This document shows positions 1 through 64,000 of a stretch of DNA of 64,000 bases, piece by piece. The notes below the pieces were generated by a model that saw only the letters and a list, made by a program, of their open reading frames with translations, searched no databases and had not been told where the DNA came from. The stretch lies in contig KZ538077.1 in the NCBI GenBank assembly GCA_000934665.2, positions 1-64,000 on the forward strand, written 5' to 3'. Source of the DNA: Catajapyx aquilonaris. Its lineage: Eukaryota. The first letter of the stretch is position 1, and the number at the start of each line of letters is the position of its first letter. The position numbers and the translations under genes are program-made.

Positions 1-147
1 ATCGGTCGCGTATGTTTCCCTGATTTTAGCCCTTCTTATTAACATTCCAATTCTAGACTCTCATTTGATTAGCAAGTCGCTTCATTTCCACCTTAAATAG
101 GCACCATGTCCTTAACATCTCAAAATACAGAAAAGGTCCATGCTATA

Positions 148-575
148 CAGGGTGTATCTGAACTCAGTGCCCCGACGTATATGACTGCCTTCCTAGCCAC
201 CAGAGGATCGATTTAAGTATAGGAGTCATTATGTTTGGCCGCCGCATTACGGAGATAATAATTATTGGCCGCAAACATGTAGTACAAAATATCCTGTCGG
301 TTAGGCCACCCATCGAACCCTCCCCCAGTCAGAAGGCTCTGGAAGGTCTGGGGGCGGGACTTTGTTGGTTTGTTGCCCACAGGTGGTAAGGCCTCTTTGG
401 CTAGTTACACCAGAAAATTCTATTTAAAAGTCAGAAGGAGCGATTAGGCAAAAATCGCTAAAGAGTGTATCAGTAATGAGGCTGCCCAGACATATGACTC
501 CTATACTTAAATCTATCCTCTGGTGGCTAGGAAGGCAGTCATATACGTCGGGGCACTGAGTTCGGATACACCCTG
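148..575. mobile_element. Tc1/mariner-type MITE (CAGGGTG TIR family), copy 1
   Basis: TA|CAGGGTGTATCTGAACTCAGTGCCCCGACGTATATGACTGCC... and reverse complement ...GGATACACCCTG|TA; imperfect TIR of about 90 bp; TA target duplication. Confidence 0.9.
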
Positions 576-609
576 TATACCCCGGTAGGGGTGAAAGCAT
601 TACCCACAA

Positions 610-708
<99 letters not shown>

Positions 709-722
709 GGTGGTGTTATTAT
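610..722. repeat. Compound trinucleotide microsatellite (ATT)n(GTT)n(GGT)n
   Basis: Seen directly. Confidence 0.95.
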
Positions 723-852
723 TATGATATAAATATCAAAAAATAATTAATAATTAATAATTAAAAGTTATAATAATGGATCCATTATTATAATCGCCGC
801 AAAAAAATTCTACGTATCACAATCAAAGAAGCATTAATTCAGCCTTATATAA

Positions 853-2019
853 CCTCCTGAGACCTGGTGTTGACATATGTCAACATCAGCAAAAGATTTT
901 TTTGGCGCCAACCAGTGATGCCAACAGAACTGTAATAGGCTGGTATCCCATGGTTACAATCTGGCCTCAATAGCTGTAGCCACCTAGCGTCGAATATCTG
1001 GCTTGGGCGGACAAAATGGCTGATTCCGCTGCTGAAGCTAGGCGCTCATCTGATCAGTTTTATTTTTTTACTCATATTTAGAATGCGATTTTCGCAATGC
1101 AGTGAATGTCCTGGGATTCGCAAGGAATGTGTCTTAAGGCCGCTTCACAAATTCGGCGGAAAGCTGAGCGGGCGGAAAGCGCCGCCATCTTGCCTCCTCC
1201 AACCGCCTGCTATCCGCCCGCGCGAGTCCATCCAGATGGACTCGAGCGGTTCCCACCGCTCCCCACCGCTCAGAGTTTCCGCCCGCAGCGTCACCGCCGA
1301 ATTTGTGAATTGCCAGCGCTCACATTCCGAGTCCCAAAAGCACGCTTTCCGCCCGCTTTCCGCCCGCTTTCCGCCCGCTCAGCCATCCGCCGAATTTGTG
1401 AAGCAGCCTTTAGGAACTGCGAAAAGACGATTCTGTGACAATCTTTGTTGCTGTAGAGAACTGGTAATTTTCTTTTCTTCCTGAGACCAAATGCCCATTT
1501 AAATGGACATCCGAAAAATGTCATTTTTAGCTGAATGGGTGTGACTTTTCTTTACGTGCCTGTACCTATACACCCATAAGGAAGTGGGTTTTGCACTGTG
1601 CACTTCAGTTTTAAAATCTAGAATAGCAAAGTACCACTCTAGCGGGTAAGAAGGGAAGGAGCAAGCCCCATCCCTGGAGTGGTGGCGTTAAAAATTAATT
1701 TCATTTATTTTTAATTGTCTTCTGAGAGGAATTGCCACCACGAATACCACGAATAAATTTTAAAATCATTGTTTGGATGATAGAGAACTATGTGAGTGAT
1801 CCATTAAGTGGTATTTCAATTTTCAGCTCTCATCCGTTCTGCTTTTGTAGCACCAATTGGGTCCTAATCACGGTCCTAATGTTCTCATTGGTTGTTTGTC
1901 GCCATTTTTGTCGATATTTTAAAACTAATTTTTTTTTCTCGTTTCTTATTGGGAACATGTTCAGAAAATGCAATAGGAACTGACATCGCGTTAAAAAATT
2001 CTTCTCAGGTCTCAGGAGG
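853..2019. mobile_element. piggyBac-like non-autonomous element
   Basis: ATAA|CCTCCTGAGACCTG ... CAGGTCTCAGGAGG|ATAA: 14-bp TIR starting CC with a 4-bp TTAA-like (ATAA) duplication. Confidence 0.75.
1137..1409. mobile_element. PIF/Harbinger-type MITE nested in the piggyBac-like element
   Basis: TTA|AGGCCGCTTCACAAATTCGGCGGA ... TCCGCCGAATTTGTGAAGCAGCCT|TTA; 3-bp TWA TSD; internal ttccgcccgc subrepeats. Confidence 0.85.
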
Positions 2020-2261
2020 ATAATAGTAGTGGCGTCCCAAATTTATTGTTAGTTACGAGTACAATTGCCGCTCACATGGACAAGAAGTATTGAGACTGCC
2101 GAATAGCTGCACAATTCGTAATTGAATTTTCCCCTATTGCCGCAGACGGGCAGATGGAAAAGGCTCCACAATAAGAGACCCAAACCGTGTGGCCGGTAAT
2201 TATAAGACTTGGTATTCAAACATTTTAATAAATAATATAATCATTACATGTGGTGTATCCA

Positions 2262-2335
2262 GGGGGCCATGGTGGTCCAGTGGCTATGCTACTGGCCAGC
2301 CAAGAGTCCGGGGTTCAAATCCCGTCCTAGTCAGT
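2262..2335 (+). mobile_element. tRNA-derived SINE-like head (Pol III A/B boxes)
   Basis: A box TGGTCCAGTGG (2273-2283) and B box GGTTCAAATCC (2312-2322); no intact cloverleaf. Confidence 0.6.
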
Positions 2336-2548
2336 GGTCATCTCTGCTTGGTCGGGCCTTTTTCCGGTTATCTGCCGGTTATCCTCTATTTATTTATTTT
2401 TAATTTTCTTTTAATTTTCTTGACCGCCCCCTCCCCTTAAGGCAGGTGTCTTAATAATTGCAAAAAAAGTGATTCTCCCCTCCCCCCCTTCTAACCCCTC
2501 GCCACCCCTATATATATCAACACACACACACCCACACACACCCAGCCT

Positions 2549-2892
2549 TGTCTTCACTAAGGCGTGGGGACGTGAAAATTCAACTTTTCGAAGCGAGTGT
2601 AAACTAACCTAACCTAACCTTACCTAACCTTACCTAACCTAACCTAACCTAACCTACCCTACCCTACCCTACACTAACTAACTAACCTAGGCTGAGAAAA
2701 ATTGACTTTTGTGAAACCCTACAACTGAAAATAGTGGGGACATGTCCCCACTAATTTACACATGTCCCCACTCTAATAGTACACAGTGTGTGTGAAACAC
2801 TGTGGGGACCGAGAAATGTCCCCACAATGCGGACTAGTCCCCACAGCTTCAGTAGAAACCCAGACCTACGTCCCCACACCTTATTGAAGACA
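2549..2892. mobile_element. TIR element inserted in a (CA)n tract, with internal (CCTAA)n repeats
   Basis: TGTCTTCACTAAGGCGTGGGGAC ... GTCCCCACACCTTATTGAAGACA; internal gtcccca/tggggac subrepeats; CCTAA array at about 2604-2690; CA repeats on both sides. Confidence 0.75.
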
Positions 2893-2904
2893 TAAACACA
2901 CCCA

Positions 2905-3164
2905 GGCGCGCATCCCTATCCTTGTGAGGTTTTTCCAAAATTTAAAATTTAAAACTAACCTAACCTAACCTAACCTACAAAAAAACACCATTTTGGAGAA
3001 ATATATTTTTACTGTCTTTATGAGGTATTTGTCGATTTTTCCCTATCCTTGTGAGGCGAGTGTTCACAATGAGGTACAGGAAAACTACCTCGTAATGACA
3101 AAATTCCTCACAAGGATAGGAAAACGCGTAAACACACTCCTCACAAGGATGGCAATGCGCGTCC
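2905..3164. mobile_element. Second TIR element in the same (CA)n tract, with (CCTAA)n
   Basis: GGCGCGCATCCCTATCCTTGTGAGG ... CCTCACAAGGATGGCAATGCGCGTCC; the atccttgtgagg motif occurs twice on each arm; CCTAA repeats at 2955-2976. Confidence 0.75.
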
Positions 3165-4755
3165 ACACACACACCCACACACACATACCTGCTTATTGAA
3201 ATTTTATTATATATTATTATATTAATTATTATAACCATTATTATAATCGCCTTCGACTTCAAAGCGTGCGAGATGACCCTTCTCCTTCGTGGCACCGGAG
3301 AGCGCTACAGACGCGGTGAAAGGCGACCGCGACCGGGCAGGCGGGACCGGCGACCGGATGCAGGTGTTGTGGCTTCGGAACATCGCATTTTGGCTGTATT
3401 TTCACCCTGCTAACGTGGAAATTAGCAGCGGAGGTGATGTTTTCTCAACACTCTAGGCCAAGCAGAATGAGAAAATCCAAAAATTTCAAAATTCAGGAGG
3501 GTAGAATAGTTACTTTGGTTGTCAGCATAACTGCTTGATGTACAACGATCTGCATGCATGAATTCACACTTATCTACGTGAATTACAGGTATTATCCTCC
3601 CGTTCAAACCACCCTGAACCACCGGGTTAAGTGTGTACATAGTGTAGTTTTAAACGCTCCCTGAGAAAGTGTTGGGGTAATCATTGACGAAAGAGACATT
3701 TGCGTGATTGGGCACAACCACTAACACACACAAGGCGAGTAAGAGCAACGATGCCTTGGGCCATTTCCGAGCCGCCCTTCTAATTGGTATTCCCTGTTCC
3801 AGCCGACGGCACTTGCAATTCGGCCTCATTTTGCAACTTTGCTTCTTCCGGAGTTACACACTGTAGTCCTCGGGCCATACCGGGTGTACGCCAGGAGACA
3901 ATTGGGACGTGTCATTCACGCCCGGCCGCAAATGCCACCCGTCCCAAAATGGGTCCGGAATTTGATGCATTCTGGCCTCTCAAATCTGGAGCTCTATTTA
4001 TGGCCCTTTTGTTGGGCCAGGGCTCTCCGTGAAATATGATTACGCTATCCGGCTCGGATTACCCCATTTTGATCTCTCCCTCTCTTCCATTGTTTAACCT
4101 GACTGTAAACAACATTACAATGCCTTGGTTTACAGGTATACTGTAGTAGTTGATCTAGTTCATGGAAATGACTTTTTGTGTAGAAGGCTGGCTGGCTGGC
4201 TGCAATGGCAGGCCAAGAGTGATGAGTCCTGCATTAGGAAATAATTATGGTCAATTTTAAAGTTTAAAACGATGGCATAAATTTGGAGGGGAATCAATTA
4301 GGGAAGGAGTGGGATGAAGTGTGCTGAAGGGGAGATGAAGAAAGGGGGAGAAAAAGGAGGAACAAGAAAAGGGAGGAGAGAAGAGGAGAGGGGGAGGAAT
4401 GAAGAGAGCAAAGTACAATGAGCGAAACAGGCGAGCAAATGCTTTCCCATTGGCTTCTTAAGTTCCTTTGATATTGAAATTCCAACTAAAATTCAGCTGA
4501 AAATATATGCAAATGCCTCTTGGGCACGAGTCCCGCCTCTCTGCTCTTTTAATCTCGCCTTCAATAGCATTGACCTTTTCTTCCCTTGTGACTGCTGCTG
4601 CTCAGGCCAAAATCAGTTGGGAGGAGAAAAATTACTTCCCTATGCCAGAATTATAATGTTCATTTAATTCTAAATTACACGCTCTCATTTCAAAACGCAA
4701 CACAACAAACTGACTTTTATACAGTATATTAGAAAGACAGGTCACAAGGAGTATA

Positions 4756-5188
4756 CAGGGTGTTCATGAAAAACACCGACACTCCTATACCACCCCCTAC
4801 CTACGGACCAGACGATCACATTATGTAGATGAGTGATTATTACTGGGCCGCCTCATCACCGCGCAAATTGCCTTCAAACAGGTAGTATAAAATATCCTGG
4901 AAGTTAGGCCACCCAACGAACCCTTCCCCAGTCAGAACTCAGAAGGGTCTGGAAGGACTTCGTTGGTTTGTTGCCCACAGGTGGTAAGGCCTCTATGCCT
5001 AAGTTACACCTGTAAATTCTATTTAAAAGTCAGAAGGAGCGATTAGGCAAAAATCGCTAATCAGCAACGAGTCAATTATCTCAGTAATGAGGCGGTGTAG
5101 ACATAATCACTCCTCTACATAATATGATCCTCTGGTGCCTAGGTAGGGGGGTGGTATAGGTGTGTCGGTGTTTTTCATGAACACCCTG
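4756..5188. mobile_element. Tc1/mariner-type MITE (CAGGGTG TIR family), copy 2
   Basis: TA|CAGGGTGTTCATGAAAAACACCGACAC ... GTGTCGGTGTTTTTCATGAACACCCTG|TA; the core is shared with copy 1 (ttgttgcccacaggtggtaaggcctct ... aaaagtcagaaggagcgattaggcaaaaatcgctaa). Confidence 0.9.
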
Positions 5189-7165
5189 TATACAGTACCG
5201 CCAACTCTATAACAATACAAAGAGGCTCCGAATGTCAGCAAGATGTGTTGATATGGAACATTGAGGGTAGGCCAAAAAGGTTGATGTGCAGAGTGCACCT
5301 CGTAGGTTTTGGTGGAGAGGTAGATTAGGGCCCTGCGAGGATGTGACCACAGAAGTGTGGCGTGGTGACCCTAGTCAGAAAGGAGGGAGCAGTGTGGTCC
5401 AACTCACCCTGGCCACAGATTTGATGGGCTACACGCAGCCTCATTAGTTCGCCTGAGGCAGCAGCTCCCAACCCTTCAGCTTTGTCTACACTCTACAGCT
5501 TTTTCAACTGTACCTATGGCATACCCACAGCAGGCGCTTGTTCTCTGTGGCTCTACCTTGTACTCAGCGTCTCGGACACGACAGAAGGTGCATGTGTCAT
5601 CATGCTTCGACACTTTATATCTAAACAGCCTGATCCACACAAAGTTCTGCTAGTCAACATTACGATCTCATTATTGCGTTATGTAACAGTAGCACCGGAA
5701 CAATTCGAGTGTGACAGCGATATAGCACATTACGTTTTTAACTAGCGCCAATTATCTCAGTAACGAGCCTTCTGTGACCAAATGTCTACGCACAGAAAAG
5801 GTTCGCCAATAAAAAAAACAGACATTCACGCTAGAATTACAAGTGAGCCGGTATATTTCAGGCTCTATCCTAGATCTTTCCCCTGGTCTCAGTCGCACAG
5901 AAAATATGTGCTGGATCAGCCGTGCACTACTGGAGCTGAACCAGCGAATAAAACTGTCCGTTAGATGCAGAAAACCTCTTGTACTTTCACAGTTTGGGTA
6001 GTTTGGGCTCACCCTGCATAAACGAGCCTTTACACGTAATTTAGCGACTTAACTGCAACCGTCGCGTGTTTAGAGCCCGTTTGTAAAGGAACACGAAGGT
6101 TGGTTTAATTGACACGTACGGCCACGTTCGAGTGTCATGCAATACGTTCACTTCTCACCCAACCAGACACTTTTTGCTTAGGCTTTAAAACCTTCTCGGG
6201 CGCCACTTATTCCGAATGTGTTGCGCGTACATTTATCACACTTTTATTATTTCCCACCAACTAATAACAGGGCTTGTAACGCGGCAGCTTACATCACTTG
6301 GAGTACGTTTACGGCCGTATTAACACTGCGCCCCGACTTCAAACTTTGTGACCTACTCTGAGTCAGCCATTTGCCTCTAGCTCGACCTTGCTACTATTTT
6401 CATCCCAAGCCTCTATGAGGCGACATAAGTCCAGTTTGAAATTTTGAAGCATCATTTCAAAGGTATCTTCGTAGCGTCGCCTGATATATTAGAGCAGCAC
6501 TTTGTGGCACCCTTTGACCGAAAGTAAGGAACTAATGAGTTGGTAGATGGGCTCAAAGGGTGGAGGAAATGCCGGAACATCTTGGGAGATGGTGGAGGTG
6601 GTCCAGATGGATGCCGATTTTGGAGCTTTCGCTTGATCAACTACCGTATCTTAAGGAGCCGAATTGGCAGAAAATAGGTCTACACACTTCTGACGACATT
6701 GCAAGGTGATCAAAATGGAGTTATGTTTTACAGTGAGACGCCTAAAAATGAACGGCGTGTTACCGGAAGACAAAACCCCATTTGAAATTTTTCACGTATT
6801 TTTTTGCAGGGCAAGGGTGTTGTTTGAAACATGGGGTTTTAACATTTTTCGCTTCAGAACTCTACTGAGGGCTATCGTGGGGAATGTCTCGCGGCCATAT
6901 CACCTCAGCATTCCGTCCTGCATAAAATGTATTGCTTCCTAGGGAGTAGGGAGGAAGGTGGGGAGGTGGCCAGGAGCAGAAAGAGAGTGCTGAAGGAGAC
7001 AAGTTAATTTTTTACGCCGCCCTAATAAGTTGACGCATAAATGGGGTCGATGAACAAGTAATCCGGCCTTAATGTCACCCCCTCGGCTACTAATAGCTAA
7101 TCCTAACGAGCCGGATCACGTAATCCTTAAGAGCTGAGCTATGAGAGTCACATCACCTGGATTGT

Positions 7166-7338
7166 CTGAAAAGGGGCATGTGCTGTTCCCCAGGAGGTTA
7201 GGTTGCCAGACACCTCCTTGGTGCAGGTCAGAGACCCTCCTGACGCAGGTGAAAGGAAAGTTCCCCAGGCGGGGATCGAACCTGGGGCCTTTCACTCAGC
7301 AAGTCGAGACGTTACCATCACGGCCACCACACCTCCCC
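7166..7338 (-). mobile_element. tRNA-derived SINE family A, copy 1
   Basis: On -: A box TGGCCGTGATGG and B box GGTTCGATCCCC; body nearly identical to 16281-16455. Confidence 0.8.
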
Positions 7339-8004
7339 CCCTGTCCAGACTTGAAAACACAGCTGAATAGTACGATCAATAATCCAAGTACTGTACAGCA
7401 TAAACAGCCTCAAGATCACAGTCAAATGGAGTGGTCTGAACAAAACTAATTACACAATACTCGTGCGAAATGGGGTTCCCTCTTGCAGTACTCTCCTAAA
7501 TCCGGTCCTCGTGCATAAGACGATAGTGTGTTGATTGAATAAGCCAAGGGAAAACACAAGAGTGAAAACAACTCAGTCTGAAACTCAAATTAGTAAAAAG
7601 CAAAAATCAAAGTGCGGTACTGTAATCGTACTCAGCATTTACCCAAGATCAACCCAAAGAAAATAAACAGCGACATCCACGTCACAAAGATATACCAAAA
7701 CACTAGAGGCACTCAGACGTAAACAACATGTAACCAAAGAAAGTACAGTAAATCTCATACAAAACAAGGTAGCAAACTCTCCCAAACACTGAAAATGACA
7801 TTCTCTGCTGAGAGATCGAAACCATCTGCCAAGGAAAACTATGACCGTCAAAAGAAAAGTGGAGGGGAAAAAATGTAGCCAAGTCGTTCGAATTTCCAAG
7901 GCAACGTTACAGTTTCTATTCGGTAACTGGTGGTCAACTAATTCGGGTGTCCGTACCTGGTGTTACTCTCACCCTTTCAGTTACCAGAATAACTACTGCT
8001 CCTA

Positions 8005-8329
8005 GGGAGACGGAGTGGCGCCGCGGTAACGCGCGCGAGCTCACGGAAGTTAAGGTCCCGGGTTCAATCCCCGCCCCGGGTTCCCACCTTCTTTCGTGCA
8101 GAGTTGGGCCATCTCTGGCTTCGTTCCGGGTGGGAATTTCCGCTAGACTATCCCACCCGGGGGAGTTCACAAAATGACCAAGCAACGACATTGCACTTTG
8201 CACATCCCCTCCTAATTACACTTGGAGCAATTAAATACATATGTGTATATCGCTCCAAACCCCAAATGGTGGTAATCCACCCCCCTAGAAATGGCCTATC
8301 GGCCAGATAACGGGGTACAACTAAAAAAA
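8005..8329 (+). mobile_element. Full-length tRNA-derived SINE family B with A-tail and 14-bp TSD
   Basis: A box TGGCGCCGCGG, B box GGTTCAATCCC, A-tail; AACTACTGCTCCTA duplicated at 7991-8004 and 8330-8343. Confidence 0.9.
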
Positions 8330-10265
8330 AACTACTGCTCCTAAATCAGAGTCGGTCTTGAGCTCCTTATTTTGGTTAGGCTCCTTCACAAGGATGTACA
8401 GTATACGCCAACCGGTATTATTTTAGTGACTCAGCTGGCGTCCTAAATTTTGAGATTCATTCATGTTTGGCTGATTCCAGTTTGGTCTGAAATATGGGCT
8501 TGGCTACAGTTCTGCATACCTTAATTCGATTATACAGTGGAGCCCAGCTGACTATGGTTAGGCCCAAAATTATTATCCTGCGAGACTAGCAATCTCCCCG
8601 AGGCTTATTTTCAGCAGCGTGCACGTTGTTTTCTTGCAGCCAGCAGGCTTTTATCCAAGGGCTGGAGGAAGAGGCGAATCTCTTGATTGTGGTGGGAAAT
8701 GAATCGTCAGAATGTCACAAAGTGGAAGCGAGCGGAAAGGCAAGTCTGTGGGGCTGCTTGGGATATGGGAATAAGTCGAGCCGCATGTACCATTCAGAGC
8801 ATCTGCGCCTCGGTTTTGGTGAAGCTTCGGAGCCAGACTGTTGGATGAAAGGGGGGGAAGGAGGAAGGGAAATAGGGAGTGCCGAGAGAGGGGCGGGAAG
8901 CAGGTAGGTCTCTGGATACTTATAGTCTACTGTACACACTTTTTGGCGCAATAAAATGTGTACTTTTTTTTCTGAAACCGGCATACGACAAATAATTATA
9001 AGACATATTATGCCACAGAAAACAACACCCGACACGTTTTAGCCTGTCTTTGCACAGTACAGAATTAATATGCAGTGTGTCACATGGCACACAGTTCTAT
9101 GTCATTTGGCACAAAACGCGCGTTTTTGTTTCATATATGACATAGTTCTGTGAAAGTGTCGCCGTTTTGTGTGTAGCAACTGGCTGGCACTCGACTTGCT
9201 TAGCTTGAAGAGCGTCTTCATCAAGCTTCGGGTCTGGTCCTCGTCATACTCATGGGATTGTGCTTTCTGAGATTATCCCTTGTCGGTACTCTGCTCACTG
9301 CACATTGCCACTTACTAGAATACTGCTGTACTTGACAAAATAGGCACGGTTTTCCCTGTACTGTACAGTGGCTGGATTCATGCTGTTGAGAGTTATGAGA
9401 TTGCGCTTGTTGAACTGCATGCTGTTAGTTAAAGCAGCTGCCCTAATTGTTCAACGAATTTTAGACTAAGTTACGTTCTCCACCGTCTTAAAGCACAAAA
9501 TGTTTCAAAGTGTGAGTGGAAGTCCCCTTGTAATTTAGCGACCACTACATCCAGGTGTAGAATCCATGATCCTTCTGGGCATGACCTGAGAGAGGAATAT
9601 TGGATATGTCTGAGGAAAGAAGAGGCGGGCGAAAATGATGGCTGCAGCTTCATTTCCCTCTGCCGATTAATCATGTAATAGCCTGTCCATTTTAAAACTA
9701 GTTAGGGTCCCACGTGTGAACTAGGTCGTTGCGAATGCACTAGAGACCACATGACGGCGGTAACATGTGGCTGCAATAGCCCCTCGCCTTCCCCCCCCCC
9801 CCCCCCCNCTCCCTTCAGCCCACCCCCACGCGCCAGCCATGTTGCTGTTTAATAGGCCTGCACTCAAGGAGTCATCCCCATGCTTCCCCCTCCTTCCCCA
9901 CCTCCTAACCCTCTTCCTAAACTGCTCCTGGGATGTGCTACCCCATACGTGGGAGTCATTCAAACGCTCCCTGCCGTTTCCCCCTCTAAATATATTAAAA
10001 TAATAAAATACCAGCCGTACTTGTGCCCAATGTGGGGGGAGGGGGGGGAAGATAAATCGATGCACGACTATCTTAATGTGCTCAGAGGGTGGTTATGTAA
10101 TCACCGTTTTATGACCCCCCCAGCGATGCGACTAACTAGCAGTCGCAGAGCAAAGTTTGAATGCGCCTATCAAAGTCAAACATCCAGCACTTAAGCTAAC
10201 GTACCCCTCAATAATATCGAGTCAAGAGACAGTCTCCTAATCGAAACTAAAGGTGTGTTCACAAG

Positions 10266-10554
10266 GGTATCATACCAATTCGCCTGATGCACATTCGCCC
10301 GACGCGACGTACATAGTCGCCCGACGACAACTCGCCCGCTGCAAGCTTTCCCGACGAAGCGACGCGACGACTCGCCCGACGTATATATTTGCCCGATATA
10401 CCGGTAGGCGACTAACTTGAGCAGTCCTCGCATGGGCTAGTTAATCGCGATTAACTAGCCCATGCGAGGACTGCTCAAAACGTTGGGCGAGTCGTCGCGT
10501 CGTCGGGCAAGTTTGCATCGGGCGAGTTTGTTTCGGGCGAAGTGTGACAGAACC
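10266..10554. mobile_element. MULE/Merlin-like MITE with 9-bp TSD
   Basis: GTTCACAAG duplicated at 10257-10265 and 10555-10563; termini GGT...ACC; arms built of tcgcccga/tcgggcga inverted subrepeats. Confidence 0.75.
10417..10478. repeat. Perfect 62-bp palindrome
   Basis: TTGAGCAGTCCTCGCATGGGCTAGTTAATCG|CGATTAACTAGCCCATGCGAGGACTGCTCAA, with no loop and no mismatch. Confidence 0.95.
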
Positions 10555-13500
10555 GTTCACAAGCATGCGAGAATCGGAATATCAAGAACTTCTCGCCCAC
10601 GCTAAAATTCTCTCGCGAACCAATAATGGGAGGACACCAATACATTGGATGTACAGTACAGTAGTGAGAAGCTGCAAGTTGCGGGTAATGCACATGGATT
10701 GAGTTTCATGGTTGGAGGGATGAAGGAGAGGTAGAAAATGGGGCCATCCAATCCCATGGCACAAAATTCCGATATTGAGGAGGCAGACAAGGCTGCAAGG
10801 GCAGGCTAGGCGAGGAGAGCAGAAGTGAGGTCCCTTGGAGAATTGGGCAATTATAGAGCCTGCGAGTGGATGACCGGTGGGTCATTAGCGAAGGGAGATG
10901 CGCCCATTGACCTGTGAACTTCCTCTCCAATCCCACTCGGCCTTTACAGATGACTGGATAGAAAGTATCTAGCTTCGCTAACGAGACAACTCGATGAAAG
11001 GAAGCTTGAAGTACGAGCTAGTGCCCATTGTCGCAGACAGGGAAGAAGTAAACGGACCAACTTTATTGGCTGCCAGGCCTATTCTCCGGATCGGGATATT
11101 GTCGTCAGGGAGCGGGTAGACTGGCTTGTCAGTCGCCAGTCGCGACAATTCCCAGACTCAAAGTATACCTGTAGGTGGCACTATCTCAGCTTTTACAACA
11201 CCCACGCAATTACAAACTTACTGATGGAGACCTAAAAGTAGTTTTGTCCCACCGGCCGGTCACGCCACTCGCCAAATCGCTATAAAAGAACTTGGACCAA
11301 GCAGCAAGGCGACGTGCAACACCAGCAGGTACGGTAATGTGCTAATGTCGCTAAACCGCGTTGGCAAGAGTGTGCCTGAACTCACTTTAATTCCAGAATC
11401 AATCATGAAACCCCTGGTCCCTCTTTGTACATCAGTCTGGTGGGTGAAAAATGGGCATTTCTCAAATTTTTTCTCTAAAACCGAACTAATTATTACCCCT
11501 AATAGACTCCTCCTTCATTCATCATTGAGGGTTTTGTGCCGGGATGACAAGTTGGTAATCGCGCAACACCGTCTCCACAATCAGTCTTGATTAGCCCTGA
11601 CCATTTATCACCTCGCTAAAGAGGTTTTAAGTAGCCGCCAACAATTTTGATTGGCTGATTATGCTCAGCTACTTCAAGTGAGGGAAGGGGGGATGGATTC
11701 TACGAAAACTGCAGAAACTTCAGTTCCTGTATGTGAATAGATTTTTTTCCCCTCTCTAAATCTAGATTCTAGAGAATCATTTTTCATCAACTTTAGGAAC
11801 GTGCAAAAAATCATCTGGCCACTGGCAAATTTTCTCAATTTTCGTAATCATAAACTGGAATTTTGAAATATCGGTTATGTAGCAGGTAAGAGAATTGATA
11901 TTGAGAAACACCGCAGGCTTAACTGATTATCGACAAAAATGGATTTGGTAGGTTTTGGAAATAAGCTCCGTGTAATCCTCGATGCTTTGTCACAACAGAG
12001 CCTGCGGAAGCAAATTAAATTGCCTTTTAATTTGGGGTAGTGCTTGTTTACATGTTTCAATTTCTTGATACATGATCCGAGTAATTATCCTAAAGCTTGT
12101 CACGTGATATTTGGAAAGAAACATTCACCTCAACCTGCAAAAATTAGCATCAATCTGATGCCAAATAAATTAACCAATTCTGTGGCACAATCTATCACAC
12201 CCCCCCCACTAGATGGCGGGGGATGTCTGAGGGTGGACCTGGGGGAGGCTTGAAGTTGTATCAGTCGTGAGACAGCCTGAGGCGAGGTTATAGTCTAACA
12301 AAATGTTGGCAACCCGTCCATTATTGGACTACGACCACGACCCGAAGGCAGGTCAGATCTGACAACTTCGAAAACAGTTTATTGACTTGAAACTTTGACC
12401 CATATATAAGTTTGATCTACCAAATATTTTGAGTTTGACCCATATAGGGTTCCAGAAAAGGCACTTTTTGGGAAATAGTGCAGTGTCATATTTCAAACGG
12501 CCGCTCTCTAATTTTCCGCGCCTCCTTTTTGGCGGTGGCCAGCCAGAAGAGCTCTCTCCCTGCTCATTTCCGAAGCACCTGCTCCTTCCTGATTTATAGC
12601 GAGAGAGATAACCGGGATGCCGTTGTCGTAAATATTGACCAAACTCTAGGGGATTTCGAAGCAACCATCCAATAGAGACGGAAATAAAGGAAGGAAACTG
12701 CTCAAATCTCACTCTTTGGCCTGGTCCACGCTCATAGGAGCCTTCTGGCTGACCGGCCTCTGGGAGACCAGTAATTGAGGCAGCTAATAAAGCCGCATTC
12801 CTGAGTGATTGTCACCGGAAGCCAATTGGCCGAGTGGAAAGCACACACTTAAGGAGTGTGCACCTGACTTCACATACCAGGAGTGTGCTTGACTTCACAT
12901 AGTCTACCCATGTCCTCATATGTGAAGTCAGGCGGAAGGGATCGTTGGTCCCTGTCGGACACATGTGGACCGGTGCAAAAATGGGACATACAAGGGATTT
13001 AAATGAGTGATTGATTGCGACCTGTCATGGTGAAGCGCACACTTGGAGTCGGTTGATTAGCCAAATGGCGATGGGCAGGATTTGAGAGAGCTTCCCATGC
13101 AGACAGGACATGTTGCAGCACGTGCTGGGTCGAATGGCCATTCCGGACACATGCTGTTTCCTACCCGGTTTGAAAAGGATTCTTGGGAAAAGCTGGGTGG
13201 AAGCCTCCAGATTACATTATCAACTTGTAACGAGCAGAGGGGTGCAAGGTGATGATCAAGCGGTGGGTCTAACCGCGCAGACCTTCGGCTGGAAGATGGC
13301 GAGGCCTAATTCCATGTTAATAAGGAGTGCGTATTAGCTGTGTTGACGTTCCAAGCAGGCTAATGCTTTTATGGTCATTATTTGGCATTCGAAGCAGGAG
13401 AGACTCCGCAACATTGTTAGCAGCGTCTTATAGGATCGAAGAACAAATAGATGCAATTTCATGCTGGAGAAAAGTCTCATTTAGGACCAGTTACATGTAA

Positions 13501-16051
13501 CGATTTTGTGCAAGTGGTCCCCTTTATTGCTATAGAACTACAGGTTTCCTCCTTTTATGCCTCGAGTATGTAGCGTGTTTTTGTGAAATTTTCTTTACGT
13601 ATACTGTAGCAATCCAATCCCTAGGGGTGGGAGCCTGGAAGGGCATGTAGAAGCTTGCAGGCTTCTTCGGTTATGATACCTTCTTGCAACTGGATATGCT
13701 CAACTGACATCCCTAAGGAGGTACCTGACACTACCATTTTTCTGTGAGTGGTTTAGGTGAGTCACGTACGGACTAGTCATACCCATGGACCTTTTGAATA
13801 GTAAAAATATGTGGAAAAACTACACATCAGAATTTTGAGAAGCCATATTTGGTCATTTCGAGAAACTGGGTGTAAAGAGTAGCAGTGATTTTCAACCACT
13901 ACTTACTGGAAAACAGCTAAATAATACGACTTTTTTCCAAGCATCTTGGAGTCATCATATTCAGGCTAATGCGTTACGGCAACAGTGTTTTGAATAACTA
14001 GTATTTTGATCTATCATACTCATTGCTGAAAAGGCAGCAGTAATGCAACTAGCATCACCTCCTACTAAATAGAGTATACATGTATAGAGCGAGTGAAATC
14101 CAGGAGGAGCGAAAAATAGAGGCGAATGCACCTAACCCTGGATATACATTTGAACAGTGTCACATTCACCCCCAATCGCATCCACGCTTTAGGAGGATAG
14201 TTGATCCACACAGCCGGTTCCTGGTGACAGACATATGGCAGGCTGGGCGTCAGTTGGTATTGTTTACGATCAGGTCAGGGCAGGTCAAATCCCATTTAAC
14301 CCCCGCCATTACCCAGTGCTTGAATGATTACCGCATCGAGTGGGATTAAGTGTATGGTCTCCTGGGTGAATTAGAAACATGTTTTAAATAGCGAGGCTGA
14401 CGATGTGAATGCGCCAGACTTGCCTGCTGCTAAATACAAGGACCAAGTGGTGAAAATCACGCAAACTACGAGAAAACCTGAGCTCAACCAGCGCAGTGTA
14501 AATTCATACTAATTCAGAGTGGTCACTTGCACGCAATGCAGCCAGTTATGTCCCCATTGCTGTGGAGCCAATTAGGACGCAATTTCCTAATTGGCTTCCC
14601 AAAACTTCTGGAACTTGTGCAGGGCGGGTGTAGCATCATGTTATAATGCAAATTAGATGCCATGTAATCATATCTAGTCGCTGAAAATGCTCTGGATCTA
14701 TTATCAACCACCAAAACCAGGCAACTAGTGGTTGTTGCAATATATACCATTGATGAATAATAATTATATTGACGACCAAGAGCTAGTGATGGCATACACA
14801 AGATATTTGTACAAACACTCAATGAATTTCTGGACACAGAAAGTCCTGTGGTCCAAGAAAAGGAAAGGAGGAGAAATTTCAGGAATTGCTCATCCCAGCA
14901 ATAAGTTTAATGAGTAATCACAAGGATAGTATGTCTCACTCTGTTGCAACACAGGGTGTGACGACATTGGGGATGGGGAAGGTTCGGGATCCAATTCAAA
15001 ATGGTGGCGTTGCCTGGCAGTGTTAATGCCAATACCATCTGGTTAGGAGACGGAAGATAGTGTCGTCTTGACGCGATCCGCGGCGTAGGAGATAGTGGTA
15101 ATGCTATGTCTGATGGATGCTAATTATCTTGGTAACGAGGCTTCAGAGACCTAAAGGCACCTCTACATAGAGTGAGTCTCTCGTACCTATAAAGAAAGCA
15201 CCCTAGAATATTGTCTGAATCACATACAGGGTGGTTCACTGCCCAATGGAGAAGTCATTTCGAGTGGGCATTAAGGTAATACATCATGATTCTTTCACCC
15301 TGCATTATAATTCACTTTTCGCACTGGTTGCTTCTCTTTGAGCCGGCTGTTTGAGTGAACAACCCGTTACGTCACCCTGCGGATTTGGTCAGTACACTAT
15401 CTCCCCCGCATGATAAATAAATACTGTGGTACTGACCTAGTGTGTTCGACGAGGACCCTGGGGAAGGGAGGCTCCATGTGTGCTTCTATCGTCTCGGGAA
15501 TGGTCCGATCCACCCACAAACCGATGTCCCGCGAGCTCTGAAGGTATCATACCATGGTCAAGTGACGGGAGTTGGGGTAAAGGAGCGGGAGGCAGTTCAG
15601 AAAGAACGTTCGAAATTGGTGGATGTTTCTGCATGACTTTTTCTTACCTTCCTGGTACTGTCGCTCGTTGTGGCCCGGCCAGGGGAGAGTCCGTTAATTA
15701 GCCCGATATAATTTTAATTTTGCTTATTTGGGTTATGAAACCGCTAAAATTGCTGTATGTTTTGTGGCGCCGCAAGCCAATGAGCGGCTAAATGCACTCG
15801 GGCGCCACATGGATACGGTTCACCTATTCGGACGCGCTCTCAGAACCTCCCCGCACCTCCACCCCGACTCCCGTCATTTCGTCGCGTAGGGAAGATCTCC
15901 CCCCATATTCATATTACATTCTCTATATAAAAATAATTGCAAGAAACAAAGAAACCAGAATAAAAAGAGCAGGAATGACAAGAGGACACTGTTTTGCATC
16001 AAAGTTCCGATGAGAGCTACTGTAAATAGCCATTTTGAATGGGCTCCCGAG

Positions 16052-16052
<1 letters not shown>

Positions 16053-16117
<65 letters not shown>
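16053..16117. repeat. (ATT)n microsatellite
   Basis: Seen directly. Confidence 0.95.
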
Positions 16118-16280
16118 GCATTTACCCCGTGATAGAGCCTGTGGCTCTCTTAGGGAGGGTGGGACACCACCATTTTTGTATGATATTTTTCATGTTTTGC
16201 TTCAAACCCCGGTGCAGGGAAATCAGGGAAATTGGGTAAGGATAGGGATTTCTGGAGAGGGAACGTAGGTGCAAGTGCAA

Positions 16281-16455
16281 TGTCGTTAAACGGGTCGTGT
16301 GCAGTCCCCCAGGAGGTTAGGTTGCCAGACACCTCCAAGGTGCGGGTCAGAGACCCTCCCGACGCAGGTGAAAGGGAACTCCCAGGCGGGGATATAGTCT
16401 GGGACCTTTCACTCAGCAAGCCGAGACGTTACCATCTCGGCCACCGCACCTCCCC
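16281..16455 (-). mobile_element. tRNA-derived SINE family A, copy 2 (B box degenerate)
   Basis: ccccaggaggttaggttgccagacacctcc...gagacgttaccatc..ggccacc shared with 7166-7338. Confidence 0.8.
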
Positions 16456-19400
16456 TAGACCCGAGATTCAGAACTCTTACTGTCACCATTTCGTGGAATC
16501 TGAGTTAGGCATTGTAACATACTCTCGACACAAGTCATTTTATTTGTCTGAGAGAACACTAATTACGATCCCATAAAGATGGGGCAAAAATCCTCTGAAC
16601 CATAACTGTCATATCTCTAAAACATTTGGATGTGACCTGATTGTTTTGCATTTCAAGCCTTCATATGAAAACAAGGTGTTAGTAGTTATCGCACACTGTC
16701 AGGTCTGGTGCACCATTTACAATAGCATAGACCTTTTGCAGGGCATGCAAGTGACAAAACAATTTGCGATAGGAATCAATCATTCGCGACGTACTCAGCT
16801 GGCCAAGTGCACAGTCATAAATTCCTGCTATTTATTCCAAACCCAACTCCACCCTCTGGCATTATCAGCCATTTCATGAAACCCCCAGCCAGGACAGAAT
16901 ATTTTGACCACCGAATACGCTGCTGTGAAATCAATCCGGGAAGCCCTGGGTGCCTCTCTACAGTGGAGCTGACCATTCCTAGATTTGCATGTCCTTCCAG
17001 AGAAAGGAGTGCCAGTGGACAGAGGGCTGAAAGAAACAAGGCTGGATAATCAATCAAAGTGCAGGGGATCCCATCCATATCGGAGAGGATTTATGAAAAG
17101 CATAAGGGGGCATCGCAGGAGGGACGCTACTGCTTGGGAAAAGTTTTACAGAGACGGCATTTGGAGAATGGATCTTCCAGGAGCCCCCACTGAAAGGAGG
17201 ATGGAAAAGGAGAAGTTGCAACTTCCTCCTTTTTTCCAACATTCCACCCACCCTCATTCATACTCCTTTTTCCCTCCCGCCCTTCTTCCAGCAAGGCCCT
17301 CTGCATTGTGCAGAAGCACAACAATGCCACCAGTCGAGGCCGCTCCCATTTTTGGGGCATGCCGAGAGCTTGGCAGCGCCAACTTTCCTCGACGTGATAT
17401 AACTTACTGCATGTGCGATTCGGCCTCCATCTTTGGGGGCCTTATCTGGTTTCTTCATTCCACCACTGCCACTCTCGCCACTTCTTTTGTTCGCCTGCCT
17501 GCACAGATTGTTCGCATAAACTTTCCGTGGCCCAACCACTTGCCCACTTCCTCCAGGCCGCCATCTTTCTACGCAACTGATCAATGCAACTTTCGCGCCT
17601 AGCTTACCATTCCAAATAGTATTTCCGATCTCTGCAAGCCTCCTGAAAGATGTGTCATATATCTGCATAGCAACGGGATTTCGACCCACATATTTCATTC
17701 AAGCTCCTAGAGTATGATCACGTCACTTGCAAAGGCCATATTGTGAGTTTGTCACGGTTGACAGTCCAATTGCCCCACACTAACTATAGAGAAAATAAGT
17801 AGAACACACTTTTGCAAGGCCAGTCAACAATAACTTTATTGTAGACAAATATTATCAGGCCACAAGTCAGATCCATTATTACATGAAATGTAAACGACTT
17901 GTAAAAAAGTGATCGGAAATGTACCCCATAATAAAGACAAGTGGAGAAGGGCTGAAATTGGTGAAAACGTTCCTTCAGTTGGTAGAGTGGATAGACAGCT
18001 GAGTTGGACTCTAAATGTCAATGGAGGCAGTCATTCCGCCTGGAGAGCCTCGAGTTGGCAGCTAATAATCTCATTCATTATTAATCCTCGAGACCATTAT
18101 TTGATCATAAATTTTAGTTTCAATATTTCTGTAGGCGCGCAGCTCCATTGGTATGCGCTGTCGCTGCCGGTAATTTATATGCGTTGCTGTCGCTGAATGT
18201 TGTATAAAGCCAGCGGCTCCAACCCCCCCCNCCCCCCCCCCCCCCCCAAGCCCTCTCTTATTTCATCCCCGGATTGAACACGTGGCTAAACCCCTCCTAA
18301 GTCCCATTGTGCTGCTTTACATATGCACATTCCCCAACGTACTCGGGTTCCTCCACATCCAACTAATGCTTTTCAATAAAAGCAGAACTCGCGTAAAACC
18401 GGGAGGGGAAAAAATCGGACTCTCATTTCGCACTCTGCCATTACTCTCCCTACTAGAACCATTGTCAGGAATTTATCATGTGATTGCAGGGGCTTCTAGG
18501 CCTTCATAGCAATATTAAAGGAGGTCTGATGGAAAAAGTGTGACAGAATGCATCAACTCTACATATCACTGTGTTGGAGACTATCCTATATTTACAGGGA
18601 GAATAGTAGTGACGTTACAGACAAATGACTACTCGACAGTACGGTTTCAGAGATGAGATCATCCTTACAGAGTTAATAATAAGTCACTGAGAGAGCAAAG
18701 TGAGCATGTTTAATTGTCGCAATTGAAATTTAGAAGGTCTAATAAGCGACACAGTGTAATGGCAAAAAAAAGGTCAATATTACTTTGTGCAGTCGAGTCT
18801 ATTGTTTTAGGAGGTTGTCCTCTTGTGGTTCCAGCTCACAGCTCCAGTCTTCCCCGTGCACGATATGAGTTTCTATAGATCCGTCAGTGTAAGAGCGCAA
18901 TCGAGTGTGCATTCCGTGTGCGCACAGGATGCAATCCTGGAATGAGGAGTGATCTGTGCGTAAGCACGATATGAGATGTTGAACGTTACACTTACTTCTG
19001 ACACTGGTGAGCTGGTGGGCTCCTCTGTGGCGTTGCCAGAGCCACTCAAATAACAGCTGAGGTGTCCACATGGTGAAAGTGGGTCTTGCGAGAACTGGTG
19101 TGCGCACTCGGATGCGTTCTTAAAGTGACCGATCTACAGGAGGGGAAAAGACTTTAGAATTAAAAACCAATTCAATCATGTAATCGTTTGCCGCATACTT
19201 TGCTATGTCCTGAACAAACCGACTGATGGAAATTAGGCGATGCAGAAGTTTGTCTTCATCATGCAAAGAGCTCAAGATATCGTATGTTCCGCTCACTGAA
19301 TGGGCTATGGTGCGCAACACCTTCTGGTATAAGGGAAGATGGGTGTGGCGTTGTGCCATCTTACTGGAATAAACTAATTAGTGTGCTTTTACTACATCTA

Positions 19401-19595
19401 GTACCTGTATAGTATGCATCAAGACTCACCTGATGAAGAATCTGTCTGTGCTGGTAACTCTCTCATGGAATGTACAAAATTATATGGGGGGCCTTATGTG
19501 TAAATTTCGGGATGTAAGGCCATGTCGGGGCGACCGCTTAAATTAAATCTTAAAGGTGTAAATAGAAATTGCTGAAACTAGTATCCATGGTTATA

Positions 19596-20477
19596 CAGGG
19601 TGTATCTGTACTCAGTACCAGGGAGCATATACTACATAAGAGGCGCAAACATTCGATTTTTGCGTCTCTCTGTTTATAGGGCGTTGCCAAGGCTGGCGGC
19701 CATTTTGAAGTGTGTGGAACGCCAACGAGGTATAAATAGGGTACAGGCAGGCCGTCAAGGTCCGCGGGGGTCCACCATCTTTGATGGTTTTGGCTGCCAT
19801 GGCAATACACGGCAATAACAATTTACTTACCCATTCCAATATCCAATTCAAATTCGCGCGTGTTCTTGCCGTGTAGGTTGCCATGGCCGCCAAAACCATC
19901 AAATATGGCGGACCCTATTTATACCTCGTTGGCGTACCACACACTTCAAAATGGCCACCAGCCTTGGCAACGCCCTATAAACAGAGAGACGCGAACATCA
20001 AAGGCGCCGACAGAAGTTTGCGCCTCTTATGTAGTATAATTATGCTCCCTGTCAGTACACAGACGTATATGACTGTCTTCCTAGGCACCAGGGATCAGCT
20101 TATGCAGAGGAGTCATTATGTCTGGGCCGCCTCATTACTGAGATAATAGCCATCTATCATGTTAGTTAGCGATTTGACTAAAGAGCGATTTGTAAAAAGC
20201 AGTGAAAGTGCCAGTGCTCTTCAAAATTAGCAGAACAAATTGAAATTACAAACCACAACACAACGGGTGCAATCATATAATCACCATTAATCCTTCTGAC
20301 TGAGGGAGGGTTCGATGGGTGGCCTAACCGACAGGATATTTTGTATTACATGTTTGATGGCAATTATCTCAGTAATGAGGCGGCCCAGACATGACGACTC
20401 CTCTACATAAGTTGATCCTCTGGTGCCTATAGGAAGACAGTCATATACGTCTATGTACTGAGTACAGATGCACCCTG
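19596..20477. mobile_element. Tc1/mariner-type MITE (CAGGGTG family), copy 3, interrupted by a nested element
   Basis: TA|CAGGGTGTATCTGTACTCAGTAC ... GTACTGAGTACAGATGCACCCTG|TA; core is reverse-complementary to that of copy 1. Confidence 0.88.
19619..20051. mobile_element. Palindromic MITE with 7-bp TSD (P-element-like CA...TG ends)
   Basis: TCAGTAC|CAGGGAGCATA...TATGCTCCCTG|TCAGTAC; arms are reverse-complementary over about 190 bp. Confidence 0.8.
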
Positions 20478-23400
20478 TATATCTGTAAATTAACCTCGAG
20501 CCACCAAAACTCTAGTAGGCCTGCGCTGTATTATTTCATACAACAACAACTACAACAACCATGACGTGACTATTCCTCGAAGAATATAATATAAACCAAT
20601 GCCCAACTCAATTAGGACCAAAACGTGACTCCAGTCGCTTTTCATTTCAGGTCTTCACCTGTATGCTAACCAGTTGGGGAACGTACCAATAATCAACACA
20701 CTGTATGCAGCCAACCTCCCGGATTCCGATGTGAACGTCTGCGTGCGTCACTAAAGCTATTCATGTTTTATGACACCCAGGATCCAAATGCAGCATTAAT
20801 GCTACGCCCGTCAAATTAAATTTCCAACAGGTTATGTGAACACATAACAGCATCCCAAACCTGAAAACCAGAATAATTGTATGACAAACCGCCTGTACGG
20901 CACACCTCCAGTCAGGTGAAACATGTGCATAGGTTGCAGTCTGTCCAGGATGAAGGAAAAGCCTGAGGCTATTCCTGTGCTGGCACAAGCGTGGCAATTG
21001 ACTCTCCAACGATTGGTGAGCCAATAGAAGCGCATTTTGGCACATAGAGAAGGAGAAATATCGTGTGGAGAGAGGAGAATCAGGCGCATCTGGATTGGAA
21101 GAAAATGCCTGTTCCTCTCTTCATTTCTTTGTCTCTCCCCATTCCCCTTTATTGCCCTTGTTCCCGCTTCACTTGCACCCCAGCAAAGTGCGACCCTGTT
21201 CCTTCGGGAGCCATCCTGGAGCGCCACCCCAGGATATAACTTGCTTCCAACTGTCGGCCCTTCCTTTGCTAAAAAGAAAATGACAAGTACGCAACGGGAA
21301 CACTTTCCAGATGAACACTTGACGTGCGGTTCATATTTCATCCACTTGACATGCCAAGCTTACATTACTAAAAAGCCATCCGGATATATTCAGGCAACAA
21401 TTCTGTGCATATTTACATTTGGCATATGCAAATAAAAAGTTGAAAAGTGTGTTTCGGACCAATACCTCTGGAAGTTCGGAAACATGCGGTAGAGAAGCCG
21501 AAATGAGAATGGGGCATTCAAGTCGAGTTTTATAGCAAAAGGAAGTAATCTGATTCACAATATGGAGTAAGTAGCCCAAATCTTTTTGTCAGTAAAATCT
21601 TCCGAGGGAATCATTTTTGTAGAGCCCTCTAGTCGATAAAACCAATCCATTCCGCTATAAAACATCCATGCAGTAGGCAGCTATGGGCCAAGAGAGGCCT
21701 AATTAGAGAAATGAGTAATACGAGTGCAAGCAAAGTTGCATAAAGCGACTGTAATGAGTTTGTGTGTACATTTATAGGTAAATTAATGGAATGTTTCACT
21801 AACCACTCAGCTTAGGTGATCCGCTCCAGCCTGGTGATCCACTTGGATCCGCCCTCGTAATGACGATTTGTGCGTTCCCATTAGCTTAATGCCGCATTAA
21901 TATTTCATGCTTGTTGATGCAGCCATCCTACTAAAGTGCAAACGGCTGATGCTCTTTGCAGCAGCCGCTAAAAGTCAGCCGGTAGATAGAGCGATTCTAT
22001 GCACACACAGCTGATCAAAATCATTTCATTCGCATACCATACCAACAACTCTTACCAGTAGATATCGCATAGATTCGTGACATTTTGATCCACACTTTTC
22101 AGTTATGTACAAACAGCGTGTAGTTACGTCGCTTTATTACAAACAATAATTGCTGGATGAAATGAAAGCTCGACCGGAGTGTAGGTCATAAGTCTAGAGA
22201 GTAAGTTATGGCTAGATGAGACAAATCTAATTATCTTCCGATCCCAGCGTGCATGCAGTATTAGTGCAGGGTTGAAAATGCAACGTTAATAATGCTTGTT
22301 AGGTAGCACGGACGAGTGAGTTAGAGCAGCACTCTAACTTTATGCGCTATAGATACACTACAGGAGTTTACATCGGGCCTCTATGCGTGTTGGTTCATAA
22401 AAATATTCTTGCCACTTTGCATCATGGTTATCACAGTATTGACAAGTGGCCTGAACTTTGAGTCGGGCACAGTACGCACGAGACCAAGTCAAACATGAGA
22501 GTTGATTAACTAGAGTGACCGTTTGCTTCCTCCCTAAAAATAATAAGTTTGCCTTTGTGGCCGGCTGTACTCTAAGAGTGAGCCAAAATGATTCCATTAG
22601 GTAAAGAAAAAGGAAGCCAACACGACATAGAAGCAAACAGGCGCCGTGATTTTCTTGCAAGATGAGTCGACCTCCACACAAGAGATGAGAGGGCGCACTT
22701 CTGTCAGGCCAAAGTTTGCCGAACTCTCGGGCGTTACTGTTATAGTCTCATAGTCTGTGCAAACGGGACGTCGGTGCCGTCGGATGATGATATTGGAAAA
22801 CTGTTTTCCAAACTATAGATTGGGGAGGTGAGGGGCGGGAGGGAGCCAAGCGCACTTTTGGAGATCTTGCCAGGACGTAGAGGTCCCCCTTCGATATCTA
22901 TCGAAATGGTGTTGAGTTCTCCTGAGCGAGGCGAGAAAGCGGAGAGTCTATACCTCTTTAGCATCCAAAACTTGACGCGGATTTGTGGTACCAGGTTCAA
23001 GTTTCACCCAGCTCAGCCGAATATTCCTGGCTGACTTTTGGCTCCAACCACGTGGTTGCCAATGATGGGTGAAGAATTTCATCCTGAGCAGTATGCAACA
23101 ACACCCTTGTCCAATTGAAAGTGTAACTTCCAGGAGCAAAACTCAGCCAGTCAGCGAAAATATTAGGTACTGATATTAGGACGAATTGGTGCAGTTGGTT
23201 GCATTGGTGACAATGGGTCAAAAGACAACAATGAGCAGGAGCAGCTTCACAAGCGGATTCCCCTTGGCATGAAAGCACGTCAGTACTACTCTCGCTTCAC
23301 TCTTGGAAATAAGGGTGAAGTAGATGCGACGTGATGACACGGAAAGGGCAGAACTCTTTATGAAATTTGATTACGAGCTGTCGAGCTATCAGATACACTA

Positions 23401-26400
23401 GACTGGTTGCTGGCAAAGAACAGGAATTCTGTGTTCATATAAGAGAATGAATTCTCTACCATGCACACATGTATGGATTTTCGTTCCTAAAATTTTTATC
23501 TCTTTTCCTCTCCCTCCCCCCCTCGAGAGTCACAAAAGTCAAAAGGAAAAATGGAACCGGATATCAGCAACGAGTTCCACGTGCAAACATGGCTACGAGA
23601 GGTGTGCAAGCAGTCGCCATCGAGACTAGAAGAATTTGGTCTGGGCCGACTAATTCTTTAGTACGGAAGCTATAGTCTCGTGGTTGTCGCACAAAAGGAA
23701 TCATCTCCGGAGGATTCGCTTGAGATCAGTCCCTGCCCCTTTGCCCATTTGCAAAGGGAAAAGGGGAGATGGGGACAGGAAGGGGGATGGAGGAAGGCAT
23801 TTGTATGCAATGAGCATGGAGCCTGCATCGTTGGAACTCTTCCGGAACTTATTTGGTCTGACTCTGCATCACCCACCCTCTCCTTGACGCACACACGACA
23901 GCTACTGGCAGTACAAACAAGGCTAAATATTTTGCCACCCGTGTTACTTGAGCAACATTGAATTCGGATACAGTACAGCCCCTCCAAGGAATAATGTTTC
24001 AAAAGAAGTGTCCAAATGAAACCGGGTCCCCCGNCCCCCCCAATATATGAAATGTTTATTGACACGCCTCAGGCAGTGAGTTTGCCCAAAGGCTGTTATT
24101 CTATTGTCGGGACTATAGGGAGCGCAATTCTAGATGAATACCGCACGCGTCCAGGGATACAGCACTTGTTTACATTTCCGGATGGAGGAATACAATAAAG
24201 CCACGGGGAGGAGAGAAAGAGCATGGGAGGAAGGGCCCTATGGCATCGAGTTTCCTTTAAGGGAAAAGAAAAAGTAATGCCAGAAAGAAATATTTGCAAA
24301 AGGACACAGAGTAGGTTTGACACGTGCGTTTGTAAAAAAAAAAAGGGAAAAAGAGACAACTCGGGCTGAAAAACCCCGAGAGTATAGTATGAGTGCAGAA
24401 ATGCAACAAGCTGTGTACACAGTGCAGTGCAGGACCTAATTGGGATTCCATGTTGTGCCCCCGGCACATACAGCCGAGTTGAGACTGGATTTACCGCATT
24501 TGCTTCCATTTCCCGCCTATTGGAACTCCAAAGTTCCTGCCAAATGGAGCTTGCCAATTTTGTGTTGCTTTTGGACCAACTACTGTTCAACCAACATGCT
24601 GTCGTTGTTCAATGCAAAACCGGCATTCGCACTTTTAGGCACAAAGCGGAGAATACCAGTTGGCATATTATCGGCTGCTGATGCATGTCCACATTCACTC
24701 AATTCACGACTGGATTTCAAGTAACGCACTGTAGCCTTCCAGCAATCATAATGATGGAGAATTAATAGCATAATGGGTTATCATATTTTCAAATATATAC
24801 CATACAGTACGTTGAGTGAACACATCCAGTTTTTGTTCTTTGGTCGAGTGGCTAAAACTGAGTTGTCACCATGCCATCAGGTATTGGTTTCTCTCGGGGG
24901 CGCGGGCGGGGGGCGCTAAGTCTGAGGCCTTGACAGAAATAACTGACTGCTGTGCATTCCTTACCACCAAATAGTCAATATGATTGGTTTCTTCACTTCT
25001 GGAGCATCCAAAGGAGACGGATGAAGCTCAGAATTCAGTGGTTTGCAATTTCTTTCTACCTTCAGTCCTAAGGCAGCCTGCCTCACTTTCCAAAGCCTTA
25101 ATCTTCTTCCCTATACCTGCTGAATTCCCTTCCTCTTTCTGCTGACGTACTGTCGTTTCCAGGCAAGCCTTTCCTTTCCCAAGTAGTGTTGGTAGGCATA
25201 CCTCGTCTGGAGCATGCCCTTTGTTCATCATGCAACTAACTGCACAGTACCGGCTACCAGCTACCAAGTACAGTAATTGAATTCTTATGGTATTACCAAG
25301 CAAGCCTCTGGTTACATTGACATTAATATACACATGAAATAAAGTAGGCATTGGCTGAACAAACTCGAGGGAAATGACTGATCAAAATGAATGGGGCTCG
25401 AGATGACCAGAATTAAAACGTACTATACCATAGTTGGCCCGAAGATAACTTCCAAGTCCAGGAGTTAAGAGGTGGCAGCGAAATGGATTCCTTGAGGTTA
25501 CCAAGCTAATGAGGTGTCATACTTCGGAAGTGGAGCCCCAGTCTATGGCAAGTCAGTGAAATTTACTGCAAAGTGCATGGGTATGGGATGAGACTATACA
25601 TGCTGGGGAACAACACCAGAGTTGAAAACTCGAAGGCACTAGCTCCACACAGGTTTTTGTTAATGGCAACTCAAGTTGCCTGCAAGTTAGGCCACGTGTT
25701 CGAAACTTTAAGTTAGCTAGCAAGAAACTGCTTTTTGTTATTGTGAATTTGGAGGATGGACATATGTGTAGAATCAATTTATTGTGAATAGTCCCTGAAG
25801 TGTTGATGTCAGTCATCATAGTGTTTACTATCAAACCTGATGGAACTTTAGCATTAGGCCTACAGCACACTTGTTAACTGCTGATCTAAAGCTAAATTAC
25901 CTTCATCAAGTTTGAAAATGTATGTGTAGCTTCCCATCTATCTCCCTTTGGGTCCAATCCCCATTACAAATTGTCCTAAAAACCCACAGAATTCCTGATG
26001 GCCATCCACAGCTGGAAATCCTTGCAAAAGAACAATAATTCATCCAGAAAAGTAACGAAAGTGTTGATTATGTAAGCTGTAAGGGGGTCAGTCTGGCCAT
26101 ATATTTCTCTTATCTAGTGCGAGCAGGACCCTCCCTCCCCTCCCCCTCTAGTACCCATATTTTATTGGTCTTATTCAAGAAATTTATTTCAGTCTGCTTC
26201 TTTAACCCATCAAGTCTTCCAGCTACAGAAAGCTTAACGTGGAGTTCCATTTGGTTCCATATGATGTGGTGTAAAAAGAAACATCAAAAGATTCTGGTGC
26301 TTTCTGTGGTACGTATATATCAAGAAATGTAAATAAATGTACCTGCATTGGAAGGTTCATAGGAAGGGGAGGTCAAAAGAAAACAGTAGCACTGACACTA

Positions 26401-26409
26401 TAACATTCT

Positions 26410-26415
26410 TTTATT
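26410..26415 (-). terminator. Candidate polyadenylation signal (AATAAA) of the Timeless-family gene
   Basis: tttatt on + is AATAAA on -, about 530 nt after the stop, followed on - by a GT/T-rich stretch (gtgtcagtgctactgttttctttt). Confidence 0.4.
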
Positions 26416-26942
26416 CTCACAACTGCATGTTGCCTGAGATGTAATAATTATAATGTCATTTTTTCCATGGCAGGACAAAACCACTTACTATGTTCAGAGA
26501 TGAACAAGAGCTGAGGTGTTTACATCATAAGACATGGTGGTAGGACAATAAAGTGAAATGGTAGAACAAAAAAATGGGGGGGGGGGGGGGGGGGGGGGGA
26601 GGATTCNGGGGGGGAGCGAGAGAGAGACAAAAACAAAATGCATAAATGGAGAAAAACAGAAACATTCGGCATGAGGCACACCATGGTCCAAGCTCAAACA
26701 ATCACGCAAAGATTGTAATGGAAGTTCAAGGCTGTGGGGAAGTTAGGGACATGCAGAACCAGGTAAAGTTTTTTGTGCCTTTAAAACCTTAAGTGTGTGG
26801 TAGATTGGTTCTGCTCTTTACAGTTGGCTACTGATGCCTTAACAGTAACATCCAGTCACAATATTCTTAACCAATCAAATAGTGAAACCACAAAGTTAAA
26901 ATAATACAATAAAAAGCTCCCCTCCTCCTGTGTTGCCCTTAA

Positions 26943-27179
26943 TCAATCTACAACTTCAGAAAAATCCTGCTCCTCATCTTGACTATCACGGTCCTCACTG
27001 GACTCCTGGTCCTGACTATCCAGCTCTTCCGTATTATTTTCCCATTCTTCACGAACTCCAGTGAGGTCTTCTGGAGATTCCGACCCCTTCTCCATTGTAT
27101 CCCTCCTGGAAGCTTCTGGCTCTTTGGGCGTCTTCGACTTGCGTCCAGCACCTTTACCTCTTGCTTTCCGGCACAAATT
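26943..27179 (-). CDS. timeout: Timeless/timeout probable terminal coding exon (basic then acidic tail, stop TGA)
   Basis: attaacag|, phase 0; NLCRKARGKGAGRKSKTPKEPE...DSQDEEQDFSEVVD*. The seven exons sum to 971 nt (about 323 aa) with no internal stop. Confidence 0.8.
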   Translation of the reverse strand, partial: NLCRKARGKGAGRKSKTPKEPEASRRDTMEKGSESPEDLTGVREEWENNTEELDSQDQESSEDRDSQDEEQDFSEVVD

Positions 27180-27245
27180 CTGTTAATATGCAGATATTTG
27201 TGTGTGAATTGTACAATGCAACAAGAAGCACTTCCTAATCCTTAC

Positions 27246-27349
27246 CTTCGTATCTTTAATGAGCCCTATATCTTTCAGTTTTTTAATCACTGAACGCCTA
27301 GTACGAACAGTTAATAAATGATCAATGATGAAATCTAGCGGGTCACGCG
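27246..27349 (-). CDS. timeout: Timeless/timeout exon (second half of HTH-like repeat)
   Basis: T-rich tract + cag| ... |gtaagg; 104 nt, phase 1/0; TRDPLDFIIDHLLTVRTRRSVIKKLKDIGLIKDTK fits D....I...L...R.R..I..KL...GL. Flanked by 75-nt and 66-nt introns. Confidence 0.9.
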
Positions 27350-27424
27350 CTGAAAAAAAAGAAAGAAATTAGTTACGAACAATTGCAATATCTTTAATGG
27401 ACAGAAAGACATCAAATATATTAC

Positions 27425-27525
27425 TTTCATCACGTGAATCTTTGAACTCTTCATACAGCAATCGGAGTTCATCTTCATCCGACTCATTCCAGGCTGGTCC
27501 ACCTGCTGATGATACCTCACGGCGA
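27425..27525 (-). CDS. timeout: Timeless/timeout exon (start of HTH/Myb-like DNA-binding repeat)
   Basis: tttctttttcag| ... |gtaata; 101 nt, phase 2/1; SRREVSSAGGPAWNESDEDELRLLYEEFKDSRDE fits the W...EE.EL..L.EEF.DS motif. Confidence 0.9.
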
Positions 27526-29043
27526 CTGAAAAAGAAAAATAACATGCATATATTGAACATCGGGACCAAAAGTTTTCTGACGCAGGGCCAATAGGGTGCA
27601 CACAACCGTTATGAACAAGTGGCACAGTTTGTATCCAACCCCGCAATCTCCCCCNNNNNTCCCCCCCCCCCCCCCCAATCCACCCCATAATAATGAGAGG
27701 CATAACACGTTTCTTGGTGGTGGGTGCAGTGGGAAATTACAACGGCACAAGCAGCCACGAGTGTTACCGGCGCCGGTTAGATGCGGATGTCGGCAGCACC
27801 TATCTATTGGGCCGCAGAGAGCAGCCCAATCTGTGGTCGTACAAAATTTCAAACTGCACCAGACTGGTGAGGAGCATTCATGTTAGCATGGGATTTCTTC
27901 ACAGTACAGTGCTGAACATTGTATTGTTGCTCTTTTTCCGCTATCACTTTGTGGCGCCACCAGTACGACGTCATTAATGCCCAGCACTGTACAAAAATGT
28001 GGAGTGGCTCCTGAAAACACCCTCCACATTAAATGCAAACTGTTTCCGCCGGAGGGCACCTACCAGCAAAAGTTGCTCATAATCATACCATCCATTCTAG
28101 ACTCAAACAAAGGTGGGCGGGTTAGTGCAAGAATTACGACGTGTCCTGCAGACTCCTTACTTCCCTTTTATACACCAGGACGTAGATGATCCGGATGGAG
28201 AGTTAACTATTCGGCATTCATGCCGGGAGAAATGACTAGCTCCGTAATATGCACCAAATGTGCCTGAATCATTTGTCACACTCCCCAACCTCCGGGCAAA
28301 TAATTCGCCGGCTCAAACAGAGCCGGAATGACAATTCAGCCGTGGACCCCTCCTTGCTTCATAAGAAAACTCTAGGGGTAATTTTCTCCCCCCAGCAGCA
28401 GTGCTGACAGCCCCCCTAAATTGACAACCTCCATAAGCCCCCAGAGGCGTCTTTTCACCCTAATTTTCCAGCCACGCGTCCCTTCCGATCGCACCCCCAT
28501 CTTTCATCCGCTTTTTCAATAATCGTCCCGAAAAAATAAACAAGAATAGCAGCATCAGTCTCCGCAAGATGCGTAGGCCTAATGGGGTAATCCTACTTCA
28601 TCTCTTCCCTCATAACCCCCTTCCCCTCTCCCTCTTCCCCCAGTTCCCCTTCCTTCCTTCCTTCCTTCCTTCCATCCTTATTCTTTCATCCGATTTTTCT
28701 TTTCCCATTTATTCGCGAGGCTTTAAAGTTTCTCCGGCCGAAAGCTTTCAAACTAAGTGCACACTTGCTTTCGTCGGTAAAAGCCTCTCGCCGGAGCTCT
28801 CGGGGGCTCCCCCTACCACAAAAGCTCCGGCGACGAAGCGGTCTTCCCGAAAACACCGGGTAAAGGAACCCAGCCTCTACCCAGCACCCATCCGGAAGCT
28901 TCATAACCTACCACCTCCCTGCTTTGTTTGCCTTGTCACCCAACCGCCTACGGTCCTATTTGCGTCAGGCCGAAAAAGAACAACAACCAGAAGGTGCATA
29001 ATAAGACATCAACGCGCGACCACCAGGCGACAACTCCTGGATA

Positions 29044-29243
29044 CCCCCGTGAGCTTACTTGCTGGCCCCATAGGGAGTGGGGGTTGCCACTTCGGCGCTG
29101 GTGTAGTCCACAAGAGTGTGGCGATTCTGGGCGGCAGATGAAGCCTGCAGGATCGCCCCAAACTTCGGAACTACACCAGCGCCGAAGCGTCAACCCTACT
29201 CCCTACGGGTGTGAGGTGATAACGGCACGCGATAAGAGGGGGG
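29044..29243. mobile_element. Hairpin-forming small repeat ending in GGCACGCGATAAGAGGGG (within a Timeless intron)
   Basis: About 40-bp inverted repeat (29068-29107 vs 29170-29208); right end shared with 35680-35741. Confidence 0.55.
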
Positions 29244-29290
29244 AGGTTCCGGACCTGTATTATATTGTACAGACCGTGCTTGTGAATTAC

Positions 29291-29433
29291 CTTTTCGCCG
29301 TCCCGTAGCCCTCTTGGATGTCCAAGGCTTCCGGACCACTCTTCCACGCTAATAGCTCCACGAACAACTTGCTATTCTGGGAGGCCAAAATCTTAAATTG
29401 TTTCATCAGGTACTCCATGAACTTACGCAATTC
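29291..29433 (-). CDS. timeout: Timeless/timeout exon
   Basis: ttcttgcag| ... |gtaatt; 143 nt, phase 0/2; ELRKFMEYLMKQFKILASQNSKLFVELLAWKSGPEALDIQEGYG matches the Timeless EL..F...I...F......N.K.FVELLFWK.......EGYG motif. Not in the ORF track. Confidence 0.93.
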
Positions 29434-30270
29434 CTGCAAGAAAACATCGGGTCAATATACCAAAACAACCCCATGCTGAAATAGGGAAGGCGGAATCGTA
29501 AGCATCATGGGCCACACCAATCGCCGTTAAAAATATGGACACCCACCCCACGCCATTAGCCAAGAACTGCGCTTTCAGTTGATTTTTCAAAAGACTTGTG
29601 CCTAACCCCCCGCACTTTCTTCCGATCGTGAAATTATACGAGAGCGGCCGTCTTCTCCCATTGGCAGTCCTGCTCGTATAATGTGAACGTCTAGGAAGAA
29701 AGAGTGCGACCCATTAGCCGTTAGCCCACCGGCCTTTTCTCCAGATGGATGCTCCTTGTGCAGAGATCAACATGTTCCGGCCAGTTGCTCGCATACTGTA
29801 AGCAGCTACTGGCATCAGTTGGAGCCGCGGGAAATAGTGTTAGTTTGGCCCTCAGCTTGCGAGTTTCGCTCGAGTGGCAACTAAACAGTGGCTTCGTTAT
29901 TCAGGAGTGAGTCAAGCGCGAGTCACACAGGGGCTTAAATGAAATTTCCTCCAACTTGAGTCGCTATTTTTATTGTACGGGGAGCAAGAGGAGGGGGCAT
30001 GGCAAAACAAGTTAAAATCAGAGCTTCCTTCCCGCCTTACAAATTGGCCCGGTGCTGGTATCAACCGTGGAGGCGGGGTAGGGAGCAGGGTATTTAAGCC
30101 CATTGTAATCTCGGTACAAATCACCAGTCTCACACGGAAGGCATTGCCGGAGTCGGCCCAAGTCTAATACAATCGACTGAAACTTGGCATCAAGTCGAGC
30201 AACTTAAGGCCACGGTCTGATATGTAGCTGGTGTAAAGGGCACATGTGGTTCATACACGTGATATCTTAC

Positions 30271-30484
30271 CTCATGCTGGGGATGGCGATTGGACACCAG
30301 TGGATCGTTGTATATCTTCTGACAGGTGCGCAAGAACGACGCCTGGAACAGGATGGATGGGTACTCCCATTTGTACACAATCCGGTGGAAAAACTTGATA
30401 ATCTGGTGGTTGACCGATGAGGAGTTTTCCAAGTAGTCATCGAATAGCAAACAGTAGCATCGAATTACCTTCGGGTGCAGGTAC
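30271..30484 (-). CDS. timeout: Timeless/timeout exon (conserved TIMELESS_C region)
   Basis: tccctgactgaag| ... |gtaaga; 214 nt, phase 2/0; YLHPKVIRCYCLLFDDYLENSSSVNHQIIKFFHRIVYKWEYPSILFQASFLRTCQKIYNDP matches the Timeless motif Y..LL..Y..NS...NH.I.K..HR.......LFQ.S......DP. Confidence 0.93.
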
Positions 30485-31277
30485 CTTCAGTCAGGGAGGA
30501 AAACAAGGCGGGTTTATATGCAAGGGCCGTAAATGGGGGGTAACCACAAAACAACAGTGCTCAGCCCTGGTTTAAACTTGGGGACTGAAGCAGCCCCCTT
30601 CCCCTCTGGATCAGGTTTTGTGTAGGCCAGACACTTCCAGCAACAAGGACAATCCAGGCGAAATAGTTGGCTCCACACAGCAGCATTCCTGTCTCCAGCC
30701 CTGAATACCTGGTGCATGATGCACAATAAGACCACCCCTCCCCTATACAACGCACCATGGTTCAAAGCCCAGAGATTTAATTAATACCCGATATTGTGCG
30801 TGGATACTGTACGTTCTGAAAGGCCGATTTGTCACGTGATATACTTGACGTGTTTGAGATGTGGCCATGTGGGCAGTTGTTGGCCCCTCTACCCCCTCCA
30901 AACAACATGGCTGCCCAATCAATAAGGTAAAAAGTAGCTTCCACACACACATAGCCCACCCTCTGTTTCGAGGTGCATGATATTCATTAAGTGTTGCACA
31001 CTGGCCACAAAGACCCGTGCACACGCACGTGCACCAACTAATGTGGTTAGCAGAACGGCAGCGCTCAACACCCGCAGTTAATACGTTATTACGGTTATTG
31101 CAGCCGGCTTTCATTATTTTCAACCCTTGGAAAACACTCCACTCCGGGTGCAAATTAGCTGCCCAGTTAAAAGAGTTTGCAGCGCAGCATTAAAACTTTG
31201 TTTTACTAGTGTTATACGCAAGGACACAGTTGTAGACCGCGTAACAATACACTCAATCAGGTGGTAGCACTACTCAC

Positions 31278-31389
31278 TTTGACTTGAAGTACTCCGCATA
31301 GGCGAAGGACTTTTCCTCAATGCGGGTGCGGCTGGCTTCCATCCGCTCTTCGAGTTCCTCCTCATCTTCGTCTTCATCACGACCATTGC
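31278..31389 (-). CDS. timeout: Timeless/timeout exon (acidic stretch followed by EKSF..EY)
   Basis: ttttctgtcag| ... |gtgagt; 112 nt, phase 1/2; GNGRDEDEDEEELEERMEASRTRIEEKSFAYAEYFKSK resembles the poly-Glu + EKEFNFLDYLKR segment of mammalian TIMELESS as I recall it. Confidence 0.88.
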
Positions 31390-32937
31390 CTGACAGAAAA
31401 CAGACCCCCAACCCTGATTAGAAGCTCGCTTCTGGGCATCTCATACGAGTAATATAGTCCGCTACAGTATATGTTGAGCTTATACTGTACGTATACACCT
31501 TCACATTTTCTTCACCTCTGTGGAAGCAATTGGGAGCAGCACGTATACAGGGAAGGCCCTAACCACAAGCCACAAGATCTAGGCCCCGATGCAAAAAGCT
31601 GGGAACTATTCTCTCCACCACCTTCCTTCCTTCCTTCCTTCCCTCCTTCCCCCAAAGACGCGACAGGCAGCTTTATTGCCGATTACGGCCACCGCAACAG
31701 ACACCCGCCTGCTTTATTCTTTCCTTACCAGCCCCCGGAATTGGGATTCCAGCAATTAGACTGACATACGGCACCCAATATAGGCCCTCCCGGATTCTCA
31801 TCAACCGTTTTGTGAGTACACAACTAAACTAACTAAGAGTTGCCTAATGGATCCCTGCAATTACAACTTGTGGAAGAACGTACCCCACGACACGCCCGCC
31901 AAACCGTACACAAATGGCTAATGGCGTTATTACCTCCACAAGGAGGTTATATGCATCTGAAGCATCCAATATCGGGGGGGAAGATGCCGGATGGAGCTAC
32001 TCCGATAAGGCCCCACCCAGCCAGGCTTCCCACCACCACACCCATCGCCAATCTGCAGCCCTGTGATACCCTACACTACACGCTGCCCCAAAAGGATTGT
32101 GTACAGAAATCAGGGCAAAATGGCTGCAGGGGGAGGTACAGTACACAGGAGGGGCAAGTTTGCCTCCGCAATTGCAGCGTGCGGCTTCATTCCAAACAGG
32201 TGTAATGCATTAGCTGGCACGACGCTATACCCAAACTTCCAATTAGGTTAAGATCCAGGATGTACCAGGGTGGGCTTGTTTGCTTAAGGAAACTAACTGC
32301 ATTGCGCGCCCCACCCACACCTGCCGGAGACACACCTTGACTTAGATGCTGGATCAACTATGCCACAAAAAGGCGACAAACATCGTGGGGTCCCCTCCAG
32401 CATCCACACCTAGACAGACATTAATCACGGGGCTTCCCCTCCACCCAGACCACCCCTCCGGGACGATTTCCAGATTGGTTTTTGATGTTGCCAGCTACTA
32501 ATGGAAATGGCTGCCGGAGCCAAAGCTGAATAAGAATGACTCGCCCCTCGACCTGCAGCTCCCCCTCTTCATCCCAGCCATTTCATCAGGGAAAATTCTC
32601 CACCTAACCCCCCTCTACGTCAACACTGCATTTCTCTGTACTGTCGGTTACGGATGCAAGACACTATTGGATGACAGGCCAGGGAGGCAACTGGGCCTAG
32701 GATCAAAGCGAGCTAAGTGTCGTTTCCACTTTCTCTCTCTGACAGATTACAATGCCAGGCACTTCCAATGGGGGGTGCAGCAGTAGCAGGGAATGTTTTT
32801 GCAATAGGGAAACGACGGTGCTTTTCTCTCCACCGCACCCACTAAATCCGATTTCCAGCCGGGACCCCAGCAGGACTCCGCCAGTGCTCAGATAATACCT
32901 TATAGGAAAACATCTACCACACTCAATACGTTCTTAC

Positions 32938-32997
32938 CTTCATCGTCGCCCATCTCTCCTGATGGCGTACATTCAAAGGCCAGCTCAGTTGACGTGC
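32938..32997 (-). CDS. timeout: Timeless/timeout (tim2-type) internal exon; first exon visible in the window
   Basis: Acceptor tcttttcag| and donor |gtaaga; 60 nt, phase 1/1; reads (G)TSTELAFECTPSGEMGDDE(G) and joins in frame with the acidic next exon. Sequence similarity is weak, so support comes mainly from splice sites and phase. Confidence 0.7.
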
Positions 32998-35679
32998 CTG
33001 AAAAGATGCAAAAATGTCCATGAATAACATGCCGGTCATTTCGATTCTAAAGCCCCCAATGTAGGGGTCAGGCAAGAAACAGCATGGTTGTGTGGGTATC
33101 CAGCCGAGCGGAGCGAGGAAAAGAAACTTGGGTCCAAGGCCTGTAAAGCCAATTTGGAAGTAATGCTGTGGGCAGCAGCAACCGGCATGAAGGTAGAATT
33201 GGCTCTAAGTTGCGGAGGCGACGAAACTCTAGGTTGCCAGCCCACACCCCCCTGCTTCCCCGCACACCCACCACCAACCACTTAGAAAAGTCAAGCGCTA
33301 ACGTTATTTTCCAAGGAGAGTTGAGGTTTTCGAAACGCTGGCTGAGACCAAGCGCGCTGGAATTCCCAACCCTGCCAAATCCCATTAGAGTATTTAACAA
33401 GTTAAGTCGTCTCGGGAGAATAGTGCAGTGGTGGTGGTGGAAAGAGCGGGGGTGGGGGGAGTTCTGGGGCTCCATTTTCAGGCCCTGCAATCCCCGCTTT
33501 CCACCCACCCTCTCCGCCACCACCACCACCACCGACCGCCTCCCAAGGAAAACAAGGTGGGTGGGGGTGTAGGGGGAACATGGTCCCCAATCGGTTTATC
33601 CCCAGCGCCGCCTCCGCAATCCGACAGACTCACACTTGCATAAGTCGCAGAAGAGTTCCCAAGGAACAGACTACTTGGAATTAAACACCCAGCACCTGAG
33701 AACACCTCTAAAAACCGGCTAATAGCACACGTGTAACAGCAGGTAATTACAGCCCTTTGACTCATGCAACCGCGTTCCTTGGAGAGTTATCAGTTGCCAA
33801 ATAAACCACGTGATTTACGGTCCACAGTGCAGCGGCAGTCACCATTTACACGACAGCCCCGCTTCAAAAAACCATGACTTGCACGACGTGCACATAGATC
33901 GTACGCCCGACACTGTCAAAACACCGCCCATAAATTGAAACGCACGCCCACCGCCATATTTCTCACCCCAGCCGCATCCTTCGCCCTATGCAACGTTTAG
34001 GACAGTTGCATAGGGCGCAGGATGAGCGCTCGCTGTTGCCTGGGACAAGTTTGCAGCAATCAGTCCCTATTTAGAAAACACAAAACTCCAGCCGGCATAG
34101 CCCTGATTAGACACAGACTAGAGGGGATAACCAGTGTATTATTCGTGGCATTGGTGGGAAAAAGACGCCTCTCTCGCTGCTTCCTTCCTCTCTCGCACCA
34201 CAAAAGAGGAGAGAGAAAAAAAAGAGAAAATGGGCATGGAAAGGAATGAAATCCAACCGGTAGAGTTTCCTTCATTTGCAGCATGATTACAATGGAAGCC
34301 CTGCCTCCTCGGCGGGCCCTCGTTGATCATAGCTGCAAACTTTCGCAACTCGTTTTTCAGCCCGCTGAAGGAAAAGGCCAGGGAGGAAGCTGCTGAAGAG
34401 GAAGAGGAAGAGGAGAGTGCCGGAACGCTCGATAAATTCTGCTTGAATCAAGGACCGGTGGAGGAGTCAACACTACCCGGCCTAGGAGGGTCCAGCCTTA
34501 TTCTAATCAGTCAGGCAATCACACCTGGTTAGGCGCTTGCGTGCTACATGACTAATAACGATCGATTGTGGACAGAAAAATGCGGTATACCATATGCATT
34601 TTTGGGGGTCATTTCTTGCGGCAGACAACAGTGCACGTCGACCTAGGAGATATAACCTGTCGTTGTTATTTCCGCCTGAATCACAAAAGAGAGTCGTGTT
34701 TGACGCGACTAAGAGCACCATAAATATTACATCAAAGTTCAGGCTGGATATGAAACCACCTGTGCCCACGCAGCGCTTGCATCTGTGGGGTGATGTGTGG
34801 GCGCCAGTTGGGGGGGGGGGGCGGGGTAGGTGGAGGGGGAAAAAGGGGAGGGTTAAAAAACGCCGGATGCTAATGAATCATTAAGCGTTGAAATTGCTCC
34901 CCCTCCCACTTGCTCACAGTTAAAACAGATGTGGCAGAATTAGAGCCAATAATGGAATTGCGTGCAGAATTGTTTGTAAAGCCTCCTCCTCCTCCTCCCT
35001 AGTTTTTCCGGGGGTAAAAAACCGAGCCCAACTTTTCCACATCAACATTGCAAAATCCAGCCAGCGCAGCTCAATTTGGCCAATTCCGGCGGATACGTCT
35101 TATACACGCCAAAATAAAACCGGTCCCCGACCCCCCTAATTACGCCGAGGTTTATCTCCTTGGATACCGGGAATCTCATCCTAGCGGAAGTAATCGTAAT
35201 GAGGAAGGAATATCCGGGACCATCTCACGGAGGAAGTTGTGTCGCATGTAAGCAACAAACAACTATCTCCCCTTAACCGCTAACCGCCTATATACGCACG
35301 ATACGCGGTGCTTCGCAACACTCCAATTATACAACCCCAGACCCTTTTCTTAAGCCCCGAGCCGGACCTAGCCTTCCGAAAAATAAGGTAAATAACGGGT
35401 AGGAAATGGGCTGGAAGGTGTTGAAGCACAGTGCCGGTCCTTCCGACTCAATTTGGAGGGGAGAGTGAAAAATTGGTTCCTGTTGGAAGGCTGGGGGGAA
35501 GCGGACTTTCAATTTGCAGTCAATGAAGTTAACGAGGGGTATGGCTGCATCCCCGCCTCCTTTGCCCACCTTGTTTCATCGCTATTTGTTTGTCTGCCTT
35601 GTCGATTCCGCCACTAAAGGGATTAGGCTACTATGGGCCTAAGAAACATCGTGTTACTCCTACCCCACCCTTATGGAAA

Positions 35680-35741
35680 CCCCTGTGCCCTTATCAGCCC
35701 CCTCCAAGATGGGAGCTGATAAGGGCACGCGATAAGAGGGG
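35680..35741. mobile_element. Minimal copy of the same repeat family
   Basis: GTGCCCTTATCAGC ... GCTGATAAGGGCAC followed by GCGATAAGAGGGG. Confidence 0.55.
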
Positions 35742-38700
35742 TAGTGACCAGACCTTTCTATTACAAGACAGTGATCGTGTATGTCCCATCAAGCGGGAGT
35801 TACAAGGAGCCAATCACGGAGCGCAGGACAACACTCAGGAATATCGATATTACACAGTTGCCATTCATTTAGGATCGTGCTCGGCTGTTGGTTTTTCATA
35901 AAGGGAGCGGTGTAAGCTTGGAACTTGCGCGAAATGTTCATAAGCTTAAGCGCGATATCACTGGTGGGCGAAACAATACAAATCCTGCGGTTGGAAGAGA
36001 AGTGGCAATTACGTTAGCTTGTTTTATCCAAGTGACTGCCAGTCAGGCTAATCCAAGTGCGATACAAAATGGGAAGAGGATCAGAGGAAGTGCACCGTGG
36101 ACATTTACGCCGTATAAGAGTCCTAGAATGCGCGTTGTTTTTCTGTATCCAATTTCCAGCTAGTATCTGCACTTTGCTAACAATGTCAGTATTTTTGGGC
36201 CAAATCCGGTCGTGACACGTCGCAGTCTGCACTGAGCTCACCCCAACCTATTGACCACAAGCTCGCAAAACTCCGTCAAGCACAGCCGAAAGCCCCCGTG
36301 CTAATCAGCATAAAACGAAACTCCCACCTCCCAAAGCTGGCGTTTATGACTCCAACTAGTACTAGAAGGGTGGGGCATACACTTGATAGTTTAGTCATGG
36401 CTGTGATCTGAATTCCAGGCTAGCCCCTAGAAATTGATATTGGCAACACAGATCCGCTGGGTGTATAGGAGAGGGCAGGGCGTGAGAAAATGCTCCTTCT
36501 CCCCTACTCCACCATTGGCATTGCACCAATTTGGGCAAATTGGAGCGGGAGGCCATTGAGGAAGCGAATGGGTGCAGGGAGAGCGATGAATTGCTTCTTC
36601 CGATTTAGAGACACCCCATGGCAAGGCAGTGCAAGGCAAGCCTCCGTTCCTTATTTCCTCAAAAAGGGAGAGGGGAAGATGGGGAAGGGGTGGTGGTATG
36701 CACTTTCCCTAACGATGCCTTCAATATTACCTGCTTCCTCACCAATTGCCTTTCAAATGGGATGTAGGGGAGCCTTGACAAATGCGCTATTCAGAATGAC
36801 AGCAGGCATTACGTCTATTCCGTCAATTTTCTGCCCACTGTTACTATATACAGATTCAGAAACAACCGGAAGGTATTTTCTCTTCCGCTACGTTACCCCC
36901 TGTATTTACCAAGTGGAAATGAAAGAATCAGCTGAAGCGTGCTTACAAGTGGTTATTTTACCACCGGAAAAGAAAATAACTGCAAAAATTGAGTTTCTTT
37001 TCCGGAAGGGCTGGGAAGAGCGGTAATAGGCTTGTTGTCAATGAAGTGGCCCACCCTTCTTTTTTTTATTTTAAGAGCGGCTGAGTGAGTTTGAAGAAAT
37101 GAGGGAAGACCATGGAAATAATTTCTCCCTCCCTAACACTTTTAATCGCTTTCATTATTCCCATCGATTTCCATTCCGGGGGGAATATAACACGAATTCT
37201 CTCCGCTTGAAATATTCCGCCCCACAGCTCTCTGTTCAGACACAAGAAAAATTGTCTGTTTGAGCAGTGGGAGCCGCCATCTGTCGTCAGGTGCAAATGT
37301 CGCCAATTCACTCCACCCTGCAATCACCTAGTGGTCCCCAGCCATGTGGACCCTAGCCAAATTCAAAACGTGTCGCGTATTATTGCGCTGGAAACTGCCT
37401 GTACTTTACAGACTAAGTGAAACTTTACCCACCTAGCAACATCCCCCCCCATTCACACAGCAGGCAAGGGGAAGAGGGGACTTCCCCCTTAACCCTTATT
37501 AACGGTTATTACTTGAAAATAAAAATGAGGAAGAGAGGGGTTGGGTAGAGTAGATTCGGCCAGTCCACCTCCCCCATCTATTCATTAAATGCTATTAGGG
37601 CGGCACACAGCCCCATAACTCCTCCTTGCCGCCAAGAAATAATAAGTTGTTGAGGGTCAAGCCCTCGCCAAATTTTGCTGCTCGTAAAAGCGCTATTTTT
37701 TTCCCCCCCCTGAACGGGATTAGGGTATAGGGAGAGAAGAGGGCATCCGGGGCCTCCTGATTAAGCAGCCGGCAAACTCCAGCATTTGATTCCATTCCGC
37801 GCGCCCTAGAAGCAGAGCGATGTTTCCCAAAGGACAGTCAGCATGGAAAAGGTCAATTCCTCCGAAAGAAACTGCGCATATTTCCTCCCTTTTTTCTATA
37901 TTTTTTACGAGCTATATCAGGGACAGAGGATGCACGTTTTATATCCATTACGCCCAAGCGCATGGCTTTCCCTCAAATTGGCTCCGGATTTTAAGAAGAA
38001 ACCAGGTGTTGCGACCTCGTTTTATTTGGGCCTACACTTGGTGCATCTTGTAGGAATCCTAATTAGGAAATTAATTTAGCAGCGAGCAAGCTTAACTTAT
38101 TTAGTCCATCCATGTCGTTCCGGACAGGGAGACTTGAAACCCTACGGATTGCCCCCCGCTGCACACAGCACCCGGTAATGAACGCCTTTGCATTACCCCT
38201 TGGAGAATAGAATTTCAAATTTGGGCTCGGGGCAGGCAGCAGGGGCAAAGGGGAACAAATCAACTCAATCTTCCAAATAAATTAGCGCACTAATTCATTA
38301 GTTACTATGGTTATAACACCAGCTATTTTCCCACCCTCCTAGGCAACAGCCACGCTACCTCCCCCCTTTGCATTCGATCGCGTAAATATGTGCGCCATTG
38401 AGGATCGATCATGTCACGTGCATTCGATTGCTTAGGGTAGACCATGCTCTAGCACGTGTTAGAGAATGCTTATGGCATCATCGATTCAAAATGGCACCCA
38501 TTTCTATGCCAGCCAAATCACAATGGGAGTAGCGTTGGAGGAATTTTGTTGGGAAGGGGTTTGGAAAAGCGTGCAGTCCAAAAGCCCTAAATAACATAAA
38601 TTATGTAACATATGGAGCACTATTTTTCCGCAGCATTATAATATCTTAGTCTATATAGGCTATCGGCCTTGCAAAAAAATCGGATGAGGTAATGACTGTC

Positions 38701-41700
38701 CCGATTCGGAATCAGAATTGATTGATAATGACCACCGAACGCCAAAGCCGACCATACTAACGGTGCTAAACCAATGACGGAGTGTTGTTGTAAGTACTGT
38801 TTTATTGATTTGTAATGCGAATAATTATCATGCGTGTAATTTAAAACAGTCGAGAGTATTGTTGACTTTCCATCGTTTTGGCAGGAGGGATATCGTGAAA
38901 ACAACACGGGATCGGGTTGCGGAAGGAAGCAAAATTTGATTACTATACTACTGTACTCTCAAACGGAAGTGGGGAATTCAATTTCCAACCACATCATAGA
39001 TGCATAATTCGCAGTAATGGGGATGACTTTGGAAAAAACTTGCTATAATTGACCGCAAGTTACATGAGCTAAAGTTACCAAATTTAGTTGTTTCTTTCCC
39101 CGAACAATGCGTGGGGATTATGGTAAAAGGATTGGAGACACTGCTCTGTCGACGTAAATACGGCACATGTTCACCAATCACATGCATGGCTGCCAAGTGC
39201 TCTTGGGGCTGAGCCTATCCATCATAGTTTCTCCCAGCTTAGCATTAGAACACTAGCGCAAAACTTTTTTGAAGGGGATCAATACATAGCAGTCTAAAGT
39301 CATGTTTACACGGTTGGGAGAGACTACTGGATAAAAAGGAAGGTATTACGATGGCGCAGTGCCAAGAAAAGTACTGTTGGCGAGGGCCGGAAGAAGCCAA
39401 TGAGAATAACCATACCGTGAACAAAAGCTATTTTCGCAAATCTAACGGATTTTTACTAGCAGAAAATGAACCTCTAACGTTCCCCCTTATTCAGCCTGAA
39501 ACATTCCCACAAGATGCAACACTTGGTACAAGTGCATAATGCCCTCGCGCAATACACCACAATTGGGTTTACTGGCGAAAGTACTCGAAATAATTGTTTT
39601 CCAATCCGCCTATACAAACACCAACTCAAGATATTCACTCCACGGTCCCATGCAGTATTTCAATAACCCATTAGGTCCAAAGCCGTCTGTTTGGACACGG
39701 CCGGGACCTGCAGGCCGAACACAACTCCCCAGTGATTTTTAGAACACTCCAACCTGGCGCTACAATGCATTTACAAAAAGCAGGCAGCCTTGTTCACGCG
39801 CCCACCATCCAACTAACAAACTTGAAGATCCCCCCCCACAGGCAGCATGATTTAAACGGGCATACAGGAGGAATTGCAGAGACTGAACATTCCCGGAGAG
39901 GAGAGCACGTATTCCACCCACCCCCATTCAAAGGAAGCACCAGGGGTTCTCTAGCTCTCGTCGCAATTATTGCTCCCTGACCCCCTTCGCGCGTCTTCCT
40001 ATTCACAGCCAACGTCCACTTGTTCGCATTCAAGGGAGCCGGAGGAGGAAGATTCGACCGAGGGGGATAGCAGGTTCGGCCAGACTGCGCCATTGTACCA
40101 GGGATTCCTTTAGCACCCTCAACAATCGCCATTCCAGCCCTGCTGTCGTTATGCTTAACCTAAAGAAGAACTGCGGACCTAAACTTCACTCGACTCAAAA
40201 AAGGTGATATTGAAGCGCCAGTTCCCCTTTACAAGCCCACGGTATTGCACTAACAGTACCGTATCACACCCAGAAACTTCAAACTAACGGCGTGAAATGT
40301 GAATTCAACATGCAAAATCATGTCGCCCGTCGCCTGGCAAATTGGAGTTTCAGATGTTTCCCAGAATCCGGTTGAATTCCCCAAAGATGGGCTTCGACCC
40401 CGGTCGTAGCTGGAGGCCAATGTATGTACCCCATCCGCTCCGAGTAGGCAAACAGACGGAGTAATTTGCAGAAACGCGAGGCAAGATGCCGTAATTTATA
40501 TTACAAATTGGGGGGGAGGGGGAGGGGGCGTCTTCTACTTCGCTTCGCCTTCACCTTTAATTACGCACACAGAGTTATTTCCCCCAGAAATTCTCCCAAA
40601 AGTGGTCACATATTTCGGATATACTCCGGACAACAAGTTTTGAGCAAAACCTTTGGTTATTCGACAAAATGTGGTGGGGCTTTAAAGCGGTTGGTAGCGT
40701 ATTAAACACCCAGCTTGGATCTAAAGAAGAGGCAGGCAAAAGGCCCAGTCCTAATCAGCTGCGAACATTTTGGCCTTAGCCACGGCTTGCCTAATGAGCT
40801 TGCAGATAGCCCTAATTGGGCCACTTCCTTTTCCCAAAAAAAAGAGGGGAGAGGGGTGGAGGGAGTGGCAAAAAAAGGCGGGGAGAGGCACGCAGAACAG
40901 AGCAGGGAAGAAGAGATTTGAATACATGACCGTGACATTCAATTACCAGACTACAAAAGGGTTCAAATCATTTTGGCATTGACGGCTACTCTATTGGATT
41001 ACACAGAATTCGAACCATGGCCGTAAACACTGCTTGGTCATGAACAACCCTCATCACCTGGGTCGAATGTCATTTTTAGATATGGGTGACTCCCTGTATA
41101 TTCAACCCACCGACCCTGAGTGGTCAGACAATCTAGAGGGAAATAGTAAAAAAGTTTCACCTTCGTAACCGATGAAGTCCAAAACGGATCCCAGATGAAG
41201 ATCTTCCTCTAAGTGCCCCCCGGGGAGGGATTGTGATTGCAGGGACGACTGCTTTGGTTTGCTGAGTTAGCGTGCCCGCAGACTCGAGCAAAAGACGAGA
41301 GAAAGAAGTTAAAAAAAAAGTTGGCTTTTTTGTGGTAGGGGGTGAGGGCAACAAAGGCCCGTCTCGTCTAGAAAGCTGTGAAGCGAACGCTCCTAACGAA
41401 GCTGCTGGGCCTCCAAGGGGAATCGCCACATATTTCAACCCGTGTTTGCCTATCATTTATCACGCCCGAATTGCCTTCCTTCGCTTAGTCTACGGCTTTG
41501 TTTCGTTCTTTTTAATATTCCTGCAGCGTCTCGCCAACTAAGTCAGGTGTGATGTGCAAGCTAGAAGTGAGGGAAGTGGAATATATGATGAAGCCGGAAA
41601 CGTGATCTGTCTGTGCGGGGTGGCAGGCAGGAAGTCCCCGCGTCATCAACATCGATTTCCCCCTGTACGTCTGACTTTTCTCTCAAGTGCTAGCTGGGCC

Positions 41701-44700
41701 TTGGCATTATCTATTGTGAATTAATTAGGTTCGGACCTCTAGAGACTGGGGCAGTGACTGGGTTCACACTGGCCTTCCCCGTGTGAAGCCCAGTTCTTCT
41801 TTAGAATGGGGCTGGGTCCGTGGCAACTCTACACTTCCGCCTGCGTATGTCCCTCGCCGCAAGGTAAATTCAATCCCTGTCCGGTTGGTTACTCTCCGAG
41901 CTCCTTTCCTCTGCTGTGGTCAATTCAATTACGACTCTCGATATTATGGGACTAACTCGAGTAACGAACTCGGAGAGAAAACCTCCAGTATAGGGAGGAT
42001 CATCCCTCTCACGCCGTATGTACAGTACACTAGTAAGCCGGACCATGCACGCACATGGTTCGTTTCAAAAAATTATTCGCCAGCGAACATGTAACCGCGA
42101 GAGATTAACGTCCCGATACAAATCAGGTGAGCCAATTAAAACCAGTCGATATTACAAGAAATGCCAATATCCATCAACTGTTGTCAGCATCCAGCCGCGG
42201 TTTGCTTGAAATGGGTGTGGCTACACCAATGTGTTGCGATATTTTGCGCGTGCCGAACAATCCTGCAAATTGACTCCTCACCCAGCACTAGCAATCTGAT
42301 GCGGCCAAAATCACGCAATCGTTAGCTCTAACCGTCAGACCAGCGTGTCACTCATGTAATGTTTGCAAACCTATCGCATTAAAAATTGTGTTCAAAAATT
42401 TGTCACCAGGCCTTATACTATAGTATGAACGCGGTCCACTCCGGATTGCCATATTCGGAAATATTCACACTCGAGGCATGGCTTGTTATCGCACTCAGTT
42501 ATCACGGTGGGCGATTTGGAGTAGGTGGGATTCAAGATAAGGCGGTGCCGCGTGTACCTAAAATAATCGAGCAAACCTACCGGCGAGTCCACATTGCTGG
42601 TTCCAAGGCATGTGTAATTTCCAGCGCCCTGTCGGCAACTGATCCACACATACCCGCGCACACACGCACACACACCCAGAGAGAGAGAGAGAGAGGAGAG
42701 AGAGAGCCTGTCGATATGTGCGGCGGAATTACCGCATGAGTTGAAATGTTTGACCTCAAACAGATTGAAATGAAAATTTAATATTACATTAGGTGGGCAG
42801 CAGTAATTAGCTGGATGTATTTATGCCAGTTCCAATGCCCAAAAAAGCGGGGTTTGCTAGCGAATCAGTACGCATGTTGACATTTGGCGCTGTTGTTCAG
42901 GCGATAAGGAGAACAGCAAACCGTCCGTGTGTGGCCACTGCCCGATATGAGAGTATCAAAACAAATTTTTTTTATCACGGTAACTAGCCTTCCTCCCTTT
43001 GGGGCTCGACAGCGTTGAAAATGAATAAAAAATATAACAACTTGCTACATAACGTATGCAATGCAAACAAACCACGGAGTCAAGTTTACCATTGCAAACT
43101 TGCTTAATTACAAAATTATTTGCAATAAAAAGCAGGCCGGGAGGGAGGGAGGGAGCATCAGTAAGGTAAATTAAATTACCATGTTTAAACAGTACCAACA
43201 TAATTGTCATGATCGAGCGACGGCGAATTTCCCTCGACACATCGGTGACTTGAGAGCACTTTTTCTCACATTCCACTATAAAAGTGCCTCCAAGGCTCCC
43301 CAGCACCCTAGACCGAGCCATAATTTTCCAGCAAACACTGGCATTCCAAAACAAAGGAAGGTAGTGACGTGCATGAATGAATGATTGATTGCCGTATTCA
43401 TTAAGGCCAGCTAGGCATGGTTTCACCCAAGATCGATTATATTCGAAAGAGAGACCAGCCCACGGGAGCCACACGTGTTGCTCAGACCCCTACATATTCC
43501 GCCTCCAATTTACACGGATATGCATGCATGATGAAGAAGAGGCCAGTCTACCCATTCATGCCAACCAACTGGAGGCGGGGTCACCTGTAGGCACTCAACA
43601 GGTGAAGCACCCTTCCGTGATCCGAAGCAATCAAAAGTGGCTCCTGCTGCAGTCAATAGGTACAAGCAAAACAATATGGTTTCCGACAATCATCCAGATT
43701 GAGCCATAAGGAAAGTTTCCCAGGAGCAGCAGACGCCAGAAGTGGTGGCGGTAGCTTCTACAAATTTGCAACTTGTGTACACTTGACTGCCGTCCCTCGT
43801 ATTTCATGCGTCGCACGGGGAAGGAATGGGGGAAAGGCGGGGACAGAAGTTAAGGCCAGGATGGTAGGCGAGGAAAGGCAGGCAGGGGGAGAAGAGAAAG
43901 GAAGAAGCTTACAGCATCCATCCCTGAGGATGCTCTCTCCCTCTGCGGAGTAAATGAGCGGCCATCATCTGCAGGTGACATCTGACTGAACCGAGACCGA
44001 CCCTTCCCTCGGCTAGAGCCCAAACAGTCTCGCTCATTTCAAGTGCACTTCACCACTCGTCAACGCTGCGGCTCATTATACAAGAAGGGAAGGAAAATAG
44101 CGTAATGAGCTTCACCGGTCGCCCCGGGATACGTTCTCTCCACAAAAATACCTCACCTACACGACATTCGTTATTAGGACGCACAACACACTGTGGGGAG
44201 GAGCCCAAATTGTACGGTTCATTTCAAACGCACTCCTCCCCCATAATTCGCACATCGCGCATCGGTGCAGCATGATGCGATACCATTCATTTCGAGGATT
44301 GTGAATGCGTAGGGCGTGGACCCCTGCCTGCCTGCCTGCCTGGCTCAAATGCCGAGCACCCAATAGGTACGTATATATGCGGAGCTTCGTCATCAAGATC
44401 CCTCAGGCGCCAATTTCACTTTCTTTAACCCTGTCACTTCCATGAGCTTCCTTCCAGCACCAAGGATCGCAACCTAATTACGAAAGACTATTAAGGATAA
44501 TTGCTTTGCATGCACTCCTGCCCACGCCAGCACATTTGCCACTCCTCCTCTCCCTACCAGTCTCCCAAACTTGCCCATATACGCTCCTCTCCCACCAAAC
44601 TCCTGGTGTCACCTATCCTGTCCTCCGCACCATCATTCCTCAATTCTGAGAAATCTGCCAATATCCACTACTCCAAAAACTGTACACTTGATTGGAAATA

Positions 44701-47700
44701 GTTGTCCAGTCCCGGACTGAGTAATGTTGGTAGGGATTAAAGGTCGTGCGTCTGAAGAATCTAGCTGCTGTGAAACTTTGAGCACAGTTTTCTCCCCGGC
44801 TATGGAGTGACTTCCTTGGCCCCAAGTCCTCAGTCAGGCGAAGTTGTTGATCCTAGTGGACATTTCCTCCTGCGCTGCGGATCGATCGTCGGCGATCGCC
44901 ATTGTCTCAGAGATGGCCTTCTGCGAATCTCTAGTTTGTTGGCTGGCCCAATGGACTCGGGTGGGGGGTTGACAAAAGCCACTCCCATCCCCTTCCCCCC
45001 CTATCCCAGCCCTACCACTCCTTAGTCGTCTGCCAATCCATTAGCGGAATAACAAGCGTTTTCGTTCCCTGCACTTATTTCCTTCCCCAGCTCCTGCTGC
45101 TGGATAACAATGGAGACATTGAGGGAGAGGGGAGGGTGGGATGCAGCCCAGGACAAATATGCGGGCGAGCTGGAATGATCGAGACGATCGGGTCTAAGGT
45201 GACTCCAGGGTAAAGGGGATCCAGCCTTTGCCTCCAATTGGAGCCATTTGTCGCTTGCCCTCCCCAGTCTCTTTAACCCGGATAACCTTCCCGGAATTCA
45301 TTCTCCCAGGCTGCAATTCCCAGTTCCAACTTCCCGGACTAACTGCAGCTCGCTCATCTAATCGCCTCACTTCCCCATGCTAACCTTCCCACCTTTACAA
45401 AGTACTAACTGCTCGTGCAATCAGGCTCGCCTTCACTTTTGCTGGAAGCACGAAAATAACGCCACCTTTTGCAGAATAGGAGCTAACTAACCTACACTAA
45501 CGCGATATCCGGTTTGGGAGTTTGCCGGGAACGACTTTGGCAACATCCTTTCGGAAAAAGGATGCGTCAAGGTTCTTCGGCGCGATACTCTTCCTTCCGA
45601 ATGCGCCTAGACGCCTCAGGGATACTGGATGTGGTCACAACTACGCCTTCAGGAAATGAAGCGGAAATTCTTATCGCTCCGCCTCAGACAGGAACGGTAT
45701 AAGGACACTCGTCAACACATGCTGCATATGTGATGGAAGCTAATAATGCACACCTTCCAGCAGAGCAGAGAGATATACACATGGAGTCAGGTCAGTGGCC
45801 GGTTGGTTCATCAAGAGCCAAATCTCCAGAGACTGTTTACCTGATAAATTCCTGAGGTGATAGACTGCACTTGGGGAAGGTTTAGGCCTGCTCTTAATCC
45901 AGTTTGAGGGGGTTTTGGGAGCGGATAGGGGAGAAAAGGAGAGAAAGGGGAGAAAGTAGGGGTCTGCTGGAGGGGAGTTCCCCAGGCCATTAGGCAGCTC
46001 GCCACTCAGCCTTTACAAAATGGGAGAAGGAAAGAGGGGGGAGGAGGAGAAGGGGGAGAGAGAAGGAAGGAAGATGGTCTCCCCACTTCCCTACTTTCGA
46101 TGGAGTAATGATTATCAGGGGAGCACCTCACCTCTACATGGATTGAACTCCACAGTTTCCATGCTCTGCTTGCTCGTGGACTCAACTTGGTTAAGTTGTT
46201 TACACGGTTCCTGCCAGGCTAGCTTTATGCTCAAAACCGACGGAAAAAATAACAACATGTAGCTATGCGCCACGCCGTTATATAAATAATCAATAAAACG
46301 CTTGCCTATCCATCAAAATCGGGGGACTTTCGGTTGTATAGTAACTCCAAGTGTTTTTCTCCCCAGCAGCTTAAAAACACCCGAGGAGAAAGATACACTG
46401 ATACTTATATAATATTGTAAATCGATACAGCAGGCGTTTTGCTCGTTTCGAAACAGTGCTAGTTTGCGCTTTCTACAGTACGGCCTTTTACGCAAATAAG
46501 TAGTAGTTGTCTGTGACATACTAGCCATGGTCACAGGCATTCAGAACAGACGACATTTATAGACTATTACTACTGAAATAGCAATATCAAACAACACCAT
46601 CACATCTTTAACCAAGAACAGTTTTAATTGTTCAAGATTAACATCACTAAAACTCTTTAGCTCTCTAACCAAAAGTACCTGTAACTATTACAAAATCTTG
46701 CATTTTTACAACGTTAAACCGGTGCGTAAAATATTATTTCGACCCCCTGCATATGCTATTCGTTTGGAAGGGTCATAATAATTCCGGCCATGGCTTTCAA
46801 CGCATAGAACAAAAAAGTTGGTTGCAAATTACATTGTCGCACCCCACTTCTGGCCGAAAGTGAGTTATTGTTAGTGTGACACCATGTGCTCTCGGTTGCG
46901 ACTGCCAGCAAACTAATGGAGGACGGTCATAATTCGAAACCGTAGTAATGCTCCATGTCGAATTATTACAAGGCCCGGAAACTTCAACCCGTTCTTATCA
47001 GTTATCAAAATATTAGTGGAAGAAATGTGTGAATTTGACTGATCTTTATGCCAAACACGAACGAAGTAAAAATATTTTGATCTCCATTTTTATAAACCTA
47101 CTGTTAGAATCGACTGATGTGAAATATGTTGATTCGCCAAACTCTCACAAGGCAACTGGATCATTGTCTTTCCCCTAATGAAATTACGATCCTTCTAGAA
47201 TCCAGCCCATGTCTCTCCTGGGATACACACTACTGTAAAACAAATGGACTGAGGAACTTATCAAACAGTACTTGGGCTCCTGCTAGAAACCGCCGTATAC
47301 ACCGGCACTTGAACTCGGCAATATAATAAAACTGTTTCCTACAGCTAAAAGCAATAATAACTGCTCGCAATTTCATTAAGCACCGCTCTCCAGGTACTCC
47401 CCACTCATGATCGATACTCAAGTCAGGCCGGATGATATCTGTTTAATTACATACTTGGCTAATAACCGGCTGCTAGCAATAAGCAGACTTTTTTCCTCCA
47501 CCCCTACCATGTCACCCAATTGTGCGGGGCTTCCCCGGCATGTCCATCCATCGTTACGTCACCAGGCTGGACGCACAGCCAATTAAGTGCAGCTTGACTG
47601 CCCTTTTCGTTTTATCTTCTGGGAACGCCGCATGGAGCGTACCGGTGTCAAATGTAATCCCAGCCCCACCCTCCCGGCACAAAATGTTCCCTTTTTTCCG

Positions 47701-48405
47701 CCAAAAACCCTCCTGTTGCCACGTGCCCCTTTATGCCGCTGCTCATATGAAAATCAGCTCCTACACTGGAGCTTGATCTAATTTGACGCCGGTGGCAGCG
47801 TGCCCCCTATTCATGCCCAACTAGTACTCCCGGAAATTTCCAGCCATTTTTTTCCGAGGTGGGTGGCATGGGGGAAGGCGGGGGAGGGATAGGAATATTT
47901 GAGTAGGGGCTCGAGAATTCTCGCGGCGCATTTGACGCATTTAAAATATCCGCTTTCGCCCGAGAGTAAGTCTGGGCACCAGGGAAATAATATGGCCGAT
48001 GATATCCGTTCTCTCAGGTCTATGGATGCATAAATGCGGCCTAGGCTTAAGCCGGGGGATCGCGCAGCTAGATTCCCGCCAGCGTATTATTTTTCAGACC
48101 TGCTTTTCGAGTCTGGAAAGTACGGCCACAATTGGCTCCATCACCGCTACACACCGAATTCCGCCCAACATTTCCCGGATGGTCATTATTATCTGGTCTA
48201 CTCGGCAGGCCTTAATCACCAAAAACGTGAAGGAATGACTATAATGAACTATCTAATCTGTGCAAATGGCACACACCGTATGCTACGGTGTATCATGGAG
48301 CGCGTGTTGCAGGAGGTGTTGTCATACGGCCATCTTGTAGAAATTAAAGGCGAGGAGCTGGGAGACTGACAACAGGTTTATTTTGCGTGGCACTTATACT
48401 GTATG

Positions 48406-48844
48406 CAGGGTGTTCGTGAACCGACCACTCAGACCTGTACCCATGGCTCCATGGACACCAGAGGATCATGTTATGTAGAGGAGTCATTATGTCTGGGCAG
48501 CCTCATTACTGAGATAATTGCCTTCAAACGACAAGTACAAAGTATCCTGGGAGGTATGGAAACCTTCAGCCCCGAAATCGTATCACGGGTGGAAATAGCA
48601 GCTTTTCCATTTGGCTACTAGCATGTCGCATGTGTACTGCATGTCGCATGTGATCTGTGACAATCTGTGACAATCTGTGACAATCACTCCTAGGCCCAAT
48701 CGCTAAATCGCAAATGATCCATTATCTCAGTAATGAGGCTGCACAGACATAATGACTCCTCTACATAACATGATCCTCTGGTGTCAATGGAGCCATGGGT
48801 ACACGATGGGTACAGGTCTGACTGGTCGGTTCACGAACACCCTG
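48406..48844. mobile_element. Tc1/mariner-type MITE (CAGGGTG family), copy 4
   Basis: CAGGGTGTTCGTGAACCGACCA ... TGGTCGGTTCACGAACACCCTG|TA (left TSD reads TG); about 110-bp TIR with the shared gaggagtcattatgtctg..cagcctcattactgagataat block; internal tandem repeats (atctgtgaca)x3. Confidence 0.88.
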
Positions 48845-49777
48845 TATATACAGAAGTAGTGGACACCACTGGTGTCGGGCATGAGCAGGTGTGTATCCGG
48901 CAGGAATGGGCAACATACACTAGGACCAAATACTAAGTTAGTACATGAACTAATAAAAGTGGATAGGCACATCAATAGGTGTACGGAAAATAACTCGATA
49001 TAATTCAGAATAAATTATATTCCGTAGATTGAAGAGAAGCAAACAGAAGGCAAAATCTAGCGTCATCTCTACGTACTCTAATGCAGGTGCGCTTTTCCCA
49101 TCCAATGTTAGCAGTATCCAGCTCTTTCCAGCCACAATTTTTTGGTCGGATTTAATTTTTTGGGGCATGGACAATGAAATGAGGCTTCGGAAGATTGGAT
49201 CCCGAATCCCCTCATGGCCATATCCGCATTAGTCGTAGTACTCAGTTGCGGTATTCATCCTCCATCGGCCGTAGACTCGCGTTGCTTTAATTCTACTAGC
49301 TCAAAACCTTGTAACCGATAATCAATGCGTGGCCAGATGGTAATCCAGATAGAAGAGTGTGATGTAGCCGCTATGGTCCCGCAAAAAAGTAAGAAAAAAA
49401 AGGGCGAAATTTGATATGCGTGCATATAGAAGTACTGTACGCTCTCTCTCGAGCTTCCCATCGGGATAGACAGCCTATCGGTAGCCATGCAATCACTATT
49501 TTTTTCTCATCCTTCGTACGAGGAAAAGAGCTCGTATATAATACAGCATATACCGAAACAGCTATACCGTATATTTGGACATTAATAGGCGTATGTCGAC
49601 CAATATTTCATCTCGGCAAGAAAGTTAACCATATTTGTGTATGAAATCTTTCACGAGCGAGTACAAAAAATGACGGGAGCCATTGCTCTGGCTGGATTTC
49701 GTTATCATTCTTTACAGTTCGGAGCGCGGGATTTGAACAGTATTGCACATATGACGAGGACCCCACCCTTCCCTATA

Positions 49778-49858
49778 CAGGGTGGTCCAACAAGAACCAC
49801 AGTTTACAGAAATTCGGATTTACAGTTACCGTCGGTTCTTCCTCGTTGGACCACCCTG
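49778..49858. mobile_element. 81-bp mini-MITE with CAGGGTGGTCCAAC TIR
   Basis: TA|CAGGGTGGTCCAAC ... GTTGGACCACCCTG|TG. Confidence 0.7.
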
Positions 49859-52800
49859 TGTGTAGCCCTAATACAGCGGTTCAAAACTAGTTTCATTGTA
49901 ACTGGGAACTACATTTCAGAACCGTTTCCATAAATTGAAAAAAAAGCACACGTGTACTGTACTGCGGATAGTCTGTCACCCAGTTCTGTTTAGTAATGGC
50001 GTTTACTGATAGTTCAGCCGCACTTTCCACCCTGTTACAAAATTTGGTGTGGAAACATTTGGCTCTCACAATGCATAGCCCACCCGCATCGGCTGAGCTA
50101 TTCCGGGACGGATAATTCGACGTCAAATGTGTTCCATATCTGCAACAATTGAAACCCGCTGTCAGTAATACGAGGTGACGTGCGTACACGAGAGAGTATT
50201 ATCCAGGCCCGAACTAAACGATTTCACTAGCTAGAGAAGAGTTGCAGTAAATGATTGGCCGCCGACTCCAAGACCGATACCAATAATTCATTTGCATCCG
50301 ACTAAAAACTGCGCCGATTCTAAACCCAGGGCTGCTCTCAGCAGCTTTGGTGACAGCAAAATATGCAGTGCGTTCAGCCTTCCTTCTAAAGTGTCCAACA
50401 TGATGGAGTAGCACGTAGCCTTCCGCGAGTGTTGGCCATAAAGATTTGGGGGTTCCCATGGTAAAAAAAAGGGGGGGAGAGAGAGGCAAATTATTTATCG
50501 CAGGCAAGTTGCTTTCAACTTGCCCCGCATCCATCGCCGTCTTTCCTTTTCCTTTTGCACTTGGGCACATCCAGGTATAGGCTATCCGGCAGCAGAAAAT
50601 TCTCCACGGTCATGTAAATCCTGGGGCCGAAGCTAATAACTACTCCCTATAGATGCGTGGATTTGTAGTCTCCGTGACCAGCAATTCAAAAGCTCCCTTC
50701 TGCTGCACAACTCGGTGTAATCCTGCTCCATGGATCCCCTATCGATCAGTAGTCCGGATTTGAAATTTACATCTACGGCCTGGCGTTTTTAATAAGGGGG
50801 CGCCGGGTGATACAGTATGTAAATAATTCGCCACTAAAACCGATTTCCTTGCCGCCACCTGACTTGTTGACTCTAATAACACGCTCGGCTTGTAGACTTG
50901 GGTCCACCTATAATGCGGCATGATGTCCTAGCAAAAAGATAACATTTCGGTTGCACCAGCGACGACAATGGATCAAATTAAGCCGGAAACTGACATACTG
51001 TGCCAAAGATAATTCTTCCGGTTCGCTGAATTTCAGATACGTTTGGAAGCTGCTCATATATTATCAATAGCTTTGGAGCACATGTGCAACTCTGAATTCT
51101 TTTAAAACAAATTGCGCATATTTACTAGCGATTAATTCCGTTCCCGAGATAGTACCCATTGAATACTTCCATATTATAATTTGTGGACCAGCATGGTGTC
51201 AGTCCAGGTTTCCCTCGGCTATTGTGCAGGCAATTTCACTCTCCCGTATAGGCTGCATAGCTATTGTGCACTTGAATCACCTGACAGCATGCCTCTACCC
51301 CCTCCATCATCCATTTTCCTTTCCCTCATAGCCATACAGCTCTGGGGATACTTCATGATATCTAGACCCGCTCCCGCATCATGTTCGCTCATTCTTCTCC
51401 TTAAAGATGGGGATGCACGCACCGCCTAACGCCCTAACCATATTCAAAGAGCTAACTATAGCCACGACAATCGCCACATCGCAACAGTCATACCGATAAT
51501 ACTCATACCTGACCCCTACTATAGAAAAGTACAAAACCCTGTGTACTTTCACATGTAGACGTTGCACGAATATTCAAACCTCAACAAGACACGCGTGAAA
51601 TGTACCAGCAAATGCATCTTTGGCACAAGCTTTGTCACCGACAAAAACCTAACGCCGCGTGTAAATCCAGCTTACTTATTGCTGCTCTTACTCACAGTCA
51701 GTGCATATAGCTATTCTCTCATGTTGATTTTGCCCTGACTTTCTCACATACACATAGGACTGTGTGCTGAAAATATAATCCGACTGATCAAATCTCCCGC
51801 TGAGTAACTCTTGACGCCCACGTGGCATCCCCTCGATGGTGCAAATGACGAGCTTTTACGGCGATGTGGCGGTCATGAATCTTGTTCCAGTATAAGAAGC
51901 CTGCTATAATTAAAGCGTAACTATCATTTCCACAATGAGACCCTTCAGAAAGCAAGAGTGGATCGATTACGGCGACATCTGCGCCAAGCTTCTCAAATTG
52001 CGACCAATTAAAAGTGACACCATGCATATGCATTAGAGAATTTTCATATTTTTATTTTGCCTAATATTATGAAAGTAATTTATTGTGAATATGCACAAAT
52101 GTTAAAGCTCGACGAATCGTTATATTCTTTCACAAGTGATAGAGCCAGGCCCACAATTATTCCAATTAGTTGGTGTCCCAACACCTTTCCAATTCAAGTA
52201 GGATAAAATAAGGGTGTCGAACATCGATGAAGATGGATGAGAAAGAGAGAGGGCGGGGATGGGGTGGAAAAAACAACAGGCCCAGCTTCGTCTTGAGACT
52301 CATCACACCTTCACCAACCAGAACCAGGCCCGGTTCCAAATCTCGCCCAACAGACGCGTTCAAAATTCATTCACCCCCTTATGCCACCCCCCAGTCAGTC
52401 ATGAAATATTCACACGTCTCCCCATGAAAGATTTTGTGTGTTCAACGGCTCTATTAGTTTGTGATGCATTTGGGATTATGCCAGCACTGTTCTTGCAGGT
52501 GGTCACCGACCTCCTGCCCGTGCCATGTACTACACACCACATATAGTCGTAGCTTCGGCTCCAAATTCCGCCATAAATTAAATTTTAAGAAATTTCGAAA
52601 AAAACCTGTCCACGGTCCGCGTCGCCCCTAATATTCCTCAATGCTACGCCTATTACAGGTCGGTTCACCACCATCACTTAACATGTCGCTGTCACCTGCA
52701 TGTCACACGCCAGGGCAGCCGAAACTATGCAGGCAGGAACCACGATCAATGTGTGAAGCATGTGCCAATCAGATAGACCATCCTTGACATAATGCGTTCA

Positions 52801-55399
52801 GGCGAATGCAGCCATGTCCCACCAATTATGCAAGGTTTTTGTCTAATTTACACAACAGATTTTTTTTTTTCTTGTGAAAAAACTAATTCATAATAGATGA
52901 GGACACCAGCGAGAAATTTCGCGTTGACGTAGTTGGCTTCAAAAAAACGGTTCCGGCACCTCTTTTATTATCTTTGAAAGCAGGGATTTGACGCTGCTCC
53001 GGACGTTTCCAAAGTGGCTCTTAGTGTCCTATTTTTCGTGTGTGGGTGTGTCCAGCCCACATGCACTGTACAGCTCTCGGACAGTGTTCATGGGCACAAT
53101 ATTGCTGGAAGCTTCCTATTCAGCTTAGTGACTAAACACGAAGAGGAGGAAGGGTGAACAAAAAAAATCACGGTACATTCACGACTTGTTTTATGGCTGC
53201 AAAAAAAACAAAAAAAAAAACTGTGTAATCAACTCCATTCAAGATTGTCCGTGCTGTTGACTGTCAACTGGCAAAAGGGTTGGCTCGTAGGTTGCCAAAA
53301 TGAAAACGGCAAGTGGACACGGAGCCAAAAATGGAAGCGTTGACTCGGTGCCAACGCAAACTGGCCGACTAAGCGTCTTTCCTTTCTATTCACGAGAGGA
53401 AACGGGTCAGTTTGGGATTATTTACACGGAAGTCTATAGAGCTTCGTTTCTATATGAAAAAAAGGCATTCATGTTATACAGAAAGGGTGAAGGCCAGTTT
53501 CTAGTGCTATCAAATGTGAGCACAAAAAAGCCAGTTTATGATGCCACAAGACACTGAACTTTTTCAAGTTACGAGCACAAATCACAATGCAAAGTACTTC
53601 CTGCAAGTTATTTGCAATATATTGCAACAAATTAGGCAAGATGCAACAATAATATAGACTAGTAGGTCTATACTGATAAAGTGTCAGTAGTGTACTGTAC
53701 CGCACTGTAGCCATGCTGCACAGTATAGCATTTCACGATAGCGGGAAAGTATGACAGACGTGACAGGGCCATTGAAGCTGTCAGTGATTGCCTCTAAGGT
53801 AATAAATAGCACCTGGTGTGCCAAATAAGCAGTTATGAAATTAAGCTGACCCAGCGCATTACTGAAATATTGCATAAACTACGGAATTGCTTTTCATGAT
53901 ACCCAAAACAACAATAATCATTAATAATGCCAATAATGAAATAATCAACTCTTCGTCCTGATGCAGTGTGGACGTTGGATGTCACATTATAGTCCTATAG
54001 AAGCTCCCGTCATCAACGTCGATAATAAAATTAAAGGAATTAAAAAAAATTCTGAGAACTAAAATGGTTCTAGGGGGAATTTGGGAGTGAACCATTACCA
54101 TGACGCCGAGACCACTGTCGCCATTTTTATGACATGGCACAAAACGCCATACGACAAAATGCGCCTAAGGAGAGGGGGAAATGTCTAGCGAGAGGTCATT
54201 GGCTGTTCGGTGAGATGGACTTGATGATGTGGAAGGGGTCAAGCTACAAAGCTACAGTGTACCGTAGACGCAAAATGCCACATAAGCGCGGCCATAGACC
54301 ATACACGTGCATTCGGCTTGCAACGATATCAAGTGTCAGGGTGCACTCGCTTCATGGGAGCTTGCACAACCGGGAACGCTTTTAACCAGCGCAACAACAC
54401 CTTGGCCTCCGGTGTTACACTATACCTTCACTGTACGGTTACTTGTAATGAATTGCAAACTACAGTAGTGTCTACTAATTGCGTCAGTTCCTGGTGAAAA
54501 TTGCACATGTTCCCAACTACGCACGAGTCAAATAAGCTGAATGTAGGCTTACAGGTTACTGACATTTGCATAAGTAACAACCTGTACTGTACTCGCAATA
54601 AGTTGTTTTAGAATAAATGCTATCCAATTGGCAATTTTTATTATTTTTGAGAGGATTTTGTCCAGAGGCGTTCTTTTCACCAAGTTTGTAAAGACGCACA
54701 AGTACGAAACCCGCAGAATTTCCGCAGTTTGAAAAAAAGGATTAAATTTCCGCTCGACAAACTCTGATCAGTAAGGAGATTGATCCGGCATCATAATAAT
54801 AAGCCTCGTCGCCTGCATGCATAATCGGCTCAAGGAGCGACGGCAGCTTCACGCTTGCCCATCCCGCCATAAACACCAAATAAGATGGGGGAGACGTAGT
54901 TGCCGTTAAGCAAAGGATCATGTCCGCCTGACTCACTCCGGAACACTGCTGGGAGATCCGGTCCAGTCCAACTTGCAAGTAGAATGGCAATTGTGCCAGC
55001 TAAGCCGGCTAGCTGTGGAGGAAGCAGGCAGGCAGAGAGAGGCAGAGAGGAAGGTTCCTAGACGCAAACTCCGTACATTTCCGATTTCTATGCAGAACAG
55101 GCGCACAATGTTCCACATTCACGCGCCCGAACTGCAATCCACGTTTCATTCCATTTTTAACTCATTCCAGCACAATGGACCGGATGAATGAGCCGGCCCA
55201 AAATTCAATTGATACACTCGGGTCATTCTGAACCACCGTTTGGCAGTGTTGGTGAATGAATTGAGAAGCGGATGTTGTCGGCTGGCATTCCAGGGGCAGG
55301 GAACATGTCAACCTGCCTGGGTGCAAGGCGACGATGGCATTGTCCTGGCTGGCTGGCTGGCTGGGCTGGAGGTGGGCAGAGGAAGCGTGTGCGCGTGGG

Positions 55400-55646
55400 T
55401 TGGCCTATCTGCGTCTGCGCGGTGGATCGGTTGCGCGCGGGAGCTGCGAAGATGGGCGGCTGGGCCTCCGACACAGACAGGGGGGCTCACAGCCAAACCG
55501 CACTCGCTGCCATCCGGACGGGGGGGCCTGGCACTCTTGCCCTTTCGCGACGTCCATCCGCGTGTGTCAGTGGTGTGCATTGTTTCTCCCCATACCCAGT
55601 GACAACACCCCCGGATACATTCAAGTCGGAGGACTTGCCACACACG
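55400..55646 (+). other. Probable non-coding first exon of the LRR gene (5' boundary approximate); intron 55647-59121
   Basis: Strong donor ACG|GTAAGT at 55647 after a GC/CpG-rich stretch; strong acceptor ccttgttttgttttgcAG| at 59121, just upstream of the LRR ORF. Confidence 0.5.
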
Positions 55647-58600
55647 GTAAGTGTTCGCAGTTGCCCTTCACCGGAATGACCAAACGGCCTCCGTCCATCT
55701 GGATGTGTCCTTGATCACCCCCCCCCCCCCCACCCCCCCGATCTTGGCTCTTCCTGACCCACATGTGCTCAAGGCCAGGAAACCCAGCAATGAATCTGTT
55801 CCTGTGCGCTTTACATATTGGACCGCTACCTTTCGCGCCGAAACAAGGGACTATGGCTCCTACGTCCTGCCCGATTTTTTCCCTCCAAGATGGAATTGGC
55901 AGCTTTCCTTTTGACTATGCGGATCCACGGGCTGCGGCGCTTTGAATCACTTACGGAGACGAGGTCTGCGAAATAAATCACGGATTGGGAGGGGAACGGG
56001 AGAGAAACGCTACCATCTCTCACTCCAAATCTCTCCCGGTTGCGAGGATCTCCGGAAACTCCAGGCAATTGACAATGCCGACCCAACTTCTAACTTGCCA
56101 ATATTTAGATGGGGGTTCGGCACGCGCGCACACACAAAAAACACACTTTCTGGGTCTAAAGTGCATTTGCGCTCGGTTCCTCGACCAATTCGTGTCCCGC
56201 TTTGCTTTAATATTTAACCCGGCTCCTGAATATCTCAGGGCTCCTACAAATACGGCCAATTCAAAGCTACCACGTTCCAATTAGAGCCGGAGATGAGTTC
56301 GGTGGGGGTTAGGGGGAAGGCGGGAATGGATGTCCGTGCTCAACCTTTTTTTTTTTTTTTAACTCCAGGACCGGGGAGGGGCAACAATGCGAGAGGAAGG
56401 CCATTTCGAAGGAGTTGGCAAGGCAAAGGGCCAGTGGACGTCACGGCTCCCTGAGGATACCGACGGAGGAGGGGAAAAGACTAGCTGCGCTTGGAAAAAC
56501 AATCCGGGCAATTCCGGGTTCCCGGGAGCGGCCCCTATGTCTCAAACTACCAAGGCAGAACGTGACGGGAGCCAGGTGCTCGATTGATCCTCCATTCTAG
56601 TGTCCCGTTCCTCTCACAACACACTAAATAAATAACACTGCCAATGCTAGATTTCCTACCAAGTATCCACCCAACAATTTGCCGCCTTCTCATAATTCTT
56701 GCAACGGGCCCGGCTCTACATAGAAGCCCGGATTGCAGCAGCCATGAAGCATGCAATACCCTCCCGAATATGTGTTACATAATGGGACGACCTTGATGCA
56801 TTTTAGTTGGTCGTACCAGTATTCCTCAGCGAAAAGGGTTACCAGCAGATATATTAAAAAGCGCACGCAAAGACCCCGTTGTTTCCTTCCCAGAAGAATC
56901 GTCATAAATACAAGTTTGGTCCGGGTGGAAAAAGGCTCGTTCCGGGCTTTCGTTCCGGGCGTTTTTCTCCATTTGGGCCTATTCCCACAGTGCAATGCAG
57001 TAAAAGGAGGGAGGGAGGCTGGGATAAAAAAAGAATTGAGTTAAAGCCTTTTACTCGGTCCATGTCAAGCCTGTCTGTTGACTTGTTGGCCCCAAGCCCG
57101 GAGAGATAGTTAGGGGAAAACTATTTGATACGAATTAGGCTAAGATCCTTCACATTGCCGCGATCAATGGTTTGAAGGAGGTTGGACCAGGTAAGGCCTT
57201 CAATAAAATTCCATGGGATGGCGTGAGAGCACGTCGCTGGGTTCAGGGTATGGCGAGACCCCCCATCCCAATGCTCCGGAACCTTGAAAATCAATTCGAG
57301 TATATAAATGCATGTGCCGAGAGGAAAAAGCTGGCGGAGGGGAAAGAGAGGTGATGGAGTTCTTCCGGCAAAAACAGGAGTAGCGAACGAGGGCCTCGAC
57401 TTCTTTTGCGGCGCCGTCCGATTGATTTTGCGAAGGGGGAAAAGTAAGAAGAAGGGGGACCACAACCAAGAAGTGTTTCACGCAGGGTCGACCACCCGCT
57501 CTAGACACTTGTGGATTTTTTCCCCGACTTGGAACCAATCAAGCCGCACAATTTTCATTCACCTAAAGCCACGTTTTCTTGCCGGGAAAAAGTGGGTAGC
57601 GTTAATATCCAATATATGATCTTCCTATAAATCTTGCCTGTCTCATTTGTTATCGCGGCAGCGCAGTGGCAACTTTATCCACACAATGGTTTCTTTAGCG
57701 ATGAGCGGCTCAATTTCACTTGACTATGATCCGCTCTTATTGCTTTTGTTTGTAACGCCGCTTGTCAGCCCTAGCATGAATTATCCGCAACTAAATGAAA
57801 ACAGTTGGATAATAAGAGAAAGAGCCCAGGCGCTAAATGCCTCACAGGCACGTTCGCTTTAAAAATAATAAATCCTGGAAAACGGCGCCGGAACAGCAAT
57901 TGTAGAGGGCCCTAATCACATTCAAGAAAATCACTATTTTTAACGCAGTGTTGTACGGTGTCCGCGGACAAGAAGTGGCTTGCACCATCATGTTACACAG
58001 TGGAAAATGTAGTAGGCATTTCATCCAACCCATTTTTTTTGCCGAATAGTGCAGAGAAGAGCCTGCTTCGCCATGAGCTCTGCACACTAGGGATTCGCTC
58101 TTGGTGGATTTGAAATTAATTAATCTAGACCTATGTTGCAAAACGAACCTACATGAACTACCCGTTAATATCCACGCATGGACTATGTCCAGACCTCCCC
58201 CCCCCCCCCNCCCCCCCCCTCTAAAAAAAATGTTCGGCTAATATTGCTACCCTGCATTTCCCCACGAACGGTGGCATGGAAAGGGCATAACAAAATTATT
58301 TATCAATTAAAATGAAGGTAGCGCTATGCCGAGCATCTCGGTTTAGTGCGAACAGGCATACCCGCTCACGGGCTTCTAGTTAACGTCGCCTTAAGTAATT
58401 CCCCCCTGGTGTGTTTTGCGCGGCGGCAATTAATTTTGCCAAACAAGTCAGTCTGCGAATTTTTTCCCTTAGCTGAGAAGTGCTCTAGGAAGAAGCGGCT
58501 CCCGTTTTTTTTGCCATACTATGTCGGGGTAGTCCTAATGAGAAACTTAGGAATTGCTTAGCAAAGATTTGATCCTCCCGAGATTGTATGGCCTTGAGAT

Positions 58601-59376
58601 TAGCTCGTAACGAGCGAGTAAATGCGCTGGAAAAGAGCGAGCCCAAGAAGCCAGTTTTGCGGAAGCCGGAGTTTGAGCTGGGCCTGCGTCTTCCACTTGC
58701 CTCTCCAGGGTTTTATTGTGGTCAGTTATAACCCCCTCCAGTTGGCTTCTGCCACTTGCAGTAGTCCGATGGATGGGGCTGCTGGGAGTGATTTTTGCCA
58801 CGCTGTTACAGCTTCTAATTGCACCCACATTTCCGGAGGAATTCGCCCGACTTGAGCACTGCACGTCAAATTAGATGCGCCCTAATGTCGCCGTTTGTTT
58901 TGTGACCAACGCTGCCTGGCAGAGTTTCGCGCGGCTAATGACGTAACTTCCCACGGCTACTTTTACGGGTTGTTGAATACCAACCACATTGCGGCTGGGT
59001 CGGGGGGAACAAAAAAAAAGGCCTCAAAACAGTTCCTTGCAGTGTAGATTGCCAAGCTCTGTAGGTAGTGAGAAGCTTTAACATGCAAATTCTAAGTTCG
59101 ATGCCTTGTTTTGTTTTGCAGGAACACCCCTTCACCTGGATGGAGATAAGCAGCACCTAGTGACCCCGGCTAACTAATCGCGTGGATCAGCTGCAGGCAC
59201 TAGGGGACTCGGTCCATTTCGGTCAACGAATCGCGCGGGATGTGAACCGGAGAGGAGCTCAGAATCTGGCACCCGAATGGCTTGCCACGAGCGACCCAAT
59301 GCTGCTCAGCATTAACCCTCCCTTCTTCTTTCCGTCCTCCTTCTTCCTCCCTCGAATGATGATCCATCCAGATACC

Positions 59377-62040
59377 ATGTCCAAGCCAAGAGGCCTCTTT
59401 CTTTTCCTTCTGCTGTTGCTGCTGCCCCCATCCTTCACGGCCATCCAGCAGCAGCAGCAGCAGCAGTTCGGCTCGTGTCCCAGCTTCTGCTTCTGCGACG
59501 AAGCCAGCCAGTACGTCAGCTGTGTGGGCGATGGCCTCTGGGAGTTGCCCACCGACGTTCCCAAAAACGCTCTCCGGCTCGAATTCAGAAACTTCGCCGT
59601 GACCCAGCTCAAGATTTCCATGATGGACGGTTTCGACCAGCTGAAGGAACTGGTAATCCATTGCGCCCAGATCCAACGGATCGAGAATGGAACCTTCTCG
59701 GCCTTGTCGCGCTTGGAGAACCTGGACCTCAGCCAGAACCGGCTAGAGAATGTCAGCCGGGCTACCTTCGAGGGCACCAATGCCCTCCGACATTTGGATC
59801 TGTCTTCCAATCGTCTCTCCTCCCTAGACGACGCCTTTGTCGACCTGAACAACGTGGAGCAACTCAATCTGAGGGACAACAACCTGCCCAGCCTAACGGC
59901 CCTCAGTTTCCAGGGCCTACAGAAAGTGCAGTACTTGAACCTGGACTCCAACTCTATCGCCAGTATCGACGTGGGCACTTTCCAAGACCTGGTCAGTCTG
60001 GCCCATCTCATCCTCAGCAACAATCCTCTGGTCCAGCTGGCACGTCTAGATTTCTTCGGCTCTAGGCTGCAGTTCCTGGACATGTCCCACGTGGGCCTGA
60101 TTCGGGTTCCGCAGAGCCTGACTCGATTCGTGAGGGACCTGCGCTTGGCCAAAAACAATCTGACGGCCATCGCCAGGGGTGACTTTGACAGCTATCCTAA
60201 TATAGGCCTGCTGGTGCTGGACGACAATGCCATCACCGAAATCGAAGATGACGCCCTGGGACGCCTGGAGTTCTTGCAACGCCTGTGGCTGAATGGCAAC
60301 CGACTCTCGTCCGTGCCGCAGAACTTGCCTCCCAGCTTGAAAGCCCTCTATATGGAGGAAAACCTTCTGCATACCCTCCGAAGCCACGAGTTCCGAGGGC
60401 TCAACATGTTGGAGCAACTCTTCCTGCAGCGCAACCAGATCCAAGAGTTGGCTCCCTGCGCCTTTTGCGACCTGGTCAGCTTGAGAAACTTGGATCTGCA
60501 AGCTAACATGATGGAGTCCATTCCCGAGGGGGCTTTTGCCAACTTGACCAGCCTGGAGACCTTGGACCTGTCGCAGAATCCTCTCCGGACCATCTCCGGA
60601 ACTAGTTTCTCCGACTTCACCTCCCTCAAGGTCCTGCAGATGTCACGCTTGAAGTATCCTGTCATCTTTGATGAGACGCTCTTCGATCCACTGCAACGCT
60701 TGGAAATACTGGAGGTATACAATAGCCCCTTCTTCGCTCAGAACCTGGTCCAGAGCGCCCGAGCTTTGCATGGTCTCCGAAACATCCGAGAGCTGAACCT
60801 GATGCACAACCACTTGGAAACCCTGCGGTCAGATTTCCCCAAGTTCTTCCCCCAGCTCCGCATGGCCAAAATGAGCAACAATGAGTGGGACTGCCGCAAC
60901 CACTCTCTCCACTGGCTGGCGCAATGGATCCTTCATTCCAACGTGCAATTCTTCAAGGCCTCCCGGGTCACCTGCGTCAAACCAGAACAGTGGAAGGGAC
61001 AGCCAGTGTTCGTCTTCCACGACAGCGACTACGCCAAGACCAGCACCAATGTCATTCCAACCACTCGCCTGACTACCACACCCTCTTCTCTCCCCACCTC
61101 GCCCGTCACCACTGCCAAAGGCTCGCGTCGACCATACACGGCCGTTCTGGTCACTACAACTGTCGGATCCTCCACCGACCACATGACGACCACTCTGGAC
61201 GACCTGTCTCGAACGGAAGACGGCGACGTCCTGCCAAGTTCCACACTGGAAGCGTCTGAAACCTACCAGACGACCACAGAGTCCGTCACGCAGATTGCCC
61301 AACACGACAAAACCGACTACGTGGAAGGTGACATCACCTGGCCTGACACCACAACCGCCGACATCGTCACCACCACTGTGAGTCCTACCACCCCTATCGC
61401 CACCTCCACCATGAGCACGACCACTAGCACCACACCCACTACCACCGCCATCACCACCACCACAACCCCCTTACCCTTCCTACCTACCAAGGTAGACTAC
61501 ACCTACAAGACGACTCCCACTAAAAAACCCTACCCAAAACCCAAACCGGAGAGAAAACAATGGAAAGCAGCGTCGGAAACCCCTGACCACCATCCGAACG
61601 ACCACAGTCACCATGTCCTCCAAGAATCCATCCCGACGCCTGGTAACGACCTAGAAGAAGCCAGCTCGTCGGTGCACGAGTCTCTGCTGGTGGTGGGCAC
61701 TTCGGTGGCAATCAGCCTGGGCCTCCTTCTTCTGGGCACCGTCCTGGCTCTTGCCCTGTACCGCTACCGGAAGGCAGCGGGCAAGTGCGGTTCCGTCCTA
61801 CACCTCTTCAGCTGTCGGAAGCGTCGCGGCTCCTCCATCTCGTACCTGCCGCAGAGGGACGAAGTGCACATAGTCACCGTGTCGGACGGGACGGTGTCAG
61901 TACAAGGGGACCACCACCACGGTTTGGAAAACAAACTCTACTTTAGCATGGAGGGCCAGCCCCACGCCAATGGCGGCTACTCCACCCAGTTTGCGCACTG
62001 CGACTTGCGGGACTTTGACGACTTCCAGGGCAACTTGTAG
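59377..62040 (+). CDS. 2mit: Single-pass transmembrane leucine-rich-repeat protein, 2mit-like (about 887 aa)
   Basis: Intronless ORF: signal peptide MSKPRGLFLFLLLLLLPPSFTA, polyQ, LRRNT CPSFCFCDEASQYVSC, roughly 15-16 LxxLxLxxN repeats, LRRCT-like NEWDC..WL..VTCVKP, long Thr-rich stalk, TM LLVVGTSVAISLGLLLLGTVLALALY followed by RYRK, and a ~90 aa tail. ATG 59377 (accATG) sits just before the signal peptide; in-frame ATGs at 59299 and 59356 are alternatives. The gene symbol is inferred from domain architecture plus position in a tim2 intron. Confidence 0.9.
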   Translation: MSKPRGLFLFLLLLLLPPSFTAIQQQQQQQFGSCPSFCFCDEASQYVSCVGDGLWELPTDVPKNALRLEFRNFAVTQLKISMMDGFDQLKELVIHCAQIQRIENGTFSALSRLENLDLSQNRLENVSRATFEGTNALRHLDLSSNRLSSLDDAFVDLNNVEQLNLRDNNLPSLTALSFQGLQKVQYLNLDSNSIASIDVGTFQDLVSLAHLILSNNPLVQLARLDFFGSRLQFLDMSHVGLIRVPQSLTRFVRDLRLAKNNLTAIARGDFDSYPNIGLLVLDDNAITEIEDDALGRLEFLQRLWLNGNRLSSVPQNLPPSLKALYMEENLLHTLRSHEFRGLNMLEQLFLQRNQIQELAPCAFCDLVSLRNLDLQANMMESIPEGAFANLTSLETLDLSQNPLRTISGTSFSDFTSLKVLQMSRLKYPVIFDETLFDPLQRLEILEVYNSPFFAQNLVQSARALHGLRNIRELNLMHNHLETLRSDFPKFFPQLRMAKMSNNEWDCRNHSLHWLAQWILHSNVQFFKASRVTCVKPEQWKGQPVFVFHDSDYAKTSTNVIPTTRLTTTPSSLPTSPVTTAKGSRRPYTAVLVTTTVGSSTDHMTTTLDDLSRTEDGDVLPSSTLEASETYQTTTESVTQIAQHDKTDYVEGDITWPDTTTADIVTTTVSPTTPIATSTMSTTTSTTPTTTAITTTTTPLPFLPTKVDYTYKTTPTKKPYPKPKPERKQWKAASETPDHHPNDHSHHVLQESIPTPGNDLEEASSSVHESLLVVGTSVAISLGLLLLGTVLALALYRYRKAAGKCGSVLHLFSCRKRRGSSISYLPQRDEVHIVTVSDGTVSVQGDHHHGLENKLYFSMEGQPHANGGYSTQFAHCDLRDFDDFQGNL

Positions 62041-64000
62041 AAACACAAACATCAGTTACTCTTCACTTACGCACACTCCGGACCTTTGTTTTTCGAGAAA
62101 AAAACAAACTTGCTTTGGGTGTGAACCGGACCCCTTCCCCCCTTCTTACCACAACTTGTGTGGACAAGTGCCATAGTCCGCACCAAGTGCCAAGTTCTTT
62201 TTCTTTTTCAGCCAGACTGATTTCTTTGCGGGGGGTTACCAAACCTGGGTAGGTAAACGGATGGGTGGGGGAGGGGAGGGAGGGAGGGAGGGGAGCATCA
62301 AAGCATGGGATATAAAAAAGTGGGGCATGCCCGGGAGCAAGGCGGCAAATGAACAGTCTCTCTCTCCCTCTCTCGGTCCTTTTTGTACGACTCTGACGGA
62401 GATAAACGCTAGGCAAAGCCGGACGTGACCAAATTAGGATTCAGAGCGATGCTCGTTAATTTTACTCCGACTCGGACCAGTCGAACCCGTGTTGCCAAGT
62501 GAGGAGAACGCTGTTAGCAATGTCGGTCGGCTCTCCTGCCCATTCCCCTCATCCTTGTTCTCCCAGATATTTATTTCCTCCCTTGTGACAGAAACGGCGC
62601 CAAGAATTACACGGGAAGCCCCCTGGACGTCCCATTTGCAAATTACCCCCCGTTTGTATTGACTATTGATGTCGACTATTCAGTAATCTAAGGCGGAGGA
62701 TCAATAGGCGCGCTTATGATAAGAAATACTTGGGTCGCGCGAGAGGTTCCAAAAGACATAAATTGCACCAAGCGTCTTCATCTCCAGAGCAAAACGAGAG
62801 AAAAAAGGAAGATCGCTACGGCATCGGATTTTCACATTGACATCTGGTCCAAATATCGATATCGACTACATCCCCCCCCCCCCCCNNNNNNNNNNNNCCC
62901 CCCCCCCCCCCCGAAAACCCTCTTTTCTGATCATGTCAGGCTATAGAGGGACGCCCGTCCCAAAACTCCAAGCCAAACGATTGGCTCGGTCAGGGATTTT
63001 TTGGGGAGATTTGCGCCAATTTGGTGGAAAGCCCGAATTTTACCAAGACACAATCTAGCCGACCTCTCTCTTTTTCACATTCTGTCACCTTGGCAGCCGC
63101 CCAGACGACGACAGCCCAACTCACCTGGTCCACCCATCCCTCGACTCCTGCAGTCAATTTCTACTGTCTGCGAGGCAAAAATGTATAATGAACACAGATA
63201 AAGAAATAGAAAGCGAGATGCAGAGAGAGACAGGTAATGTGGGGGGAAAACGTCGCCGCTTGGGTCTCCCAGGCCTCCGCTTCCAACTTGATAAAACTTT
63301 TTTCCCTTTTTCTTTTTTTTCTTTTTCTTTTTTTTTTTTTTGCAAAAGTGGGAAAGGAGTTTTTTAACCCCCCCCTTCTTCCATTGCGACGGAGTCAAAT
63401 GTATTGCTATCATTCCGCAATCTTTTGTGTAGAGCCGAGTCCTTCGGTGCCAAAACCCTCCACCCTCTCCCCCCACCAGAACTACGTCTATAGACCACAG
63501 TGGAATATCTTCAGAATATTTTAGTGACCAAGAAAAAAAAGTGACTGTGCGGGAGAGACAGAAGCTCGCATCCCCAACCCTCTACCCAAGTACGGATCCG
63601 AGTTTGGGGCAGTATGGAATTGCAAGACATAACATCACGTACGTGGCAAAACATGTGAGTATCAAGTACGAATATAACTATGTGTGTCAGATGCAACATC
63701 ACGTTTGGACATTTGTGCTGGTGAAATAAGTGATATACTGTACATATGTGATGTGACATCTGAGCTGTCAATGCATGTTGTGTCGAGTTGGTATGTATGG
63801 GATCGACCGCACTTGGAAGCACGGTCTTGGGGCACAGGGGGGAAGATTACACCCGATTCAACTCCCATGTGACGACATAATACCCAGGAAAATATACCGT
63901 CGCTGGCTGGCCCCTCCCTACCGCGTCTTGTTATTTTCTTACCAGTTACACTCAGCTCGTCCCTGGAAACCTAACCCAAGCTGCCCCGTCTCATCTATCC

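Follow-up and report, generated by a model that had tools for sequence, protein, structure and literature searches.

A 2MIT-family leucine-rich-repeat gene antisense to the 3' exons of Timeless, apparently outside the insects: a probable nested pair

Gene content of the locus

The window analyzed here, a stretch of 64,000 nucleotides, carries two genes on opposite strands (Table 1). On the minus strand lie the 3' exons of a gene of the Timeless (timeout) type, Timeless being a fork-protection subunit of the replisome, and upstream of these exons, on the plus strand, lies a gene for a transmembrane (TM) protein with leucine-rich repeats (LRRs). The existence of both genes is shown here, together with the strand each occupies, the distance between them, and the family to which each belongs; their nesting is considered further below.

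Table 1. Features of the Timeless and LRR genes in the window
Feature	Position	Strand	Basis
Timeless exon F (final coding exon; encodes the acidic C-terminus)	26943..27179	-	AG acceptor, phase 0; in-frame stop 26945-26943; weak collinear profile match 936-988
Timeless exon E	27246..27349	-	AG/GT sites; collinear profile positions 846-878
Timeless exon D (W-x-ES-DEDEL-x-LLYEEF, DNA-binding region)	27425..27525	-	AG/GT sites; 6taz_B, E 0.025; human TIMELESS 889-910, weak; profile 818-843
Timeless exon C	29291..29433	-	human TIMELESS 765-810, E 2.5e-5; profile 762-810, E 7.3e-12; tblastn matches from 23 representatives
Timeless exon B, best-conserved block	30271..30484	-	human TIMELESS 702-761, E 2.8e-6; profile 694-759, E 1.2e-24; 149 library proteins match with E<=0.001
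Timeless exon A (acidic run and EKSFAYAEYF)	31278..31389	-	phase-1 acceptor, AG/GT sites; A-B junction restores profile reading; weak alone (profile 663-692, E 4.6)
Candidate Timeless exon Z	32938..32997	-	acceptor CAG behind a polypyrimidine tract, donor GTAAGA; in phase with exon A; +3.5 bits
Putative Timeless host intron, at least 31 kb, open at window end, holding the LRR gene	32998..64000	-	no Timeless N-terminal exon found inside
LRR transmembrane gene of the 2MIT family (single coding exon; 887 aa and a stop codon)	59377..62040	+	ORF from ATG 59377; Pfam LRR families; orthologs; tree; D. melanogaster 2MIT, E 8e-41
Predicted signal peptide, residues 1-22	59377..59442	+	by eye: hydrophobic leucine run behind MSKPRG
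Ectodomain of LRRs and a C-terminal cysteine cap (approximately residues 65-545)	59569..61011	+	Pfam stretches; DSYP...DALGR motif at residues 271-296
Thr-rich mucin-like stalk, about residues 555-745	61039..61611	+	translation
Transmembrane segment, about residues 770-795	61684..61761	+	hydropathy window; single TM segment, near residue 775
Cytoplasmic tail, 92 aa, motif RRGSSISYLPQRDEV-IVTVS-GT...HHGLENKLYF common to non-insect orthologs	61762..62037	+	tail comparison, 25 proteins

Exons A to F, six in all and canonically spliced, cover the minus strand between 31389 and the stop at 26943; together they code for about 300 residues at the C-terminus of a protein of the Timeless/timeout type. 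The spliced model, with AG/GT sites and compatible phases, is 303 aa long and scores 210 bits over positions 663 to 945 of a profile made from 15 full-length Timeless representatives; exons B and C by themselves reach 125 bits. Searched against the ORFs of the window, the same profile produced collinear matches, two of them strong (E values as for exons B and C) and the remainder weak. A PDB search matched the ORF at 30193-30486 to human TIMELESS, with the Caenorhabditis elegans homolog also recovered, and the ORF at 29290-29451 to the adjoining part of the human protein, while the ORF at 27372-27608 gave a weak match. By these PDB and profile matches, the central block equivalent to human TIMELESS residues 702 to 810 is present and conserved; the C-terminal region, comprising the DNA-binding helices and a basic and acidic tail, is collinear and joined via canonical splicing in the A-F model. 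Accordingly, the placement of Timeless 3' exons on the minus strand in a preliminary description of this DNA is borne out by the PDB and profile matches, the six spliced exons, and the stop codon, whose position coincides with the start coordinate given there.

That description had also taken an exon at 32997 (exon Z) as the first one visible. Its splice sites and phase fit, but homology support is absent: exon Z has no match to the Timeless profile at an E value of 50 or below and raises the score of the spliced model by only 3.5 bits (213.9 versus 210.4). Since it is splice-compatible yet without homology support, we treat exon Z as a candidate only.

Names containing "timeless" ("protein timeless homolog" or "timeless-like," from an isopod, a copepod, an abalone, and a shark) were found for 6 of the 10 Timeless representatives looked up; the same 10 include three unnamed or hypothetical products and three entries without a name. 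Where matches to the Timeless part bore "timeless" names, these were of the "timeless homolog" or "timeless-like" type, in a comparison set without any sequence known as tim1. The PDB includes a structure of Drosophila TIM; no such chain was listed among the PDB matches of the Timeless ORFs at E<=10.

No exon for the N-terminal ~660 positions of the Timeless profile was found on either strand of the 64 kb, in agreement with the earlier observation that the 31 kb upstream of the visible exons contained no further Timeless exon. Searches by tblastn with 28 proteins of at least 800 aa (E<=1) returned no HSP above 30486, and hmmsearch --max against 3,092 ORFs of at least 12 aa from both strands produced nothing better than E 4 for profile positions 1 to 660. 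The weak N-terminal profile matches (E 4 or worse) were rejected as non-collinear, of low complexity, or without a usable donor. Counting against the Timeless assignment, a Pfam search of 150 single minus-strand ORFs did not find the TIMELESS family. The N-terminal TIMELESS domain (PF04821), which is carried by the full-length representatives P0242, P0259, and P0262, was not found in the window; since the Timeless gene probably runs off the window end, its absence from the gene does not follow. The C-terminal domain PF05029, which in the Pfam copy used is the 88-position PAB domain only, matched no ORF of the window. Given that it was also undetected in all three of these full-length representatives, it is not family-defining in these animals.

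On the plus strand, the stop-to-stop ORF at 59164-62040 is the sole long ORF in its region. Its product matches LRR_8 (E 2.6e-62) and six other LRR families in Pfam, and a pattern search of the ectodomain yielded thirteen spaced LxxLxLxxN-type units (17 raw matches, of which four were non-LRR or overlapping). In the cytoplasmic tail, RKRRGSS reads by eye as a possible RRxS-type site. The complete plus-strand LRR-Thr-rich-TM gene of the preliminary description is therefore confirmed as an intact single-exon ORF of 887 aa with a predicted signal peptide, LRRs, stalk, TM segment, and tail.

Family assignment of the LRR protein

The architecture of the LRR protein (predicted signal peptide, capped LRRs, Thr-rich stalk, one TM segment, and tail) fits that described for 2MIT, namely, a signal peptide, a capped LRR ectodomain of ~16 to 18 repeats, a disordered Thr/Ala-rich stalk, a TM segment, and a cytosolic tail (PMC3786989). 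For the tail of 2MIT, short linear motifs (14-3-3, PKA, and FHA sites by ELM) have been reported. Among the top 67 matches of the protein (E<=1.4e-119), all named ones were from chelicerates, myriapods, or crustaceans, and the first insect match ranked 68th. In a "quick" tree of 69 rows with several long branches, a clade of 55 rows (SH-aLRT 98) united the window protein, the non-insect orthologs, 14 dipteran 2MIT sequences, and 16 other insect proteins. Outside it fell 14 of the 18 outgroup rows, among them every chaoptin, artichoke, and FN3-LRR protein. The window protein grouped with centipede and millipede orthologs, not with insects, so that the source looks like a non-insect arthropod, most likely a myriapod; insects were not nested among crustaceans, and four unnamed proteins lacking the family motif described below adjoined the non-insect group (support 91). 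A constraint placing all 51 family rows in one clade was not rejected (p-AU 0.146), for a group defined after the tree was seen.

When three dipteran 2MIT sequences were searched against roughly 237 gathered LRR proteins, as opposed to the whole fly proteome, the window protein ranked 46th to 56th of about 236, and the top 60 consisted only of 2MIT, other insect orthologs, and the window protein's group. In the forward direction, BLASTP aligned 313 aa of the window protein with Drosophila melanogaster 2MIT at 35% identity (E 8e-41), and E values in this search were 1e-41 to 6e-39 for 2MIT versus 5e-32 to 6e-31 for fly artichoke and chaoptin. The 90% cluster of P0184 includes D. melanogaster 2mit NP_650258.2, NP_650258 being the accession used for this protein in PMC3786989. 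Furthermore, we defined a family motif in the mid-LRR region, GD(F/L/M)DSYP ... (I/V)E-x-DALGR-x-E. An exact DSYP...DALGR occurs in the window protein as well as in 14 of 14 dipteran 2MIT sequences, 12 of 16 other insect proteins, and 13 of 20 non-insect rows. None of the 18 outgroup rows has it. In a comparison of 25 tails, that of the window protein could be aligned to the tails of non-insect orthologs but to neither those of insect proteins nor those of dipteran 2MIT. Altogether, the tree, the reverse BLAST, and the motif support, at the level of sequence, membership of the window LRR protein in an arthropod family that includes D. melanogaster 2MIT. The grouping with 2MIT proposed in the preliminary description thus stands against chaoptin/artichoke-type proteins, by the clade, the motif, and BLAST, within a set of outgroups that were returned by similarity searches and that excluded tartan/capricious and connectin.

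Probable nesting of the LRR gene

The putative host intron is in phase 1, directly before the acidic run and near profile position 640 to 660, and Pfam detected no family among the 150 longest other ORFs, except for one low-complexity match elsewhere. We consider it probable that the 3' third of a Timeless gene lies here on the minus strand, preceded by an intron spanning 31 kb or more that holds an antisense, non-insect counterpart of 2MIT. The LRR gene probably lies within this giant Timeless intron, although nesting follows only if the Timeless gene is intact and the scaffold correct, since the 5' exons are outside the window. Under this scenario, the Timeless 5' exons, including the N-terminal TIMELESS domain, would be found beyond position 64000, and the LRR gene would form a separate transcription unit with its own promoter within the host intron. 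The product of the LRR gene is, on this reading, a surface receptor of nerve-cell type, an LRR membrane protein of type I that corresponds, outside the insects, to Drosophila 2MIT. Such a pair would have been inherited from an ancestor shared with insects and not newly assembled, and it may have been kept since regulatory DNA of the LRR gene interleaves with the host intron, as has been proposed for Drosophila (PMC3786989). A giant intron at this point would also explain possible splitting or truncation of arthropod Timeless gene models here (compare Pollicipes P0237).

Alternatively, the two genes could be linked but not nested, the Timeless piece representing a 5'-truncated copy, a C-terminal-only gene, a retained fragment, or one side of a misjoined scaffold, with the LRR gene a mere upstream divergent neighbor. 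The failure to find an N-terminal Timeless exon in 64 kb is in keeping with this reading, as are an internal ATG in exon A and seven short N runs (assembly gaps) in the window. In addition, the best-scoring library match of exon B is the Pollicipes gene model P0237, which is without an N-terminal domain and whose start, at the acidic/EKEFDF point, coincides with that of exon A, so C-terminal-only Timeless models do occur in databases. However, P0237, made up of two near-identical copies, has the look of an artifact of annotation or assembly. Exon A, for its part, starts at a phase-1 AG acceptor after a pyrimidine tract and not at a start codon, and AG/GT sites, matching phases, and the frame are kept in all six exons, which argues against a decayed fragment. 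Given also that both families share the same antisense neighborhood in flies and bees, where their nesting is published (PMC3786989), we regard linkage without nesting as unlikely.

We find it far less credible still that the LRR gene is no ortholog of 2mit but a member of another extracellular LRR family, brought near Timeless by chance or by a lineage-specific insertion into the intron. Genes that insert do find a neutral niche in long introns (introduction of PMC3786989), only 35% of residues are identical to fly 2MIT over 313 aa, LRR proteins cross-match widely, and the tails of insect and non-insect proteins are unlike. Moreover, whole-protein HMMER values for chaoptin and artichoke (about 1e-54 to 1e-49) come close to those for bee orthologs (1e-59 to 1e-60). 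Set against these points are the tree clade with its SH-aLRT of 98, the absence of the DSYP...DALGR motif from the outgroup rows, and the order of reverse BLAST hits. The distribution is also complementary, in that the named members of the window protein's group include no insects while the insect matches fall in the 2MIT clade. The linkage to Timeless, an independent character, agrees as well.

Possible age of the pair

With an antisense 2MIT counterpart in a Timeless intron as the preferred reading, the tim2-2mit pairing may be far older than reported. In PMC3786989, the pair is reported only for Drosophila and Apis and is dated only to before the split of Hymenoptera and Diptera. A myriapod-like case would push its origin much deeper. 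Few nested gene pairs last long, and conservation of nesting within the Drosophilidae, as quoted in PMC3786989, is only 20 to 34%. The tim2-2mit pair itself is not universal: it is described there as lost in four Lepidoptera, and the Timeless and LRR proteins of Armadillidium vulgare are recorded on contigs that differ in length.

We propose, with the case for and against it about evenly balanced, that the nest predates insects, going back at least to the myriapod-insect (Mandibulata) ancestor and perhaps to all arthropods. It would then have persisted for about half a billion years, lost here and there (Lepidoptera and possibly isopods), and would be one of the oldest host-nested pairs, probably held together by regulatory DNA of the LRR gene in the host intron. 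As part of the same proposal, the ancestral 2MIT tail would have been of the form RRSSSISY-x-PQRDEVSIVTVSEGT...HHGLGNKLYF, a strongly conserved cytoplasmic signaling tail, with its replacement taking place at the base of the insects. A nest of this depth would provide a natural test of whether cis-regulatory constraint or chance keeps nesting in place. Furthermore, annotation as 2MIT family members could be given to the non-insect orthologs that currently go by "LRR-containing protein 15-like," "slit homolog," and similar names.

Relation to known nested pairs

The closest known system is tim2 (timeout)/2mit of D. melanogaster (Baggio et al. 2013, PMC3786989), which, as described there, combines the same host family with the same LRR type I membrane family. 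In Drosophila, 2mit lies antisense in tim2 intron 11, and the LRR gene is likewise on the opposite strand, upstream of the host 3' exons (PMC3786989). The fly protein follows the same plan, in which a signal peptide and about 16 capped LRRs are followed by a stalk that is Thr-rich and disordered, a TM segment, and the tail (PMC3786989). However, fly 2MIT is 1,141 aa long compared to 887 aa here, its coding region occupies two exons as opposed to one (PMC3786989), and its ~186-aa tail is Ser-rich, whereas the 92-aa tail of the window protein has a motif common only to non-insect orthologs. The fly pair, moreover, is that of an insect, which the window organism appears not to be, and nesting is no more than probable in the present case. 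Apis mellifera, in which 2mit (GB10366, 999 aa) is antisense in tim2 intron 14, provides a non-dipteran case of the same nest (PMC3786989). Bee-type orthologs (Osmia and Halictus) share the family clade with the window protein but, unlike it, have tails of 28 to 29 aa ending in ELW.

Among other LRR proteins, chaoptin and artichoke were the nearest in our searches (25 to 30% identity, at the E values given above), but they are about 1,200 to 1,500 aa long, have many more LRRs, lack DSYP...DALGR, and fall outside the clade with support of 98. A parallel involving other genes is Mab21 in Lrba/Nbea (Tsang et al. 2009, as cited in PMC3786989), a functionally unrelated nested pair kept across Metazoa over very long times, perhaps owing to regulatory elements that the host intron contains. 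Unlike that of the window pair, its conservation, as presented in that source, rests on full genomic context.

A Timeless-type gene on the minus strand

A timeout-type Timeless gene had been proposed on the minus strand in the preliminary description, and protein comparisons support a Timeless-type gene there. The minus-strand open reading frame (ORF) at 30193-30486 aligned with residues 702 to 761 of human TIMELESS (E = 2.8e-6) and also with the Caenorhabditis elegans homolog, ORF 29290-29451 aligned with human residues 765 to 810 (E = 2.5e-5), and ORF 27372-27608 aligned weakly with the human DNA-binding region (E = 0.025). An exhaustive search with the first of these ORFs returned 149 proteins at E ≤ 0.001. 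Six of the ten long matches checked carried "timeless" in their names ("protein timeless homolog" or "timeless-like"; isopod, copepod, abalone, and shark), and the remainder were hypothetical or nameless products. A profile built from 15 full-length Timeless representatives matched six minus-strand ORFs collinearly, at profile positions 663-692, 694-759, 762-810, 818-843, 846-878, and 936-988. The two strongest of these matches reach E = 1.2e-24 and 7.3e-12; the remaining four are weak.

Exons A to F, delimited from the DNA (see table), have AG acceptors, GT donors, and compatible phases. Their spliced product of 303 residues scores 210 bits over profile positions 663-945. Because the six exons splice in frame and reach this score, against ~125 bits for exons B and C alone, we read them as the 3' third of a gene of Timeless type, intact rather than decayed. 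Against this, Pfam recognized no TIMELESS family among 150 single minus-strand ORFs at 14 to 33 kb. PF05029 in the Pfam copy used is the 88-position PAB domain only, which matched no window ORF and likewise none of three full-length Timeless representatives tested.

The first visible exon had been placed at 32997. The splice sites and phase of this segment, exon Z, fit that placement: a CAG acceptor lies behind a pyrimidine tract, the donor is GTAAGA, and the single leftover base and exon A together make up a Gly codon. However, exon Z has no profile match at E ≤ 50 and raises the spliced model by just 3.5 bits, and we retain it as a candidate Timeless exon only.

Features of the window, with coordinates and basis
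Feature	Coordinates	Strand	Basis or remark
LRR gene	59377-62040	+	Single exon
Tail of the LRR protein	61762-62037	+	Tail comparison with family proteins, including P0001-P0051
Candidate exon Z	32997-32938	-	Splice sites and phase
Exon A	31389-31278	-	DNA reading, splice sites
Exon B	30484-30271	-	DNA reading, splice sites
Exon C	29433-29291	-	DNA reading, splice sites
Exon D	27525-27425	-	DNA reading, splice sites
Exon E	27349-27246	-	DNA reading, splice sites
Exon F	27179-26943	-	Acceptor AG, stop codon 26945-26943
MITE-like elements	144-579, 19652-20002, 48436-48803		Inverted-repeat arms
Copies related to MITE-like elements	4752-4937, 20294-20434, 5052-5146, 15100-15194
Direct repeat pair	7169-7264, 16288-16383		96 nt, 88% identity
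Long trinucleotide runs	427-746, 15926-16189		Translate as poly-Asn, poly-Ile, or poly-Thr
Seven N runs (1-12 bases)	9808, 18231, 24034, 26607, 27655-27659, 58210, 62886-62897		Mostly within G/C homopolymer tracts

The absent N-terminal part and the probable nesting of the LRR gene

The N-terminal two thirds of Timeless (profile positions 1-660) were not found within the 64-kb window; this part includes the TIMELESS domain, which is strongly conserved, and the PFDA...REVWP segment, present in most of 15 aligned orthologs. In a tblastn search, 28 query proteins of 800 aa or longer, two of them unrelated repeat proteins and some without N-terminal parts, produced no high-scoring segment pair above coordinate 30486 at E ≤ 1. 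An unfiltered hmmsearch of all 3092 ORFs that reach 12 aa, on both strands, returned, for profile positions 1-660, best E values of 4 or more, in matches that were non-collinear or of low complexity. A weak collinear match at 34923-35099 (E = 22), a candidate for the REVWP-segment exon, was rejected for want of a GT donor before the stop codon. Neither search gave a credible match to this part, in line with the earlier observation of no further Timeless exon across the next 31 kb.

Since N-terminal exons are absent from these searches, the 5' exons would lie beyond 64000 if the gene is whole, and the intron before exon Z or A would then span at least 31 kb with the antisense LRR gene inside it. 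We strongly infer that the LRR gene is nested in a Timeless intron. The putative host intron is in phase 1, directly ahead of the acidic run that comes before the block corresponding to residue 702 of human TIMELESS. Among the 150 longest ORFs outside both genes, Pfam recognized no further gene or transposase in this intron; the sole match in that set, to Secretin_N_2 at 427-735, is an artefact of a low-complexity Asn run. CpG observed/expected ratios in 1-kb bins revealed no CpG island near 31 to 34 kb or elsewhere in the window.

The main alternative, though unlikely, is that the two genes are linked but not nested, the Timeless exons belonging to a truncated copy or a misjoin. A gene model from the barnacle Pollicipes pollicipes (P0237, XP_037090859.1) lends this alternative some basis, as it comprises only the C-terminal half and starts where exon A starts: it consists of two near-identical Timeless C-terminal halves, lacks the N-terminal domain, and begins at acidic/EKEFDF. 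However, this model looks like an artefact, of a kind to be expected because a giant intron here, if present, would break gene prediction. P0237 and the barnacle ortholog of the 2MIT family, P0033, are both recorded on a contig of 64,043,775 bp with accessions ~1100 apart; the P0237 model may reflect a large barnacle intron at the corresponding position. In Armadillidium vulgare, the Timeless-like proteins P0242/P0387 and the 2MIT-family proteins P0051/P0396 are recorded on contigs that differ in length in both assemblies, 139,069 versus 134,569 bp in one and 51.6 versus 14.7 Mb in the other, and the linkage may have been lost in this species. Such contig and accession clues are too indirect to count as evidence on linkage either way, and we continue to favor nesting.

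The LRR gene and its assignment to 2MIT

From 26 to 64 kb there is only one long ORF, at 59164-62040 on the plus strand; translated from the ATG at 59377, it encodes 887 residues. Pfam assigned it to LRR_8 (E = 2.6e-62), as well as to LRR_4, LRR_5, LRR_1, and three other LRR families. The translation opens with a hydrophobic signal-like start and a short poly-Q tract, and a cysteine cap then leads into an LRR run, with 13 spaced LxxLxLxxN-type units out of 17 raw pattern matches. The LRRs are closed by a C-terminal cysteine cap and followed by a stalk rich in Thr, a single hydrophobic segment around residue 775, and a tail of 92 residues. The coding region is intronless and aligns with orthologs along its whole length, with query coverage of 93 to 97% against those of spider, horseshoe crab, and millipede. 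The complete LRR transmembrane gene with a Thr-rich region described earlier is thus confirmed.

The best 67 database matches (E ≤ 1.4e-119) are, where named, all chelicerate, myriapod, or crustacean. The first insect match, from Periplaneta, ranks 68th (E = 1.6e-83), and bee proteins, at ~1e-59, score scarcely better than chaoptin and artichoke. The insect matches resemble one another most and, next to that, the group of the window protein. The link to fly proteins was made with residues 1 to 620 of the Onthophagus member as the query, in a length range chosen to admit fly proteins; it found 2mit-named proteins of Drosophila pseudoobscura, D. madeirensis, and Eurosta, along with 11 more dipteran relatives. 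The 90% cluster of a D. simulans protein contains D. melanogaster "2mit, isoform C" (NP_650258.2), and NP_650258 is the 2MIT accession used by Baggio et al. (PMC3786989). By BLASTP, the window protein shares 35% identity with NP_650258.2 over 313 aa (E = 8e-41). In reverse searches with three dipteran queries against a set of ~236 LRR proteins, the window protein ranked 46th to 56th within this set, outranked only by orthologs from insects and by proteins of its own group.

A tree of 69 ectodomains (615 columns, IQ-TREE quick search) placed the window protein in a clade with 19 non-insect orthologs and Pycnogonum, 14 dipteran proteins (themselves supported at 100), 16 other insect proteins, and four unnamed proteins (SH-aLRT 98), leaving all chaoptin, artichoke, and FN3-LRR proteins outside. 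A tree joining all 51 family rows, a group defined only after the tree had been seen, was not rejected (p-AU 0.146). Within a chelicerate-plus-myriapod group, the window protein falls in a six-row set with the millipede Chamberlinius, the centipede Strigamia, and three Logan proteins (SH-aLRT 95). Its highest ectodomain identities are 59 to 60% with two nameless proteins, followed by Strigamia (57%) and Chamberlinius (56%). On this evidence, the protein is likely that of a non-insect arthropod and most plausibly of a myriapod. Four ENA/Logan LRR proteins (P0069, P0071, P0074, and P0088) sit beside the non-insect 2MIT group with support of 91 and lack DSYP...DALGR; they may be non-arthropod relatives or a sister family.

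This mid-LRR motif, DSYP with DALGR ~20 residues further on, occurs in exact form in the window protein and all 14 dipteran 2MIT proteins, as well as in 12 of the 16 other insects and 13 of the 20 non-insect rows. Other family rows show one or two mismatches; in Darwinula alone, DALGR is missing entirely. None of 18 outgroup rows has the motif. The distribution of database matches, the supported clade, the BLAST results in both directions, and the shared motif support the grouping with 2MIT proposed in the preliminary description.

The tree has features that speak against orthology: insects do not fall within the crustaceans, and a number of branches are long. The cytoplasmic tails, too, differ in sequence in a way that would weigh against it. 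Non-insect proteins have in common a tail motif, RRSSSISY-x-PQRDEVSIVTVSEGT...HHGLGNKLYF, of which the window protein has a close variant. As RRSSSISY-x-PQRDEVSIVTVSEGTVGL...HHGLGNKLYF, it is strongly conserved in centipede, horseshoe crab, spider, scorpion, and tick and partial in crustaceans, and it is absent from the insect members compared. Insect tails other than those of Drosophila have ~25 to 31 residues and end in ELW; the Drosophila tail has ~186 residues and is Ser-rich. In our reading, the insect and non-insect proteins make up a single orthogroup that changed markedly at the insect base, and the linkage to Timeless, as an independent character, agrees with this reading.

Repeats, gaps, and remaining sequence

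Three MITE-like elements, one of them within the inferred host intron, have inverted-repeat arms of 83 to 121 nt that are 87 to 98% complementary, with ~170 to 200 nt between them; related copies occur at four further places. Both copies of the 96-nt direct repeat encode, in minus-strand translation, a common peptide, FPFTCV-RVSD-H-GGVWQPNLLG, and probably belong to a dispersed repeat family. The N runs are assembly uncertainties, none of the seven within an exon of either gene. At 1-26900, 3' of the Timeless stop, Pfam recognized no coding sequence among the longer ORFs of both strands; the best match was a weak RING-finger-like one at 18876-19133 (E = 0.0045), below the cutoff.

Comparison with the insect tim2-2mit pair

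Among the papers listed by searches of open-access articles and preprints, none reported a tim2-2mit pair outside insects; in the available text of the Strigamia genome paper, timeout is merely listed among the genes present. An alignment of 10 orthologs led to 15 loci in metagenome contigs at 26 to 38% identity, which are not orthologs, and none of these contigs had a Timeless match at E ≤ 0.01. In D. melanogaster, 2mit lies antisense within the 11th of 17 tim2 introns, an arrangement found in 21 Drosophila species (PMC3786989). Fly 2mit has nervous-system expression, is required for short-term memory in courtship conditioning, and shows no functional tie to tim2 (PMC3786989). The gene occupies intron 14 in Apis and is not nested in four Lepidoptera; the authors hold the nest to be older than the divergence of Hymenoptera and Diptera and suggest an intronic neuronal enhancer as the constraint (PMC3786989). 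If our reading of the Catajapyx locus as nested is true, this published insect gene pair reaches a likely non-insect, myriapod-like arthropod.
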